Shown here: positions 1 through 64,000 of the stretch, one piece after another
Numbering within the stretch: position 1 is the stretch's first letter
How the letters are laid out: every line of letters starts with the position of its first letter
Assembly: GCA_041390625.1 (NCBI GenBank)
Contig: JAWKPM010000005.1
Span: 128,178 to 192,177 of the forward strand
Direction of reading: 5' to 3'
Length of the DNA stretch: 64,000 nt
Source of the DNA: Dehalococcoidia bacterium
GTDB taxonomy: Bacteria > Chloroflexota > Dehalococcoidia > UBA2979
Translations under genes and position numbers: made by a program
The notes under the pieces: model-generated
Told to the model about the DNA's origin: nothing
The model's input: only the letters and a program-made list of their open reading frames with translations
Databases searched by the model: none

Positions 1-226
1 TCGACTGTCGGTTCGTGGCACGGGAGCGACCTCGATCTAGACTGACGTCCGGCTCGTGTCGCCACGGCCGGAAGTCGAGGAGTGGTATGTATCCATCCTT
101 CGGGTTCGGACCGCAGGTACACAGTCAGGAAATCCCCTTGGGACCTTGGTCCCGGGCCCCAGTGTCAGGAATGCGTCAGTTTCGCCAGATTCAGGCGGCA
201 GGCTGGACTACCCGTAGGAGGATGCG

Positions 227-1282
227 GTGCGTGAGCTGAAGCTCGGGATCCTCGACCAGTCGCCGATCCGCAAGGGCGGCACGCCGCGCGAGGCGCTGCT
301 GGCGACCCTCGAGCTGGCGCAGGCCGCCGACCGCTTCGGCTACGAGCGCTACTGGCTCGCCGAGCACCACAACAGCGGCACGCTGGCGAGCGCGAGCCCG
401 GAGCTGCTGATCGGTCCGATCGCCGCCAGCACCTCGAGGATTCGCGTCGGCTCGGGCGGGGTCATGCTGACGCACTACTCCGCCCTCAAGGTGGCCGAGA
501 CGTTTCGGATGCTCGAGACGCTCTACCCCGGACGAATCGAGATGGGCCTCGGGCGGGCGCCGGGCAGCGACCAGCTCACGGCTCGCGCGCTGGCACACGG
601 GCCGGGTGCACTCCCCCTCGAGGCGTATCCCGACCAGGTGATGGACGTGCTTTCGTTTATGTCGAACGAGGTGCCGGACGATCACCCGTTCGCGGGTGTG
701 CGGGCGACGCCGACCGGTGACGCGATGCCCGTACCGTGGCTCCTCGGATCCGCGTACGACAGCGCCCGCTTCGCCGCGGAGCTCGGCCTCGGGTTCTCGT
801 TCGCGCAGTTCATCAGTCCGGACGGCGGCCAGCGCGTCGTGCGGGAGTACCGCGAGCAATTCCAGCCGTCGCCGTTCCTCGACAAGCCGCTCGTCAGCAT
901 CGGCGTGCACGCGCTGTGCGCCGACACGGACGAGGAGGCGCATCGCCTCGGGATGAGCCGTCACCTGATGCGGTTACGTCGAGCACAGGGGCGTCGCTCC
1001 GAGGGCGGCGTGCCCAGTCCCGAGGAGGCACTCGCGGTCGAGTTCAACGAGCCTGAGCTCGACTACATTCGCTACCAGCAGAGTCTCGCCCTCGAGGGCG
1101 GGCCGGAGCGCGTGCGGGAGGGCCTGCTCGCCATCGCCGACGAGTACGAGGTCGACGACGTGATTGTGCTGACGATCACGCACGACTACGCCGCGCGCCT
1201 GCGCTCGTACGAGCTGATCGCGGAGGCACTCGGGCTGGGCGAACGTGCGGCGGCTGCCCCACCGGAGGCCGGGGCCCGCTAG
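227..1282 (+). CDS. LLM-class flavin-dependent oxidoreductase (luciferase-like monooxygenase family)
   Basis: 351 aa. N-terminal region (LGILDQSPI...ALLATLELAQAADRFGYERYWLAEHH) is typical of MsnO8/LLM family. GTG start preceded by AGGAGGA SD. Confidence 0.8.
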   Translation: MRELKLGILDQSPIRKGGTPREALLATLELAQAADRFGYERYWLAEHHNSGTLASASPELLIGPIAASTSRIRVGSGGVMLTHYSALKVAETFRMLETLYPGRIEMGLGRAPGSDQLTARALAHGPGALPLEAYPDQVMDVLSFMSNEVPDDHPFAGVRATPTGDAMPVPWLLGSAYDSARFAAELGLGFSFAQFISPDGGQRVVREYREQFQPSPFLDKPLVSIGVHALCADTDEEAHRLGMSRHLMRLRRAQGRRSEGGVPSPEEALAVEFNEPELDYIRYQQSLALEGGPERVREGLLAIADEYEVDDVIVLTITHDYAARLRSYELIAEALGLGERAAAAPPEAGAR

Positions 1283-1391
1283 CCTGTAGGCACGATCCGA
1301 CGACCACGGCCGCGACGGCGGCCGAGACCCACACGAATGCACCGCGCAGGGACGCCGCCGGTGCGTCGCGCGACGTCTCGGGAGACACCTC

Positions 1392-3215
1392 GTGGAAACC
1401 GCCGCCGTTACCGCCCTCGGCGTGATCGGCTTCGCCGCCGCACTGTCCGGGATGGTCGCGCGCCGGCTGCGGCTGCCGGCAGTCCTGATCTACCTCGTGA
1501 TCGGCGCGATCGCCGGCCCTTCGCTCCTCGGCCTCACGGACCCGCACGAGATCGGCCCGATCTACGAGGTGTCGGTCGAGGTCCTCGTCGCCCTCATCGT
1601 CTTCGAGGGCGCGTTCTCCATCGATGTGACGTACCTGCAGCGTGTCGGACGCGTGGTGCGCAATCTTCTGACGCTGGGCATGGTGATCACGATCGTCCTC
1701 GCGACCGCGCTCGCCGGGGCGTTGGACGTCCTGCCGTGGCGGACGGCACTGCTCTTCGGGGCGCTGGTGAGCGTCACGGGACCGACGGTCATCCTTCCGC
1801 TGGTCCGTCGCGAGCACCTCACGGACCGCGTCTCGGCGGTGCTGCTCGCGGAAGGCATCCTCATCGACCCGCTGGGGGCGATCGCGGCGGTCGTCATCCT
1901 CGATTTCGTGCTGCCCGGCGTGGAGACCGAGCCGGTGGCATACGTCGTCAGTCGCCTCGCGGGCGGCCTCGCACTCGGCCTCGTTGGGATGCTCGTCGTG
2001 CGAGGGGTGCTGTGGATTCACCGCACGCCCACGGCGACCGACGTGACGCCCCTGCTGCTCGGCATCAGTGTCGCCACTTACGCCGCCGCCGAGCGCCTGA
2101 TCCCGGGGTCGGGCCTGACGGCGATGGCGACGCTCGGGGTGGCGCTGGCGGCGACGCCGGTTCCGCACGCCGAGGCCGTGCGCGGCTTCGAGGACGACCT
2201 CTCGCGGATCCTGATCGCGGCAGTGTTCATCCTCGCGACGGCCGCGGTCGAACTCGATACGGTGCGCATCCTCTGGCCGTGGGGCTTCCTGACGGTCATC
2301 GGGCTGATGGTGATCGTGCGGCCACTCGCGGTCTGGGTCTGTGCGATCGGGTCCGACCTGACCGCACGGGAGCGGCTGTACATCGGGCTGATCGGGCCTC
2401 GAGGCGTAGTGGCGGCCTCGCTGGCCGCGTTCGCCGGCGAGCGTCTACCGGACGACCTCGGCGGGGCGACACTCACGGCCCTCGTCTTCCTCACGGTGCT
2501 GCTCACCGTGGCCATACAGTCAACGTACGCCGGCTTGATGGCCGGCCTGCTGGAGGTACGAGCGATGCGTGCGCTGGTGGCAGGTGCGGGATCGGTGGGG
2601 AGCCGGCTGGCGACGAACTTGAGCGCGCGCGGCTTCGATGTCGTGCTCGCGGACTCGGATCCCGAGGTCGTCGAGCGCGCGCGTGCCGAGGGGTTGAACG
2701 TGACGGCCGGGGACGTGACCGATACGCGCTTCCTCGAGAAACTCGGCGCCGCCGAAGCTCGCATCGTCGTGGGTGCGACGGACAGCGACCAGGCGAACCT
2801 GCTCTTCAGCCAGTACGTCCTGTCGGTCGCGCCCGAGGCGGAGGCGTACGCTCGCGTCAGCCAGGTCCTCGCGGAGGACGCCTTCAAGCGGGCGGGCGTG
2901 CGCGTCATCTCCGAGACGGACGCCGTGACCGAGGCGATGCTGGAGTCGCTCGGTGCGCCCGTGCTCTACGACGCCTTCGCGCCCGGCGCCGGCGGGCGCA
3001 TGAGCATCGAGGTCGCAGTCGGCTCGGGTCTCTCGGGCCGTCTCGTGCGCGACCTGCGGCTGCCGCCGCAGGCGCTGCTGCTCCTCGTGCTGCGAGGCGA
3101 GCGCGAGATCGTCCCGAACGGCACGACACGCCTCGAGCGGGGGGATCGGCTCATCCTCTTCGGCCGGACGCAGGCCGTCGAGGAGGCGCGTTCGGTCCTC
3201 GTGTCCGTCGAGTAG
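1392..3215 (+). CDS. cation:proton antiporter (CPA family Na+/H+ or K+/H+ exchanger) with C-terminal RCK/TrkA-N and TrkA-C domains
   Basis: 607 aa. About 12 predicted TM helices at the N-terminus. Rossmann motif LVAGAGSVGSRLATNLSARGFDVVLAD in the C-terminal regulatory domain. Confidence 0.8.
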   Translation: METAAVTALGVIGFAAALSGMVARRLRLPAVLIYLVIGAIAGPSLLGLTDPHEIGPIYEVSVEVLVALIVFEGAFSIDVTYLQRVGRVVRNLLTLGMVITIVLATALAGALDVLPWRTALLFGALVSVTGPTVILPLVRREHLTDRVSAVLLAEGILIDPLGAIAAVVILDFVLPGVETEPVAYVVSRLAGGLALGLVGMLVVRGVLWIHRTPTATDVTPLLLGISVATYAAAERLIPGSGLTAMATLGVALAATPVPHAEAVRGFEDDLSRILIAAVFILATAAVELDTVRILWPWGFLTVIGLMVIVRPLAVWVCAIGSDLTARERLYIGLIGPRGVVAASLAAFAGERLPDDLGGATLTALVFLTVLLTVAIQSTYAGLMAGLLEVRAMRALVAGAGSVGSRLATNLSARGFDVVLADSDPEVVERARAEGLNVTAGDVTDTRFLEKLGAAEARIVVGATDSDQANLLFSQYVLSVAPEAEAYARVSQVLAEDAFKRAGVRVISETDAVTEAMLESLGAPVLYDAFAPGAGGRMSIEVAVGSGLSGRLVRDLRLPPQALLLLVLRGEREIVPNGTTRLERGDRLILFGRTQAVEEARSVLVSVE

Positions 3216-3302
3216 CACGAACGCGATGTATGTCGCGTTTCGGTGCGGTAGTCTGCGCACAGCGGCCGACCGGAGCCGCACGAGGCGGAGGCGGCAGGCA
3301 TC

Positions 3303-3809
3303 GTGCTGTCGAGACTGAAGCGCGCGCTCGACCCGCGGCGCGGCTATCCCTCGAACCCTCGCATCGACCGCGTGGCGCCGTGGCTGCTCATCGGGCCGGT
3401 GCTGCATCCGAGCGACTATCGCCAGCTCGCCAGCTTCGACGTGACGCACGTCGTCGATCTGCGCGCCGAGGACATCGATGACTCGGAGCGCCTGGGTGAG
3501 GCCGGCATCGTCTGGCACCACCTCCCCATCGAGGACCGCATGGCGCCGACGGTCGACTCGCTTGGCTCACTCCTCGAGTGGCTGAACGACGCACGAGAGT
3601 CGGCGGGCGACCGCATGACGCTGTACGTGCACTGCCAGGGTGGCGTTGGGCGCACGCCGACGGTGGCGACGGCCCTGCTGATGGCGACCGGGTTCTCGCT
3701 GCCGGACGCGATGCGCCTCGTGCGGGCGGCGCGACCGGAGTCAGCTCCGACCGAGGAGCAGCAGCAGTGGCTCGAGTCGCTGAGCTTCGACCAGGCGGAG
3801 TCCGCGTAG
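3303..3809 (+). CDS. dual-specificity / protein-tyrosine phosphatase family protein
   Basis: 168 aa. CX5R P-loop signature VHCQGGVGRT. Confidence 0.7.
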   Translation: MLSRLKRALDPRRGYPSNPRIDRVAPWLLIGPVLHPSDYRQLASFDVTHVVDLRAEDIDDSERLGEAGIVWHHLPIEDRMAPTVDSLGSLLEWLNDARESAGDRMTLYVHCQGGVGRTPTVATALLMATGFSLPDAMRLVRAARPESAPTEEQQQWLESLSFDQAESA

Positions 3810-4094
3810 CCGCGTTTCCTCGAGACATTCCCGGATAGGAACTGCGTTCGTCCTCGCGGACGCTCTTCACCGTGACGCCGAAGCACATCGGCGGGGTGGA
3901 GGTGGGGCCGTGGCGGCTCAACGACGCGGCTCGGACGACGGAGGCCTCGGAGACGACGGCGCTTTCGCGGCTAGTCGGGCGAGCGCGGCCCCGGGCGACG
4001 GCCTCGATGCTGCGCGGGGCGTGGGCTGGGGACTCCTCCTCGCAGTCGTGGGGTTCTGGGGTCCGATGCTCGCCCTGTGGCGGTGGCTGCACCG

Positions 4095-5465
4095 CTAACC
4101 GTGGGCGGCTCGATCGGCCGCGGCCGCAGCGAGCGCCTCGAGGAATCGCACGCGCCAGGCGTGGACGTCGTTCTCTTCGACCGTGCGGTGCATCGCGGCC
4201 CAGCGGCGGCGTCGCTCCTCGAGGGGCATCGCGAGGGCGGTCGTGATGGCCTCGGCAGTGGCATCGACGTCTCCGGCGGGCACCACGAGCGCCTCGGGCA
4301 GTTCCTCCACGGCGCCGCAACCGTCCGAGAGGATGAGGACACCCGGGTCGGCTTCGGGCTGCAGCGCGACGTACTCCTTCGCGACGAGGTTCATGCCGTC
4401 CGACAGCGACGTCACGAGGCAGACCTCGGCGTCGCGCATGCTGGCGGCCACCTCCTCGGGGGCACGCGTCGCCACCTCAAATTGGACGGCTCCCTCATCG
4501 AGGCGTGCGATGTCGGCGGCCAGCTCCTCGGAACGCGCGCGTTCAGCGTCGTAGGCGGGGATGCCGGCCCTCGATGGGGCGGCCCACTGCACCATCGCGA
4601 CGCGCTCGCCGAGCGTGCGGTCGGCGTGCAGCGCGCGGTCGAACGCCTCGAGGCGCAGCGGGATGCCCTTCGTGTAGTCGAGGCGATCGACACCGAGCAG
4701 GATGCGGCGGCCGCGGCGAAATGAACCGAACGCGTCGTCCGGATGTCGAGCCGCCGTCGCGCGAATGCGCGCGGGATCGATGGAGATCGGGTGCCCCTCG
4801 ACGAGCGGCGTGACGCCGTCCTCGGTGGCCGCCTCGATGTACGAGCGCAGGCGGTCGGCGTCGCGATGCGTCTGCATGCCGACGAGGTCGTACGCGCGCA
4901 TCGACGCGGCGATGTCGGATTCGTGCGGGATCTGGGCCCAGACCTCGGGAAGCGGGATCGGGATGTGGTGGAAGTACCCGAGCGGGCCGTCCCAGCCTCG
5001 GGCCCGCAGCTCGGCGCCGAGGGGCATGAAGTGGTAGTCGTGCACCCAGACGAGGTCGTCCTCCTGCAACTCGGCCATCAGCGCCTCGGCGAAGCGGACG
5101 TTTACGGCTCGCCACGTCGCGTACTGCGCGGGGTTGATCGAGGCGCGATCGGGAAAGCCGTGCATCAGCGGCCAGAGCGTCTGGTTGCAGAAGCCTTCGT
5201 AGTAGTCGCGGACCTGCTCCGGGGTGAGGTCGAGCGTGACGTACTCGACGCTACCGCGAACCTCGCGGACGCGCGGGCCCGGAGCATCACTCGCGCTGCC
5301 GCTCCAGCCGAGCCAGAGCCCGCCTTCGGCCTCGAGAGCGGGGAGCACGGCCGCCACGAGCCCGCCGGCCGCGCGCTCGGTCGAGGGCGGCGGCACGCGA
5401 TTCGAGATCGCAACGACGCGACGGCCTCGTTCCTGCGCCCCGTCGGCAGCTCGAACATCGGACAT
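4095..5465 (-). CDS. otsA: alpha,alpha-trehalose-phosphate synthase (UDP-forming), GT20 family
   Basis: 456 aa. Full-length similarity pattern to OtsA (ISNRVP..., LWLGWSG, DYHFMPLG, LGVDRLDYTKGI motifs). Confidence 0.9.
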   Translation of the reverse strand: MSDVRAADGAQERGRRVVAISNRVPPPSTERAAGGLVAAVLPALEAEGGLWLGWSGSASDAPGPRVREVRGSVEYVTLDLTPEQVRDYYEGFCNQTLWPLMHGFPDRASINPAQYATWRAVNVRFAEALMAELQEDDLVWVHDYHFMPLGAELRARGWDGPLGYFHHIPIPLPEVWAQIPHESDIAASMRAYDLVGMQTHRDADRLRSYIEAATEDGVTPLVEGHPISIDPARIRATAARHPDDAFGSFRRGRRILLGVDRLDYTKGIPLRLEAFDRALHADRTLGERVAMVQWAAPSRAGIPAYDAERARSEELAADIARLDEGAVQFEVATRAPEEVAASMRDAEVCLVTSLSDGMNLVAKEYVALQPEADPGVLILSDGCGAVEELPEALVVPAGDVDATAEAITTALAMPLEERRRRWAAMHRTVEENDVHAWRVRFLEALAAAAADRAAHG

Positions 5466-5563
5466 GCACCCTCCTCGGGGTCCCAGCGGGGCGACTCGCG
5501 ACCGGGGCTGGTAGGCTCGACGACTCAGAGCCTACCGCGTGATCCAGTCGGGACGGAGACGGC

Positions 5564-6475
5564 GTGACCTCCAACGACATGACGGCCGTGCTCGTCGCCG
5601 ACCTCGGCGGCACGCAGACGCGCGCGGCCGTCATCGATCGAGAAGGCACACTTCACTCGAGGGTGGCGCACCCGTCCTCGGAGGGTGATCCGTCGACGCT
5701 GACCTCGACGATGCGCGAGGCGCGTGAGGAGGCGGGACTCGACGTCTCCGGGGCGGTCGTGGGCGTGCCGGGCCCCGTCTCGTACATCGAGGGTCGTTCG
5801 CTGCGGCTGCCAAACCTGCCGCAGTGGGAAGGGCACGTCGCTGCCCAGGCGATCGCCGATGACCTCGGGCTCGCGGTGTTGTTGGCGAACGACGCCGACC
5901 TCGCGGCGCTGGGCGAGCACCGCTTCGGGGCGGGGCGCGACACCCTGGACATGGTGTACGTCACGATCAGCACGGGCGTCGGCGCGGGTGTCGTCCTCAA
6001 CGGGCGGCTGCTGCACGGACAGCGGTCGGTGGCCGAGATCGGACACACGCTCATCGACTTCGAGGGCGGTCGGACGGTCGAGGAGCTGGGGTCGGGAACG
6101 GCCCTCGAGGGTCTGACCGGCCTCGATGGCGCCGAGGTGACGCGTCGGGCCCAGGCGGGGGACGCCGACGCACTGGCGGCGTTCGCGCGCGTTACGAGCG
6201 CTTTCGCCGCCGGCGTGCTGAACCTCGTGATGCTCTACATGCCGCAGCGGGTCGTGATCGGCGGCGGCGTCTCTCAGGCCGGCACGCTGGTCCTCGACCC
6301 GGTGCGAGCACTCCTCGAGGAGCGCGGGCCCTCGATGGCGATCGTGCCGGAGGTCGTGCGGGCCTCGGGAGGGGACGACGTCGGATTGCTCGGCGGGCTC
6401 GCGCTATGGCTCGACCGGGACGCTGCCGAGGGCACGGAGCGCATCGAGGCGGCGCAGCCGCGACCTCGAGCCTGA
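5564..6475 (+). CDS. ROK family sugar kinase (glucokinase-like)
   Basis: 303 aa. N-terminal ATP-binding motif LVADLGGTQTRAAV and glycine-rich ISTGVGAGVVLNGRL typical of ROK/glucokinases. Confidence 0.8.
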   Translation: MTSNDMTAVLVADLGGTQTRAAVIDREGTLHSRVAHPSSEGDPSTLTSTMREAREEAGLDVSGAVVGVPGPVSYIEGRSLRLPNLPQWEGHVAAQAIADDLGLAVLLANDADLAALGEHRFGAGRDTLDMVYVTISTGVGAGVVLNGRLLHGQRSVAEIGHTLIDFEGGRTVEELGSGTALEGLTGLDGAEVTRRAQAGDADALAAFARVTSAFAAGVLNLVMLYMPQRVVIGGGVSQAGTLVLDPVRALLEERGPSMAIVPEVVRASGGDDVGLLGGLALWLDRDAAEGTERIEAAQPRPRA

Positions 6476-6490
6476 GCCAACCGCACCTCG

Positions 6491-7438
6491 ATGGACGACA
6501 CGCGCTCCCTCCTGATCGTTCGCAACCCACGCGCCCGCACCGCTCCGGCCGAGCACGAGCTGGTCGAGGCGAGCGCACCACTCTCGAAGGCGGGCTGGCA
6601 GGTCGACATCCGCACCACGGAGGCGCCGCACCACGCGGAGACGCTCGCGCGCGAGGCTGCTGATGCAGGCGTGCGGACCGTCGTGGCGTGCGGCGGCGAC
6701 GGGACCGTTCGCGAAGTCGCGTCTGGCCTCGTGGGGAGCGACACCGCACTCGCGGTCATGCGGGGCGGTACGGCGAACGTCTGGGCCCGGGAGATGGGCG
6801 TTCCGGATGGCGCACGGCCGGCGCTTGCGTGGATGGTGCGCGCGAAGCGCCATCGCGTGGACACGGGCCTCGCGCGCCTCGATGGCGGGGCCGGAGAGCG
6901 CTTCCTGCTGATGTGCAGCGTCGGGCTCGATGCCGCGGTGCTACGGGCGGTCGACGGCACCGGCAGCAAGAAGCGCCTCGGACGGGCCGCGTTCGCCTGG
7001 CCCGCGATGCGCGCGCTACGGACGGCCGCGCCGGTCGACGCGCTCATCGGCATCGACGGCGGGACGCCGGAGCGGCGCTCGCTCCTGCTGCTCGTTGCCG
7101 GGAACACGAGGTCGTACGGTGGCGTGCTTCGGCTGACGCCGGACGCGCTGATCAACGACGGTCGCCTCGATGTGAGCTCGTACTCGACGCGACCCGAGGG
7201 CGGGCGCGGCGCGCTCATCGGACGGGCGCTGTTCCGAGGGCTGCTGGGACGGTCCGGCGACGCGACCGGCATCGAGACCGCTCGAGGCGCCTCGATCCGC
7301 GTGGAGACCGCGGCCCCGCTGCCCGTGCAGGTCGACGGCGAGTACCTCGGGACCGCTCAGCGCCTCGAGATCGGGGTCGAGCCATCCTCGCTGGTTGCGC
7401 TCATTGGTCGGAGCGGTCGGACGCTGTTGCGGGGCTGA
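6491..7438 (+). CDS. diacylglycerol kinase catalytic-domain family lipid kinase (YegS/DagK-like)
   Basis: 315 aa. GGDGT motif (VVACGGDGTVREVA). 3' end overlaps GH15 gene convergently. Confidence 0.75.
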   Translation: MDDTRSLLIVRNPRARTAPAEHELVEASAPLSKAGWQVDIRTTEAPHHAETLAREAADAGVRTVVACGGDGTVREVASGLVGSDTALAVMRGGTANVWAREMGVPDGARPALAWMVRAKRHRVDTGLARLDGGAGERFLLMCSVGLDAAVLRAVDGTGSKKRLGRAAFAWPAMRALRTAAPVDALIGIDGGTPERRSLLLLVAGNTRSYGGVLRLTPDALINDGRLDVSSYSTRPEGGRGALIGRALFRGLLGRSGDATGIETARGASIRVETAAPLPVQVDGEYLGTAQRLEIGVEPSSLVALIGRSGRTLLRG

Positions 7439-9332
7439 CCGGGCCGGTCGGCGGGAAGCGGCCGGCAGCGCGCTCGAACTGGATCGCTGCGTTGATCACC
7501 GCGAGGTGGCTGAATGCCTGGGGGAAGTTGCCCAGAATCCCACCATCGGCGCCGACCTCCTCGCCGTGCAGACCAAGGTCGTTCGAGTGGTCGCAGATGC
7601 GTCGGAAGAGCTCGTGAGCCCGCTCCGTCTCGCCGAGCAAGATGAGCCCGTCGACGAGCCAGAGCGAACAGATCACAAAGGTGCCCTCCTCGCCCTTGAG
7701 TCCGTCGTCGTAGCCGCGGTAGCGGTGGAGGAAGCCGTCGGGCGCTGCGAGCTCGGTGGCGATCGCCTCGATGGTGGCGCGCATGCGGGGGTCGGTCGCG
7801 TCAATGAACCGCACGAGAGGCAGCATCAGCAGACTCGCATCGAGCGAGGTCTCGCCGTAGGCGGCGACGAACGTCCCACGGTCCTCGTCGAAGCCGTGCT
7901 CGAGGACATCGTCGCGAATCTCCTCGCGGACGCGGCGCCACAGCTCGAGATCGCCCTCGAACTCGCACTCCTCGACGGTGCGAATGGCGCGGTCGAGCGC
8001 GACCCAGCACATCACCTTCGAGAACGTGTGGTGGCGACGTCCGCTGCGCGCCTCCCAGACTCCGTCGTCCGGCTCTCGCCAGTGATCGATGACGAAGGCG
8101 ACGACGCGCTGGAGAAACTCCCAGTACTCGGGGTCGATCTCGCCGCCGGCGCGGCGGTAGATGTGAGCGGCGTCCATCACCTCGCCGTAGATATCGAGCT
8201 GTAGCTGCTTCGAGGCGTCGTTGCCGATGCGAACCGGCTTCGAGCCGGCGTAGCCCTCGAGGTGATCGAGCGTGAGCTCGGTGAGCCGCCGTTCGCCGGC
8301 GAGGCCGTACATCACCTGGAGGTCGCGCGCGCGGCCGGTGGTGCTCCAGTCGACCCACTCCTTGAACTCGTGAGCCTCGCGCTCAAGGCCGAGGAGGGAG
8401 AGCGCGTAGATCGCGAACGAGGCATCGCGCACCCACGTGTAGCGGTAGTCCCAGTTCCGCTCTCCGCCGATGTGCTCCGGCAGTGAGGTCGTGGCGGCCG
8501 CGACCATGGCCCCTGACGGGGCGTAAATGAGCGCCTTCAGTGTGAGCGCCGAGCGCAGGACCTCTTCGCGATAGTCCCCGTCGTACTCCATCCGTGACGA
8601 CCATGCGCGCCAGTAGGACACGGTGGTGTCAAGGCGCTCGCGCAGGTCGCCGTCCGAGAATTGATGCACCTCGAGGTGGCCGAAGTGCTGGTGATAGGAC
8701 GCCGTCGTCAGCAGGGTCTCGCCTGCCTCGAGGCGCCCTTCGGAGATGAAGCCGCCCTCGACGGTCTGAACCGGCATCGAGCAGAAGAAGCTCAGGCTGT
8801 CGGCACCGCCGTGTGCGAAGCCGGCATAGTCGCCCTGGGGCGAGACGTGGGGCGTGATGCTGCCGTAGTCGAAGCGGGGGTGGCAGTCCACGCGCACATC
8901 AACGTGCCCGTCCAGGCACTCGGCGATGCGTGCGAGCTGGTGGAGCGGCTGGGTCGAGCGCGGCTCCTCCGGCGACGAGGCGGGGTGCAGCGGCATGAAG
9001 TCGGTGAGCTTCAGCGCACCCGTCCGCGTTCGGAAGGTCGTCTCGAGGACGTTCGTCCCCTCAATGTACTCGCGCGTGACGCTGTAGACGTCCGTCGGCA
9101 CCACCTGGAAGTGACCGCCTCGGTCCCAGTCGAGCAGGCGCCCGAAGATCGACGGGCTATCGAAGCGCGGGAACGAGCACCAATCGATGGAGCCAGCATT
9201 CGAGACCAGCGCGCACGAGTGCATGTCGCCGATGAGCCCGTATGCACCGATCGGTGGGTAGCGCTGCGTCCGGTCGCCCGGAGGCCGGGGGGCAGGCGCA
9301 GCGGCAGCCTTCGGGTCGGGGGATTCGGTCAT
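7401..9332 (-). CDS. glycoside hydrolase family 15 protein (glucoamylase/glucodextranase/trehalase-like)
   Basis: 643 aa. N-terminal YPPIGAYGLIGDMHSCALVS...GSIDWCSFPRFDSPSIFGRLLD is the GH15 N-domain signature. Start overlaps pgl stop by 4 nt. Confidence 0.8.
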   Translation of the reverse strand: MTESPDPKAAAAPAPRPPGDRTQRYPPIGAYGLIGDMHSCALVSNAGSIDWCSFPRFDSPSIFGRLLDWDRGGHFQVVPTDVYSVTREYIEGTNVLETTFRTRTGALKLTDFMPLHPASSPEEPRSTQPLHQLARIAECLDGHVDVRVDCHPRFDYGSITPHVSPQGDYAGFAHGGADSLSFFCSMPVQTVEGGFISEGRLEAGETLLTTASYHQHFGHLEVHQFSDGDLRERLDTTVSYWRAWSSRMEYDGDYREEVLRSALTLKALIYAPSGAMVAAATTSLPEHIGGERNWDYRYTWVRDASFAIYALSLLGLEREAHEFKEWVDWSTTGRARDLQVMYGLAGERRLTELTLDHLEGYAGSKPVRIGNDASKQLQLDIYGEVMDAAHIYRRAGGEIDPEYWEFLQRVVAFVIDHWREPDDGVWEARSGRRHHTFSKVMCWVALDRAIRTVEECEFEGDLELWRRVREEIRDDVLEHGFDEDRGTFVAAYGETSLDASLLMLPLVRFIDATDPRMRATIEAIATELAAPDGFLHRYRGYDDGLKGEEGTFVICSLWLVDGLILLGETERAHELFRRICDHSNDLGLHGEEVGADGGILGNFPQAFSHLAVINAAIQFERAAGRFPPTGPVSPATASDRSDQ

Positions 9333-9979
9333 TGGGCGTCAGTCCCTGCGGCCGCGTGGTCGGCGACCACGATCACGCGCTCGGAGGCCACGCGTGCCGC
9401 GGGGATGTCGTCACCCTCCAGCAGTTGGGTCAGCGCCTCACGCTTCGATTCACCGACGACGAGGAACAGTGCCACGGACGCGGCATCGAGGACGGGGTAC
9501 GTCACGGTGAGCCTCGAGAAGTCGGGGCGCTCGACGCGCACCACGAGGCGCTCACGCTCCTCCAGGGCGGGATCGCCCGGGAACAGCGATGCGGTGTGCC
9601 CGTCCTCACCGAGCCCAAGAAGCGCGAGATCGAGGCGCGGGGTGGCACCGAGGCGGTCGCGCAGCAGGCGCTCGTACGCCTCGGCGTCGCAGGTCTCGCC
9701 GGGCATCGCGTGAACGGTGGCGGGGACGTGCGCGAGCAGCGCCTCGTGCGCCATGTGGAAGTTCGAGGCGGGGTGGTTCGGCGGCACACAGCGCTCGTCG
9801 CCGAAGAAGCACTCGATCTCGTGCCACGGCAGGTCGGCTCTCACGAGGCGCCCGTAGAGGCCTCGAGGGGTAGAGCCGCCCGCGAGCGCCCAGGTGCGGG
9901 GCCGCAACTCGAGGATCAGTCGTGCGGCCTCGGCGATGGGGTCGGCGCCGACCAGCAGTTCGGGAGTTCGACGTGCCAC
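9329..9979 (-). CDS. pgl: 6-phosphogluconolactonase
   Basis: 216 aa. LAGGSTPRGLYGRL and GLGEDGHTASLFPG motifs of DevB/Pgl. Confidence 0.85.
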   Translation of the reverse strand: MARRTPELLVGADPIAEAARLILELRPRTWALAGGSTPRGLYGRLVRADLPWHEIECFFGDERCVPPNHPASNFHMAHEALLAHVPATVHAMPGETCDAEAYERLLRDRLGATPRLDLALLGLGEDGHTASLFPGDPALEERERLVVRVERPDFSRLTVTYPVLDAASVALFLVVGESKREALTQLLEGDDIPAARVASERVIVVADHAAAGTDAQ

Positions 9980-9982
9980 GGG

Positions 9983-11541
9983 CTAGTGCGGGATGTGCTT
10001 CTCGTGCATATGCCAGCGACGCTCGCCGATGAGCGCGTCGGCGCCGCGCGGGCCCCAGCTGCCGGCCGGGTAGAACTGCAGCGGCGGCATGTCGTCCAGG
10101 ACCGGCTGCAGCACCTCCCAGGAGCGGCGCACGGCGTCGTCGCGCAGGAAGAGCATCGCGTCGCCGTCCATCGCATCGAAGAGCAGGCGCTCGTAGGCCT
10201 CGGCGGGCTCCGTCATGAAGGAGTCCTCGTACGAGAAATGCATGTTCACAGCGCGCAGTCCGATCTCGGGACCAGGCACCTTCGCCATGAAGGTGAAGGT
10301 GATGCCCTCGTCGGGCTGAATGCGGATCGCGAGGTGATTCGGCCGGTGCTCGTCCATGTCGAGTCCGACGCTCTCCCAGAGGTGGACGGGCGCCTCCTTG
10401 AAGGAGATGAGCACCTCCGTGTCGCGCCTCGGGAGGCGCTTGCCGGTACGCAGATAGAAGGGGACGCCGGCCCAGCGCCAGTTGTCGATCTCGGCGCGGA
10501 GGGCGACGTAGGTCTCGGTTTCGGAGTCGGGCGGGACCCCGGTCTCCTCACGGTAGCCGAGGGCGGGACGGCCCTCGACGGTGCCCGAGGTGTACTGGCC
10601 TCGGACGACGTCCTTCGGCTGGACCAGCTTCATCGCCTGGAGCGCCTTGGCGGTCTCGTCGCGGATGGCGTTGGCGGTGAAGTTGATGGGGGGCTCCATT
10701 GCCACCATCGACAGGACCTGCAGCGCGTGGTTCTGGATGATGTCGCGCATGGCGCCGACGCCGTCGTAGAAGGCGGCGCGGCCACCGGTGCCGATCGACT
10801 CGGCGACGGTGATCTGGACGTGGTCGATCGCGTCTCGATTCCACACCCGCTCCCAGATGTGGTTCCCGAACCGTAGGACCATGATGTTCTGGACGGTTTC
10901 CTTGCCCAGGTAGTGGTCGATGCGGAAGATCTGCGACTCATCGAAGTGGCCGCGGAGACGACGGTCGAGGTCCTGCGAGGACCCGAGGTCGAAGCCGAAG
11001 GGCTTCTCGATGACCAGGCGCGTTCCCTCGACGAGGTTCGCCTCGGCGATCTCGTCCACGAGCCCCGGCACGGCCGTCGGCGGCGTCGACAGGTAGATCA
11101 GGCGCCGGTCCTTCGTCGTTCGCTTGCCGGCGAAGCCGAGGCCCCCGGCCGAGCGCGGTACGTAGACGAGGCGGTCACGGAGCTCGATCCAGGCCTCGTC
11201 GTAGAGGGGACGGCGAGCGTGCGCCTTGATGGCGTTGGCGGCTCGGAGCTTGAACGTCTCGTCGTCGGTCTCCTCGCGGGCGTAGCCGATGATGGCGCCC
11301 TCGTTGGGGAGCAGGCCATCGATGAAGAGGTCGTAGATCGCCGGGATCAGCTTGCGCCGGGCGAGGTCACCGGTCGCACCGACGAGGATGATGTCCTGGT
11401 CCGGCGGTGGCTTGAGCGTGTATCCGGCGAGAGTGCCCGCGCCCTCGGGGCCTGATGGGCGCTCGGGTACGACGTCGTAGTCGACGCCTTCCTCGTCGTC
11501 GTACCTATCGTCCCTGAGGAGCTCGTCGGCGGCCGGCTCCC

Positions 11542-11545
<4 letters not shown>
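9983..11545 (-). CDS. zwf: glucose-6-phosphate 1-dehydrogenase
   Basis: 520 aa. RIDHYLGKE active-site motif and NAD(P)-binding N-terminus GATGDLARRKL. Confidence 0.9.
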
Positions 11546-12411
<866 letters not shown>

Positions 12412-12448
12412 GTGTGGCTCCTTCCGTGCGATTGCGTGCCGTGCGGTG

Positions 12449-14023
12449 CTAGCCGCCTGCGAGTGCCTCGAGCTCGTCGAGCGAGAGGCGGGCGACGCGT
12501 CGTCCGTGCGCGCGCAGCGATGCGAGGTCGCCGAGGGCCTGAGCCTGCTTCAGCCGCCCGAAGGTGAACGAGCGGCCCGGCACATCGATGTCGTTCGGAT
12601 CGGCGTCCACGATCTGGAGAAAGACGCCGTTGTTCGGGCCGCCCTTGTGGAGCTGGCCGGTCGAGTGCAGGAAGCGCGGGCCGAAGCCGACCGTCGTCGC
12701 GACTCGATAGCGGTCGCGGAGGGCGACGCGCGCGGCCTGCAGACGGCGCTTCGTCTCCTCGTTGCGCGGCACGTAGGCGAGGATCGCGAGGTAGTCCTCG
12801 CCCGGCACGACCTGCGCGAGGACGTCGCGGGCAGGGGGCGTCGAGGGATCGACCTCGTCGCCAGCGAGGACGGCGTTCGTCGCGTCCTTCGCCTCCTGTA
12901 CGTTCGGCTGGTCGAAGGCATTGATGCCGAGGATCTGCCCGGCGATCGCGGTCGCGAACTCCCAGCGGAAGAACTCGACGCCGAGTTGCAAGGCGTCGGT
13001 GAATGGGAGACGTACGACGGGATGACCGGCCTCGGCGAGCGGGCCGAGGCGCGCCTCCTCGATGTCGCCGATCGCGACGAAGAGGCGGCGCTCGCCGTAG
13101 ACCTCGAGCGCGCCGAGTGGCTCCCCCTCGATGGGCAGGATCCCGAGGCCGTGCTTGCCCGTCGACTCGGCGATGAGCTGCTCGATCCAGTAGCCCAGCG
13201 TGTCGATCGCCTCGGGCAGGACGAGCGTGACCTGGTCGCGGCCCGCGAGCGCGCCCTCGCCGAGGACGGCGCCCAGCCACACGCCGGGGTTCGACGCCGG
13301 GTCCTCGGTGCGGCACGCCTCCTGCATCGAGTGGGCGGCCGCCGTCAGTGCCTCGAGATCCGCGCCGATCAGGGCGGCGGGCACGAGACCGAAGAACGAG
13401 AGCGCGGCGTAGCGGCCGCCGATGGTCGAGCGATTGAGGAAGGTGCGCCGGAAGCCGCGCTCGGAGGCGAGCTTCGCGAGGCCCGAGCCCGGGTCGGTGA
13501 TGGCAATGAACTGCTCGCCGCGCGGGACGAGGCTCCAGAAGTGGTCGAGGTGCGACAGCGTCTCGATGGTCGAGCCGGACTTGCTCGCCACGATGAAGAC
13601 CGTGCGCTCGAGTGTGATGGCGGCCTCGACCTCGCGCACCTGCTCGGGATCGGTCGCGTCGAGCACGATGAGGTCGAGGCCGTTCGGGCCCCGACCGAAC
13701 GTCGAGTAGAAGACCTCGGGCGCGAGGCTCGAGCCACCCATGCCGAGCAGCACGACCGTCTCGAACCCGGCCTCGTGCACCTCGCGGGCGAAGCCTCGGA
13801 GGTCGTCGAGCTGCGGACGCATCTCATCGAGCACGTCGAGCCAGCCGAGGCGGTCCGTGATCTCGGTGGGGTCGGGCTGCCAGAGCGTGTGGTCGTGCTC
13901 CCACGTGCGCGGGATGGCTCGGTCGTTGGCCATCGTCTCGAGGCGCGTCGCGACCGCAGCCTCGATCGGACCGAGGCGCGTGCCGGCGGCCTGCGGCGCA
14001 ATGCCGTGCGATGCATCCGTCAT
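12449..14023 (-). CDS. pgi: glucose-6-phosphate isomerase
   Basis: 524 aa. PGI family architecture (two SIS domains; LLGMGGSSLAPEV). Confidence 0.85.
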   Translation of the reverse strand: MTDASHGIAPQAAGTRLGPIEAAVATRLETMANDRAIPRTWEHDHTLWQPDPTEITDRLGWLDVLDEMRPQLDDLRGFAREVHEAGFETVVLLGMGGSSLAPEVFYSTFGRGPNGLDLIVLDATDPEQVREVEAAITLERTVFIVASKSGSTIETLSHLDHFWSLVPRGEQFIAITDPGSGLAKLASERGFRRTFLNRSTIGGRYAALSFFGLVPAALIGADLEALTAAAHSMQEACRTEDPASNPGVWLGAVLGEGALAGRDQVTLVLPEAIDTLGYWIEQLIAESTGKHGLGILPIEGEPLGALEVYGERRLFVAIGDIEEARLGPLAEAGHPVVRLPFTDALQLGVEFFRWEFATAIAGQILGINAFDQPNVQEAKDATNAVLAGDEVDPSTPPARDVLAQVVPGEDYLAILAYVPRNEETKRRLQAARVALRDRYRVATTVGFGPRFLHSTGQLHKGGPNNGVFLQIVDADPNDIDVPGRSFTFGRLKQAQALGDLASLRAHGRRVARLSLDELEALAGG

Positions 14024-15126
14024 GACGCGGCCTTGACGGCACCGAGCGCGTTGCGAATCGCCTCGAGCAACCGCTCGAAGTCGGCGGCAAACGAGGCGAG
14101 GCCGTCCACGAGCAGCTTGTCGGTCACGGCATCGAGGTCCACACCGGCGGCGCGCGCCTCCGCGACGACCGCTGCTCCCTCGGCGATGCGTGCGGCATCG
14201 AGCGCCGTGCCATCGCCGTGATCGGCGAAGCCTTCGATGGTGGGCAACGGCAGGGTGTTCACGGTGTGCGGGACAACGAGCTGGTCGACGTAGAGCGTGT
14301 CCGGGTACGCGGGGTTCTTCGTGCTCGTCGAGGCCCAGAGTGGCCGCTGCGGCCGCGCTCCGGCGGCGGCAAGTGCCTCCCAGCGCGGCCCGGCGAAGAT
14401 GGCGCCGAAGCGCTCGTAGGCGAGGAGCGAGTTGCCGATGGCGACACGACCGCGCAGCGGCGAGTCCTCGGGCAGCTGCTCATCGACGGCGGTGTCGACG
14501 CGCGAGACGAAGAACGAGGCGACGCTCGCGACGGAATCGAGGGGGAGGCCGGCGGCGTGCCGGCGCTCGAGGCCCTCGATGTAGGCCTCGGCGACGCGCT
14601 CGTAAGTGGAGACCGCGAAGAGCAGCGTGATGTTGACGTTCACGCCTTCGGCGATGAGCTCGGTGACGGCGGGCAGGCCCTCGGCGGTGCCGGGCACCTT
14701 GATCATGATGTTGGGCCGGCCAAGGAGACCGAACAGCCGCTTCGCCTCGGCGACGCTGGCGGCGGTGTCGCGCTCGATGCCCGGGGGCAGCTCGAGGGAG
14801 ACGAAGCCGTCCTGGCGGGCGTTCGCCTCGTAGATCGGCAGGAAGGCGTCGGCGGCGCGGCCGATGTCGTCCGCGGCGATCTGGACGAAGGCGGCGTAGG
14901 GGTCGGTCTCTCCGGACTCGGCAATGCGCTGCAGGTCGTCGTCGTAGTCGTCCGAGCCGGTGATCGCCTTCGCGAAGATCGTGGGGTTCGAGGTCATCCC
15001 CTGGAGCCAGCCGTCCTCGATGAGGCGAGCGAGCTCACCAGAATCGAGGATGTGGCGGTCGATGAAGTCGAGCCAGACGCTCTGCTGCGCGGAGCGGAGT
15101 CGCTGAAGGGGGGCGGGAAGGGCCAT
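14020..15126 (-). CDS. tal: transaldolase
   Basis: Start set at internal ATG (MALPAPLQRL...). Motifs SVWLDFIDR, TSNPTIFAKA, NIMIKVPGT typical of transaldolase. Overlaps pgi start by 4 nt. Confidence 0.85.
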   Translation of the reverse strand: MALPAPLQRLRSAQQSVWLDFIDRHILDSGELARLIEDGWLQGMTSNPTIFAKAITGSDDYDDDLQRIAESGETDPYAAFVQIAADDIGRAADAFLPIYEANARQDGFVSLELPPGIERDTAASVAEAKRLFGLLGRPNIMIKVPGTAEGLPAVTELIAEGVNVNITLLFAVSTYERVAEAYIEGLERRHAAGLPLDSVASVASFFVSRVDTAVDEQLPEDSPLRGRVAIGNSLLAYERFGAIFAGPRWEALAAAGARPQRPLWASTSTKNPAYPDTLYVDQLVVPHTVNTLPLPTIEGFADHGDGTALDAARIAEGAAVVAEARAAGVDLDAVTDKLLVDGLASFAADFERLLEAIRNALGAVKAAS

Positions 15127-15136
15127 CGCGGCCTCC

Positions 15137-15604
15137 TTAGGATTCGTTGGGGGAGCGGGAGAAGCGCTGCTCGATCTCGTTGACCTTCTGCAGGCGCTGA
15201 CGGTGGCGGGGCGCGTCCGAGAAGACGGCTGCCTGGAACGCACGCACGATCTCGATGGCGAGGCTGGGGCCGATGACGCGAGCGCCCATGCAGATGACGT
15301 TCATGTCATCGTCCTCAACGCCCTGGTGGGCCGAGAACGTGTCGTGGCAGGTACCGGCGCGCACGCCTGGAATCTTGTTCGCTGCGACGCAGGCGCCGAT
15401 GCCGCTGCCGCAGAGCAGGACGCCTCGATGCGCGTCGCCCGCGGCAACCGGCTCGCCAACGGCGAGGGCATAGTCCGGGTAGTCGACCGGCGAGTCGTCG
15501 AACGTGCCGACATCGCGCACCTGGTGACCGAGGCGCTCGAGCTCGGCGATGACGGGGGCCTTCAGCGGCAGCCCTGCATGGTCGGAACCGACGACGAATC
15601 GCAC
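15137..15604 (-). CDS. rpiB: ribose-5-phosphate isomerase B (RpiB/LacA/LacB family)
   Basis: 155 aa. MRFVVGSDHAG...LLCGSGIGACVAANK motifs. Confidence 0.85.
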   Translation of the reverse strand: MRFVVGSDHAGLPLKAPVIAELERLGHQVRDVGTFDDSPVDYPDYALAVGEPVAAGDAHRGVLLCGSGIGACVAANKIPGVRAGTCHDTFSAHQGVEDDDMNVICMGARVIGPSLAIEIVRAFQAAVFSDAPRHRQRLQKVNEIEQRFSRSPNES

Positions 15605-15611
15605 GCCGACC

Positions 15612-17642
<2,031 letters not shown>

Positions 17643-17830
17643 GGGGCGGTTCCTTCCGGGCGGCGCGTCGGCGGGCTGCGTCCCGCCGTGCCCTTCGATC
17701 GTACCCCTTCATCTCAGTTACGCATTGCGGCCGCGTTACGGTCCCACGATCCGCGCAGGCACGAGGTCGATCGTCTCGGCACGACGGGGCGTTGCACATC
17801 GGGAGAACCCCAACGCCTCGAGGGTGGGCG

Positions 17831-18490
17831 TCAGCCCGAAGTGTCCTCGCGCTGTCTGGTGGCCATCGAAACGGTGTGCGTGCGGCCCTGCTTCACCTTC
17901 TCGTAGTTGCCGAACGCCTCGATGAAGGCGCGCTCGATGAAGCGGCGCAGGCCGGAGATCGTCACGACTACGATGCGTCCGCCCGGGCGAAGCGCGCGCT
18001 CGGCGTCGTGAAAGAGGATCGAATAGGCCTCGTTGCCGACCTTAGCGGGGAGGTTCGAGACCACGAGGTCGAATCGGCGGTCCGCGATGGCCTCGAAACC
18101 GTCGGAGAGCAACGCGTCGATGTTCTCGATGTTGTTGCGCGCGGCGTTGTCGCGCGCGTAGTCCACGGCCACGAAGTCGCGGTCGACCATCGTTGTCCGG
18201 CCTCGAGGGGCGAGGCGGGCGAGCGTGAGGCCGATGGGACCGTAGCCGCAGCCGAGATCGAGACAGTCGGCGTCGTCCGGCACCTCGATGTGGTCGAGGA
18301 GCAGTCGGGTGCCCTCATCGATGCCGCGCGGGGAGAAGAGGCCCCAGCGGCTGTGGAACGTCAGCTCGTGGCCTCGGATGGCCTCGGTGAAGACGAGGTC
18401 CTGGCGCAGGCGTTCGACGTCGGGCTTCGAGCGGGGCTGCGGCATCCGTCCTCCGGCGTCAGCGTCGAGCACGAGCGCGGCCGGAGTCAA
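17831..18490 (-). CDS. class I SAM-dependent methyltransferase (RsmC/RlmG-type small methyltransferase domain)
   Basis: 219 aa. CLDLGCGYGPIGLTLA (motif I) and VVSNLPAK resembling the NPPF-type motif IV of rRNA m2G methyltransferases. Confidence 0.7.
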   Translation of the reverse strand: MTPAALVLDADAGGRMPQPRSKPDVERLRQDLVFTEAIRGHELTFHSRWGLFSPRGIDEGTRLLLDHIEVPDDADCLDLGCGYGPIGLTLARLAPRGRTTMVDRDFVAVDYARDNAARNNIENIDALLSDGFEAIADRRFDLVVSNLPAKVGNEAYSILFHDAERALRPGGRIVVVTISGLRRFIERAFIEAFGNYEKVKQGRTHTVSMATRQREDTSG

Positions 18491-18516
18491 CGAGGGCGCG
18501 TCGATAGACTGGCGGG

Positions 18517-19488
18517 ATGAAGGACTTCGACACGGCGCCGCCGGGCGGTCGGTGGACCCCGCCGGACTTCAGCGACCTCGAACGGGTCGCACTCGACCTC
18601 GAGGCGTTCGCGCCGGACGCGGAGCCGATCGCGCCCCTGCGCCTCCTGGGCGAGGGGTTCTTCTCGGTGGCGCTGGCGACGGCTTCGGACCACGTCTTTC
18701 GCCTCGGGACAGCGCCCGGCGTGTTCGAGCGCTACGAGAAGGAGTGGCGGCTGCTGCCGTGGCTGCGCGAGCACGAGCTGCCGCTCGAGGCGCCACGGCC
18801 TCGATGGCTGCTGGTGCCGGGTGATGCGTTCCCCTTCGGTGGGACGGGCTATCCGATGCTGCCCGGCGTCCAGATGACAGCCGACCTCATCGCGCAGGGT
18901 GATCGAGCGGCGCTCATCCGCCAGATCGCAGAGTTGCTCGTCGCCCTCCATGCGATGCCCACCGAGGAGCTTGCGGCGCTCGGCGTGCCGGGCCCGGAGC
19001 TCGAGCGGACGTGGGAGCGCGAGTGGCACGAGGCCTCGATGGCGGTGCTCCCCTCGGTGCTGTCGGCTCCGGAGATGGAGGCCGTCGCGCGCTGGTGGGA
19101 GGGGTTCCTCGACGTGCGCGATGCCTACAACGGGCCGCTGGTGCTGCTGCATCGAGACATCGGAGACGAGAACCTGCTGGCCTCGGAGGATGGCAGTCAC
19201 CTCGTGGGGGTGATCGACTGGGAGCACGCCGCCGTGGGCGACCCGATGTACGACTTCGCGCACCTGCGGTTCATCGGCCTCGACTTCCAGCGCGAAGCGA
19301 TTGAGGCGTACCAGGACCTCGGCGGGCGTGTGGACGGCGGGATGCACGAGCGCCTCGATTGGAACTGGCAGCTCGCGCCCTTCCCGGGGATCAGCCGAAC
19401 GTGGCGACGGGGCGAGCAGATCGACGGCGACGAGGTGCGAGCGTCGCTTCAACGGCACGGTGTGCTCGAGGGGGTGACGAATGACTGA
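18517..19488 (+). CDS. aminoglycoside phosphotransferase (APH) family kinase
   Basis: 323 aa. Brenner motif HRDIGDENLL and VIDWEHAAVGDPMYDFA. Confidence 0.75.
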   Translation: MKDFDTAPPGGRWTPPDFSDLERVALDLEAFAPDAEPIAPLRLLGEGFFSVALATASDHVFRLGTAPGVFERYEKEWRLLPWLREHELPLEAPRPRWLLVPGDAFPFGGTGYPMLPGVQMTADLIAQGDRAALIRQIAELLVALHAMPTEELAALGVPGPELERTWEREWHEASMAVLPSVLSAPEMEAVARWWEGFLDVRDAYNGPLVLLHRDIGDENLLASEDGSHLVGVIDWEHAAVGDPMYDFAHLRFIGLDFQREAIEAYQDLGGRVDGGMHERLDWNWQLAPFPGISRTWRRGEQIDGDEVRASLQRHGVLEGVTND

Positions 19489-20251
19489 CGCCGGAGCGCC
19501 GAACGTGGGCCTGGGGCGGCCGGACTACACGGCGCTCGAGTTTGGACCGCCCCTCGATGACCGGCCGTACGTGATCGCGAACATGGTCTCGTCGGCGGAC
19601 GGGAAGGTGGTCGTCGAGGGGACCGAGCAGGGCCTCGGATCGCCGGACGACCAGGCGCTGATGCGCGAGCTGCGCTTCCACGCTGACGTGGTGATGAACG
19701 GCGCAGGGACACTGCGGGCCAGCGGCACCTCGTCGCGCGTGCCGGAAGCCCTGCAACAGCGCCGCATCGCAGCCGGGAAGCCCGCGAACCCCCTCGGCGC
19801 GGTGGTGACCTCGAGTGGCGCGCTGCCGCTGGACCGAGCGTTCTTCACGGCGCGCGACTTCGAGGCGATGGTCTTCGCCTCGGAGGAGGCCGGCGGCGAG
19901 CGCCTCGAGGCGCTGCGGGCGACGGGGCGGCCGCTGGTGGTCATGCCCTCGGATGCCGGTATCGCGTGGGTGCTGCGACACATGAGGCAGGAGCTCGGCG
20001 CCTCGCTGCTGCTGGTCGAAGGCGGGCCATCGCTGAACGGCGAGCTGTTCGACGGCGGGCTCATCGACGAGCTGTTCCTCACGGTGGGCTCGGTCGTGGT
20101 CGCCGGGGACGGGACGAAGACGGCGGTGCAGAGCGAGCGGCCGCCGGACCTCGATGCGCTGACACGCCTCGACCTGGTCTCGGCGGCGGTCAACGCGGCG
20201 ACGAGCGAGGTGTACCTGCGCTATCGCATCGATGGGCGTGGGGCGCGGTAG
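19481..20251 (+). CDS. RibD C-terminal domain / dihydrofolate-reductase-like family reductase
   Basis: 256 aa. VIANMVSSADGKV...LLLVEGGPSLNGELF pattern of RibD_C/DHFR-like fold. Overlaps upstream APH gene by 8 nt. Confidence 0.7.
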   Translation: MTDAGAPNVGLGRPDYTALEFGPPLDDRPYVIANMVSSADGKVVVEGTEQGLGSPDDQALMRELRFHADVVMNGAGTLRASGTSSRVPEALQQRRIAAGKPANPLGAVVTSSGALPLDRAFFTARDFEAMVFASEEAGGERLEALRATGRPLVVMPSDAGIAWVLRHMRQELGASLLLVEGGPSLNGELFDGGLIDELFLTVGSVVVAGDGTKTAVQSERPPDLDALTRLDLVSAAVNAATSEVYLRYRIDGRGAR

Positions 20252-20751
20252 CGGACCTCGGGGAGGTATGTGTCGCCGAACGGGTGGAGCTCGCGGGCGC
20301 CGTCGGCGGCCCAGCCGTGGCGCTCGTAGAAGCGGCGGGCGCGGGGATTCTCCTCGAGGGTCCAGAGCGTGAGCACCTCGAAGTCGCGAGCGAGGGCCTC
20401 AATGGCGGCGCCGAAGAGGGCATCGGCGACACCGGTGCCCCAGCGCTCGGGTGAGACGAACAGCAGGTAGAGCTGGCCGGCCTGCTCCTCGAGGGCGGCT
20501 CCGCCCTCGAGTGTGAACCGTGGACCGAACCAGGCGAAGCCAACGACCTCGGTACCACGTGTTGCCACGAGGAGCGTCGAGCCGGGCCGATCGGTCAGGA
20601 CGGTGCGCCACTCGGGGAGTCGATCCTCGACCGGACGGTCGAGGTCGGCGTCCGGGATCACGCCTCGATGGGCGGCGCGGCGGGCCTCGACCCAGATGGT
20701 CGCACACGCCTCGATGTCGGCCGGCGTGGCCGGCCTGAGCTCAACGTCCAT
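20221..20751 (-). CDS. GNAT family N-acetyltransferase
   Basis: 176 aa. Acetyl-CoA-binding region QLYLLFVSPERWGTGVADALF. Confidence 0.75.
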   Translation of the reverse strand: MDVELRPATPADIEACATIWVEARRAAHRGVIPDADLDRPVEDRLPEWRTVLTDRPGSTLLVATRGTEVVGFAWFGPRFTLEGGAALEEQAGQLYLLFVSPERWGTGVADALFGAAIEALARDFEVLTLWTLEENPRARRFYERHGWAADGARELHPFGDTYLPEVRYRAPRPSMR

Positions 20752-20794
20752 CGGAGATGCCGGCGCCGGACGCGGTCATCCGGCGCCGGTCACG

Positions 20795-20938
20795 CTATCG
20801 AGCGGCGGTCGAGGGACTGTCGTGGCGCAGCCGCGCCTCGCGATTCCGCCGATGCGAACCGATCGCCGCGGCGACGATGCCGACGACGAGGGACACTTCC
20901 AACCAGGAAGCAACAACCAGTGCGATCCACCAACCCAT
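20795..20938 (-). CDS. small predicted membrane protein (47 aa), not in the supplied ORF track
   Basis: Hand-translated: MGWWIALVVASWLEVSLVVGIVAAAIGSHRRNREARLRHDSPSTAAR. One TM helix then a basic tail. GGGAGGG SD 5 nt upstream of ATG. Lies 43 bp upstream of the GNAT gene on the same strand. Confidence 0.45.
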   Translation of the reverse strand: MGWWIALVVASWLEVSLVVGIVAAAIGSHRRNREARLRHDSPSTAAR

Positions 20939-21087
20939 TCGACCCTCCCTACGAGCAGAGGATGTCGCGGCCAGAGGGTACCGCCGCTATCGCGTTTTGT
21001 CATGCCTCCGTAACGATCTCCACGCCCTCCGATACGTTTCACCGGTGGGCCCGGGAGCGGCAAGAGGGAGGATTCCGCAGGATCTCG

Positions 21088-21966
21088 TCAGGCGGTCACC
21101 GGCGTGTGGCGCCTGAGGAAGTCGAGGATCGCCGCTTCTCCCTCGGAGGTGCTGCTGGCGGCGCCGTGCTCCTCGCCCTCGAAGAGGCGGACCTCGACGT
21201 TCGACATGCCCTCGGCGAGCTTCTCCCACTCGACGTTCGGGTAGACGGTGTCGGCGGTGCCGTAGACGACGAGCACGGGCATCTTGAGCTCGTGGAACCT
21301 CGACGTGGCGTCGAAGTCGAGGTGGGCCGCGTAGGTGCGGAGCTCGGCGCCGTACTTGTAGATGCGCTCCTCGCGAGGGATGGCGGAGAGCTGGGCCTGG
21401 ATGGCGGCTCGACGCTCATCGCGCTGGCGCTGCTCTTCCTCGGACTGGGCGGGACGCGCGGCCGCGAACAGGTTGAGGCCGACGGTGCCGCCCTCGCGGC
21501 GAGCCTCATAGGCGGCGTCGACGCCCTTCGTGTTCAGCACCTCGATGCGCTCGCGGAGCTTGCCGAGGAGGTCGGGGTCCTGCGAGAGCCACGGTGCGGT
21601 CTCGGCGATGACGAGGCCGGCGCAGGCGTCGGGGTGCTCGAGTCCGAAGGTGGTGGCGATGGGGCCGCCGGCCGAGGTGCCCCAAACGAAGGCCTGCTCC
21701 TGGCCGAGGTGACGCAGCAGCTCGCGGATGTCCGAGGCGAAGAGCGACATGGTGTGTGGCACGTCGGGGAAGCCGGAGCGACCGGAGGAGCGGCGGTCCG
21801 GCAGGATCACCTGGAAGTGGGGCGCGAAGCGCTCCACCCATCCGGGCACGTTGCCGCCGGCGCCGGTGCCGAGGCCGCCGAAGCCGCCGTGGGCGAAGAC
21901 GAGCGGGAAGCCGGAGCCGTGGGTCTCGTAGTAGATCTCGGTGCCGTTGATCTGGGCGGTCGGCAT
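21088..21966 (-). CDS. alpha/beta hydrolase fold protein
   Basis: 292 aa. Nucleophile elbow GTSAGG. HGGFGG oxyanion region. Confidence 0.8.
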   Translation of the reverse strand: MPTAQINGTEIYYETHGSGFPLVFAHGGFGGLGTGAGGNVPGWVERFAPHFQVILPDRRSSGRSGFPDVPHTMSLFASDIRELLRHLGQEQAFVWGTSAGGPIATTFGLEHPDACAGLVIAETAPWLSQDPDLLGKLRERIEVLNTKGVDAAYEARREGGTVGLNLFAAARPAQSEEEQRQRDERRAAIQAQLSAIPREERIYKYGAELRTYAAHLDFDATSRFHELKMPVLVVYGTADTVYPNVEWEKLAEGMSNVEVRLFEGEEHGAASSTSEGEAAILDFLRRHTPVTA

Positions 21967-22015
21967 CGGTGGTGCGCTCCCTCGATGTGTCGGTGCGGGT
22001 GGGTCTTCGGGGGGA

Positions 22016-22582
22016 TTATGCCCCTCGATGGCAAGCCTCGGTGGGGGCCGCTCCGGGCGCGAACCAGGTTGATTGACTCGATTGTTCTCGGTCGTCCGGG
22101 TCGGCGTCCGGATTCGAACTTGATTGACTCGATTGTGAGGTGCGGTTGGGGAGATCCGGATTCTCGATGACCAGCCAGGGCTTGAGCGCGCGAATCAGTG
22201 CAGCCTCGCGCGGGTCGCGCTGGAGGCGGACGTTCCAGGCGTCCGCAGCGATCGTCATGACGAGGTTCATCGCAGCGAGGTAGAGCTCGATGCGGCGAGC
22301 ACGCGTGTCGGCAGGGTCGGGGAGCGGCGGCAGGGCGTCGGCGCCTTGCAGGGCACCGGCTGTGGCGTTGCGAAGAGCGAGGCGGAGGAGCTCGCGCACG
22401 GCGGGCGGGAAGAAGCGCAGCAGCGCATCGAAGGGCGCCTCGCGGACGAGCGCCTCGAGCTCGGCATCCGCGAGGTCGTGCGGCGAACGCCGGACGGCGT
22501 TGCGGTTGCCGCGGGGAGCGCCGGCACCGGGACGGCGTCCGCCCCAGTTGCGGCCTCGGGGCGTCGCTTCGGACTCGGACAT
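22016..22582 (-). CDS. hypothetical protein; N-terminal basic Gly-rich motif, Ser/Gln-rich low-complexity C-terminus
   Basis: Start set at MSESEATPRGRNWGGRRPGAGAPRGNRNAV. C-terminal SQSSQSSSNPDADPDD is encoded by the direct repeats. Divergent from CDF transporter gene. Confidence 0.4.
   Translation of the reverse strand: MSESEATPRGRNWGGRRPGAGAPRGNRNAVRRSPHDLADAELEALVREAPFDALLRFFPPAVRELLRLALRNATAGALQGADALPPLPDPADTRARRIELYLAAMNLVMTIAADAWNVRLQRDPREAALIRALKPWLVIENPDLPNRTSQSSQSSSNPDADPDDREQSSQSTWFAPGAAPTEACHRGA
22069..22136. repeat. two perfect copies of 17-bp AT-rich direct repeat TTGATTGACTCGATTGT (22069-22085 and 22120-22136), 51-bp period
   Basis: Read directly. Flanking bases also similar (GGTTGATTGACTCGATTGTTCTCGG / ACTTGATTGACTCGATTGTGAGGTG). 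Sits 100-170 bp upstream of the alpha/beta hydrolase start and inside the low-complexity 3' end of ORF 22016..22582. Confidence 0.6.
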
Positions 22583-22723
22583 GCCTCGATCGTGGGGACT
22601 CGGGGCGGGAACACCGAGGGGGAGGTGGCACCAACGGGGCCCCGGCGGCGGGAGCGCCTCGTTGTCTGCGTTTATGCGGCGGCGACCGAACGCGGGCATA
22701 GAGTGGTTCGAGGGGGTGCGATG

Positions 22724-23632
22724 GGGCATCAGCACGGCGGCACATCGCGAGCGGCGAGCGGCGGGGAGCGGCACGTGCGGCCGCTCGCCGTCACGTTCGG
22801 CCTCGTGGCGGTCTTCCTGGTGGTGGAGGCCGTCGGCGGCTTCCTGACCAACTCGCTGGCGCTGCTGTCGGACGCGGGTCACATGCTGACCGACGCGGTG
22901 GGCCTCGGCATGGCGCTGGGTGCGATCACGACGGCGAGCCGGGTCGCCGGAGGACGACGCCGGACGTACGGGCTGTACCGCCTCGAGATCCTCGCGGCGC
23001 TGGCGAACGCGGCGCTGCTCTTCGGCGTCGCGGGCTTCGTGCTGTGGGAGGCCGGGCGGCGCTTCATGGACCCGCCCGAGGTCGCGAGCGGGGCGATGCT
23101 CGCGGTGGCGACGGCGGGCCTGGTCGTGAACCTCGTGAGCTGGCAGCTACTGCGGGCAGGCGCGAGCGAGAGCCTGAACGTGGAAGGTGCGCTGCTGGAG
23201 GTGCTGGCCGACCTGGTGGGGTCGGTGGGCGTGATCGTGGCAGCGGCGATCACCCTGACGACGGGGTGGGCGTACGCGGATCCGCTCTTCGGGGCGGGCA
23301 TCGGGCTGTTCATCCTGCCTCGAGCGTGGCGGCTGGGCGGGCGGGCGCTGCGCGTGCTGGTGCAGGCGGCGCCGCCGGAGATCGACCTCGAGGCGTTGCG
23401 CGCGGACCTCGAGGAGCTGGACGGGGTGCTGGACGTGCACGATCTGCACGTGTGGACGCTGACCTCTGAGATGGATGTGGCCTCGCTGCACCTGATGACG
23501 GAGGAGACGCGCGACGCGCATGCGGTGCTGGACGAGGCGAACGCGCTGCTGCGAGATCGCTATCGCATCGGCCACGCAACGCTGCAGGTGGAGCCGGCGT
23601 CGCACGGCGAGTGCGTCGAGACGAGCTGGTAG
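22724..23632 (+). CDS. cation diffusion facilitator (CDF) family metal efflux transporter (CzcD/ZitB-like)
   Basis: Start set at MGHQHGG (His-rich N-terminus). TM signature LLSDAGHMLTD. C-terminal cytoplasmic domain. The 428-aa ORF upstream portion is judged non-coding. Confidence 0.8.
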   Translation, partial: GHQHGGTSRAASGGERHVRPLAVTFGLVAVFLVVEAVGGFLTNSLALLSDAGHMLTDAVGLGMALGAITTASRVAGGRRRTYGLYRLEILAALANAALLFGVAGFVLWEAGRRFMDPPEVASGAMLAVATAGLVVNLVSWQLLRAGASESLNVEGALLEVLADLVGSVGVIVAAAITLTTGWAYADPLFGAGIGLFILPRAWRLGGRALRVLVQAAPPEIDLEALRADLEELDGVLDVHDLHVWTLTSEMDVASLHLMTEETRDAHAVLDEANALLRDRYRIGHATLQVEPASHGECVETSW

Positions 23633-23793
23633 AAGCCCTCGCGTCCGCGAGGCGTCCGAGCGAGGTCGGTTCCTTCGGCGGGGCTCGCCCGCCCACCCCG
23701 GATCGTGGCGGCTTCGCTCCCACCCTCTTTCCTTGGATTTCCTTTGAGGTTGCGCGGGTGTGCGCGAAACCTGCGCGTCTAGACTCCACCTCG

Positions 23794-24543
23794 ATGTTCG
23801 ACAAAGCCTCGATGTTGCGGCGGGTGAACGGGGAGTCGGTGCTGCTCCTCGGTGGGGGGCGGGCGCTGCTGATGCAGCTGGCGCATCCCCTCGTGGCGCG
23901 CGGGGTGGCGGAACACAGCCACTTCGAGGCGGCGCCGCTGCGGCGGCTGGTGCGGACGCTCAGGCCGGTCTACGCGGTGGGGTTCGGGTCGGCGGGGCAG
24001 GCGGCGGGCGCGGCCTCGACGGTGCGAGCGCGGCATCGAGGGGTCGTGGGGGCCGGGTACAGCGCGCTCGACCCCGGCCTCGGGATGTGGGTGCACGCGA
24101 CGCTCGTCGACTCGGCGCTGGTGACGTACGAGCGCTTCGTGCGCCCGCTCGAGGCGCGCGAGCGAACGGCGTACTACCTCGAGATGCAGCGCCTCGGCGA
24201 GATGTTCGGGGTGCCGCGGGCGTCGCAGCCGGCGGGTGTGGCGGCCTTCGAGACGTACGTGGCCTCGATGGTGGGGACGTTGGACGTATCGGCGGAGGCG
24301 CGGCGGCTGGCGGCCTCGGTGTTCGCGACGCGGCCGTGGGAGCTCGCGCCGCTGACCGTGGCGAGTCGGTGGGTGACGGCGGGGCTGCTGCCACCTCGGT
24401 TGCGGGCGGGGTACGGACTGCGCTGGAGCTCGGTGGACGAGCGGTTACTGTCGGGGGTGGCGGCGACATGCCGCATCGGGGTGCCGATGCTGCCTCGACG
24501 GCTGCGTCGGCCGCCGGCGTTTCTCATGCCTCGAGAGGTATAG
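23794..24543 (+). CDS. MpaB/DUF2236 family oxygenase-like protein
   Basis: Start set at MFDKASML. ESVLLLGGGRALLMQLAHPLVARGV is the conserved DUF2236 N-terminal block. Confidence 0.65.
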   Translation: MFDKASMLRRVNGESVLLLGGGRALLMQLAHPLVARGVAEHSHFEAAPLRRLVRTLRPVYAVGFGSAGQAAGAASTVRARHRGVVGAGYSALDPGLGMWVHATLVDSALVTYERFVRPLEARERTAYYLEMQRLGEMFGVPRASQPAGVAAFETYVASMVGTLDVSAEARRLAASVFATRPWELAPLTVASRWVTAGLLPPRLRAGYGLRWSSVDERLLSGVAATCRIGVPMLPRRLRRPPAFLMPREV

Positions 24544-24907
24544 GGGCTTCGATGGTGCGCTACACGCGGGGGACGTGAGGTACGCGCCTTCGGCGCGCAC
24601 GGGTTGTCTCCCCGTCGGAGGGTGGCCCACCCGCCCACCCTTCGGTCCCTGGGGGCTACGCCCCCAGCCCCCCGCTCGGAGGCCTGAAGGGGGTCGCTCC
24701 CTCGAGACGGCTGGCGGCTATCCGAGGTCGATCGCCCCGGACTCGAACTCGTCGAGCGTGCGCGTGACGAGGAAGACCTGCCAGGTGTCGTGCTCGCTCA
24801 GCACCATCAGCGCGTCACTCGCGAGAGGAGGGCGCGAAGGGCCTACCACGGCGACGCGAGGGCTGTGCATCCACCCTCGATGATCGAATGCGCGAGTCGC
24901 GGTCTTG

Positions 24908-25423
24908 TCATGCCTCGATTATCGGTGCGCGAGCGGGCGATCGTGGGGGGAGGCTGTCGGCGCCAGCCAGCGACTCGGCGAGTGTGACCGCCTCGATGGG
25001 GGTGGCGGCTCGGTGGATGGGGAGGTCGTTGCCCTCGTGGTCGCGGGCGGTCCACGTGTCGAGGCCGACGATGGGGCGACCGGCGATGGCGGCGAAGGCG
25101 ATCTCGGAGAGGGTGCCGTAGGAACCGCCGATGGCGATCACGGCCTCGGCACTGCGGGCGACGACGGCGTTGCGGGCGTGGCCGAGGCCGGTGGGGATGG
25201 GGACGTCGATGTGTGGGTTCGCCTCGGTGGCGTCGTCGCCGGGGAGGATGCCGACGGTGAGGCCTCCAGCGTCCTTGGCGCCTCGAGCGGCTTCGAGCAT
25301 GACGCCGCCGCGGCCGCCGCAGATGAGGATGTGGCCGCGGGCGGCGAGCTCCCGACCGACCTCGTAGGCGAGCGCGGCGAGGCGGTCGTGGTGGTTGCCG
25401 GAGCCGATGACGGCGATGCGCAT
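24908..25423 (-). CDS. TIGR00725/LOG-family Rossmann-fold nucleotide-binding protein
   Basis: 171 aa. MRIAVIGSG...ILICGGRGGVMLEAARGA and AVIAIGGSYGTLSEI typical of LOG/YvdD-like lysine-decarboxylase-like family. Confidence 0.7.
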   Translation of the reverse strand: MRIAVIGSGNHHDRLAALAYEVGRELAARGHILICGGRGGVMLEAARGAKDAGGLTVGILPGDDATEANPHIDVPIPTGLGHARNAVVARSAEAVIAIGGSYGTLSEIAFAAIAGRPIVGLDTWTARDHEGNDLPIHRAATPIEAVTLAESLAGADSLPPRSPARAPIIEA

Positions 25424-25452
25424 GGCGGGAGGGTAGCGACCTCGAGAGGCGG

Positions 25453-25938
25453 TCAGGCGGGGGCGCGCCAGGTGAGCACGTCGCCGCCCTGACCGAGGAG
25501 GACGGTGCCGGGAAAGACGCGGAGATGCCAGGGCTCAAGACGGAGCACCGCGAAGTTGTCGTCAGTGGGGCCGGGCCAGGTGGGGACCATGGCAGGGTCG
25601 TACCCGACGGGCGGCGGGGCGTCCTTGAAGAGGTTCCAGACGCGGGTCCGGGTCTCGTCGTCGAAGCCCCAGCTCGCGCGACACTCGGCGACGCAGGTGT
25701 CGTGCTCGGGGGTCCAGTAGTTCACCGAGACGTAGGGGTGCGCCTCGATGTGGGCTCGTTTCGTCGGGGTGGGCGAGGTGGCGATCCAACCAACGAGGTC
25801 GTCGCCCTCCCAGACCCAGAGGGGGTGAAGGATGCGGGAGCGGGGGCGGCCCTGAGCGTCGGTGGTGGCGACGGTGGCCCAGACAATCCGGTGAGCCATC
25901 TCGATGAAGCGCGGTCCGACGTCGCTGAGATTCGCCAT
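25453..25938 (-). CDS. pyridoxamine 5'-phosphate oxidase family (FMN/F420-binding split-barrel) protein
   Basis: 161 aa. PNPOx-like fold pattern (WATVATTDAQGRPRSRILHPLW...HPYVSVNYW). Confidence 0.7.
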   Translation of the reverse strand: MANLSDVGPRFIEMAHRIVWATVATTDAQGRPRSRILHPLWVWEGDDLVGWIATSPTPTKRAHIEAHPYVSVNYWTPEHDTCVAECRASWGFDDETRTRVWNLFKDAPPPVGYDPAMVPTWPGPTDDNFAVLRLEPWHLRVFPGTVLLGQGGDVLTWRAPA

Positions 25939-26015
25939 CGTCGTGATTCCGCCTTCCTCGGGACGCCGAGGCGTTGGGCCTCGATGGCGGCATCGTACCT
26001 CGAGTGGTGCCAGGC

Positions 26016-26489
26016 TCAGTCGAGCAGCTTCTCGTAGAAGCGGCTCAGGCCGATCTGGTGGGGGGCCATGTCGGTGTAGGGCGGAAAGGGGTCGCAGCGG
26101 GTGAAGCCACGGCGCTCGTAGAGGATGAGCGCCTCGTGCTGGTGGATGCCGGTCTCTAGGCGGAGGAGCGATCGGCCCTCGACGCGTGCTTCGTCCTCAA
26201 GGCGGGCGAGCACGGCGGTGGCGACGCCGCGGGCTCGTGCGGCCTCGGTGGTGAACATGCGCTTCACCTCGGCGTGCCCGTCGAAGAGGACGATCGCGCC
26301 GCAGCCGACCGCTTCGCCGTCGAGGCGGGCGACGAAGAATCGGACGTGCGGCTCGAAGAGGGCATCGAGGCGGAGTCCGTGCTGCTGGTCCGGCGTGTAG
26401 AGCGCGCCGAGGTACGCATCGAGCGCCCCGATGAGGCGCACGACCTCGGGGGTGGGTGCGGTGGCGCGCTCGATGGTGAGGTTGGACAT
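26016..26489 (-). CDS. GNAT family N-acetyltransferase
   Basis: Start set at MSNLTIERA (157 aa). Core AVGCGAIVLFDGHAEVKRMFTTEAARARGVATAVL. The remaining 5' part of the 367-aa ORF is R/P-rich and judged spurious. Confidence 0.75.
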   Translation of the reverse strand: MSNLTIERATAPTPEVVRLIGALDAYLGALYTPDQQHGLRLDALFEPHVRFFVARLDGEAVGCGAIVLFDGHAEVKRMFTTEAARARGVATAVLARLEDEARVEGRSLLRLETGIHQHEALILYERRGFTRCDPFPPYTDMAPHQIGLSRFYEKLLD

Positions 26490-26561
26490 CGATGGGGTCC
26501 TCGCCTCGATGGTGCCGAGTCGGAGAGTAGGGCTTCGAAGGGGCGTGGTACCGTCACGGCG

Positions 26562-27197
26562 ATGAGCACGGACGGGGCAGCCGGTGGCGAAGCGGTCGAG
26601 ATCGCCTCGATGCTGGGGCCGGTGCACTGTCGGTGGCACGCCGGGGCCGGGCCCTCGGCGGTGATCATGGTGGGAGGCGGCGACGGCGGCTTCGATGGGC
26701 CGGCCGAGGCGCTGTACCCGACACTCGCGAGCGACCTCAACGAACTCGGGATCGGGGCTCTGCGCCTCGATTTCCGCATCCACCGCTTCCCCGGGCCGAT
26801 CGAGGACGGGGTGCTCGATGTGTGCGCGGGCATCGAGGCGCTGGCGCGCCGCGGCATCGAGCGCATCGGGCTGCTGGGGCACTCGTTTGGCGGGGCGGTG
26901 GTCATCGAGGCGGCGGCGCGGGAGCCGGAGCGCGTGACCTCGGTGGCAACGCTCGCGTCTCAGACTGCGGGCGCGCTGCGGGTGGGGGAGCTGGCGCCTC
27001 GACCGATCTTGCTCGTGCACGGGATGGACGACACACGGCTGCCGGCGGCGTGCTCGGAGATGCTGTTCGAACGGGCGGGCGAGCCCCGGCGGCTGGAACT
27101 GCTGGAGGGCGCGACGCACAGCCTGCGTCAGCGGCGCGAGGACGTGCGTCGAATGCTGGTGGAGTGGTTCGGGCGGACGCTCCGGACGTCGGCCTAA
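26562..27197 (+). CDS. alpha/beta hydrolase (dienelactone-hydrolase-like)
   Basis: Start set at MSTDG. Nucleophile motif GHSFGG. C-terminal LVHGMDDTRLP. Confidence 0.65.
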   Translation: MSTDGAAGGEAVEIASMLGPVHCRWHAGAGPSAVIMVGGGDGGFDGPAEALYPTLASDLNELGIGALRLDFRIHRFPGPIEDGVLDVCAGIEALARRGIERIGLLGHSFGGAVVIEAAAREPERVTSVATLASQTAGALRVGELAPRPILLVHGMDDTRLPAACSEMLFERAGEPRRLELLEGATHSLRQRREDVRRMLVEWFGRTLRTSA

Positions 27198-27278
27198 AGA
27201 CTCGCCTCGGCGGGTGGCGGGTCCGAAGTCCGGTCCTCAGTCGGATACGTTGACGCCCTCGATGTCGAGGAGGACGCC

Positions 27279-27740
27279 ATGGCCGGGTACTCGGGGACGC
27301 CGCTGCCTCGGAAGCTGGGGATCAAGGAGGGACACCGGCTGGCACTCGTGGGGGCGCCGGCGGGCTTCGATGCGACGCTCGGCGCGCTGCCGGCGGCCGT
27401 CGAGGTGCGTCGGCGGCTGCGCGGGCCGGTGGACGTGGCGGTGTTCTTCACGAAGCGACGGTCGGACCTCGAGCGGCGGTTCGAGGCGCTGTCGCGTGCC
27501 ATCGAGGTGGACGGTGGGCTGTGGGTGGCGTGGCCGAAGCGGGCCTCGGGTGTGGCGACGGACATGACGGAGGACGTGGTGCGCGAGGTCGCGCTGCCGG
27601 CGGGCCTCGTCGACAACAAGGTGTGCGCGATAGACGAGACGTGGTCAGGGCTGCGGGTGGTGTGGCGGCGCGAGCTGCGGGCGACCGAGGCGGCGCGGCG
27701 TGCCTCGAAGAGTGTCTCGGCCGGGGCGCGCGTGGAGTAG
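27279..27740 (+). CDS. DUF3052-like hypothetical protein
   Basis: 153 aa. N-terminus MAGYSGTPLPRKLGIKEGHRLALVGAP matches my recollection of DUF3052 family N-termini. Confidence 0.55.
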   Translation: MAGYSGTPLPRKLGIKEGHRLALVGAPAGFDATLGALPAAVEVRRRLRGPVDVAVFFTKRRSDLERRFEALSRAIEVDGGLWVAWPKRASGVATDMTEDVVREVALPAGLVDNKVCAIDETWSGLRVVWRRELRATEAARRASKSVSAGARVE

Positions 27741-27800
27741 CATCGTCCGCCTCGATGGCGGCGGCGCCTCGGGCGGGGCGAGTGGGCGGAGAAGGCGGGG

Positions 27801-28238
27801 GTGGGCGTGCTGTACGTGTCGATTCTGACCTCGGATCGGGAGCGGGATCCGGAGCTGTGGACGACGATCTGGCACGGGACGCAGCCGCCCACGCTGAAGC
27901 TGCATTCGGCCTTCAATCTCGCGGGCAACAAGCGGGTCTTCATCTGGGAAGGCGAGTCGGTCGCCGACCTGCAGTACATGGACCTCTTCAACTACGTGGG
28001 CGAGATGGAGACGTTCCCGGCGTTCGACCGGACGGTGGGGTGGCAGATGGCCTTCGCCGGGGACCTCGAGGGGTTCCGGGCGAACCAGGAGCGGCGCGGC
28101 CTGCCGAAGGAGACGATCGACCTCAACATCGATCTGCGCCGTCGCGGCCTCGAGGCGTCTTCGCACTGGGAGGCGCGACAGCTGGCGCGCGAGTGGGTGG
28201 CCGAGCAAGAAGGGGTCCTGGAGGAAGAGGACCTGTAG
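27801..28238 (+). CDS. hypothetical small cytoplasmic protein (possibly DUF3303-like)
   Basis: 145 aa. No catalytic motifs recognised. W..W.DL...F pattern reminiscent of DUF3303. Confidence 0.5.
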   Translation: MGVLYVSILTSDRERDPELWTTIWHGTQPPTLKLHSAFNLAGNKRVFIWEGESVADLQYMDLFNYVGEMETFPAFDRTVGWQMAFAGDLEGFRANQERRGLPKETIDLNIDLRRRGLEASSHWEARQLAREWVAEQEGVLEEEDL

Positions 28239-28269
28239 CGCCTCGCGGGGCAACGGCAGGAGGCCGGCG

Positions 28270-28695
28270 GTGAAGTCGTACGAGTCGAGCGCGGTGATCC
28301 AGGCGACGCCCGCTGCGGTGTGGGCGATCCTCGCGGACGCGCGTGCGTACCCTTCTTGGGACTCGGGCGTGGTGAAGGTCGAGGGGCAGATCGGCCTCGG
28401 CGAGCGCATCTCCGTGTACTCGAGCATCAGCCCGAACCGGGCGTTCCCGGTGACGGTGTCGGAGCTGGTGCCTGAGGTGGGGATGACATGGCGCGGGGGC
28501 ATGCCGATGGGCCTGTTCAAGGGCGTGCGGACGTTCGCGCTGATGCCGCAGTCGGATGGCTCGACGCGCTTCGAGATGCGCGAGGAGTTCTCCGGGCCGC
28601 TGCTGCCGGTGATGTGGCGGATGATGCCGGACCTGCAGCCGACGTTCGATCAGTTCACAGCGGGGCTCAAGGCGCGGGCTGAGGCCTCGGGGTAG
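28270..28695 (+). CDS. SRPBCC (START/Bet v1-like, polyketide cyclase/dehydrase) family protein
   Basis: 141 aa. AVWAILADARAYPSWDSGV typical of Polyketide_cyc2/SRPBCC. Confidence 0.7.
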   Translation: MKSYESSAVIQATPAAVWAILADARAYPSWDSGVVKVEGQIGLGERISVYSSISPNRAFPVTVSELVPEVGMTWRGGMPMGLFKGVRTFALMPQSDGSTRFEMREEFSGPLLPVMWRMMPDLQPTFDQFTAGLKARAEASG

Positions 28696-28873
28696 CGCCA
28701 CCGGACGATTCGCCTCGCGGACGTGCCTCGGCGCGGCCTGCGCACGCGCCTCGATTCCACGCAAATCGCCAGACGCGCAGCCGTGCGAGAAACTCGCCAG
28801 CCGAGGCCGCGGCCTTCGATGTGCCTGTGAGCGGACGACCCATAGCGTGCCCATGGCACACGAAGGAGTCGCC

Positions 28874-29743
28874 GTGATCTGGAGTTCAACTGCCGGGCGC
28901 GCACTGCGCAGGCTCGCACCCGTGGCGCTGATCCCGGTCCTCGCGATGTCGCTCGTCGCCTGTGACGACGACGGCGGGGACGAAGCTGTCATCGAGGCCA
29001 CGCAGGGCGCCGACGAAACGCAGACCGCCAGTCCGACCGAGGTGGGGACAAGCCTCGATGACGCGGAGCCCGGCACCGTCGTGCAGGTCTCGGGTGACCT
29101 GCAGCGCGTGATCGGTCCGCACACCCTGGTGATCGATGGCGGCGGCGTCCTCGGCATCGATGGCCTGCTCGAGTCGGACCTGCTCGTCCTCGTGCCGCCC
29201 GACGTCTCGTTCCCGGACGGGCTGTCCGTGGGCGAGGAGGACGGTCAGGTCGAGGTCGAGGGTGAGGTCGTCGACTTCAACTTCCTGACAGTCGGCGATG
29301 AGCTCGGCGAGGCGCTGGGCTCGAACGAAGAGTCCGAGCTGGATGGCTTCGACGACGAACGCGCCGTCCTCGCCCGGTCGATCGCGTACGTGAACAATGA
29401 GGTCGGCCTGAGCGACCTCGACGAGGCTGCCGTCGGCGAGACGGTCACGCTCTGTGGCGACGTGCAGCAGGTGGTGAGCGACCGACTGTTCATCGTGGGC
29501 GGCGACGAGGTGCTCGGCCTCTTCGGCGGCAGCGACGTGCCCGTGTTCCTCGGGCCGGACAGCGCGCTGAGTGGTGACGTGGCCGAGGGCGACGTCGCAC
29601 AGGTCGTGGGTCAGGTCATCGATGTGCAGACAGGCGACCTGGCGACTCGATTCGACGAGCCGTTCACCGACGACGAGCTGTCCGCCCTCGACGATGACGA
29701 CAAGGGGCTCTGGGCTGAGTCGGTCACCATCGTCTCCGAATAG
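28874..29743 (+). CDS. acidic secreted lipoprotein with internal repeats
   Basis: Start set at GTG after GAAGGAG SD. Signal peptide with lipobox LVAC. pI very low (about 25% D/E). Three related segments (VQVSGDLQRVIGPHTLVIDGGGVLG / VTLCGDVQQVVSDRLFIVGGDEVLG / VAQVVGQVIDVQTGDL). Confidence 0.6.
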   Translation: MIWSSTAGRALRRLAPVALIPVLAMSLVACDDDGGDEAVIEATQGADETQTASPTEVGTSLDDAEPGTVVQVSGDLQRVIGPHTLVIDGGGVLGIDGLLESDLLVLVPPDVSFPDGLSVGEEDGQVEVEGEVVDFNFLTVGDELGEALGSNEESELDGFDDERAVLARSIAYVNNEVGLSDLDEAAVGETVTLCGDVQQVVSDRLFIVGGDEVLGLFGGSDVPVFLGPDSALSGDVAEGDVAQVVGQVIDVQTGDLATRFDEPFTDDELSALDDDDKGLWAESVTIVSE

Positions 29744-29799
29744 GCACATTTCACCCGGCAGTGCCGACCCTCCGCCGTCCTCTCCCCGCGAGGGCGGCG

Positions 29800-30624
29800 T
29801 CAGGCGGGGCGGCGGAGGCGGACGACGATGACCGGGGGGATGCCCGGCATGTTGGCCCAGTGCGGACCTCGACGCTCGTCGCGATCGGCCTCGGTGAAGG
29901 CTGGCTCCTCGAGGGCGTCGAGGACGAGCCCCACCTCGAAGGCGGGTCGCAGCAGGTCGTTGAGGGGGCGGTGGAAGTAGGGCTGGGCGACGGGCTGCCC
30001 CTCGATGGCGACGCCTTCGTGAACCTCGGCCTGGAGGTAGCCGCCGATGCGCACGCCGTAGTGGCTGTGCAGGCCCGCTGCATCCTCGGTCCGTTCGGCG
30101 ACGAGGGTGGTGTGCGCGCCCTGAAACGCCGGGTGCGGGACGGTGAAGACGAAGCGACCGCCGGGCCTGAGCAGTCGCGCCAGCGCCCGAAACAGCGGGG
30201 CGACGTCGGCGATGTCCATCAGCGCCATGTTCGAGAGCGCGGCATCGAAGGCGTTCTCGCCAAGGGCGAAGAGCGCGGCCTCGTCGGTGGCGTCGAGCTG
30301 GCGGTACTCGATGGGGGCATCGGCCTCGGTGCGAGCACGGGCGTGCTCGAGCAGCGGGGCGCTGAAGTCGAAGGCGACGACGTTCGCACCGAGGGCGGCG
30401 AGGCGCCTCGATGTGAGGCCGTTGCCACACGCGACATCGAGGACGCGCTCGCCGGGCCGGACCTCGATGAGGCGCTCGAGGTGGGGCCAGCAGAGCCGTT
30501 CGACCCAGAGGTTGCCCTCGCCCATGCGGTCATCCCAGAAGTCGGCGTTGGCCTCCCAGGCGCGGCGGGATGCGTCGTTGCCCTCGGGGTTGGCGGCCTC
30601 GGCGCTGGGGTCGGGCGGGGTCAT
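29800..30624 (-). CDS. class I SAM-dependent methyltransferase
   Basis: 274 aa. Motif I VLDVACGNG. Methyltransf_11/25-like. Confidence 0.75.
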   Translation of the reverse strand: MTPPDPSAEAANPEGNDASRRAWEANADFWDDRMGEGNLWVERLCWPHLERLIEVRPGERVLDVACGNGLTSRRLAALGANVVAFDFSAPLLEHARARTEADAPIEYRQLDATDEAALFALGENAFDAALSNMALMDIADVAPLFRALARLLRPGGRFVFTVPHPAFQGAHTTLVAERTEDAAGLHSHYGVRIGGYLQAEVHEGVAIEGQPVAQPYFHRPLNDLLRPAFEVGLVLDALEEPAFTEADRDERRGPHWANMPGIPPVIVVRLRRPA

Positions 30625-30685
30625 GACGGCACCTCGAGGACTGCGCGAGCAGGGTAGCGCGCGTGTCCTCGAGGTGACGTCGGGG

Positions 30686-31159
30686 CTACTCGAGGGCGCC
30701 GACGGTCAGCGTGACGGTCACGAAGTCGTCGCCCTCAAGGGGCGAGAGGATGGCAATGATCGTCCTGTTCTCGCCCTCGGGGGTGTCGCTCTGGAGGGTG
30801 AGACCACCGCTCGCGCCCTCCGTGCGGAGGTACTCGTCGGGCTGACCGTCGACCCAGGCCTCATAGAACGCAACGGTCTCGTCCTGCTGGTCCAGAGGGA
30901 CGATGAACTGAACGACCTTGACTGGGCCCGCGTCGTCCACGGCGACGGCGTCGGCCCAGTCAGGCAGCGGCACGCCGATCTCGCTGACGTCCGGTGCGCT
31001 CGAGCTGCCGCCCTCGGCACCGCCACTCGATGCGGTCGCCTCGGAGGTCATGGCCTCGGTGGCGGCCGCTGTGGCGTCGGATGAGTCGTCGTCGCTGCTA
31101 CAGGCGACGAGGGTCAGGGCGAGCAACGTCAACAGGATGGCGGTGAAGCGCCTCGTCAT
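30686..31159 (-). CDS. lipoprotein, hypothetical
   Basis: Start set at MTRRFTAILLTLLALTLVAC (lipobox LVAC). Acidic Ser/Asp-rich linker then about 100-aa domain. Confidence 0.6.
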   Translation of the reverse strand: MTRRFTAILLTLLALTLVACSSDDDSSDATAAATEAMTSEATASSGGAEGGSSSAPDVSEIGVPLPDWADAVAVDDAGPVKVVQFIVPLDQQDETVAFYEAWVDGQPDEYLRTEGASGGLTLQSDTPEGENRTIIAILSPLEGDDFVTVTLTVGALE

Positions 31160-31236
31160 TGGTCCTCCTCGACGGTGGGTCGGACATGCATACCTGCGTG
31201 GCGGGCTCGGCGGCAAGCCTTGAGGGGGACGCGACG

Positions 31237-31259
31237 AGGCCCGGCGGGGGGCCGGGCCT
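31237..31259 (-). terminator. GC-rich hairpin (9-bp perfect stem AGGCCCGGC/GCCGGGCCT, 5-nt loop) downstream of acyl-CoA dehydrogenase stop
   Basis: Read directly. No U-tract, as is common for actinobacterial intrinsic terminators. Confidence 0.4.
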
Positions 31260-31285
31260 CGATAGTCGTTCCGAGCAGGTGACGG

Positions 31286-32491
31286 CTAGCCGCGAGGCAA
31301 GCCGAGGCCGCGGGTGGCGATGACGTTGCGCTGAATCTCGGAGGTGCCGCCGGCGATCGTCGCTGAGACGGTCGAGAGGTACATGCGGGACCAGCGTCGC
31401 TTCATCGGCGTGTACTTGGACTCGCCCTCCTCGAAGAGGCCGCCGTAGAGCCCGAGGGTCTTGGTGGCGGTGCGGGCGATGCGCTGCGAGAGCTCGGTGT
31501 TGAACATCTTCGCCATGGAGGACTCGTAGTTCGGGATCTGGCCGGCGGCCTCCATGGAGATGACGCGCCTCGAGAAGTTGTTGGCGACCTCGGCCTCGCA
31601 GTAGCGGTCGGCGAGCTCGGCGCGGACGGTGGGCTGCTCGGCGATCTTCGAGCGGCCGGTATTCGCGTCGCGCTCGGCGATCAGGAAGTTGCGCAGGGCA
31701 TCGAGGGTCTGCATCTGGCCGACGGACTGCCCGATGCCGGAGCGCTCGAAGTCGAGGTGGGTGGCGCCGACGTACCAGCCTCGGTTGATCTCGCCGACGG
31801 CGTTCTTCACGGGGACGCGCACGTCCTCGAAGAAGACTTCGTTGAAGCCGGAGGCCTCGGACATCTGCTTCAGAGGGCGAACGCTAATGCCGGGGGACGT
31901 CATCGGGAGCAGGAGGTAAGTGATGCCTCGATGCTTCGGGGCGTCCGGGTCAGTCCGGACGAGCATGAACATCATGTTGGCCAGGTGGGCGCCGGAGGTC
32001 CAGATCTTCTGGCCGTTGATGACGAAGTCGTCACCATCGCGGATGGCACGGGTCTGAAGCGAGGCGAGGTCCGAGCCGGAGCCGGGCTCCGAGTAGCCCT
32101 GGCACCAGCGGGTGTCGCCGGTGACCATCGGCGGGAGGAACTCCTTCTTCTGCTCCTCCGAGCCGTGGACCATGATCGTGCTGCCGACGGTGTGCACGGT
32201 CAGGCGCGGCGCGCCGGCGATGGCGAACTCCTCGTTGACGATGAACTGCTCGACCTTCGAGAGGTCGGCGCCGCCGATCTCCTTCGGCCACATGGGGGCG
32301 ATCCAGCCGTTGCCGACGAGGGCCTGGCGCCACTTCGCGAGGGCGGCCTTCTTCTCCTCGGGGTCGTCCTCGTCGAAGCCTCGGACCTCGTCGGGCTTGA
32401 TGCGTAGCTCCTCGGGGAGGTTCTTCGCGATGAAGTCCTTGACCTGGGCGCGGAACGCTGCCTGCTCGGCGTTGTCGGCGAAGTCGACCAT
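31286..32491 (-). CDS. acyl-CoA dehydrogenase family protein
   Basis: 401 aa. ACAD N, middle and C domains. CQGYSEPGSGSD and QKIWTSGAH motifs. Confidence 0.85.
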   Translation of the reverse strand: MVDFADNAEQAAFRAQVKDFIAKNLPEELRIKPDEVRGFDEDDPEEKKAALAKWRQALVGNGWIAPMWPKEIGGADLSKVEQFIVNEEFAIAGAPRLTVHTVGSTIMVHGSEEQKKEFLPPMVTGDTRWCQGYSEPGSGSDLASLQTRAIRDGDDFVINGQKIWTSGAHLANMMFMLVRTDPDAPKHRGITYLLLPMTSPGISVRPLKQMSEASGFNEVFFEDVRVPVKNAVGEINRGWYVGATHLDFERSGIGQSVGQMQTLDALRNFLIAERDANTGRSKIAEQPTVRAELADRYCEAEVANNFSRRVISMEAAGQIPNYESSMAKMFNTELSQRIARTATKTLGLYGGLFEEGESKYTPMKRRWSRMYLSTVSATIAGGTSEIQRNVIATRGLGLPRG

Positions 32492-32595
32492 GGGTGGAGC
32501 CTCCTCGATGTGAGATGCAGCCTCGATGCCCTCGAAGCAGCGAATCGGGCGTCGGATGGCGGGATTGTACGCCTCGGTGTCGATGGCGTGTGTGA

Positions 32596-33504
32596 TTGCT
32601 GTGTCTCAAGCGGGTCTTAGAGCGCCTCGATAGGCTGGATATCCCACCCGCAGCGGAGGCGACACAGGTGGACCAGGACGACGCACCGGTTGGACGCGTG
32701 CTCTCGAGGCGCGAGGCACTCGGGCTGCTGGGAGGCGCGGGCCTCGCGCTGCTGATCACCGCGTGCACTGATGGGGCGAGCGAGGACGGTGCCTCGCCCA
32801 CGGCCTCGGGTGGTGCGAGCTCGACGGCGACCGAGGCAGCGACAGGTGCGCCCTCGACGGTGACGGCCGTCGCCTCGACGGTGGCGGGGAGCGCCGAGGT
32901 CGCGCTGCCCGCGTGCGTCGTGCGGCCGGAGCAGACCGAGGGGCCGTACTTCGTCGACGAGGGGCTGATGCGCTCGGACATTCGCGTAGAGCCCTCCGAC
33001 GGGACGACCGTCGAGGGAGCGCCGCTGGAGTTGACGTTCCGCGTGCTCGAGGTGGGCGCGGGCTCATGTGCGCCTCTCGCGAACGCCCTCGTGGACGTGT
33101 GGCAGTGCGACGCTCTCGGCGTGTACTCGGGCGTCGTGGACTTCGGCGGCAACTTCGACGCGAGCGGTCTCAGCTTCTTGCGCGGGCAGCAGGTGACGGA
33201 CGGCGACGGGCAGGCCTCGTTCGTGACGATCTACCCCGGTTGGTACCAGGGGCGGGCGACCCACATCCACTTCAAGATCCGAACCGAGGCGGGCCACGAG
33301 TTCACCTCGCAGCTCTACTTCGACGACGAGCTGTCGGACGAGGTGCACGCGAGCGGCGTGTACGCCTCGAGGGGTGCGGCCGGGCGTACGCAGAACTCGC
33401 AGGATGGCATCTTCGGAGCGGGCGGGAGTGACCTGCTGCTCGACGTGCAGGAGACCGGCGATGGCTTCGCCTCGACGTTCAACATCGGCCTCGACCTGAC
33501 GTAG
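32596..33504 (+). CDS. intradiol ring-cleavage dioxygenase family protein with Tat signal
   Basis: Twin-arginine motif SRREALGLLGGAGLALL. C-terminal YPGWYQGRATHIHFKI. True start probably the GTG about 70 nt downstream (GGAGG SD before VDQDD). Confidence 0.7.
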   Translation: MLCLKRVLERLDRLDIPPAAEATQVDQDDAPVGRVLSRREALGLLGGAGLALLITACTDGASEDGASPTASGGASSTATEAATGAPSTVTAVASTVAGSAEVALPACVVRPEQTEGPYFVDEGLMRSDIRVEPSDGTTVEGAPLELTFRVLEVGAGSCAPLANALVDVWQCDALGVYSGVVDFGGNFDASGLSFLRGQQVTDGDGQASFVTIYPGWYQGRATHIHFKIRTEAGHEFTSQLYFDDELSDEVHASGVYASRGAAGRTQNSQDGIFGAGGSDLLLDVQETGDGFASTFNIGLDLT

Positions 33505-33585
33505 TGCGGCCCCTCCCTGCCTCGATGGTGGGTGTAGACTCGAAGGCCGCACGCATGTTCTGCGGCGGCGCTTCGGGGGTGGGGC

Positions 33586-36500
33586 GTGGCGGACTCTGTG
33601 GTGGCGGGGTTCCATCCGGCCGTTCGAACGTGGTTCGAGCGTCGGTTCGGGGCGCCGACGGACGCGCAGGAGGGCGGGTGGCCCTCGATCCGCGCGGGGC
33701 GCGACACGCTGATCTCGGCACCGACGGGCTCCGGCAAGACGCTGGCGGCGTTCCTCGCGGGCATCGATGACCTCGTACGTCGAGGCGTGGCGGGGGAGCT
33801 CGAGGACGGGACGGCCATCGTCTACGTCTCGCCGCTGAAGGCGCTGGGCAACGACATCCAGCGCAACCTCGAGGCGCCGCTCGAAGAGATCCTCGAGGTC
33901 GCCTCGGAGCTCGGGTACGAGCTGCCGGCGATCCGCACGGGGGTGCGCACGGGCGACACGCCGAGCGCGGAGCGCGCCTCGATGGTGCGACGACCGCCGC
34001 ACATCCTCATCACGACGCCTGAGTCGCTGTACCTGCTGCTGACCTCGGAACGCGGCCGGGAGACGCTGCGGCACGTGCGCCAGGTGATCGTGGACGAGAT
34101 CCACGCGCTGGCGCGGGACCGACGGGGGTCTCACCTCGCGGTGACGCTGGAGCGCCTCGAGCATGTCGTGTGCGACGTCGAGCGCGGGGGCCTCGGGACG
34201 CGGCCGGCGCGCGTGGGGCTCTCGGCGACGGTGCGGCCGATCGAGGACATCGCGCGCTTCCTGGTCGGAACGGCGCGGGCAGACGAGTGCACGATCGTCG
34301 ATCTCGGGCACCAGCGCGACCTCGACCTCGCGGTGGAGGTGCCGCCGACGGACCTCGAGGCCGTGATGCCGGCGGAGCAGTGGGGCGAGGTGTACGACCG
34401 CCTCGCGGAGCTGGTCGCCGGGCATCGGACGACGCTCGTCTTCGTAAACACGCGCCGGCTGTCCGAGCGGGTCGCGCACAACCTCGCGGAACGTCTCGGT
34501 GAGGACGCGGTCGCGAGCCACCACGGCAGCCTCTCGCGCGAGCGGCGGCTGAAGGTGGAGCAGCGGCTGAAGGCGGGGGACCTCAAGGCCCTCGTGGCCA
34601 CCGCCTCGCTCGAGCTAGGGATCGACATCGGTGCGATCGATCTCGTGTGCCAGGTGGGGTCGCCTCGCAGCATCGCAGCGTTCCTGCAGCGAGTGGGCCG
34701 CTCGGGTCACGCCCTCGGGCTGCGGCCGACGGGTCGGCTGTTCCCGACGACCCGCGACGAGCTGGTGGAGTGCGCGGCGCTGGTGCGTGCGACGAAGCGC
34801 GGCCGCCTCGACCGCATCGTGCAGCCGGTCGCGCCCCTCGATGTGCTGGCGCAGCAGATCGTGGCGGAGACGGCGTGTGAGGAGTGGGGCGAGGACGCGC
34901 TCTTCGAGCTGATGCGAGGTGCGGCGCCGTTCGCGGGCCTCGAGCGTGCGAACTACGACGAGATCGTCGAGGTGCTCTCGACGGGTGTCGGCGAGGGGGC
35001 AGGCGGTGCGCGGCCCCTCGTGCATCGCGACCGCATCGGCCGCGTGCTGCGGGGGCGGCGGGCGGCTCGGATCACCGCGCTCACGAACGGCGGCACGATC
35101 CCGGAGATGGGCGACTACCGCGTGGTGGCCGACCCGGACGAGACCTTCGTCGGCACCGTCAACGAAGACTTCGCCATGGAGAGCATGGCGGGCGACGTAT
35201 TCCTCCTCGGATCCACTTCGTGGCGCATTCGGCGCGTCGAGCAGAGCGTCGTGCGCGTGGTCGATGCCGGGGGCGCGGCGCCCTCGATCCCGTTCTGGCT
35301 GGGCGAGGCGCCCGGCCGCACGATCGAGCTCTCTGAGGAGGTCGGCGCGCTGCGCCGTGATGTCGACGCGCGCCTCGAGGAGCGGGAGGTCGTGCCGTGG
35401 CTCGGCCGCGAGTGCGGCCTCGACGACTGGGGCGCGCGACAGGTCGTCGACTACGTGCGCGCCTCGAAGGTCGCGCTCGGCGGGATCGTCCCCTCGGACG
35501 TCGATGTGGTCTTCGAGCGGTTCTTCGACGAATCGGGCGGGATGCAGCTGGTGGTGCACGCGCCGTTCGGCGCGCGCATCAACCGGGCGTGGGGCCTGAC
35601 GTTGCGAAAGCGCTTCTGCGTCACGTTCGACTTCGAGTTGCAGGCGGCGGCGAGCGACGACTCGATCCTGCTGTCGCTCGGACCTCAGCACTCCTTCCCC
35701 CTCGAGGACTCGTTCTCCTACGTCACGCCTCGGAATGCGTACTCGGCGCTGGAGCAGAGCGTGCTCTACGTGCCGCTATTCCCCACGCGGTGGCGGTGGG
35801 TCACGACGAGGGCGCTCGCCGTGCCTCGACAGCGCGGGGGGAAGAAGGTGCCGCCCTTCCTGCAGCGGCGCATCGCGGACGACCTGCTGGCGGCGGTCTT
35901 CCCGGAGCAGGTCGGGTGCCAGGAGAACGTCACCGGGCCCCTCGAGATTCCGGACCACCCCTACACGCAGCAGGCGATGCGCGACTGCCTCTACGAGGCG
36001 ATGGACCTCGAGGGGCTGGTCGGGCTGCTCGAGCGCATCGAGGACGGATCGGTGCGGCTGCACGCGATCGACACGACGGAGCCCTCGCCGATGGCGCACG
36101 AGATCGTCACGGGACGGCCGTTCACATACCTCGACGATGCACCGATCGAGGAGCGTCGGACGCGTGCGGTGCAGCTGCGACGGACGCTACCGACGGATGC
36201 GAAGGACCTCGGGCTGCTGGACGAGGCGGCGATCGACCTCGTGGCGGGGCAGGCGTGGCCGGCGCCTCGGGACGCGGAGGAGGCACACGATGCCCTCCTC
36301 GGGCTCGTGGCGGTGCGCGACCACGATGTACGGGGCTGGGAGCCGTGGCTCGTCGAGCTGGAGCGGGCGGGGCGCGCGGCGCGAGTTCGGCCCTCGAATG
36401 GCGCTTCGGCGAGCACGAGCGAGCTGTGGTTTGCGGCGGAGATGCTGCCCTCGATCGAGCAGTTGTGGCCGGATGGCCGCGTCCAGCCTCGACTGTCGCT

Positions 36501-37914
36501 CCCCGCAGGCGCGGCGATCGAGGTGGCCAATCGCGAAGAGGCGCGGAAGCGCCTGCTGCGCGGGCACACCGAGGTCCTCGGACCGCAGACTGCGGCCGAG
36601 CTGGCGATGCGGACCGGCCTCGCCGCGACCGATGTCGAACGGGGGCTCGTGCAGCTCGAGGCGGGCGGGTTCGTGCTGCGTGGGCGGTTCACGCCTCGGG
36701 AGGATGGTTCTGCCTCGGATGACGAATGGTGCGACCGGCGGCTCCTGGCGCGCATCCACCGGCTGACGCTGGACCGGCTGCGGCGCGAGATCGATCCCGT
36801 GACGGCGCAGGACTTCATGCGCTTCCTGTTCCGCTGGCAGCACGTCGGCGAGGGTCACCGCCTCGAGGGGCGCGCGGGGCTGCGGCTCGTCGTCGAGCAG
36901 CTGCAGGGCATCGAGGCGCCGGCCGCAGAGTGGGAGGCCTCGATTCTGCGAACGCGCCTCGAGGACTACGCCCCGAGCGCTCTCGACGAGCTGTGCCTGG
37001 GCGGCGAGGTGGCGTGGGCACGGCTGACGCCTCGGAAGGCGGTCACGGAGGATGGCGAGCGCCGGACCTCGGCGACGCGCAGCACGCCGATCGCGCTCGC
37101 GCCTCGGCCGGCCCTCGGTGGGCTGTTGCGCGCGGTGCGCACCGATGCGGCGGCCGGGTGCGCGCCCTCGAAGGGGGCGGCGGCCGAGGTCCTCGAGCTG
37201 CTGCGGGCGCGCGGGGCGCTCTTCCTCGATGAGATCACGACGGGCACGCGACGCCTGCCGGAGGACGTGGAGCGCGGTCTGCGCGAGCTGATCGCGCTGG
37301 GCCTCGTCGCCTCGGACGGCTTCGAAGGGCTGCGGCGGCTGACGGGCTCGACCGGTTCGCGGGGGCGGGCGGACCGTCGAGCGCGACACGGAAGCCACGG
37401 GCGACGGGCGGGACGGTTCACCTCGATGGCGTCGCTCACTGCGTTCGCCGGGCCGAGCCCGGCGGGACGCTGGGCGCCGGTGTCGGTCCCCCCCTCGGAC
37501 GGTGACGGCAGCGAGCCGGACATCGAAGCGCTCGCCGAGGGCGTGGCCTCGGTGCTGCTCATGAGGTACGGCGTGGTCTTTCGCGACCTGGTGGTGCGGG
37601 AGGCGTTCACGGTGCCGTGGCGCGCGGTGCTGCGGGCGCTGCGACGGATGGAAGCACGCGGCCTGGTGCGGGGCGGCCGCTTCGTGTCGGGGTTCGTCGG
37701 CGAGCAGTACGCGCTCTCGGAGGCCGTCGAGTCGTTACGTCGAGTGCGACGCGAGCCTCGAGACGGGACGCGCATCGAGGTCTCGGCGTGCGACCCGCTC
37801 AACCTCACCGGGGTGATCCTGCCGGGAGCGCGTGTGCCCTCGATTCCGGGGCGTACGGTGGCGTTCGTGGACGGGCTGCCGGCCTCGATGGTGGAGGTCG
37901 CGGCGGGGGACTAG
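33586..37914 (+). CDS. lhr: Lhr-family ATP-dependent DNA helicase (large helicase-related protein)
   Basis: 1442 aa. Walker A APTGSGKT, DEIH box (VIVDEIHAL), long C-terminal Lhr extension. Confidence 0.9.
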   Translation: MADSVVAGFHPAVRTWFERRFGAPTDAQEGGWPSIRAGRDTLISAPTGSGKTLAAFLAGIDDLVRRGVAGELEDGTAIVYVSPLKALGNDIQRNLEAPLEEILEVASELGYELPAIRTGVRTGDTPSAERASMVRRPPHILITTPESLYLLLTSERGRETLRHVRQVIVDEIHALARDRRGSHLAVTLERLEHVVCDVERGGLGTRPARVGLSATVRPIEDIARFLVGTARADECTIVDLGHQRDLDLAVEVPPTDLEAVMPAEQWGEVYDRLAELVAGHRTTLVFVNTRRLSERVAHNLAERLGEDAVASHHGSLSRERRLKVEQRLKAGDLKALVATASLELGIDIGAIDLVCQVGSPRSIAAFLQRVGRSGHALGLRPTGRLFPTTRDELVECAALVRATKRGRLDRIVQPVAPLDVLAQQIVAETACEEWGEDALFELMRGAAPFAGLERANYDEIVEVLSTGVGEGAGGARPLVHRDRIGRVLRGRRAARITALTNGGTIPEMGDYRVVADPDETFVGTVNEDFAMESMAGDVFLLGSTSWRIRRVEQSVVRVVDAGGAAPSIPFWLGEAPGRTIELSEEVGALRRDVDARLEEREVVPWLGRECGLDDWGARQVVDYVRASKVALGGIVPSDVDVVFERFFDESGGMQLVVHAPFGARINRAWGLTLRKRFCVTFDFELQAAASDDSILLSLGPQHSFPLEDSFSYVTPRNAYSALEQSVLYVPLFPTRWRWVTTRALAVPRQRGGKKVPPFLQRRIADDLLAAVFPEQVGCQENVTGPLEIPDHPYTQQAMRDCLYEAMDLEGLVGLLERIEDGSVRLHAIDTTEPSPMAHEIVTGRPFTYLDDAPIEERRTRAVQLRRTLPTDAKDLGLLDEAAIDLVAGQAWPAPRDAEEAHDALLGLVAVRDHDVRGWEPWLVELERAGRAARVRPSNGASASTSELWFAAEMLPSIEQLWPDGRVQPRLSLPAGAAIEVANREEARKRLLRGHTEVLGPQTAAELAMRTGLAATDVERGLVQLEAGGFVLRGRFTPREDGSASDDEWCDRRLLARIHRLTLDRLRREIDPVTAQDFMRFLFRWQHVGEGHRLEGRAGLRLVVEQLQGIEAPAAEWEASILRTRLEDYAPSALDELCLGGEVAWARLTPRKAVTEDGERRTSATRSTPIALAPRPALGGLLRAVRTDAAAGCAPSKGAAAEVLELLRARGALFLDEITTGTRRLPEDVERGLRELIALGLVASDGFEGLRRLTGSTGSRGRADRRARHGSHGRRAGRFTSMASLTAFAGPSPAGRWAPVSVPPSDGDGSEPDIEALAEGVASVLLMRYGVVFRDLVVREAFTVPWRAVLRALRRMEARGLVRGGRFVSGFVGEQYALSEAVESLRRVRREPRDGTRIEVSACDPLNLTGVILPGARVPSIPGRTVAFVDGLPASMVEVAAGD

Positions 37915-38105
37915 CTCGCCGCGCTCGCGGCCTCGGATGGATGGCCGCCCACCCGCCCGTGCGGCACGTGGAGGCTTCGCCTCACACCCCTTTCCTCGAG
38001 CCCTCAACAGGCAGACCGTCGTCGCAGCGGCTGGTCGCACGCGGGATTCGCCGACTGCCGTCGCGTTACGATGCGGCCTCGACGAGGCTGAGCGGAGCGT
38101 CTGCT

Positions 38106-38921
38106 GTGACGATTGGCGGTGGGGACCTCGATCGGGCGTTCACGGGGTCGATTCCCGAGGTGTACGAGACGTACCTCGTGCCGCTGATCTTCGAGGAGTA
38201 CGCGTTCGACCTCGCGAGCCTGGTGGCGGCCGGGTCGCCTCGACGGGTGCTCGAGGTCGCAGCCGGGACAGGCGTGGCGACGCGGGCGATGGCAGCGCTG
38301 ATGTCGGGCGTCGAAATCACCGCGACCGACCTGAACCAGACGATGCTGGACCACGCAGCCTCGATGCTGGTCGCGCCCGGGCTGGAGTGGCGGCAGGCGA
38401 ACGCCCTCGAGCTGCCGTTCGAGGACGGGACGTTCGACGCCGTCGTGTGCCAGTTCGGGGTGATGTTCTTCCCGGACCGGCCGGCGGCCTATCGCGAGGC
38501 GCGTCGGGTTCTGGCGCCGGGCGGACGCTTCATCTTCAACACCTGGGACCGCATCGAAGAGAACGAGGTGCCGATGGCCGTGAGCGACGCGGTCGCCTCG
38601 GTGTTCCCGGACAACCCGCCGTCATTCCTCCGTCGGACGCCACACGGGTACCACGACCTCGAGCTGGTGCGGTCCGAGCTCGAGGCGGCCGGGTTCCTCG
38701 ATGTGCGCGTGGCGACGGTCGAACATCGCAGCCGCGCCTCGACGGCCCGCGACCCCGCCGTGGCGTTCTGCGCGGGGACGCCGCTGCGCAACGAGATCGA
38801 GGAGCGCGACGCCTCGATGCTCGATGCGGCGATCGAGCGGGCGACCGCGGCGGTGGCGGAGCGCTTCGGGACGACGGGGATCGACGGGAAGATCCAGGCG
38901 CACGTGGTGGTGGCGCGCTAG
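38106..38921 (+). CDS. class I SAM-dependent methyltransferase (Methyltransf_11/25-type, small-molecule type)
   Basis: Start placed at GTG (VTIGGGDLDRAF...) after the Lhr stop. Motif I LEVAAGTGVATRAMA. Acidic motif II FDAVVCQFGVMFF. No DPPY/NPPY DNA-methyltransferase motif. Confidence 0.7.
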   Translation: MTIGGGDLDRAFTGSIPEVYETYLVPLIFEEYAFDLASLVAAGSPRRVLEVAAGTGVATRAMAALMSGVEITATDLNQTMLDHAASMLVAPGLEWRQANALELPFEDGTFDAVVCQFGVMFFPDRPAAYREARRVLAPGGRFIFNTWDRIEENEVPMAVSDAVASVFPDNPPSFLRRTPHGYHDLELVRSELEAAGFLDVRVATVEHRSRASTARDPAVAFCAGTPLRNEIEERDASMLDAAIERATAAVAERFGTTGIDGKIQAHVVVAR

Positions 38922-38962
38922 GGCGCTCCGTCCTCGGACCGTCGCCTCCATGTCGGTGGCGA

Positions 38963-39799
38963 TCAGGGAGTGCGGAGGGCCTCGAGGAAGCGAGCGGCGA
39001 TGAGGGCGTGGCCCTCGAGGCTCGCGTGGAGGCAGTCGGCGAGGGTGCCCGTGGCGCCGAGGACGTCGGCGACCTCGACGAGGCGCGCGCCGTGGGCGGC
39101 CGCCCGGGCGCGGATGACGTCGTTGAAGCCCTCGGCCGGGGCGGCGGTCGATGCCGCCTCGGTGGACGCCGCGCCTTCGAGGAGGGTCTCGGCGATGGGG
39201 GCCCCCTCGTGGAGCATGCAGCGCGGGTTGGCGAGGGCGTTGTAGAGGCCCATCACGGCCATGGGAACCTCGGGCCCGGCAGCGGCACGCAGGTCGCCGA
39301 GGATGCGGTCGAGGTCGGCGGCGAGTTGGACACGGACGATGCCGGCGGCCGTGTCGCAGGTCGCGTCGATGCCGCCGAGGCAGATGGGTGCGAGACGCGC
39401 GGCGTCGTTACCGCCGAGGTCGATGGTGATGGCGTCGATGGGGGTGGCGGCGGCGCGGGCGTCCTCGATGGCGCGCACGGCTGCCTCGAGGGTGCCGTCC
39501 TCGATGACTGAGCGGGCGGTGGCGCCACTCGTGCCGAGATTGAGGAGCGCGACGGGGCGGTCGGGGGCTTCGAGGCCGGCGTGGACGCGGCCGACGTAGC
39601 CCTCGATGTCGGGGGTTTCGAGGCCGTAGCCCACGGCGAGCGAGTCGCCCAGGGCGAGGTAGAGCGCGGCGGGAGGCGGGCCCGCGGCCTCGACGTCCGG
39701 ACTGACCTCGACGGTCGCCGGGCCACATGCGGCGAGCAGTAGTGGCAGGCCGAACGCCAGGAGGAAGGGCCGCCTCAGGTCGAGCGTAACGTGTCTCAT
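38963..39799 (-). CDS. SGNH/GDSL hydrolase family lipoprotein
   Basis: Start set at MRHVTLDLRRPFLLAFGLPLLLAAC (lipobox). GDSL block LALGDSLAVG. Confidence 0.7.
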   Translation of the reverse strand: MRHVTLDLRRPFLLAFGLPLLLAACGPATVEVSPDVEAAGPPPAALYLALGDSLAVGYGLETPDIEGYVGRVHAGLEAPDRPVALLNLGTSGATARSVIEDGTLEAAVRAIEDARAAATPIDAITIDLGGNDAARLAPICLGGIDATCDTAAGIVRVQLAADLDRILGDLRAAAGPEVPMAVMGLYNALANPRCMLHEGAPIAETLLEGAASTEAASTAAPAEGFNDVIRARAAAHGARLVEVADVLGATGTLADCLHASLEGHALIAARFLEALRTP

Positions 39800-39856
39800 C
39801 GAGATCCAGCGTACGACCTCGATGGGCGCGCGCGGGTCTCGCATGTGCGGTCGCGA

Positions 39857-40174
39857 TTACGGTTTCGAGGCGACGATCCAGGCGAGGGCGACGAGGGTGA
39901 CGGCCGCGACGCGAACGTTGGTCGCCCAGTCGCTCTGCCAGATGGCGAGGCCGACCATCCAGGGCAGCAGGATGATCCACTCGATGACCTGCTGCCACAT
40001 TGGCAGGTTGCGGCTCCAGTGCCAGAAGCGGTCTGCAGTGTCCGGCGAAGCGACCAGAAGCGTGGCGACGATCGACCAGCCGGTCAGCATGATGAGGAAC
40101 CAGGCGATCGACAGCGCTCGGTCGCTGGCGTTCTTGCGGTCGGGGGCGGCGAGGGCCGCAGTTCGGTCTTCCAT
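39857..40174 (-). CDS. small membrane protein, hypothetical
   Basis: 105 aa. Trp-rich, two or three predicted TM helices. Confidence 0.5.
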   Translation of the reverse strand: MEDRTAALAAPDRKNASDRALSIAWFLIMLTGWSIVATLLVASPDTADRFWHWSRNLPMWQQVIEWIILLPWMVGLAIWQSDWATNVRVAAVTLVALAWIVASKP

Positions 40175-40262
40175 GGGGCGATGTTGGTCTCGATGGTGGG
40201 AGTCGTGCAGGGTCGTCGGGCCGGGCGTCGTGAGGACGAGGGTCCTGCGTCGGTCTTTCGGC

Positions 40263-40697
40263 TCAAGCCTCGAGCAGGGCTTTGAGGCGGGCGAGGTCCT
40301 TGCGGGTGGCGCGGCGGACGGCCATCGGCATGAAGAGCATCATCAGCCGCGAGAAGCCGGCGGGGCGGCCTCGGTTGCGAAGGGTCATGTGCGTCGAGGC
40401 GCCCGCGGGGGTCCACTCGTAAGAGGTCTCCATCGGGAACGGGCCCTGCGCGGTGCGCATGACGAGGCGGCGGCCGGGAACGGCCTCGACGAGCTCGTAC
40501 GTGTAGACGAGTCGGCGGCCGAGGAAACGGGCCTCGAAGGCGACGCGCGAGCCAACGCCGTGCGGCGGCGGGGTCTCCCACTCGGCGGAGCGGATGTTGG
40601 CGTACCACTCGGGAGCGTGGGTTGGATCCTCGACGTAGGCGGAGACGACCTCGATCAGGCGGTCGATGGTGATCTCGGTCATGACGTCGAGCGGCAT
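40263..40697 (-). CDS. SRPBCC family protein
   Basis: 144 aa. Polyketide_cyc2-like pattern. Confidence 0.7.
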   Translation of the reverse strand: MPLDVMTEITIDRLIEVVSAYVEDPTHAPEWYANIRSAEWETPPPHGVGSRVAFEARFLGRRLVYTYELVEAVPGRRLVMRTAQGPFPMETSYEWTPAGASTHMTLRNRGRPAGFSRLMMLFMPMAVRRATRKDLARLKALLEA

Positions 40698-40769
40698 CGC
40701 GGCCTCGGTGGGGATCGAAGCGCGGGGCGCCGGCTCGCGACGTCCCGCGCTCCTCGATGTTCGAGCGGG

Positions 40770-41120
40770 CTAGGCGGACGGCATCTCGTTGGCGACGAGA
40801 CCGACGATGTTGCCCTCGGGGTCGGAGAACTTCGCCAACGTGACCATGCCAGGGATGACAGTCACGTCCTGGACGATCTTGCCGCCCATGCCTTCGACCT
40901 TCTTGAGGTAGGCCGCGGGATCGTCGACGGCGATGTAGACGAGGACGCCGGGGGCATCGCCGTCGATGCCGCCGTTGATGCCCTCGCCGGCGTTGTCGAC
41001 CATGCCGTAGCCCATCGGGTTGCTGGCATCGATCTTCCAGTCGAACGCGTCGGCGTAGAACTGCTGCAGCTTCGCCTTGTCCTTGCCCAGAATCTCGAAG
41101 TGAACGATTGGGTTCGGCAC
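40770..41120 (-). CDS. VOC (glyoxalase/bleomycin-resistance/dioxygenase) family protein
   Basis: 116 aa. PIVHFEILGKD...FYADAFDW N-terminus typical of VOC. Confidence 0.75.
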   Translation of the reverse strand: MPNPIVHFEILGKDKAKLQQFYADAFDWKIDASNPMGYGMVDNAGEGINGGIDGDAPGVLVYIAVDDPAAYLKKVEGMGGKIVQDVTVIPGMVTLAKFSDPEGNIVGLVANEMPSA

Positions 41121-41169
41121 TGGGTCCCCCTCGAGGTGCGTGCGGGCCGGCCGGTGGCCGGTCTTCCGC

Positions 41170-41421
41170 TTAGATCACGCCCGTGTACTCCTTGATGTCT
41201 GTGAGCGAGAGCACCAGGCCGGTCCCCTCGTGCGACTTGAGGACGGCCTCGCGGTCGGGGGCGTCCATCAGACAGGAGGCGCTGCCGTCCTCCTCGAACA
41301 GGACGTTAATGCCCTTCACACCGTGTTCGTTGGCGGGCGCGAGGATCTGCGCTCGCAGGGCCTCGAGGCCAGTGGCGTCGGGCCTCGGGAAGTGCTCGTG
41401 TCGGTCGATGAAGGTCGGCAT
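41170..41421 (-). CDS. DUF4242-like small protein
   Basis: 83 aa (MPTFIDRHEHF...). Only the 3' end of the 383-aa ORF looks protein-like. Confidence 0.6.
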   Translation of the reverse strand: MPTFIDRHEHFPRPDATGLEALRAQILAPANEHGVKGINVLFEEDGSASCLMDAPDREAVLKSHEGTGLVLSLTDIKEYTGVI

Positions 41422-41483
41422 GTGACAGGTCCTTTCGTGCCTCGTGGTTGCGTACGCGCCTCGGTGGCGCGTGGGAGCCGGTG

Positions 41484-41981
41484 TCAGGCGGGCGAATCGC
41501 CCTCGGTGGCGGCGCCTCGATGAACGCTCATGTCGCCGCCGCCCGCAGGGTCGGGCCCGGGGTCGGCGCCGGTCGCGGCGACCGCGAGCCTCGAGAGGTA
41601 GTGCGCCCAGCCGTCGCGATGCGCGGAGATCAGCTCCTCGTCGTCGGGCAGGCCGGTATGCAGCAGGGTGAGGTGGGTGCCGCCGCCATCGGGGCGCAGC
41701 GTGATCTCGATGGTGGAGGAGCCGGGGGGAACGGACTCGAAGCCGCCTCGTTCCCAGCCCCAGGTGTAGACGATGCGGTCGTACGGCCGGACCTCGAGGA
41801 ACTCGCCCGAAGTGAGGTCGCCGACGATGTTCATCTGGACGCGGTACGTGCCGCCGGGTCGTGCGTCGATCTCGGCGTGCTGGCCCTGCCAGCGGAGGAG
41901 ACGCTCGGCGTCCGTGAAGTAGCCGAAGACGATCTCGGGTCGGGCATCGATGTGGATCTCCCGCTCGACGGTGCCGCTCAT
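41484..41981 (-). CDS. SRPBCC domain protein, AHSA1 (activator of Hsp90 ATPase homologue-like) type
   Basis: 165 aa. Canonical partner of ArsR. Confidence 0.75.
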   Translation of the reverse strand: MSGTVEREIHIDARPEIVFGYFTDAERLLRWQGQHAEIDARPGGTYRVQMNIVGDLTSGEFLEVRPYDRIVYTWGWERGGFESVPPGSSTIEITLRPDGGGTHLTLLHTGLPDDEELISAHRDGWAHYLSRLAVAATGADPGPDPAGGGDMSVHRGAATEGDSPA

Positions 41982-42328
41982 GCCTCGGGCTCCGAATCGG
42001 CCTCGGTCGCGGCCTCGGCACGGCGGACGGCGCGCTCCTCGGCCTCGGCTTCGAGCTTGAGGCGCTCGAGGCCCTCGGCCCAGAAGGACTCGACGAAGTC
42101 GCGCAGGCCCTCAAGGCCCTCGGGCCGTGCGCGGTAGAGCCGGCGCGTGCCGTCGCGGCGCTCGGTGACGAGCCCGGCCTCGCGGAGGACGCGGAGGTGC
42201 TGGGAGATGGCGGGGCGCGTGACCTCAAAGTTGGCGGCGATGGCGCCGGCGGGGAGCTCCTGCCATCGGACGAGCTCGAGGATCTGGCGTCGTCGGGGCT
42301 CGGCGAGGGCGGCGAGGGCATCGTTCAT
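41978..42328 (-). CDS. ArsR/SmtB family metalloregulatory transcriptional regulator
   Basis: 116 aa. HTH RRRQILELVRWQELPAGAIAANFEVTRPAISQHLRVLREAGLV. Overlaps AHSA1 start by 4 nt. Confidence 0.8.
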   Translation of the reverse strand: MNDALAALAEPRRRQILELVRWQELPAGAIAANFEVTRPAISQHLRVLREAGLVTERRDGTRRLYRARPEGLEGLRDFVESFWAEGLERLKLEAEAEERAVRRAEAATEADSEPEA

Positions 42329-42330
42329 GG

Positions 42331-42400
42331 CGCTGAGAGTAATCGTTTACTAACGTTCGTGTCAACTTACGGTTTGTCGTACGCGGCGAGGCCTATGCCG
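42331..42400. promoter_or_regulatory. AT-rich promoter/operator-like region upstream of arsR with short inverted repeats (CGTTTACTAACG, AACGTT)
   Basis: TAATCGTTTACTAACGTTCGTGTCAACTTACGGTTTGTCGTACG stands out at about 40% GC in a 70% GC background. Confidence 0.35.
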
Positions 42401-42422
42401 GGAAGCTTTCGCCTCGAGGCGG

Positions 42423-43094
42423 CTACAGCGAGGTGAGGGCGCGGAGGCCCGCAACGAGGAAGAGAGCGCCGAGGAGCAGGAGGAACGCACCGCAGGCGCC
42501 GAGCAGGCCTCGGTAGATCGAGGTGTTGGCGCGGCGGCGGCCGCTGGCGATGAGGGCGGCGATGCCGGTGAGCCAGACGAAGTCCGAGGTGATGTGGCCC
42601 GCGAAGAAGACGAGCGGGCCGGCACGACCGGCCTCGAGGGACTCGGCGGTGAGGGCGGCGCCGACGCTGGCCCACCAGATGACCCAGTAGGGGTTCATGA
42701 CGGAGACGACCATCGCGGCGGGCGCGACGGCGGTCACGGCCTCGATGGCCGAGGTGGGAACCGCCGCCTGGCCCCGGGCGACGGCCAGCTAGTGGTCGAG
42801 CGCGTCGCCTCTGAGGGAGCGCAGGAGGCCCCAGCCCATCCAGAGCAGGACGAGTCCGCCGGCGACGGCGATGACATCGGTGGCGGTGCCGCCCTCGAGG
42901 GCGCCGCGGAGGCCGGTCGCTAACAGCAGCACGAGGGCGAGTTCGACGACACCGTGACCGAGGGTGGCGAGGGGACCGGCCTGCCAACCTCGACGAGCAG
43001 CCTCGCGGATGGTGAGCACGGTGAGGGGGCCGGGGCTCAGCGCGCCGCTGAGGCCGGCGACAAAGGAGACGGCGGCGACACCGAGGAGCTCCAC
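42423..43094 (-). pseudogene. LysE/RhtB-family amino-acid exporter gene interrupted by a single in-frame TAG
   Basis: ORFs 42789..43094 (LysE N-terminal half with PGP motif) and 42423..42737 (C-terminal half). Same frame, separated only by TAG at 42789-42791 and 17 sense codons. Confidence 0.6.
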
Positions 43095-43191
43095 GGGGCG
43101 AGTGTAGGCTCGGCCGTAGGCGAGGGCTGCCTCGGCGGGTAGTGACGCGCAGACCTCTCAGGCGCGAGCCTCAACTCGGCACCTAAAGGGC

Positions 43192-43674
43192 GTGCGGATG
43201 CGCTGGGTACTCGGCCTCGCTTTGTCGATCGCTGCGGTCGCGCTCGTGGCGACGCGAGGGGAGGGACCTCGAGTCGTGGACGGCGGCACGGCCGCCTGGA
43301 ACGTGCGGTACGAAACGCCCTCGAACTGGGGGCAAGGGCCCTTCGAGCGCTGGATGCCCACGAGTGGGCTCGCCGCTGCGGACGGCTCGATGCGGGCCTG
43401 GATGCTCGTCCTCCCCGTGGCATCCACGGCGGCGATTCCGGCCGAGTGGGACTCCGAGGACCTCGGCCCTGTGCGAGCGGCTGGACTCGACGGACGAATG
43501 GTCCAATTGCGGCACCCGGGCGGACAGTCCGCGTTTCGTGCGTACCTCGATGATCCGATGGGAACTGGGTGGGTGTGGCGGGTGGAGCTGAGGGGCATGC
43601 CAGACAACGAAGTCGACGCACTTCGTCCGGCGTTCGATCTCGCGCTGAGAACGCTCGCGATCGAGTGGCGCTGA
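43192..43674 (+). CDS. secreted hypothetical protein (signal peptide)
   Basis: 160 aa. N-terminal MRMRWVLGLALSIAAVALVA signal peptide. Confidence 0.5.
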   Translation: MRMRWVLGLALSIAAVALVATRGEGPRVVDGGTAAWNVRYETPSNWGQGPFERWMPTSGLAAADGSMRAWMLVLPVASTAAIPAEWDSEDLGPVRAAGLDGRMVQLRHPGGQSAFRAYLDDPMGTGWVWRVELRGMPDNEVDALRPAFDLALRTLAIEWR

Positions 43675-43724
43675 CCGCCTCGGAACGGCCACCCCTTCCT
43701 CGGGGGTGAGATACGCTCGGCGGG

Positions 43725-44888
43725 ATGTGGCCCAAGACGGAGAAGCAGTCAGAGCTGCTCGCCACGGCGGAGCGGCTGGCGGCGGAGTTCGCACCGCGGG
43801 CGGCGGCGCACGACCGCGAGGCCTCGTTCCCGTCCGAGAACTTCGAGGCGCTGCGCGCGAGCGGCTACCTCGCGGCGGCCATACCGACCGAGTACGGGGG
43901 GCCGGGGCACGGCCTCGATGACGTGGTGCTGGCGCACCTCGCACTGGCGCAAGGCGATGGCTCGACGGCCCTCGGGGCCGGCATGCACCTGATGGTGTGC
44001 GGCACCGAGGCTGACGCGCGCGTGTGGCCGGAGGCCGTGCGGGCGCGACTCTTCGAGGCGGTGCTGCGCGACGGGGCGATCCTGAACAACATCGCGGCGG
44101 AGCCCGACCTCGGATCGCCGCAGGGCGGCGGGCGACCGGCGACGACGCTGACGCCAACAGGGGCGGGCCGATGGCGCCTCGATGGGCGCAAGACGTTTTC
44201 GACGCTGGCACCGGTGTTGACGCACTTCGTGACGTACGCGGCGGTGGACGACGGGTCGGGCGACGTGGCGCGGGTGGCGGTGCCTCGGGAGCGCAGCGGC
44301 ATGCGCATCGAGGAGACGTGGGACGCCCTCGGGATGCGCGCGAGCGGGTCGCACGATGTGCTGTTCGAGGGCGTGGAGGTCCTCGATGAGGACTTCACGA
44401 CGCGCACGCACCCGGGTCAGTCCGAGCGCGGGGTGCCGGCGTGGTTCGCGCTGACGGTGGGGGCGACGAACCTCGGGATCGCGGAGGCGGCACTCGAGTA
44501 CACGGTGCGCTTCGCGCGGGAGCGACGGCCCTCGGGAGGCCCGCACGTCGCCTCGATCCCGCACGTGCGCGAGCAGGTGGGGCGGATGGAGGCGCTGTCG
44601 ATGGCGGCACGGGCGCTGCTGCTGCAAACCGCCGAGGACTGGGCGCAGCACCCCGACTCGCGCTCGGACCTCGGTGCGGCGGTGGCGGCCTCGAAGCGGC
44701 TGGCAACGAACAGCGCGGTGGAGATCGTAGAACTCGCGATGCGGGTCGTGGGCGGCGTGGCGCTGCACCGGTCGGAGCCGCTGGAACGGTACTTCCGCGA
44801 TGTGCGGGCTGGCCTCGTGAATCCGCCGATTGAAGCGCGGGCGCTGGAGACGATCGCGGCCTCGCTGTTGGACGTGCTTCGGGAGTAG
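43725..44888 (+). CDS. acyl-CoA dehydrogenase family protein
   Basis: 387 aa. ACAD fold pattern (GGPGHGLDDVVLA..., C-terminal helical domain). Confidence 0.8.
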   Translation: MWPKTEKQSELLATAERLAAEFAPRAAAHDREASFPSENFEALRASGYLAAAIPTEYGGPGHGLDDVVLAHLALAQGDGSTALGAGMHLMVCGTEADARVWPEAVRARLFEAVLRDGAILNNIAAEPDLGSPQGGGRPATTLTPTGAGRWRLDGRKTFSTLAPVLTHFVTYAAVDDGSGDVARVAVPRERSGMRIEETWDALGMRASGSHDVLFEGVEVLDEDFTTRTHPGQSERGVPAWFALTVGATNLGIAEAALEYTVRFARERRPSGGPHVASIPHVREQVGRMEALSMAARALLLQTAEDWAQHPDSRSDLGAAVAASKRLATNSAVEIVELAMRVVGGVALHRSEPLERYFRDVRAGLVNPPIEARALETIAASLLDVLRE

Positions 44889-44967
44889 CACTCGACCTCG
44901 AAAGGTCCGCCGCGCGGGTGCATCTCGCGCGGATGCTCACGTGGCGCCTCGGGAGTAGGGTGAGCGC

Positions 44968-45702
44968 GTGAACGAGGGGCCGGCCATCGACGTGCGGGAG
45001 CTGCGGGTGGTGCGCGGCGGGAACGTCGTGCTGCCCGGGCTGTCGCTATCGGTGCCTCGAGGGAGTGTCACGGGGCTGCTCGGACCGAGCGGCTGCGGGA
45101 AGTCGACGCTCATGCGGGCGATCGTCGGCGTGCAGCGCGTCGCCGGCGGCAGCGTCGAGGTGCTGGGGCAGGCGGCCGGATCGTCCTCGGTGCGCGGGCA
45201 GGTCGGGTACGTGACGCAGGCGCCTTCGGTGTACGAGGACCTGACAGTGCGCGAGAACCTCGACTACTTCGCACGCCTGCTCGATGCGCCGAGTGAGCGC
45301 GTCGACGAGGTGCTGAGCGACGTCGGACTCGATGAGGTCGGGAACCGCGAGGTGTCACGCCTGTCGGGCGGGCAGCGAGCGCGAGTCTCGCTGGCGACGG
45401 CGCTGCTCAATCACCCGCAGGTGCTGGTCCTCGATGAGCCGACCGTCGGCCTCGACCCGGTGCTGCGTCGATCGCTGTGGGAGCTCTTCCATCGCCTCTC
45501 GAGCGACGGGGCGACGCTGCTGGTCTCGAGTCACGTCATGGACGAAGCGGCACGCTGCGACCAACTGCTGCTGATGCGCGACGGCGAGCTGCTCGCAACA
45601 GGCGCGCCGGACGAGCTGCTCAAGCGCACCGGCACTTCCGAGATTGAGGACGCGTTCCTCGCGCTGGTGGAGACGCACGGAGCGCACGAGGGCACCTCGT
45701 GA
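44968..45702 (+). CDS. ABC transporter ATP-binding protein
   Basis: 244 aa. Walker A GPSGCGKST, signature LSGGQRARVSLA, Walker B VLVLDEPT. Confidence 0.85.
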   Translation: MNEGPAIDVRELRVVRGGNVVLPGLSLSVPRGSVTGLLGPSGCGKSTLMRAIVGVQRVAGGSVEVLGQAAGSSSVRGQVGYVTQAPSVYEDLTVRENLDYFARLLDAPSERVDEVLSDVGLDEVGNREVSRLSGGQRARVSLATALLNHPQVLVLDEPTVGLDPVLRRSLWELFHRLSSDGATLLVSSHVMDEAARCDQLLLMRDGELLATGAPDELLKRTGTSEIEDAFLALVETHGAHEGTS

Positions 45703-46436
45703 GGGCCGTGAAGGGCACAGTGGCGACGGCCCAGCGCGTGTTGCGGCAGCTGCGCCGCGACCCGCGTACGGTCGCGATGCTCCTCGTGGTGCCGGTGGTG
45801 TTGGTCTCGCTGATGAAGGCGGTCTTCGCGGGCGGCGGCGCCTTCCAGCGCGTCGGCGTGCCGCTTCTCGGGATCTTCCCGCTGATCTCGATGTTCCTCG
45901 TGACGGCGGTGACGATGCAGCGCGAGCGCTCGACGGGGACGCTCGAGCGACTGATGTCGATGCCCATCGCGAAGCTCGATCTGCTGCTGGGGTACGCCAT
46001 CGCGTTCGGGGTGCTGGCAGCGGTGCAGGCGACCCTCACCTCGGTGGTCGCGTTCTCGCTGCTGGACCTGCATAGCGACGGTCCGGCGTGGGCGGTGGTC
46101 ACGTTCGCGGTGGGGAACGCGGTCCTCGGGACGGCGCTCGGGCTCTTCGTCAGCGCGTTCGCCCGGAGCGAGTTCCAGGCGGTGCAGTTCATGCCGCTGT
46201 TCCTGATGCCGCAGGTGTTCCTGTGCGGGCTGATGGCGCCGCGTTCCTCGATGCCCCGCGCGCTCGAAATCGTGTCGGACTACCTGCCTCTGACGTACGC
46301 CTACGATGGGCTGCGCCTCGTGGCGACCGAGGGCGCGTGGAGCGGCGCGCTTGCGCGGGACATCGCGCTGGTGACGGCGGCGGCCGTGGCCTCGGTGGCG
46401 CTGGGGGCGGCGACTTTGCAGCGCCGAACCGGGTAA
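45699..46436 (+). CDS. ABC-2 type transporter permease
   Basis: 245 aa. Six predicted TM helices. Start overlaps ATPase stop by 4 nt. Confidence 0.8.
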   Translation: MRAVKGTVATAQRVLRQLRRDPRTVAMLLVVPVVLVSLMKAVFAGGGAFQRVGVPLLGIFPLISMFLVTAVTMQRERSTGTLERLMSMPIAKLDLLLGYAIAFGVLAAVQATLTSVVAFSLLDLHSDGPAWAVVTFAVGNAVLGTALGLFVSAFARSEFQAVQFMPLFLMPQVFLCGLMAPRSSMPRALEIVSDYLPLTYAYDGLRLVATEGAWSGALARDIALVTAAAVASVALGAATLQRRTG

Positions 46437-46457
46437 CGCCTCGGGCTGCGTGCGCTT

Positions 46458-47840
46458 CTAGTTTCCGCCGCCGGGGCAGGCACGAAGCTCGTTCGTCTCG
46501 GCATCGAGGAGCGTGCCGTCTGGCTGCTCGAAGGCGGAGAACGACGTGCCGTCACCACAAATGATCAGCTGCGGCACCCCTTGAAGCTCGAAGACCGGGG
46601 CCGCAGTCGGTGTGTCCGTGGCGGCCTCGGTGGCGGGGGCCGAGGCCTCGATGGTCGCGGTCGCATCGAGGCTCGTGGCGCCCGCGCTGCCGCCCGAGTC
46701 TCCGCCCCCACCGAAGGCGTAGAACGCACCTCCGAGGATGACGGCGAGGATGATCGCTGCGGCGCCGAGCCGGACCCGACTCGAGCCGAAGCGGGACCGC
46801 GTGGCGCCGGCATCCCGATAGAGCCTCGCGACCGCCGAGTGGCTCGCGTCGACTTCCCCCGGATCCACGGTAGTGAGGTCCTTGTCGCGATCGTTGACGA
46901 CGATGCCGGACGTGTCGACGGGAGGTGCATCGACCGGCAGCGGGGTGCCGGACATCGCGTCGAGGTCGACCGACTTCGCGGAATCGGCCGCGAGTCCGCC
47001 GGACGAGAATGAGGGCGCTACGTCGACCGCCTGGTCGAGGATGATGACATCGTCGTCCGAGTCGTCGACGGCGGAATCGAGGTCGGAGGGCCGGTCGGGT
47101 GCGTCGTCCTCGATGGTGGCGGCTCCACCGCCGTCCGCGTTGGGCTCCTGAAGCCATCGCGCGATCTCGAATCGCGCCTCGTGCGGAAGGCTCGCGAGGG
47201 CGAAGTCACGAACGAAGACGTACTCCCACGGGTACGGCTGCGGCTCCGGGTCCGCGTAGCTGAAGACGATCGCGCGCTCGCAGGCGTCCATGACGGCCGC
47301 AGCTCGTTCGGTACGCCGCGCGTCGCTTGCAGGCGGACCCGCACCACCGAAGAGGTCGGGGGCGGCCGGCACCTCGAAGCGAGCAGGGAACCCGGCCGTC
47401 GCCTGGCGCGTCTCGAGCTGCTCCTGCAGTTCGCGCTGGACGCCGAAGATGTTGGCCCACCACCAGACGTTCCTCCAGCCCTCGGGCGCGAGCTCACCGG
47501 ACTGCTGGCTCTGCGCCAGCTGGGAGAGATGATTCTCGAGGTCGAAGCCGGGCATCTGCAGCAGTTCCATGTCCGCCAGATACGCAAGCGACGACGCTCC
47601 GGACCCTGACCGGGGCTGTGACCACGAAGGGGCGCGAGACGGACGCGGGATGTGCCTCGTGCCGACCGGGCGATCGAGGACGACCTCGTCGTCGCCGGCG
47701 TCATCGACGGCAGAGTCCGTGTCGGTCGTCGCCTCGGCATCCGCGGACGAGGGCTCGCCGGGCGGGGTGAGATAGGCGCGCAGGATGGCCGCGATGTCCG
47801 CGAGCGCCTCGCGGTCGAGCTTCGACGTGGGTTCGGTCAT
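46458..47840 (-). CDS. hypothetical acidic protein with single C-terminal-proximal TM helix and internal repeat
   Basis: Start set at MTEPTSKLDREALADIAAILRAYL (460 aa). Repeat SAVDDAGDDEVVLDRPV / SAVDDSDDDVIILDQAV. TM LGAAAIILAVILGGAFYAF then about 90-aa extracytoplasmic tail. The R/P-rich 5' extension of the 554-aa ORF is rejected. Confidence 0.5.
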   Translation of the reverse strand: MTEPTSKLDREALADIAAILRAYLTPPGEPSSADAEATTDTDSAVDDAGDDEVVLDRPVGTRHIPRPSRAPSWSQPRSGSGASSLAYLADMELLQMPGFDLENHLSQLAQSQQSGELAPEGWRNVWWWANIFGVQRELQEQLETRQATAGFPARFEVPAAPDLFGGAGPPASDARRTERAAAVMDACERAIVFSYADPEPQPYPWEYVFVRDFALASLPHEARFEIARWLQEPNADGGGAATIEDDAPDRPSDLDSAVDDSDDDVIILDQAVDVAPSFSSGGLAADSAKSVDLDAMSGTPLPVDAPPVDTSGIVVNDRDKDLTTVDPGEVDASHSAVARLYRDAGATRSRFGSSRVRLGAAAIILAVILGGAFYAFGGGGDSGGSAGATSLDATATIEASAPATEAATDTPTAAPVFELQGVPQLIICGDGTSFSAFEQPDGTLLDAETNELRACPGGGN

Positions 47841-47884
47841 GGGCGCACCTCCCGAGGCACCGTACCGCGCGCGGGCAAGGACAC

Positions 47885-49183
47885 TCAGGCCTCGGGGGCT
47901 GCACCCTCCTCGAGTTCTGCGCGGTCGCGGGCGGCGAGGCGGTAGAGCGGGAGGGTCGCGCCGAGGAGCAGCGTGGCGGTGACGAGGGCGGTGACGACGC
48001 CTCGGAGCTGGGCGAGCACGCCGATGCCGGGCCCGCCGGCAACCTGGCCAATGGCGTCGGCCTGCGAGTACATCGAGAGCACGGTCGCCCTCGAGCGTGG
48101 GTCGAGGCCTCGGTTGACCCACGCGAGCGCCACCGGTGCCATCACGACGCGGGCCCAGCCGGTGAGCCAGTACGCAACGAGGGCGAGCCAGATCTGGTGC
48201 GCCAGCGCGAAGGCGAGCGCGGCAGCCATCAGCACGAGGGTGAGGACGGCGAGCGCCGACGAGAGCGCGGCAGGCGACTCGACGTCCACGCGGCGGCGCG
48301 CGACCTCGGCGGCCACGATGCCGCCGACCATCGTCCCGAGGGCGATCAGGGCGAACCAGCCGGGCTCACCGAGGTCACCGAGAGACGGCAGGCCGATCTC
48401 CTCGACGACCTGGAGCGGCCAGAGGCGGTCGAGCGACTCGCTCCACGCGCCGAGCAGGACGGCCGCGACGGCGAGCGCGAGCAGCGTGTGACGCCGGCGG
48501 ATCAGCGAGGCGCCCTGCACCGTCGGGGCCACGAGCGCGCTCCAGCGGCCCGAGGTGTCCTCGACGGCCACGCCTCGGTAGTCGCGCTCGGTCATCGTGA
48601 AGAGCAGGCCGACGCCGAGCACGACGTTCAGTGCGCCGAAGACCAGGAAGGGCGCCTGCAGGTCGATCAACGCGAGGCCGGTGATCGGAAGGATCGAGGC
48701 GAGGCGACCGACCTCGAGGAGCTGGGCGGCGCGGATGAAGGTGCGACCGGCCTCGATCTCGCCGATCTCGTCGGCGAGCCAAGCCTCGCGGGCGCCGGAG
48801 CGGAAGGTGAAGCCGATGCCCCAGATCACTTGTCCAGCGGCGATGAAGCCGAGGGTGGGCGACCAGCCCATGATGATGAATCCGAAGCCGGACACGAACG
48901 CGCTCAGGACGACCGAGAAGCGACGGCTCACCGCATCGGCGACGACGCCGGTCGGGACCTCACCGACGAACGCAGCGACCTCGAGGGCCGTGCCGACGAG
49001 GACGAGCTCGAGTGGGCTGAGCCCGGCCTCGCGGACGACGTAGAGGCCGTAGATGACGAGGCCGGGTCCGGTCAGGACGCCGTAGGCGGCCGCCATCGCG
49101 AGATAGAGGCCTCGAGGTGACACGGGGCGACCCGGCAGCAGCGTCGGCTGCCGGCTGATCCAGGCAGTTCGGGACACGAGCAC
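47885..49183 (-). CDS. MFS transporter
   Basis: 432 aa. 12 predicted TM helices. Confidence 0.8.
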   Translation of the reverse strand: MLVSRTAWISRQPTLLPGRPVSPRGLYLAMAAAYGVLTGPGLVIYGLYVVREAGLSPLELVLVGTALEVAAFVGEVPTGVVADAVSRRFSVVLSAFVSGFGFIIMGWSPTLGFIAAGQVIWGIGFTFRSGAREAWLADEIGEIEAGRTFIRAAQLLEVGRLASILPITGLALIDLQAPFLVFGALNVVLGVGLLFTMTERDYRGVAVEDTSGRWSALVAPTVQGASLIRRRHTLLALAVAAVLLGAWSESLDRLWPLQVVEEIGLPSLGDLGEPGWFALIALGTMVGGIVAAEVARRRVDVESPAALSSALAVLTLVLMAAALAFALAHQIWLALVAYWLTGWARVVMAPVALAWVNRGLDPRSRATVLSMYSQADAIGQVAGGPGIGVLAQLRGVVTALVTATLLLGATLPLYRLAARDRAELEEGAAPEA

Positions 49184-49425
49184 CCTCGTTCAGGAACGGC
49201 GCGCAACACGCGCCTCGATGGCGCGTTGCGCGTGGCGGCGAAGCGCCTCGATGCCTGCCGGGCCTGCTCGGGGGAGCTAGCGGCGGGCGGACGGGGCGCG
49301 GTTGAGGGCGGTTCGTGCGGTCACCGAGCGCCTCCTTCGTCCGCGAGGGTGTGCGCGCGGAGTGTGGCGGGGGCGCCTCGGACTGTCAATGTGGCGGGAC
49401 CTCGCGCCTCGGTTCGCGCCCGCGG

Positions 49426-50871
49426 CTAGCGGAGGGCGATGACGGTGCCGGCAGAGGTCGTCACGAAGGTGCCTCGAGCGGTGACGACGGCATCGAAGAG
49501 CGACGTGCCCTCGAAGGGGCGCTCGGCGAGGACGGCGCCGTCCGCGAGGTCGTAGCGCACGAGGCGGTCGGGATGCACGGCCAGGACGCCGGCGGGTGTC
49601 ACGAGCGGACCCTGGACGATCGCCTCGGTGTCGATGCGCCACACGTCCTCGCCGTTGGCGCGGTCGATCGCGCGGAGATCGCCGTCGGCGCTCGCGAGGA
49701 CCAGTCGGTCGTCGGCGATGGCGATCGGGAGCCCCTGCGAAGGCGGCTCGGGGATGACCCAGAGCGACGGTGGGGGCGGGACGTCGGGCGCCATGCCCCA
49801 GAGCCAGAACTGGTTCCAGACGGCGCGAATCCCCTCCCACCACGGGCGGCGCGACTCGAGGTCGAGGGCGGCGCCGAAGCGGGGTGAAATCGTGTAGACG
49901 TCACCGTCGTCGATCGCGATCGAGTAGGGGTGCGCACGCTCGAACTCGTAGAAGTACGTCTCGCGGCCGGTCACGCGATCGAACGCGAGCGTGCGGTTGC
50001 CGGTGGCGACGGCGATGTACCGGTCGGAGAGTGCCGGGGTGACGAAGGCCCAGTTCGACGGGATCGAGACGGTCCAGAGGCGCTCGAGGGTCTCGGCATC
50101 GAATCCGTGGAGCTCGCCCGTGCCGAAGACGTAAACCATACCGTCCGCGACCAGCGGAGACGTACCGAACGAGCTCTGGGTGGCTGCGGACTGGCCGACG
50201 AACTCGCCGGTGCTCGCGTCGACAACGTAGAGGATGCCCTGCCGTAACGGGACGTAGAGGCGATCGCCCGCAACGGTGGGCGCGGCGAACGGGAAGTTCT
50301 GGAGACGGTGCGTCCAGACCTCGGCGCCGGTCTGCACATCGAGGGCGACGATCCGGCCATCGAGGAGCGTCTCGTAGATGCGCTCGCCGTCGGAGATGGC
50401 CGGCGTGGCGGGGCCGGCGCCGAGATCGACGTTCCACGCCTCGGGGGCCTCGAGCGCGACCGTTGCCTCGGTGCGCCGCGTGGCGCCGAGGTCGCCGCCG
50501 GAGATCGGCCAGGTATCGGCGTTCGACGTGAGGTGGCGCTCGGTCGAAGACGGCGTGGGCACGGGCGGCGGCTCGTAGATGAAGGTGCGGTAGCCCCACC
50601 ACGCGAAGAGGAGCACCGCCATCGCGACGCCCACCAGGCGGATCCGGCGCGCCCATAGCTTGCGCTGCGTTTCGCGCGCGAGGCGCTGGGACTCGATGCG
50701 CTCCTCGAGGGCGAGGCGCTGCTCGGCCTCAGCCTGGGGGATGGGCCGCGCGCCGGCGATGTCATTCCAGCAGTGGTAGCAACGATTGCGGTACGCGAGA
50801 TTCGCGTATCCGCAGGTCGGGCAGAGCTTGTACTCGTCGGTCACGGGCGAGTCGGCCGGGGAGGTCACCAT
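49426..50871 (-). CDS. zinc-ribbon + TM + PQQ-like beta-propeller repeat protein
   Basis: 481 aa. N-terminal CPTCGY...CYHC zinc ribbon. TM VGVAMAVLLFAWWGY. Repeated PQQ-like blades (DGxVYxxxxxGxLxAxD). Confidence 0.7.
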   Translation of the reverse strand: MVTSPADSPVTDEYKLCPTCGYANLAYRNRCYHCWNDIAGARPIPQAEAEQRLALEERIESQRLARETQRKLWARRIRLVGVAMAVLLFAWWGYRTFIYEPPPVPTPSSTERHLTSNADTWPISGGDLGATRRTEATVALEAPEAWNVDLGAGPATPAISDGERIYETLLDGRIVALDVQTGAEVWTHRLQNFPFAAPTVAGDRLYVPLRQGILYVVDASTGEFVGQSAATQSSFGTSPLVADGMVYVFGTGELHGFDAETLERLWTVSIPSNWAFVTPALSDRYIAVATGNRTLAFDRVTGRETYFYEFERAHPYSIAIDDGDVYTISPRFGAALDLESRRPWWEGIRAVWNQFWLWGMAPDVPPPPSLWVIPEPPSQGLPIAIADDRLVLASADGDLRAIDRANGEDVWRIDTEAIVQGPLVTPAGVLAVHPDRLVRYDLADGAVLAERPFEGTSLFDAVVTARGTFVTTSAGTVIALR

Positions 50872-50956
50872 GCGGACGAGGGTAGCATCGAGGCCCCTTC
50901 ACGGGCCTTGATGCTTGACTCGTCTCGTGCCGCTCAGCGGCGGCCTCGAAGGGTGC

Positions 50957-53329
50957 CTAGTGCAGGCGGAGGCGGCGGAGACGCAGGGAGTTCGTCATCA
51001 CGGAGACGGACGACAGCGCCATCGCGATCGCGGCCACGATCGGGTTCAGGAAGCCGTCGTGGCCGAACACGGGGCTCAGCAGCGTCGGGACCTCGACCTC
51101 GAGCAGCGCGTGGAAGGCGACGTAGCCGAGGCCGGCGGCGACCGGGATGAGCGCGAGGTTGTAGCCGAACGCCCAGCCGAGGTTCTGGTGCATGACGCGC
51201 ATGGTCGCGCGTGAGACCTCGATGGCGGTCGCAACGGCGCCAATGTCGGCGCGCATGAGCGTGACGGGCGCTGTCTCCATCGCGACGTCCGTGCCGGTGC
51301 CGACGGCCATGCCGACATCGGCCGTGGCGAGCGCGGGGGCGTCGTTGATGCCGTCGCCGACCATGGCGACGACACGCCCGGCCTCCTGCAGCTCGCGGAC
51401 AATGCGCGCCTTGTCCTCGGGACGGACTTCGGCCTCGACGCGGTCGATGCCGGCCTGCCGAGCGATCGTCTCGGCGGTGGCACGGCGGTCGCCCGTCAGC
51501 ATGACGACCTCGACGCCGAGCTCGCGCAGGCGGGCCACGCCGTCCGCCGTCGTCGGACGGATGCGGTCGGCGACGACGAGCACGCCGGCGGCCACGCCAT
51601 CGATGGCGACGAGGAGGGGCGTTTCGCCTCGAGACTCCGCGGCGGCGACGGGCTTCGTCAGCGGCGTGTGGTCGACCTCCCGCCCCTCGAGGAGGGCGGC
51701 GTTGCCGATGAGGACGTGGCGGCCCTCGATGTCGGCCGCGACGCCCTGACCGGTGACGGAGAGGAAGGTGTCGGGCCACGCGAGTTCGATGTTGCGTCCG
51801 ACGGCGGCGCGCACGACGGCTTCGGCGTAAGGGTGCTGCGAACCGCGCTCGATGGAGGCGGTGAGGCGAAGGAGGGTGACCTCGGTGATACCCATCCCCT
51901 CGGCCGGGACGATGTTGGTGAGGTCAGGCTTGCCCTCGGTGACGGTGCCGGTCTTGTCGAGCACGACGGTGTCGATGCCTCGGGCCTGCTCGAGGGCGGC
52001 GGCATCACGGATGAGGACGCCGGCCTGGGCCGCGCGGCCGGTCCCGACCATGATCGCCGTCGGCGTCGCGAGTCCGAGGGCGCAGGGGCAGGCGATGATC
52101 AGCACGGCAACCATGTTGAGCACCGCGAAGGTGAAGGCGGGGTCCGGCCCGAGCAGCCACCACGCCACGAACGTGAGCGCGGCGATGCTCATCACGGCAG
52201 GCACGAAGATGGCGGCGATGCGGTCGGCGAGGCGCTGAATGGGCGCCTTCGAGCCCTGTGCGTCCTCGACGAGGCGAACGATGCGCGCGAGAGCGGAGTC
52301 GGCGCCGACAGCGGTGGCGCGCACGCGCAGCACGCCCACCGTGTTCATGGTCGCGCCAAACACCTCGTCACCGAATGCCTTCGCCACGGGAACGGACTCG
52401 CCGGTGAGCATTGACTCGTCGACCGTCGAGAGGCCGTCGATGACGAGCCCATCGACGGGGATCTGCTCGCCGGGGCGGACGATCACGACGTCGTCGGGCT
52501 GAACGGCCGCGATCGGGATCTCGAATTCCTGCCCGTCCTCGAGGACGCGGGCGAGCTGCGGCCGGAGCGCGATCAGCGCGCGGACGGAGGCTGCAGTCGC
52601 GCCCTTCGCGCGGGCCTCGAGGAGGCGGCCGAGGAGCACGAAGCCGATGATGGCGGCCGAGGTGTCGAAGAAGACGTGGCCCTTCGGTCCATCGACCGAG
52701 GTGAAGACGTCCGGGGCGAAGGTCGCGACGACCGAGTAGCCGAAGGCGGCCGTCGTGCCGAGGGCGACGAGCGTGTTCATGTCGGACGAGCCGTGCCGGC
52801 CGACCTTCCATGCGCCCTCGTAGAAGCGCCAGCCGGCCCAGAACTGCACGGGCAGCGCGAGCGCGAAGAACGTCGGGTTCAGCACGCGCATCGGGATCTG
52901 GTCGAGGCCGGGGACCCATCTGGTGAGGGGCATCGCGGCGACGAGCACGGCGGCGACGGAGAGCGCGAGGATCGTGCGGCGCTTCAGGTCATCGATCTCG
53001 GCCTGGCGCTCGGCCTCGAGGGCGTCGCGCGCATCGTCCTCGCTGTGCTCGCCGGGGAGGCGCAGCTCGTAGCCGGCCTTCTGCACGGCGGCACGCAGGG
53101 CCTCGACGGGGACGCCGGCGGCATCGACGGTCGCCTCCTCGGTGGCGAGGTTCACGGCGGCGGTCTCGACGCCGGGCACGGAGGCGAGGGCACGCTCGAC
53201 GCGGCGGACGCACGAGGCGCAGGTCATGCCGCGGATCCCGAGGCGGAGGTGCTCGTTCGCGGCGGCGACGGCTGCGGCGGCCTCGCTGTCCGTCTTGTCT
53301 GCGGTGGGGTTGGGAGCGTCGGTGGTCAT
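50957..53329 (-). CDS. copA: copper-translocating P1B-type ATPase
   Basis: 790 aa. N-terminal HMA GMTCASC, TM CPC motif [18 protein letters not shown] phosphorylation site, [10 protein letters not shown]. Confidence 0.9.
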
Positions 53330-53367
53330 GGTGGGACCTCGGTCGGGTGGTGGTCGGGGTGGTCCGG

Positions 53368-53631
53368 CTACTTGTTGGCGAGCTGATAGAGCTCGACGAG
53401 CTCATCGAGGACGGCGGCGTCGCCGCGCTCGATGCCGTCGACGACGCAGTGGTGCAGATGGCCCTCGAGCATCTTCGATTCGGCCTTCTCGATGGCGCGG
53501 CGCACGGCATACGTCTGCTTGAGCACGTCCACGCAGTAGGTGTCCTGCTCGATCATGCGGCGAACGCCGGCGAGGTGGCCCTCGGCGTACGCGAGGCGCT
53601 TCAGCACATCGGCGCGGGTGTCGGCATCCAT
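53368..53631 (-). CDS. csoR: CsoR/RcnR family metal-sensing transcriptional repressor (copper-sensitive operon repressor)
   Basis: Start set at [13 protein letters not shown] (87 aa). Conserved [28 protein letters not shown]...LEGHLHHC pattern with the Cys/His copper ligands. Confidence 0.8.
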
Positions 53632-53669
53632 GCGGGCCTCGATTCTTCGAGTCGTGGGCGCGGGCGCGC

Positions 53670-54215
53670 CTAGTGGTTCGCGCCGTGGTGGGCGTCGACG
53701 GGCGTCGCGAGGGCGACGGGCACGGGCTGGCCCCACGGCATCGTGACGGTCTGGACGTCGAAGGCGTAGGCGCTCGCGTCCTCGAGGGCCGCGCGCAGGC
53801 GGTCCTCGGCGTTCGCGCCGACGACGATCTGGCGGCCACAGCAGCATGACTCGGGCGCCTGCTCGGCCTTCGAGCGGTCGAGGGCAAATCCGGCCTGGCA
53901 CGAGCAGGGGCACGCGTAGTTCACGTCGGCGCCGAGGTCGGTGCGGGTCACGCGGTACTCGGGCACCCACGAGGAGAGATCGACCGCAACGGCGGCAGCA
54001 CCGGGCGCGGGCGCCTCGCCGAGCGGATAGCCCTCGGCCTCGAGGGCGGTGCCGACGGCATCGAGGAGCGCGCCGGAGGCGACCTCGATGGAGAAGGTGC
54101 GGGCGTCCGGATTGCCCTCGATGAAGCGAGCGCCCTCGATGGCGTCGACGGTGCGCTGGATGGTGGCGATGCAGTGGTCACAGGTGATCTCGGGGGAGGA
54201 GAGGAGAAGCTGCAC
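53670..54215 (-). CDS. heavy-metal-associated (CopZ-like) domain fused to a C-terminal cysteine-rich domain
   Basis: 181 aa. N-terminal ITCDHCIATIQ metal-binding loop. C-terminal NYACPCSCQAGF...ESCCCGRQIV Cys cluster. Confidence 0.7.
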   Translation of the reverse strand: MQLLLSSPEITCDHCIATIQRTVDAIEGARFIEGNPDARTFSIEVASGALLDAVGTALEAEGYPLGEAPAPGAAAVAVDLSSWVPEYRVTRTDLGADVNYACPCSCQAGFALDRSKAEQAPESCCCGRQIVVGANAEDRLRAALEDASAYAFDVQTVTMPWGQPVPVALATPVDAHHGANH

Positions 54216-54246
54216 GCGGGATCCTTTCCGGTTCGGAAGCCAAGTG

Positions 54247-54265
54247 TACCCCTCCCCGGGGGGTA
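54247..54265. promoter_or_regulatory. CsoR operator-like pseudo-palindrome TACCCCTCCCCGGGGGGTA upstream of the copZ-like/csoR/copA operon
   Basis: Matches the TACCC-N-GGGGGTA(TGG) architecture of known CsoR boxes. Lies about 32 bp upstream of the GTG start at 54215. Confidence 0.55.
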
Positions 54266-54368
54266 TGGGTCAACTCCGGCAGGATGGCGGCGGTCCCGAT
54301 AGCGAGGCCAGGCGCTAGGGTGGCTGGCGGCGACGGAACGAGCGGCGTCCGAGGGAACGGGTTCGCTG

Positions 54369-55700
54369 TTGCGGGTGCGCTGGCCCACGCGGTCGCTGCC
54401 GCGATCGCTCATGTTCCTGCCGCTGGGGCAGCCGGAGCGGCCGTGGCCGTTCCGCAACCGTCTGCCCACGAACCACCCTCGCACTTCGTTTCAGACGCGG
54501 GTCCTCGGGACGCGCTCGCTGCGCGCGTTCTTCCTCGACGGGATGCTGGCGGCGGGCTCGGACGTGGCGCCGCTGCAGTTCCTCACGCTGTACGCACTGG
54601 CGCTGGGCGCCTCGGCGGCGCAAGTCGGGCTGATCGCCACGGCCTCGGGACTGGCGGCGGCGCTCGCACTGCCGGTGGGCGTGTGGTGGGTGGACCGCTC
54701 GACGCGCCTGAAGCCGATCGTGCTGCTGGGCGGCCGAGGCGGCACGCACGTCACGCTGACGCTGCTCGCTCTGCTGCCGCTCGCGTTGAACGGTGCGAGT
54801 GCGGTGTGGGCGCTGATCGGGCTCGCAGCGCTGCGCTGGTTCTTCGGGATGGTGTCGCACCCCGCGTGGACGGCGATCGTCACCAAGGTCGTGCCCGTCG
54901 ACGTGCGGCGGCTCTACATCTCGAGGCGAATGCTGGGGATGACGGTGGTGACGGTCATCGCCGCGCCGGCCGTCGGCCTCGTGATCGGGCGGATCGGCGG
55001 CATCGAGGGCTACCAGGCGGCGTTCGGCCTCGCGGCGGTGCTGGGCTTCGGCAGCACGTTCGCGTACTCGCGGATCGAGGAGCCGGCGGAGGACGCGACG
55101 GTCGCCGCACCTCGAGGGTCGTATCGGGAGATGCTGCGCGACGCGGCGTTCCGGCGGGTGCTGGCAGCGACGTTCCTGCTGTACGGCTTCACGATGGTCG
55201 CCGGACCGTTCTTCGCGGTGTACCTCGTGCGGACGCTCGGCGCGTCGCCGGAGCAGGTGGGCGCGCTCGCGGCCGTCGACGGCACCTCGGCGGTGGTGGG
55301 GCAGGCGCTGGCGGGGGTGCTGGCGGTGCGCTTCGGGTCGCGGTGCATCCTGGTGGGGTCGCTGGCGGTGATCCCGATGCTGCCGCTGATCTGGTGGCTC
55401 ATCGACTCGCCCTGGCAGGCCGCGATCCCGAACGCCATCGGGGGCGGCGCGTGGGCCTTCTACAACCTCGCGATCTTCAACGTGGTGCTGGAGCTGGCGC
55501 CGACGACGAACGTGCCTCGATACGCGGCGGCGCAGCAGGCGGCGGTCCAGGTGGCGTCGTTCGTGGGGCCGCTGGCGGGGACGGTGGTCGTCGCCTCGTG
55601 GGGGGTGCGAGCGGCGTTCCTGGTCTCGGGCTTCGGGCGGCTGTTGGCGCTCACGATCCTCGTGTGGCCGGGCCGGAGCTCGAGGGGTGACGGGCGCTAG
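54369..55700 (+). CDS. MFS transporter
   Basis: 443 aa as listed. Likely true start at MFLPLG (54411). 12 TM helices. Confidence 0.75.
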   Translation: MRVRWPTRSLPRSLMFLPLGQPERPWPFRNRLPTNHPRTSFQTRVLGTRSLRAFFLDGMLAAGSDVAPLQFLTLYALALGASAAQVGLIATASGLAAALALPVGVWWVDRSTRLKPIVLLGGRGGTHVTLTLLALLPLALNGASAVWALIGLAALRWFFGMVSHPAWTAIVTKVVPVDVRRLYISRRMLGMTVVTVIAAPAVGLVIGRIGGIEGYQAAFGLAAVLGFGSTFAYSRIEEPAEDATVAAPRGSYREMLRDAAFRRVLAATFLLYGFTMVAGPFFAVYLVRTLGASPEQVGALAAVDGTSAVVGQALAGVLAVRFGSRCILVGSLAVIPMLPLIWWLIDSPWQAAIPNAIGGGAWAFYNLAIFNVVLELAPTTNVPRYAAAQQAAVQVASFVGPLAGTVVVASWGVRAAFLVSGFGRLLALTILVWPGRSSRGDGR

Positions 55701-55704
55701 GAAA

Positions 55705-55740
55705 CGAATGAGCCGCCGGTTGCCCGGCGGCTCATTCGTG
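55705..55740. terminator. perfect 16-bp stem hairpin (ACGAATGAGCCGCCGG ttgc CCGGCGGCTCATTCGT) between convergent MFS and Lys/Ala-rich genes; candidate bidirectional terminator
   Basis: Read directly. Located 5 bp after the MFS stop and 18 bp after the minus-strand gene stop. Confidence 0.5.
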
Positions 55741-55757
55741 GTGTGACCGAGGTCGGA

Positions 55758-56033
55758 CTAGCGGCCTCGAGCGGCGGTGCGGGCAGCCGGCTTCGCGGCA
55801 GCGCGGACCGGGGCCTTCTTCACCGCGGCCTTGGCGGCCGGCTTCGCAGCAGCCTTGGCGACCGGCTTCGCGGCGACCTTCTTCGCGGGAGCCTTCGCGG
55901 CGGTGGCCTTCGAGGCGACCTTGGCGGCCGGCTTCGCGGCAGCCTTCGCGACCGGCTTGGCGACGGCCTTCGTGGTGGCCTTCGAGGCGACCTTGGCGGC
56001 GGGCTTGGCAGCGGTGCGAGACGCGGCCTTCAC
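55758..56033 (-). CDS. Lys/Ala/Pro-rich histone H1-like (AlgP/Hc-type tail-only) DNA-binding protein
   Basis: 91 aa from GTG (MKAASRTAAKPAAKVASKATTKAVAKPVAKAAAKPAAK...). Whole protein is AK(P) repeats like the C-terminal tail of actinobacterial HupB/Hlp. Upstream in-frame extension lacks canonical start. Confidence 0.55.
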   Translation of the reverse strand: MKAASRTAAKPAAKVASKATTKAVAKPVAKAAAKPAAKVASKATAAKAPAKKVAAKPVAKAAAKPAAKAAVKKAPVRAAAKPAARTAARGR

Positions 56034-56430
56034 GGGAGCCTTGGCCGTCGCGCGGGCCGGAGCCTTGGCCGCGGCCTTTGCGGGAGCCTTCTTTGTGGTG
56101 ACCAGCTGAGTGTCCTTTCTCTTGGTCTCTTGGCCGGTCTGAAACTCTCGTCAGCCCGGTCTCCGATGTCATGATAACGCGGGTGACAGTGTGACAGTTA
56201 CCCGATCGCATCGGAGAAACCGAGGATTCTTCCGACGGAGTGCAAGAGAGCGCGCGACGACCGTGGCGCCTCGGGCGCACTCAGCGAGCGACGAACGATC
56301 CGAAATACGAGGCGGAGACTGGGGTTTCGAGGAGGAAAGTCGGGAGCGGCGATCGTGTGGCGGGGCCGCGGGCGATAGGCCCCGCCACACAGGAGCTGAC
56401 GGTGCGAGCGTTCCTCGGTGCGAGGCCTCG

Positions 56431-56856
56431 CTAGGGAAGCACGACGACGGCGTGCCCGGGGCAGGTGCCGTTGCCGTCCTGGTTGACGACGTTCATGTCG
56501 AGGTAGACGCGGTTCTCGCCGTCCTCGACCTTCTTCTCCGTGACCTTGCCAGTCACGGTGAGCACGTCGTTCTTCTGGTTGATGGCGCGGAACTGGACGC
56601 CGCACTCGCGGATCTCGGCCTCGTCGCCGATCCAGTCGCGGAGGGCGTTCAGCATGTAGGTGTAGCGCAGGTTGCCCATGCCGAAGGCACCCTGCTCGTT
56701 GAGGGCGGCCTTGCCGGCCTCGTCGTCCATGTGGATGTAGACGAACTCGTCGTTGACGGCCGCGTAGCGGTTCCAGTTCATGAAGTCGGTCTGGCGCGAC
56801 CAGGCCGGGATCTCGTCGCCGACGTTCACGTCCGCGAACTTCACGTTGACTGCCAT
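56431..56856 (-). CDS. MaoC-like (R)-specific enoyl-CoA hydratase / hotdog dehydratase (HadB-like)
   Basis: 141 aa. MaoC dehydratase pattern. Confidence 0.8.
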   Translation of the reverse strand: MAVNVKFADVNVGDEIPAWSRQTDFMNWNRYAAVNDEFVYIHMDDEAGKAALNEQGAFGMGNLRYTYMLNALRDWIGDEAEIRECGVQFRAINQKNDVLTVTGKVTEKKVEDGENRVYLDMNVVNQDGNGTCPGHAVVVLP

Positions 56857-56896
56857 GTCGTTCCTCCTGTGCTCGAGCCTCGCGGGCGCGAGCGGC

Positions 56897-57391
56897 CTAG
56901 TAGCGGATGCCGGTGGAGATGCGCGTCTTGACGTGCTCGCCGCGCTGGTTGCGCCACTCCGTCTCGGTGTTGGTGAAGAGCGTGAGGCCGAGGCGCGTGG
57001 TGCGCTCGTTCCAGTCCTTCAGTCGCGTGCGCGCGGTGATGACGTCACCGGCGCGAATCGGCACGCCGAAGGTCTCCACCTGGCCGCCGTTCATGCCTCG
57101 AGTGCCGGGGCCGGCGCCGGCGGCCGTGGCGCGGCCAGCGGCGGGCGCGGGGCGGTCGATGGGCCAGGCGAAGGGGTTGAAGTCGTTGGGGGCGATGATG
57201 CCGCCCCACTTGGTGCCCTTGGCGTAGGCCTCGTCCCAGAAGACCTGGGGCGGCTTCTCGGGCCAGTAGGAGGCGATGGCCCACTTGCGGATGTCGGACT
57301 CGGAGACGGGCGGAGCGACGCGCTCGTCGCGCCAAACGCCCTTCTCGGCCTCCATCTCCTTGGTGACGAGTGTTTCGAGCTCAGATGTCAT
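56897..57391 (-). CDS. MaoC-family N-terminal-type hotdog protein (HadA-like non-catalytic partner)
   Basis: 164 aa. Immediately upstream of MaoC dehydratase gene, as in HadAB-type heterodimers. Confidence 0.7.
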   Translation of the reverse strand: MTSELETLVTKEMEAEKGVWRDERVAPPVSESDIRKWAIASYWPEKPPQVFWDEAYAKGTKWGGIIAPNDFNPFAWPIDRPAPAAGRATAAGAGPGTRGMNGGQVETFGVPIRAGDVITARTRLKDWNERTTRLGLTLFTNTETEWRNQRGEHVKTRISTGIRY

Positions 57392-57592
57392 GCGGCTGCC
57401 ACCCCCTTTGAGAATGCTCCGTCCTTGCTCGGGTCGTCGTGACGGGCAGCGGAACTATAACAGTCGCAAGCAAGGGCCGGGCGCGCGCCTCGAGGCCCGG
57501 CGGTGCCGAGTGGAAACGAGGGCAAACCCTCAGTCGTCGAGCGCTTTCGACGCCTCGAGCGGTGGTAGGGTACTCACCAATCGAGGCGAGCC

Positions 57593-59248
57593 ATGGCACC
57601 CGGCCGTCTACCTTCGCGCGACTACATGGATCCGGCCCCGCCTCGACGAGGGCGTGACTACATGTCCGCGCCGGCCTCGAATGGTGCCTCGGCATCTAAC
57701 GGCGCGCATCCCCCAGCCAACGGCAACGGCACGTCCAACGGCGCCTCCAACAACAACGGATACTCGAACGGGAACGGCACCTCGAACGGCGCCACGCGCG
57801 AGGTCGTGAGCCGACGCCTGCCGCCTCGACGGCTGGCCGCCCGCCGCGCCTCGACGAACGGCAACGGCACGGTGGCGCTCTCGCCGCCCTCGGTGGTGGC
57901 GCCCGAGACGGCAGCGGTGCCCGCCCTCGGTGACGGCAACGGCCGAGGTGGCGGCGCGCCGACGGCACCACTCGTCGCGACCGGCGGCGGCCCGCCCGGA
58001 CGGCGGAAGGCGTCGCTGGCGGACGTCTTCGTCTCGTTCCGCGAGCGCGACTTCCGCTACCTCGCGCTGTCGACCCTCGCGGTCGGGTTCGGGCAGTGGG
58101 CGCAGCAGATCGGGCTGTTCTGGCTGGTGCTGGAGCTGACGGGGTCCTCGGCGCAGCTGGGGTTCATCGCGGCGTTCCGAGGCGGCGTGGGAACACTCAT
58201 CGCGCCGATCGGCGGCGTGCTGGCGGACCGCTACTCACGGCGCCTGATCATGGTGTGGTCGACGATCGCCGGCGCACTCCTCGCGGGCGTGCTCGCGGCC
58301 CTTGTGGTGACCGACCTCATCCACGTGTGGCATGCGTACGCCTTCGCGCTGGCCGGCGGCATCCTGCAGTCGATCAACCAGCCGACGCGCCAGGCGTTCG
58401 TGTACGACGTCTCCACGGACGAGACGCTGCCGAACGCGATCGCGATGAACTCGGTGGTGCAGAACGTCTCGCGCGTGACGGGCCCGCCGCTGACCGGCGC
58501 GATGATCGGCTTCCTGGGCGTGGCCTCGCCGTTCATCTTCATCGTAGTGGTCCAGGTGATCGCCTCGGTGATGACGCTGCTGATCAGCCACAACACGAGG
58601 CAGGTGAAGCTGCGCGGGGGCGCGAACCCGTTCCGCCAAATCGGCGAAGGCTTCAAGTACACGTGGCAGGACAAGCGGATCCTCGGACTGGTGATCGTGA
58701 GCGCGATCCCCGCCCTGCTCGTCTACCCGTACATCCCGTTCCTGGCGGTGATCTCCGAGGAAGTGCTCGGGCGCGGAGCGCAGGGCTTCGGGTTCCTCGC
58801 CTCGATGCTCGGGTGGGGCTCGATCGTCGGGCTCATGCTGCTGGCGACGATGGGACCGCGTCTGACCTCGGGCCGCGTGATGCTGTTCTGCTTCACGATC
58901 TACTCGGCGATGCTCATCGGCTTCTCGTGGTCGACGGTGTACCCGCTGTCCCTCGGCATCCTCGCGGTGGCCGGCATCTTCCACTCGATCGGCATGGCGC
59001 TGACCAACACGCTGATCCAGATGGCCGTGCGCAACGAGCTGCGTGGCCGCGTGATGGCGGTGTGGCAGATGACGAACGGCCTGCAGCCGCTCGGATCGGC
59101 GCCGATGGGGCTGCTAGTCGCGGCCGCCGGCCCGTCGATCGGCATCGGCTCGTTCATGATCGCGGCCACGGTGCTGTTCGTGCTGTTCACGGCGACGTGG
59201 GGCTCGGTGCGTCGGATGAAGCCGGCGGTCGGCGCCGCCACCGTCTGA
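57593..59248 (+). CDS. MFS transporter with about 140-aa Asn/Gly/Ser-rich N-terminal low-complexity extension
   Basis: 551 aa. SNGASASNGAHPPANGNGTSNGASNNNGYSNGNGTSNGA then the usual RERDFRYLALSTLAVGFGQWA MFS N-terminus and 12 TM helices. Confidence 0.7.
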   Translation: MAPGRLPSRDYMDPAPPRRGRDYMSAPASNGASASNGAHPPANGNGTSNGASNNNGYSNGNGTSNGATREVVSRRLPPRRLAARRASTNGNGTVALSPPSVVAPETAAVPALGDGNGRGGGAPTAPLVATGGGPPGRRKASLADVFVSFRERDFRYLALSTLAVGFGQWAQQIGLFWLVLELTGSSAQLGFIAAFRGGVGTLIAPIGGVLADRYSRRLIMVWSTIAGALLAGVLAALVVTDLIHVWHAYAFALAGGILQSINQPTRQAFVYDVSTDETLPNAIAMNSVVQNVSRVTGPPLTGAMIGFLGVASPFIFIVVVQVIASVMTLLISHNTRQVKLRGGANPFRQIGEGFKYTWQDKRILGLVIVSAIPALLVYPYIPFLAVISEEVLGRGAQGFGFLASMLGWGSIVGLMLLATMGPRLTSGRVMLFCFTIYSAMLIGFSWSTVYPLSLGILAVAGIFHSIGMALTNTLIQMAVRNELRGRVMAVWQMTNGLQPLGSAPMGLLVAAAGPSIGIGSFMIAATVLFVLFTATWGSVRRMKPAVGAATV

Positions 59249-59309
59249 CCTCGACCCTTCCGATGCCCTATCGTCCCGGCCTCGACCACACGAGGCAGGA
59301 GGGGCAGCC

Positions 59310-59747
59310 GTGCCAGACGACACCATCGAGACCCTTGAGCGGAACGCCTCGACCCTCGAGGCGCTGCGCGTGCTGGCGGCCTCGGTGTCGGATGACGACC
59401 TCGAGCAGTCGCTCGGCGGGGGATGGGTGGTGGCGACGGCGTTCGCACACCTCGCGTTCTGGGACCGGCGGCAGGCGCTGACGATTCGCCGCTACCTCGA
59501 GACGGGCGCGTTCATCGAGGAGGACGAGACGGTCAACCCGAGCATCGAGCCGCTGCTGCTGGCGCTCCCGCCTCGTCGGGCGGTCGAGCTGGCACTCGGC
59601 GCGGGCGAGCTGGTGAACGAGGTGGTCGCGGGCCTCGAAGAGGCGCCGCTGGCCGCGATCGAGGCGAGCGCGCACGCGTACCTCGCGCGGCGGTGGGCGC
59701 ATCGCGAGGAGCACATGGCACAGATCGAGGCCGGGCTGGGGCGCTGA
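59310..59747 (+). CDS. DinB/YfiT-like (DinB_2 / MDMPI N-terminal-like) putative metal-dependent protein
   Basis: 145 aa. His in helix 1 (AHLAFWDRR) and C-terminal HREEHMAQIE pattern. Confidence 0.55.
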   Translation: MPDDTIETLERNASTLEALRVLAASVSDDDLEQSLGGGWVVATAFAHLAFWDRRQALTIRRYLETGAFIEEDETVNPSIEPLLLALPPRRAVELALGAGELVNEVVAGLEEAPLAAIEASAHAYLARRWAHREEHMAQIEAGLGR

Positions 59748-59800
59748 CGCCCGGGCCTGCTGCTCACAGGGCCACCGAGGCAGGCTGATATGCTCGGGCC

Positions 59801-60463
59801 ATGCTGACACATCTGATCGCGCATCCCGGCGGGAACGAGCCGCTGCCGACGGTGCTGGCGCTGCACGGGCACGGCGCGCACGGGCAGGACCTGATCGGGC
59901 TGGCGCCGCACCTTGCGGGTGGGCGCACGCTGTGGATCTGCCCGCAGGCGGAGTTCCCGGTGGAGCCGGGTTTCTACGGCTTCACCTGGTTCGAGCGGGA
60001 CGCGAACGGACAGCGCGCCTCGAGCGAGCCGGAGCGCACCCTCGGGGTGCTGCGCGAGTTCATCGATGAGGCGTTCGAGCGCTACCCGGTGGACCGCGAG
60101 CGGGTGGTGCTGCTGGGGTTCAGCCAGGGCGGGATGCTGGCGTACCGCATCGCGCTATCGGAGCCTCGGCGGTTCAAGGGGCTGGCCGCGCTCAGCACAA
60201 CGCTGTCCGAGGAGATGGCGGCGGGCCTCGTCCTGGGCGAGGGCGCCTCGGAGCTGCCGGTGCTCGTCCAGCACGGCCTCGATGACCCGATGATCACGAT
60301 CGACCGCGCGCGCGAGACACGCGACCGCCTGGAGGCACTGGGACTCGACGCCGAGTACCACGAGTACTCGATGGGGCACGCGATCGGGCAGGAGAGCGCG
60401 CTCGACCTCAATCGCTGGCTCGAGTCGGTGCTCGGGCTCGGCGCCAGCGCGGGGCTCGTCTAG
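59801..60463 (+). CDS. phospholipase/carboxylesterase family alpha/beta hydrolase
   Basis: 220 aa. Nucleophile GFSQGG. C-terminal His in HEYSMGHAIG. Confidence 0.75.
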   Translation: MLTHLIAHPGGNEPLPTVLALHGHGAHGQDLIGLAPHLAGGRTLWICPQAEFPVEPGFYGFTWFERDANGQRASSEPERTLGVLREFIDEAFERYPVDRERVVLLGFSQGGMLAYRIALSEPRRFKGLAALSTTLSEEMAAGLVLGEGASELPVLVQHGLDDPMITIDRARETRDRLEALGLDAEYHEYSMGHAIGQESALDLNRWLESVLGLGASAGLV

Positions 60464-60480
60464 CCGCGTCGGTTCTGCCC

Positions 60481-61320
60481 CTACGACCTCGATGCGGCGA
60501 GCTGCTCGGCGAGCTGAGCCATGTGCTCGGCGTCGTGGAACTTCGGCTGGCGCTTCTCGCCGAAGGCGCGCACGGCCTCGCGCGCCTCGACCGACTGCAG
60601 CGAGGCCGAGAAGCGCTCGGCCGAGCGCTTCTGGATGACGTTGAAGTCGTGCTCGAGCAGGTCCTTCCAGACGAGCTCCTTGATCTGGCGCAGGGACGAC
60701 TGCGGCTTCTCGGCGATCTCCTGGGCCAGCGTGATCGCCTCGGGCAGCAACTCATCTGGCTCGACGACGCGACGGACGAGGCCGAAGTCCTGGGCCTCGG
60801 CGGCGGTATAGATGCGGCCGGTCAGGAACATCTCCTTGGCGCGGTGGAGGCCGACGATCTTCGGCAGGAGCCACGTGCTGTGGATCTCCGGCGTGAGGCC
60901 CAGCGCCGCGAAGCGGGCCGAGAAGCGTGCCTCGGTCGAGGCGATGAGCACATCGAAGTTCAGCGGCCCGGTGAAGCCCATCCCGATCGCGAAGCCGTTG
61001 ATGGCGCCGATGATCGGCTTGCACTCCGCGAGGAAGTGCGGGTCGAAGGCATGCCTCGAGGCCGGGCGCTCCGGCGCGGGCGCCGACTCGCCGGACTGGC
61101 GTCGCGCGAAGCCGCCCATGTCGGCGCCCGAGGAGTAGGCGCGGCCGCGGCCCGTGCTGACGATGGCACCGACCTCGGGGTCGGCGTTGGCGGCCTCGAG
61201 GGCCTCGACCCACTCTCGAGTCATCGTGGTGCTGAAGGAGTTCAGCTGCTCGGGGCGGTTGAATGCGATCACCTCGACGCGTCCGTGTCGCTCGACCTCG
61301 ATCGCCTCGTATTGCGTCAT
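60481..61320 (-). CDS. enoyl-CoA hydratase/isomerase (crotonase) family protein
   Basis: Start set at MTQYEAIEVERHGRVEVIAFNRPEQLN (279 aa). Crotonase fold. Confidence 0.8.
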   Translation of the reverse strand: MTQYEAIEVERHGRVEVIAFNRPEQLNSFSTTMTREWVEALEAANADPEVGAIVSTGRGRAYSSGADMGGFARRQSGESAPAPERPASRHAFDPHFLAECKPIIGAINGFAIGMGFTGPLNFDVLIASTEARFSARFAALGLTPEIHSTWLLPKIVGLHRAKEMFLTGRIYTAAEAQDFGLVRRVVEPDELLPEAITLAQEIAEKPQSSLRQIKELVWKDLLEHDFNVIQKRSAERFSASLQSVEAREAVRAFGEKRQPKFHDAEHMAQLAEQLAASRS

Positions 61321-61527
61321 CCCCGGCCATCCTTCCGCGCGAGCACGCTCATCGAGGCCCGCGCGGCGCGAGTATAACGCCGCGCCCCGAGGCGCGAGTT
61401 CCTTCCGAGCCAATACGGGTGGTGTAGAATCCGGCCGCTTGCGCGCCTCGTCTCCGATTCGAAGGAGGTTCGCGCGGGCCTCGATGTGCGTATGGGCCTC
61501 GAAGCAGGCATGTGAAGGGGGTGTCGA

Positions 61528-62478
61528 TTGGGAGCACTCGACGGACGGTCGGTCGTGGTGACCGGCGGCGGGCGGGGCATCGGACGGGCGATCGCGCTGC
61601 TGGCAGCGGCCGAGGGCGCCTCGGTGGTCGTGGCGGACACGGGCGCCGAGGCTGACGGCACGGGCGCGAACCCGGCCATCGCCGACGCGGTGGTAGAGCA
61701 GATCAAAGCCTCCGGCGGCAATGCCGTCGCGACGCACTCTGACGTCTCCCTCCTCGAGGGTGGGGAAGAGCCGATCAAAGCGGCGCTTGAGGCCTTCGGG
61801 AAGATCGACGGGTTGGTGAACGCGGCCGGCATTCGACGCGACACGCCGATCTGGGAAATGACTGAAGAGGACTGGGACGTCGTCATTCGCGGGAACGTGA
61901 AGGCGCAGTTCGTCCCGAGCAAGTTCGCCTCGATTGCGATGCGGCAGAACCGCTACGGGCGCATCGTGAGCCTGATCAACGACGCGGGCCTCGGTGCCGT
62001 GGGCGCCTCGAACTTCGCCGCGGCGGGCGAGGGCGCGCTGGGCTTCAACCGCACGCTCGCTCGCGACCTCGGGCGGTACGGGGTGACGGCGAACGCGATC
62101 TCACCGCTGGCGCGGACGCGCATGTTCGGTGGGTACTCGGAGGACCTGCGGCCGCCGGCGGGCGTGCTGAGCGCGAACGACGTGGCGCGTATCGGCCGGC
62201 CAACGCCCATGTTCCAGTGGGAGGACACCGGGCACCCGGACGACCCGGAGAGCGTGGCACCGCTGGCGGTGTACCTGCTGTCCGAGGGCGCGGGCGACAT
62301 CAACGGCCAGTGCTTCGGCGTGCGAGGCGGGGACATCTACCTGTACTCGAACCCGACCATCGACCGGCAGATCCTCTCCTACGGCCGTCGCTTCACGATG
62401 GACGAGATGGACGAGCAGATGCCCCGCACGCTGGCGCTCGGGGTGCCGAGCCCGGTGGAGGCCGCACACCACCACTAG
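61528..62478 (+). CDS. SDR family oxidoreductase
   Basis: 316 aa. TGGGRGIGRAIA cofactor motif. Extended C-terminus. Confidence 0.8.
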   Translation: MGALDGRSVVVTGGGRGIGRAIALLAAAEGASVVVADTGAEADGTGANPAIADAVVEQIKASGGNAVATHSDVSLLEGGEEPIKAALEAFGKIDGLVNAAGIRRDTPIWEMTEEDWDVVIRGNVKAQFVPSKFASIAMRQNRYGRIVSLINDAGLGAVGASNFAAAGEGALGFNRTLARDLGRYGVTANAISPLARTRMFGGYSEDLRPPAGVLSANDVARIGRPTPMFQWEDTGHPDDPESVAPLAVYLLSEGAGDINGQCFGVRGGDIYLYSNPTIDRQILSYGRRFTMDEMDEQMPRTLALGVPSPVEAAHHH

Positions 62479-62518
62479 TCGCGAGCCTCAACCGCTTCAA
62501 GCAGAAGGAGATCGAGCA

Positions 62519-63481
62519 ATGGGCAACCGTCTGGAAGGACGCGTGGCGCTGATCACGGGCTCGGGTCGCGGCATCGGCCGCGGCATCGCGCAGCTGATGG
62601 CCGAAGAAGGCGCCGCCGTCATCGTGAACGACTTCGGTGGGAACCTCGACGGGTCGGGCGGCGAGCAGACGCCCGCGCAGGAAGTCGTCGACGGCATCAA
62701 GGCCGCCGGCGGCCGGGCGAGCGCGAACTACGGCGACGTGTCGAAGTTCGAGGACGCACGGGCGATGGTGCAGCAGGCCGTGGACGAGTACGGGCGCCTC
62801 GACATCCTGTGTCACGTGGCAGGCATCCTGCGCGACCGCATGGTGTTCAACATGACCGAGGAGGAGTGGGACGCCGTGCTGGCGGTCCACCTCAAGGGCG
62901 CGTTCAACACGGTGCGGCACGCCGTGGAGCCGATGATCCGGCAGCGCTACGGGCGCATCCTGGTGTTCTCCTCGGGGTCGGGCCTCGGCTCGTCCGGGCA
63001 GGCGAACTACAGCGCAGCCAAGGAGGGCATGGTCGGCTTCGCGCGCTCGCTGGCGCGTGAGCTGGGGCCGTACGGCATCGCGGTGAACGCCATCTACCCC
63101 GGTGGCGCGACGCGCATGACGGCCTCGGTGCCGTCGGCGTCCCGCGAGCTGCGGGCCCGCGCCGGGATCACGAGCGGTGGCGCGCCGCGTGCGCCGCAGC
63201 AGAACTTCTCGGATATCGATGCCGCGATCGGGACGCCTCGAGACCCGGGCAACAACGCACCGCCGGTGACGTGGCTGTGCTCGGAGGCCGGCGGGGTGAT
63301 CTCCGGCCAGGTGATCGGGACGTCGGGCTGGCAGGCGTCGCGCTACTCGCCTCGACAGGCGATCCGGAGCATCTCGTCGCCTCGACGCTGGTCGGTCGAG
63401 GACCTCCAGGACGTGGTGCCGAACCAGCTGACCGTGGGGGTGAACAACCCCGCGCCGATGGTGCAGCCCAAGGAGAGTTAG
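62519..63481 (+). CDS. SDR family oxidoreductase
   Basis: 320 aa. TGSGRGIGRGIA. YxxxK (YSAAK). Paralogous to upstream SDR. SD AGGAG before ATG. Confidence 0.8.
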   Translation: MGNRLEGRVALITGSGRGIGRGIAQLMAEEGAAVIVNDFGGNLDGSGGEQTPAQEVVDGIKAAGGRASANYGDVSKFEDARAMVQQAVDEYGRLDILCHVAGILRDRMVFNMTEEEWDAVLAVHLKGAFNTVRHAVEPMIRQRYGRILVFSSGSGLGSSGQANYSAAKEGMVGFARSLARELGPYGIAVNAIYPGGATRMTASVPSASRELRARAGITSGGAPRAPQQNFSDIDAAIGTPRDPGNNAPPVTWLCSEAGGVISGQVIGTSGWQASRYSPRQAIRSISSPRRWSVEDLQDVVPNQLTVGVNNPAPMVQPKES

Positions 63482-63623
63482 CGACCGGCCTCGATGGTGG
63501 ATTCGCGACGGGGCCGCTCGATGGGCCGCCCCGTTTCGATCTCTCTTGCGTGTCGGTTCGGTGGCTCGCCGGACCGGTCGTCCGCTCCAGGTGGCGCGAT
63601 TGAGCCGCGGTAGACTGCGCCAC

Positions 63624-63986
63624 ATGGATGCGGGCGATCTCGAGCGGCTGCGGGCGCTGTGCCTCGATCTGCCGGGCGCCTCGGAGCGATTGAGCCACGG
63701 CGAGCCGACGTGGTTCGCCGGCAAGCGCGTGTTCGTGATGCTCTCCGATCACCATCACGACGAGCGCGTGGCGTTCTGGTGCGCGGCGCCGCCGGGCGCG
63801 CAGGAGGCGCTGATCGAGGAGGCGCCGGAGCGCTTCTTCCGCCCGCCGTACGTGGGACATCGAGGGTGGGTGGGCGTCTACCTCGATGTAGACGTCGACT
63901 GGGACGAGGCCGCCGACCTCATCGAGGAGTCGTACCGCCTCGTGGCGACGAAGCGGCTGCTGGCGGAACTCGACGCGCGAGCGTGA
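63624..63986 (+). CDS. MmcQ/YjbR family DNA-binding protein
   Basis: Start set at MDAGDLERLRALCLDLPGA. PYVGHRGWVGVYLDVDVDWDE...ESYRLVATKR is the YjbR signature. Confidence 0.6.
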   Translation: MDAGDLERLRALCLDLPGASERLSHGEPTWFAGKRVFVMLSDHHHDERVAFWCAAPPGAQEALIEEAPERFFRPPYVGHRGWVGVYLDVDVDWDEAADLIEESYRLVATKRLLAELDARA

Positions 63987-64000
63987 CGACCGCGGCCGAA

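Follow-up and report, generated by a model that had tools for sequence, protein, structure and literature searches.

The octamer CCTCGATG belongs to a family of words containing CCTCGA that is expanded in the 64,000 nucleotides analysed here (the window), and its excess arises at the level of the DNA and is not explained by codons or proteins. The word expansion is essentially strand-symmetric. The preference of CCTCGATG for the + strand appears to come from the strong G/C skew of the genome and not from a directional signal of the Chi or KOPS kind. The expansion is specific to one uncultured Chloroflexota lineage (annotated Dehalococcoidia), in which it appeared at a divergence between 68% and 76% identity of transketolase.

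Abundance and placement of the octamer

CCTCGATG was the top 8-mer of the window, with 85 copies on the + strand and 32 on the - strand (Table 1), where base composition alone predicts about one per strand, as the first-pass annotation had stated. That annotation had recognized the + strand excess, which is real, but had counted about 79 copies there and only 15–20 of the reverse complement, so that the raw skew towards the + (G-rich) strand is 73% and not approximately 80–84%. Its description of the octamer as most often followed by G applied to only 33 of the 85 + copies. The two strands together carried 117 copies, compared to 5.2 expected and a maximum of 13 in dinucleotide-preserving shuffles of both strands, and nearly all single-base variants of CCTCGATG had 13 copies or fewer. 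The flanks of the 85 + copies all differed, indicating that CCTCGATG is not a repeat element. The spacing was close to Poisson within 64 kb. Inverted pairs (a + copy followed by a - copy at 60 bp or less) were found only three times in the whole window and are thus not a general feature. The reported intergenic enrichment was confirmed, with 2.6 copies per kilobase in noncoding and 1.7 in coding DNA; among the reported clusters, the one at 32495–32640 contained three TCGATG copies and not five, the other three being as described.

Table 1. Coordinates of the CCTCGATG and CCTCGAGG copies and of individual sites in the window.
Feature	Position	Strand	Details
85 CCTCGATG copies, G-rich strand	4002..63888	+	starts 4002, 4569, 4832, 6121, 6330, 6486, 6877, 7165, 7766, 11685, 13057, 13126, 14574, 15015, 15423, 15803, 16055, 16967, 16985, 17917, 18283, 18799, 19034, 19552, 20149, 20663, 20709, 21540, 21980, 22023, 23789, 23807, 24263, 24875, 24991, 25743, 25979, 26504, 26605, 27257, 27750, 29053, 30000, 30406, 30462, 31926, 32503, 32521, 33520, 33977, 34836, 37224, 37421, 37883, 38359, 38696, 38812, 39463, 39499, 39601, 39817, 40752, 41515, 42740, 43545, 43913, 44177, 44381, 45429, 46246, 46646, 47108, 49213, 49246, 51217, 51724, 54083, 54116, 54134, 58800, 60277, 60487, 61479, 63489, 63881
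32 CCTCGATG copies (CATCGAGG read on +)	3005..63927	-	starts 3005, 3527, 4496, 5785, 6442, 9484, 14130, 16637, 24034, 26363, 26831, 26903, 27500, 28990, 30435, 31699, 36036, 36909, 37773, 44306, 46502, 46664, 50337, 50358, 50886, 53403, 54059, 55001, 59513, 61350, 63858, 63920
Palindrome CCTCGAGG, 8 bp, two overlapping CCTCGA half-sites	432..61759		63 copies; positions include 432, 616, 1090, 2397, 4136 ... 61054, 61194, 61752
CCTCGATG copy at start of DAGK-family gene (6491-7438)	6486..6493	+	its ATG is the start codon
Two CCTCGATG copies 18 bp apart, transketolase gene (- strand)	16967..16992	+	read IEDQTDIE
Two CCTCGATG copies 18 bp apart, MpaB N-terminus	23789..23814	+	read T-S-M-F-D-K-A-S-M
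Two CCTCGATG copies, 5' region of acyl-CoA dehydrogenase gene (- strand)	32503..32528	+
Inverted pair CCTCGATG-N10-CATCGAGG	46646..46671		could form a hairpin; region without called gene
Three CCTCGATG copies, small HMA-like gene (- strand)	54083..54141	+	spacings 33 and 18 bp

Both candidate ATG starts of MpaB fall within the two CCTCGATG copies at 23789..23814. Upstream of the acyl-CoA dehydrogenase, the proximal GAGG occupies a Shine-Dalgarno position (CATCGAGGAGGCTCCACCC ATG).

Lineage, coding context and core of the word family

Relatives with a 76–87% identical transketolase carried the CCTCGATG excess, whereas five at 68% identity did not. The ingroup consisted of the window and the genomes L083 and L081 (the 76% relative), all ingroup data being from one syntenic region of these three genomes, and showed 1.4–1.8 copies per kilobase, compared to 0.17–0.45 in the five outgroups of equal GC content; unrelated 70% GC genomes had 0.14–0.32. 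Amino-acid and dipeptide usage was alike in the ingroup and the outgroups (Ile-Glu O/E of 1.88 and 1.83, respectively). The absence of the excess from outgroups matching in GC, amino-acid and dipeptide usage points to an effect on DNA, not on protein. Positions 650 and 668 of tkt were Ile-Glu (CATCGAGG) in the window and Val-Glu (CGTCGAGG) in the orthologues of L081 and of the outgroup L084, which shows that these sites were created by a Val to Ile change (C to T on the + strand). The N-terminal stretch of MpaB with its two copies was missing from the L081 orthologue.

The coding context was evaluated with a synonymous shuffle in which each protein and the codon usage of each gene were kept. 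This codon-aware null predicted 26:12 coding copies (+:-), as compared to the 65:27 observed, an O/E of 2.5 on the + strand and 2.2 on the - strand. Stricter, context-preserving shuffles left a 1.8–2.3-fold excess (O/E of 2.30 and 2.09 with the next base also kept, 1.85 and 1.80 with the next amino acid kept). Sense copies in + genes numbered 30 for 3.7 expected, and enrichment was seen in all three frames, in coding sense and antisense, and in noncoding DNA. The octamer was indeed read in several frames, as the first-pass annotation had noticed: 28 of the 35 copies in - genes were read C-ATC-GAG-G, and + genes showed 16 Leu-Asp (GAT) and 13 Ser-Met readings. The tie it had drawn between the motif and the rare GAT codon also held, GAT making up 50% of the Asp codons in the NTC_G context and 14.5% elsewhere. 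CCTCGA occurred approximately 5 times per kilobase on the + strand and 3 times on the - strand, and these densities were similar for + genes, - genes and noncoding DNA; its noncoding density was 8.0 per kilobase in the window, 9.1 in L081 and 1.15 in L084. Shine-Dalgarno-like GAGG was part of TCGAGG in 8 of 20 cases in the window, versus 0 of 8 in L084. The price of the word expansion was the use of rare codons (CCT-CGA, CAT-CGA, GAT) and, occasionally, a conservative amino-acid change (Val to Ile).

It is very improbable that high GC content alone, through codons, dipeptides (Ile-Glu as ATC-GAG, Leu-Glu as CTC-GAG) or gene orientation, produced the excess as an artefact. The dominant C-ATC-GAG-G frame, the 1.9-fold over-representation of Ile-Glu and the codon-aware null, under which 38 coding copies and the observed strand ratio are already expected, would agree with such an artefact. 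It is countered by the excess surviving every shuffle, by the recruitment of rare codons to build the word and by the balanced gene orientation (approximately 27 kb of genes per strand in the final set, 23.7 versus 26.3 kb in the first set). The first-pass annotation had associated a pure codon bias with equal enrichment of all CCTCGANG variants; they were unequal on the + strand (T 85, G 63, C 43, A 19). As a complete explanation, the artefact is refuted by the codon-aware nulls, the noncoding and off-frame enrichment and the outgroups.

The true unit is shorter than the octamer, and the core of the family is CCTCGA/G, about 6 nt. Over positions 1..64000, the CCTCGA/TCGAGG field comprised 324 occurrences on the + strand and 212 on the - strand, approximately one per 120 bp. 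The maximal-order Markov count advised by the first-pass annotation gave 85 observed versus 80.1 expected + copies (O/E 1.06), and an order-5 model (hexamer frequencies) predicted 70 of the 85; hence the unit is not the octamer itself. Under the codon-aware null, CCTCG-containing words ranked top at every length (GCCTCG, 282 observed versus 123 expected; CCTCGA, 273 versus 132; GCCTCGA, 134 versus 49). The ingroup/outgroup ratio climbed from 2.0 for CCTC to 3.8 for CCTCGA, 6.6 for CCTCGATG and 11.9 for CCTCGAGG, and was close to 1 once positions 1–5 were altered, the excess over the outgroups being limited to CCTCG with A or G as the next base. The palindrome CCTCGAGG was the word differing most between lineages (1.03 per kilobase in the ingroup versus 0.13 in the outgroups, 8-fold) and the most abundant 8-bp palindrome of the window, the runner-up having 33 copies; it exceeded base composition 24-fold and an order-2 Markov model 4.3-fold. 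CCTCGATG was its commonest one-off variant. The ratio of 11.9 is approximately the square of the half-site ratio.

CCTCGATG-type 8-mer sites were no more conserved than control words (5/13 versus 0.34; 6/35 versus 0.18). According to the criterion of Xu et al. (PMC5861425), such turnover indicates replenishment and not site-level selection. The core hexamer showed somewhat higher conservation than words of matched composition (0.67 versus 0.42; 0.39 versus 0.24), which could reflect weak site-level selection or parallel gains; the codon inside/outside control gave a mixed result.

Strand polarity and alternative explanations

The counts of CCTCGATG and its reverse complement were unequal, a check that the first-pass annotation had put forward. 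Relative to the codon-aware null, the + and - strands showed the same excess in the window and also in L081 (2.75 versus 2.98). The same orthologous 18 kb carried copies at 27:4 (+:-) in the window but at 14:12 in L081. Markov models of orders 2, 3 and 4 gave strand fractions of 0.63, 0.68 and 0.73 for the 0.73 observed (0.49 at order 1). The attribution of polarity to composition relies on low-order models, into which sub-words of the motif itself partly enter. Noncoding copies were 19:5, where the order-2 model predicts 0.78, and the GC3 skew was very strong. CCTC:GAGG was strand-neutral (850:789) and CCTCC was 46:133, the asymmetry arising only at the next, G/C-variable position. Far more skewed words existed (GGTGGCG 65:5, TGGCGG 119:12), both explained by the codon-aware null. 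The core kept a modest residual excess on the G-rich strand after this null, both in the window (CCTCGA 2.09 versus 1.53, GCCTCG 2.30 versus 1.40) and in L081 (2.05 versus 1.78), and in short intergenic DNA it was distributed 42:14 towards that strand. The first-pass view of selection on DNA in place of codon usage stands for its DNA-level part, from the 2.2–2.5-fold excess over synonymous shuffles, the noncoding copies and the outgroups; the polar, Chi- or KOPS-like part is not supported, given the equal strand excess.

A Chi-like hotspot, with CCTCGATG or CCTCGA/GCCTCG read as single strand by a RecBCD/AddAB-type helicase-nuclease and selected for density and replication co-orientation, appears unlikely. 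Over-representation beyond codon-aware nulls, with GCCTCG and CCTCGA on top, is the statistic used for Chi prediction, the raw skew resembles the Chi over-representation and skew in PMC3384302, and the lineage specificity, the enrichment in all frames and in noncoding DNA and the residual skew of the core would fit. The equal excess of the 8-mer on both strands in two genomes, the missing polarity in the same region of the 76% relative and the prediction of the skew by order 2–4 composition argue against it, as does the finding that the most lineage-specific word is a palindrome, which cannot be polar. The first-pass annotation had recommended looking for RecBCD/AddAB, FtsK and competence genes: none was present within the 64-kb window, which alone is not decisive. 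An FtsK-orienting polar sequence (KOPS/SRS-like), already disfavoured, is extremely improbable. The skew is significant against the order-1 expectation, the KOPS-skew model of PMC3384302, and CCTCGATG occurs far more often than the minimum of 1 per 40 kb, but the skew is below the approximately 0.79–0.91 of known KOPS genome-wide, the density is about 15 times theirs (1/0.75 kb versus about 1/12 kb; PMC3384302), orders 2–4 and the codon-aware null explain the skew, CCTCGATG is not polar in L081, and many null-explained words are far more skewed.

Symmetry and the palindrome bring in two other possibilities. A selected structural role as proposed for HIP1, in which CCTCGAGG would be the target of a nucleoid- or chromosome-organising protein or of methylation-dependent marks and CCTCGATG a tolerated variant, is quite unlikely. 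It is consistent with the rank of the palindrome (about 1/kb, and enriched over both base composition and outgroups), with the conservation of the core hexamer above matched control words and with the strand-symmetric enrichment; however, the one-off CCTCGATG (117 sites) exceeds the palindrome (63), independent half-sites account for the palindrome ratio, the 8-mers show no excess conservation, the spacing is Poisson-like within 64 kb, and no cognate methyltransferase was seen in the 64-kb window. Still less probable is an uptake or self-recognition signal, in which a competence or recombination machine preferring word-bearing DNA would create a molecular drive on both strands. Known uptake sequences are 9–12 nt long, whereas here the information lies within about 6 nt (as the order-5 prediction shows), inverted terminator-like pairs are rare, and the 64-kb window holds no competence genes; we know of no description of natural competence in this group. 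Such a signal would account for the density of about 1–2/kb, the strand-symmetric enrichment after background correction, the coding copies kept despite rare codons and Val to Ile changes, the elevated one-off variants and turnover of sites, and the lineage specificity. A hyper-abundant palindrome can reportedly raise transformation efficiency (HIP1 preprint, 10.1101/2024.09.10.611283).

Proposed origin and comparison with known systems

We propose, with moderate confidence, a HIP-like, strand-symmetric oligonucleotide expansion by DNA-level drive or density selection, to which replication-linked skew adds the strand asymmetry. The lineage has expanded the CCTCGA family (loosely CCTCG then A/G), with CCTCGATG as its commonest 8-mer form and CCTCGAGG as the doubled form of the hexamer. 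In the proposed model, the maintaining process would respond to how dense the word is, irrespective of which particular sites carry it. Most likely, mismatch or damage repair would be biased by sequence so that near-matches to the core keep being completed, a molecular drive such as has been suggested for HIP1, the cyanobacterial palindrome; weak selection for high word density would be almost indistinguishable from it. The + strand excess would be a second, independent layer: the genome has a very strong G>C skew of the replication type at its free positions. The fixed CCTC/GAGG is strand-neutral, and the flexible positions (...G-A-T/G-G) would drift to G/T on the G-rich strand, so that CCTCGATG accumulates on it and CATCGAGG/CCTCC-type words on its complement. 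The 64-kb window encoded no DNA methyltransferase, no Vsr-like enzyme and no other enzyme acting on specific DNA sequences. A Vsr-type drive should deplete particular one-mutation neighbours, and none was depleted (ratios 0.8–2.4).

The USS/DUS uptake sequences share with the present family a density of about 1/kb, both orientations, tolerance in coding DNA at a cost to protein, elevated one-off variants and lineage "dialects"; here, the core is only about 6 nt and inverted pairs at gene ends are few. Chi (RecBCD/AddAB) is likewise a short, species-specific, over-represented and frame-independent word, commoner on the presumed leading strand, but the codon-aware excess here is equal on both strands, polarity is absent in a close relative and the family includes a non-orientable palindrome. 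Like KOPS, SRS and AIMS, CCTCGATG is an octamer commoner on the G-rich strand; by the criteria of PMC3384302 it is much denser and less skewed, it is rich in C instead of G, and the background accounts for its skew. HIP1 (GCGATCGC), whose cause is debated along the same lines as here, between methyltransferase-linked biased repair (Elhai 2015, PMC4390886) and selection (Xu et al. 2018, PMC5861425), differs in phylum and sequence, in the preferential conservation of its sites, which the 8-mer sites here lack, and in its reported 15–300-fold enrichment, of which the 24-fold of CCTCGAGG is at the low end, the expectation models being different. Here, in addition, the non-palindromic CCTCGATG outnumbers the palindrome, the information resides in a 6-nt half-site, and no cognate methyltransferase was found in the 64-kb window. 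HIP1 and the alternate cyanobacterial palindromes nevertheless resemble the present family in being short, GC-rich, lineage-specific words occurring about once per kilobase in all frames and in noncoding DNA, with an 8-bp palindrome as the most abundant palindromic octamer and elevated one-off variants.

Abundance of the octamer and its relation to coding

The GC content of the window was 70.5% and its GC skew was uniformly positive, at about +0.10. The genes were those of an ordinary metabolism, with the cluster tkt-rpiB-tal-pgi-gnd-zwf-pgl (tkt, transketolase), trehalose genes, acyl-CoA dehydrogenases, transporters, the Lhr helicase and MpaB. Their orientation was balanced: the first gene set covered 23.7 versus 26.3 kb on the two strands, and each strand carried about 27 kb once Pfam-supported genes had been added. 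No tRNA gene or Rfam match was found in the window, no RecBCD/AddAB or competence gene was encoded in its 64 kb, and the methyltransferase domains present were of the small-molecule or rRNA type only. The division of the LysE-type translocator into two ORFs probably reflects a frameshift, an interruption of the gene or a fault in the assembly.

Positions of individual features in the window
Feature	Position	Strand	Description
Transaldolase and glucose-6-phosphate isomerase	12449–15126		Separate genes (368 and 524 aa), 4-bp overlap
CCTCGATG pair, 18 bp apart	16967/16985	+	
CCTCGATG pair, 18 bp apart	23789/23807	+	
CCTCGATG pair, 18 bp apart	32503/32521	+	
CCTCGATG pair, 18 bp apart	54116/54134	+	
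LysE-type translocator, first ORF	42423–42737	−	C-terminal half of the Pfam model
LysE-type translocator, second ORF	42789–43094	−	N-terminal half of the Pfam model
Long open frame (635 aa; region 46437–47884)	46458–48365	−	Atypical codon-position GC (0.77/0.61/0.76); no Pfam match
Inverted pair CCTCGATG-N10-CATCGAGG	46646–46671		Inside the 635-aa ORF

The octamer CCTCGATG was the commonest 8-mer of the window, with 85 copies on the + strand and 32 on the − strand (1.83 per kilobase in total, both orientations), compared with 5.2 copies expected from dinucleotide shuffles with the strands pooled (maximum 13). The first-pass annotation, which had singled it out by eye, counted only 15–20 copies of the reverse complement CATCGAGG and placed five copies in a cluster that holds three; its account of the reading frames was correct, with 28 Ile-Glu copies in − strand genes and 16 Leu-Asp (GAT) and 13 Ser-Met copies in + strand genes. 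Nearly all single-base variants had 13 copies or fewer. Those above this value were the 8-bp palindrome CCTCGAGG, made of two overlapping CCTCGA half-sites (63 copies), CCTCGACG (43 on the + strand and 13 on the − strand), CCTCGGTG (42 and 10) and CCTCGAAG (19 and 14). Under a maximal-order Markov model, the test put forward in that annotation, the observed/expected ratio (O/E) of CCTCGATG was 1.06 (85 versus 80.1); orders 5 and 6 predicted 70 and 80 of the 85 + strand copies, respectively. As order 5 already accounts for 70, the octamer is not the informative unit.

The flanks of all 117 copies of CCTCGATG/CATCGAGG were unrelated and contained little information, and most copies sat within ordinary conserved genes. 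A dispersed repeat element of the REP or MITE type was rejected because the flanks share no extended similarity. The spacing of the octamer was approximately Poisson except for the 3-nt coding periodicity, with Poisson-like bin counts. Four pairs of + strand copies were exactly 18 bp apart, for about 0.1 expected, and two pairs were 33 bp apart. Across the CCTCGA family as a whole, the excess at 18 bp was marginal (9 versus about 2.6 per in-phase distance), and with the Poisson-like bin counts this led us to reject arrays or periodic spacing.

The excess is a property of the DNA, not a codon or protein effect. When synonymous codons were shuffled within each gene, keeping its protein and codon usage (the codon-aware null), 26 copies of CCTCGATG were expected on the + strand and 12 on the − strand of the coding DNA, compared with 65 and 27 observed (O/E of 2.48 and 2.18, respectively). 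The sharpest case was that of the sense copies in + strand genes, 30 versus 3.7 expected. CCTCGA was enriched in all reading frames, at about 5 per kilobase on the + strand and 3 on the − strand, and its density was nearly equal in + strand genes, − strand genes and noncoding DNA. Asp was encoded by GAT in 50% of the NTC_G contexts versus 14.5% elsewhere, and the Shine-Dalgarno-like GAGG upstream of genes was part of TCGAGG in 8 of 20 cases in the window versus none of eight in one relative with 68% tkt identity. The comparison of orthologues revealed sites built from rare codons (CCT-CGA for Pro-Arg, CAT-CGA for His-Arg) and Val to Ile changes, the relatives having CGTCGAGG where the window has CATCGAGG.

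Explanations at the level of coding were weighed against these figures. A codon or dipeptide bias was rejected since the excess survives shuffles that keep protein and codon usage and is present in noncoding DNA. A gene-orientation effect was rejected with the coding DNA balanced between strands, and a generic codon effect of high GC with 80 unrelated loci and five sister loci as controls. A codon-junction rule (avoiding G/G and C/C, preferring C/G) combined with avoidance of the Shine-Dalgarno-like GGAGG does leave its pattern, GGAGG and CCTCC being depleted and CGAGG and CCTCG raised. Shuffles that also kept the next base after each codon gave an O/E of 2.30 (+) and 2.09 (−), and those that also kept the next amino acid 1.85 and 1.80. 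The 1.8–2.3-fold excess left by these nulls, the strand symmetry and the presence in noncoding DNA make such a rule insufficient, and it was rejected as the whole cause.

Several other words were scarce. Runs of G and pentamers resembling the Shine-Dalgarno or anti-Shine-Dalgarno sequence were depleted beyond codon expectation in the window, as seen in GGGGGG and CCTCCG (10 versus 74 and 9 versus 47, respectively). In the window and its relatives with 76% tkt identity or more (the ingroup), sense GGAGG had an O/E of 0.40–0.56 versus 0.82 in the relatives with 68% identity (the outgroup), total GAGG being at expectation. The SacII-type site CCGCGG was strongly avoided (32 observed versus 85 under the codon-aware null; 0.72 per kilobase in the ingroup versus 1.58 in the outgroup), and the ingroup had hardly any words containing TGGCCA (CTGGCCA, 4 versus 32; GCTGGCCA, 0 versus 15). 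The last two observations suggest a restriction-modification pressure.

The core, its palindrome and their distribution among relatives

The unit behind the octamer was delimited by comparing word densities in the ingroup and outgroup. The ratio rose from 2.0 for CCTC to 2.5 for CCTCG, 3.8 for CCTCGA, 6.2 for CCTCGAG, 6.6 for CCTCGATG and 11.9 for CCTCGAGG, the last being approximately the square of the value for CCTCGA. It fell to about 1 once any of positions 1–5 was altered or position 6 was C, and these word-variant comparisons indicate a core of about 6 nt. The codon-aware ranking was headed by GCCTCG (282 versus 123) and CCTCGA (273 versus 132), followed by CCTCGG, GCCTCGA and CGCCTCGA, and CCTCGATG (65 versus 26) came about ninth among the 8-mers. 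The palindrome CCTCGAGG was by far the top 8-bp palindrome, the runner-up having 33 copies. Base composition predicted 2.6 copies (a 24-fold excess) and an order-2 model 14.7, and its density was 1.03 per kilobase in the ingroup and 0.13 in the outgroup. It does not dominate its one-off variants, the 63 copies being outnumbered by the 117 CCTCGATG/CATCGAGG sites. A degenerate palindrome C[C/A]TCGA[G/T]G was rejected: the enrichment of CATCGATG was only weak, and it is the half-site CCTCGA that the signal tracks.

Word densities and GC skew in relatives of the window and in unrelated genomes
Genomes	CCTCGATG per kb	8-mer rank of CCTCGATG	CCTCGA per kb	Absolute GC skew
L083 (87% tkt identity) and L081/L082 (76%)	1.54 and 1.41	3–4	~8	0.06–0.10
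L084, L206, L207, L208, L209 (68%)	0.17–0.45		1.2–4.4	≤0.05
L018, L074, L080 (unrelated, 69–71% GC)	0.14–0.32	~240–1500	2–3	~0.02

The onset of the word family was sharp: it was absent at 68% tkt identity and present at 76%. The relatives at 68% include syntenic loci of equal GC, and the amino-acid composition and dipeptide O/E were alike in the ingroup and outgroup (Ile-Glu, 1.88, 1.64 and 1.83). With the same protein usage and differing word densities, the difference lies in the DNA and not in the proteins. In noncoding DNA the density of CCTCGA was 8.0 and 9.1 per kilobase in the ingroup versus 1.15 in L084. Scanning a genome collection yielded only transketolases of at most 57% identity, which served as controls. 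In a metagenome scan with CCTCGATG-N10-CCTCGATG as query, the hits were chance pairs in a variety of organisms, and none resembled the ingroup; a literature search on the raw motif returned primer sequences only.

One relative at 68%, L207 (ERZ28669026 contig_4), was intermediate, with 4.4 CCTCGA per kilobase, 10 copies of CCTCGAGG in 22 kb and a GC skew near 0; its tkt is adjoined by genes for a LigD-type ligase and a primase. L207 may offer an intermediate point from which the expansion could be dated and told apart from the skew. The transaldolase and glucose-6-phosphate isomerase genes, separate in the ingroup, form a single fused TAL_FSA+PGI gene of 875–880 aa in all five relatives at 68%, a difference in gene structure at the same node as the onset of the word family.

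Strand polarity and the compositional background

The fraction of CCTCGATG on the + strand of the window was 0.73. The first-pass annotation had likened the polarity to that of Chi or KOPS. This likeness was not borne out: the excess is equal on the strands, the skew is predicted by Markov orders 2–4, and the orthologous segment of L081 is nearly balanced. The codon-aware O/E was 2.48 versus 2.18 on the two strands of the window and 2.75 versus 2.98 in L081, where the strand fraction was 0.52 for 0.54 expected. Markov orders 2, 3 and 4 predicted fractions of 0.63, 0.68 and 0.73, and only orders 0–1 (0.47–0.49) make the observed value look exceptional. Over the 18 kb of orthologous sequence, the + and − copies numbered 27 and 4 in the window (skew +0.093) and 14 and 12 in L081 (skew +0.046). 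CCTC and GAGG were strand-neutral (850 and 789), and the asymmetry enters at the next, free position, the G-rich strand having CCTC-G and the other strand more CCTC-C (46 versus 133 in coding DNA). The strand skew was very strong at third codon positions, where G and C on the + strand amounted to 0.50 versus 0.40 in + strand genes and 0.60 versus 0.31 in − strand genes. Noncoding DNA was also asymmetrical (19 versus 5 for CCTCGATG; 42 versus 14 for CCTCGA in short intergenic DNA), and a noncoding order-2 model, which is to some extent circular given the small sample, predicted 0.78. It is well supported that the polarity of the octamer is that of the background. For the core, of which a modest excess on the G-rich strand remains after the codon-aware null, this is probable, not proven.

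In the window GGG outnumbered CCC 2.6 to 1 and GGGG outnumbered CCCC 4.2 to 1. Several G-rich words resembling KOPS/AIMS candidates were highly skewed (GGTGGCG 65:5, TGGCGG 119:12, GTGGCGG 53:4 and GCGGGGCG 21:0). GGTGGCG and TGGCGG were rejected as KOPS candidates, the codon-aware null expecting 54:7 and 93:22: their counts on the G-rich strand were almost fully predicted, and on the opposite strand they were depleted a further 2-fold or so. No other member of the family was as one-sided as the 10-mer GCCTCGATGG (20 on the + strand, none on the − strand), which would fit G-rich flanks accruing on the G-rich strand. The absolute skew of the ingroup loci was 0.06–0.10; in four of the five relatives at 68% it was at most 0.012 over the syntenic region. 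Strong GC skew and the word family appear at the same node; this correlation among eight loci may point to altered replication or repair machinery there.

Maintenance of the word family and comparison with known systems

The analysis thus shows a lineage-specific, DNA-level and essentially strand-symmetric expansion of a CCTCGA-centred family, of which CCTCGATG is the commonest octamer, its strand ratio arising from a superimposed compositional skew. In the case of HIP1, conserved sites were taken to indicate selection, and unconserved sites to indicate that a neutral process, for instance biased repair, replenishes them (Xu et al. 2018, PMC5861425). Here the conservation of the 8-mer sites (5 of 13 versus 0.34 for the controls; 6 of 35 versus 0.18) was not in excess of that of control words. 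For the core hexamer it was somewhat higher (0.67 versus 0.42; 0.39 versus 0.24), with a mixed result for the codon control inside and outside sites. None of the one-mutation neighbours of the core was depleted; there is thus no Vsr-like substrate signature, and depletion of a Vsr-type substrate was rejected. The family would be maintained by a process acting on density, our best guess being a repair bias directed by the sequence, or a drive, as proposed for HIP1 (Elhai 2015, PMC4390886). It is possible, from 64 kb and one syntenic region, that weak selection acts on density instead, the word having a role in structure or one like that of Chi or uptake sequences. A more far-reaching reading, which we consider rather doubtful, would be that this uncultured, Dehalococcoidia-related lineage evolved a genome-wide DNA “password” (the CCTCGA core and CCTCGAGG) read by a lineage-specific DNA-processing system and spread by drive or selection to about one site per 120 bp, while gaining an unusually strong replication strand asymmetry. 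Such a reader could be an enzyme of the AddAB/RecBCD type, a repair system guided by methylation or a receptor for DNA uptake.

Hyper-abundant words of the kind of HIP1, Chi and uptake sequences are rare, and they are informative about the machinery with which a lineage repairs, recombines or takes up DNA. To our knowledge, HIP1 is still unexplained after 30 years. The CCTCGA family provides a second, independent example of a hyper-abundant word, in an uncultured Chloroflexota lineage, and if the “password” reading were true, it would be the first signal of the HIP, Chi or USS type described in this phylum. The sharp onset and intermediates such as L207 offer a comparative handle on the gene gained or lost where word and GC skew arose, and the family may be of use in binning or as a marker of the lineage. 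Since a strand-symmetric word on a compositional skew can mimic a polar octamer, codon-aware and sister-lineage controls are needed before Chi or KOPS are called in MAGs.

The octamer resembles Chi in its excess beyond codon usage and protein (O/E of 2.2–2.5, or 1.8–2.3 under stricter nulls, with CCTCG words top ranking), but the leading-strand skew of CCTCGATG is not above the compositional skew. According to PMC3384302, the skew of KOPS reaches about 0.79 or more over the genome and 0.9 or more close to dif; it was 0.73 across the 64 kb of the window and 0.54–0.58 in L081. Unlike in KOPS/SRS, the skew is significant only against orders 0–1 and fully predicted from order 2 up and by the codon-aware null, and there is one CCTCGATG per 0.75 kb on the + strand compared with one per 10–40 kb, a density about 15 times that of KOPS in E. 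coli or B. subtilis. On the PMC3384302 criteria, a KOPS reading is unlikely. Like DNA uptake sequences, the octamer is hyper-abundant in both orientations, with a strand-symmetric enrichment after background correction, but its core of about 6 nt with nearly uninformative flanks differs from their 9–12 nt unit. For HIP1, a biased repair linked to a cognate (orphan) methyltransferase for its inner sequence has been proposed (Elhai 2015, PMC4390886). The likeness to HIP lies in a single 8-bp palindrome, CCTCGAGG, far above expectation and above other palindromes; the difference is that the one-off variant CCTCGATG/CATCGAGG is here more numerous than the palindrome itself.
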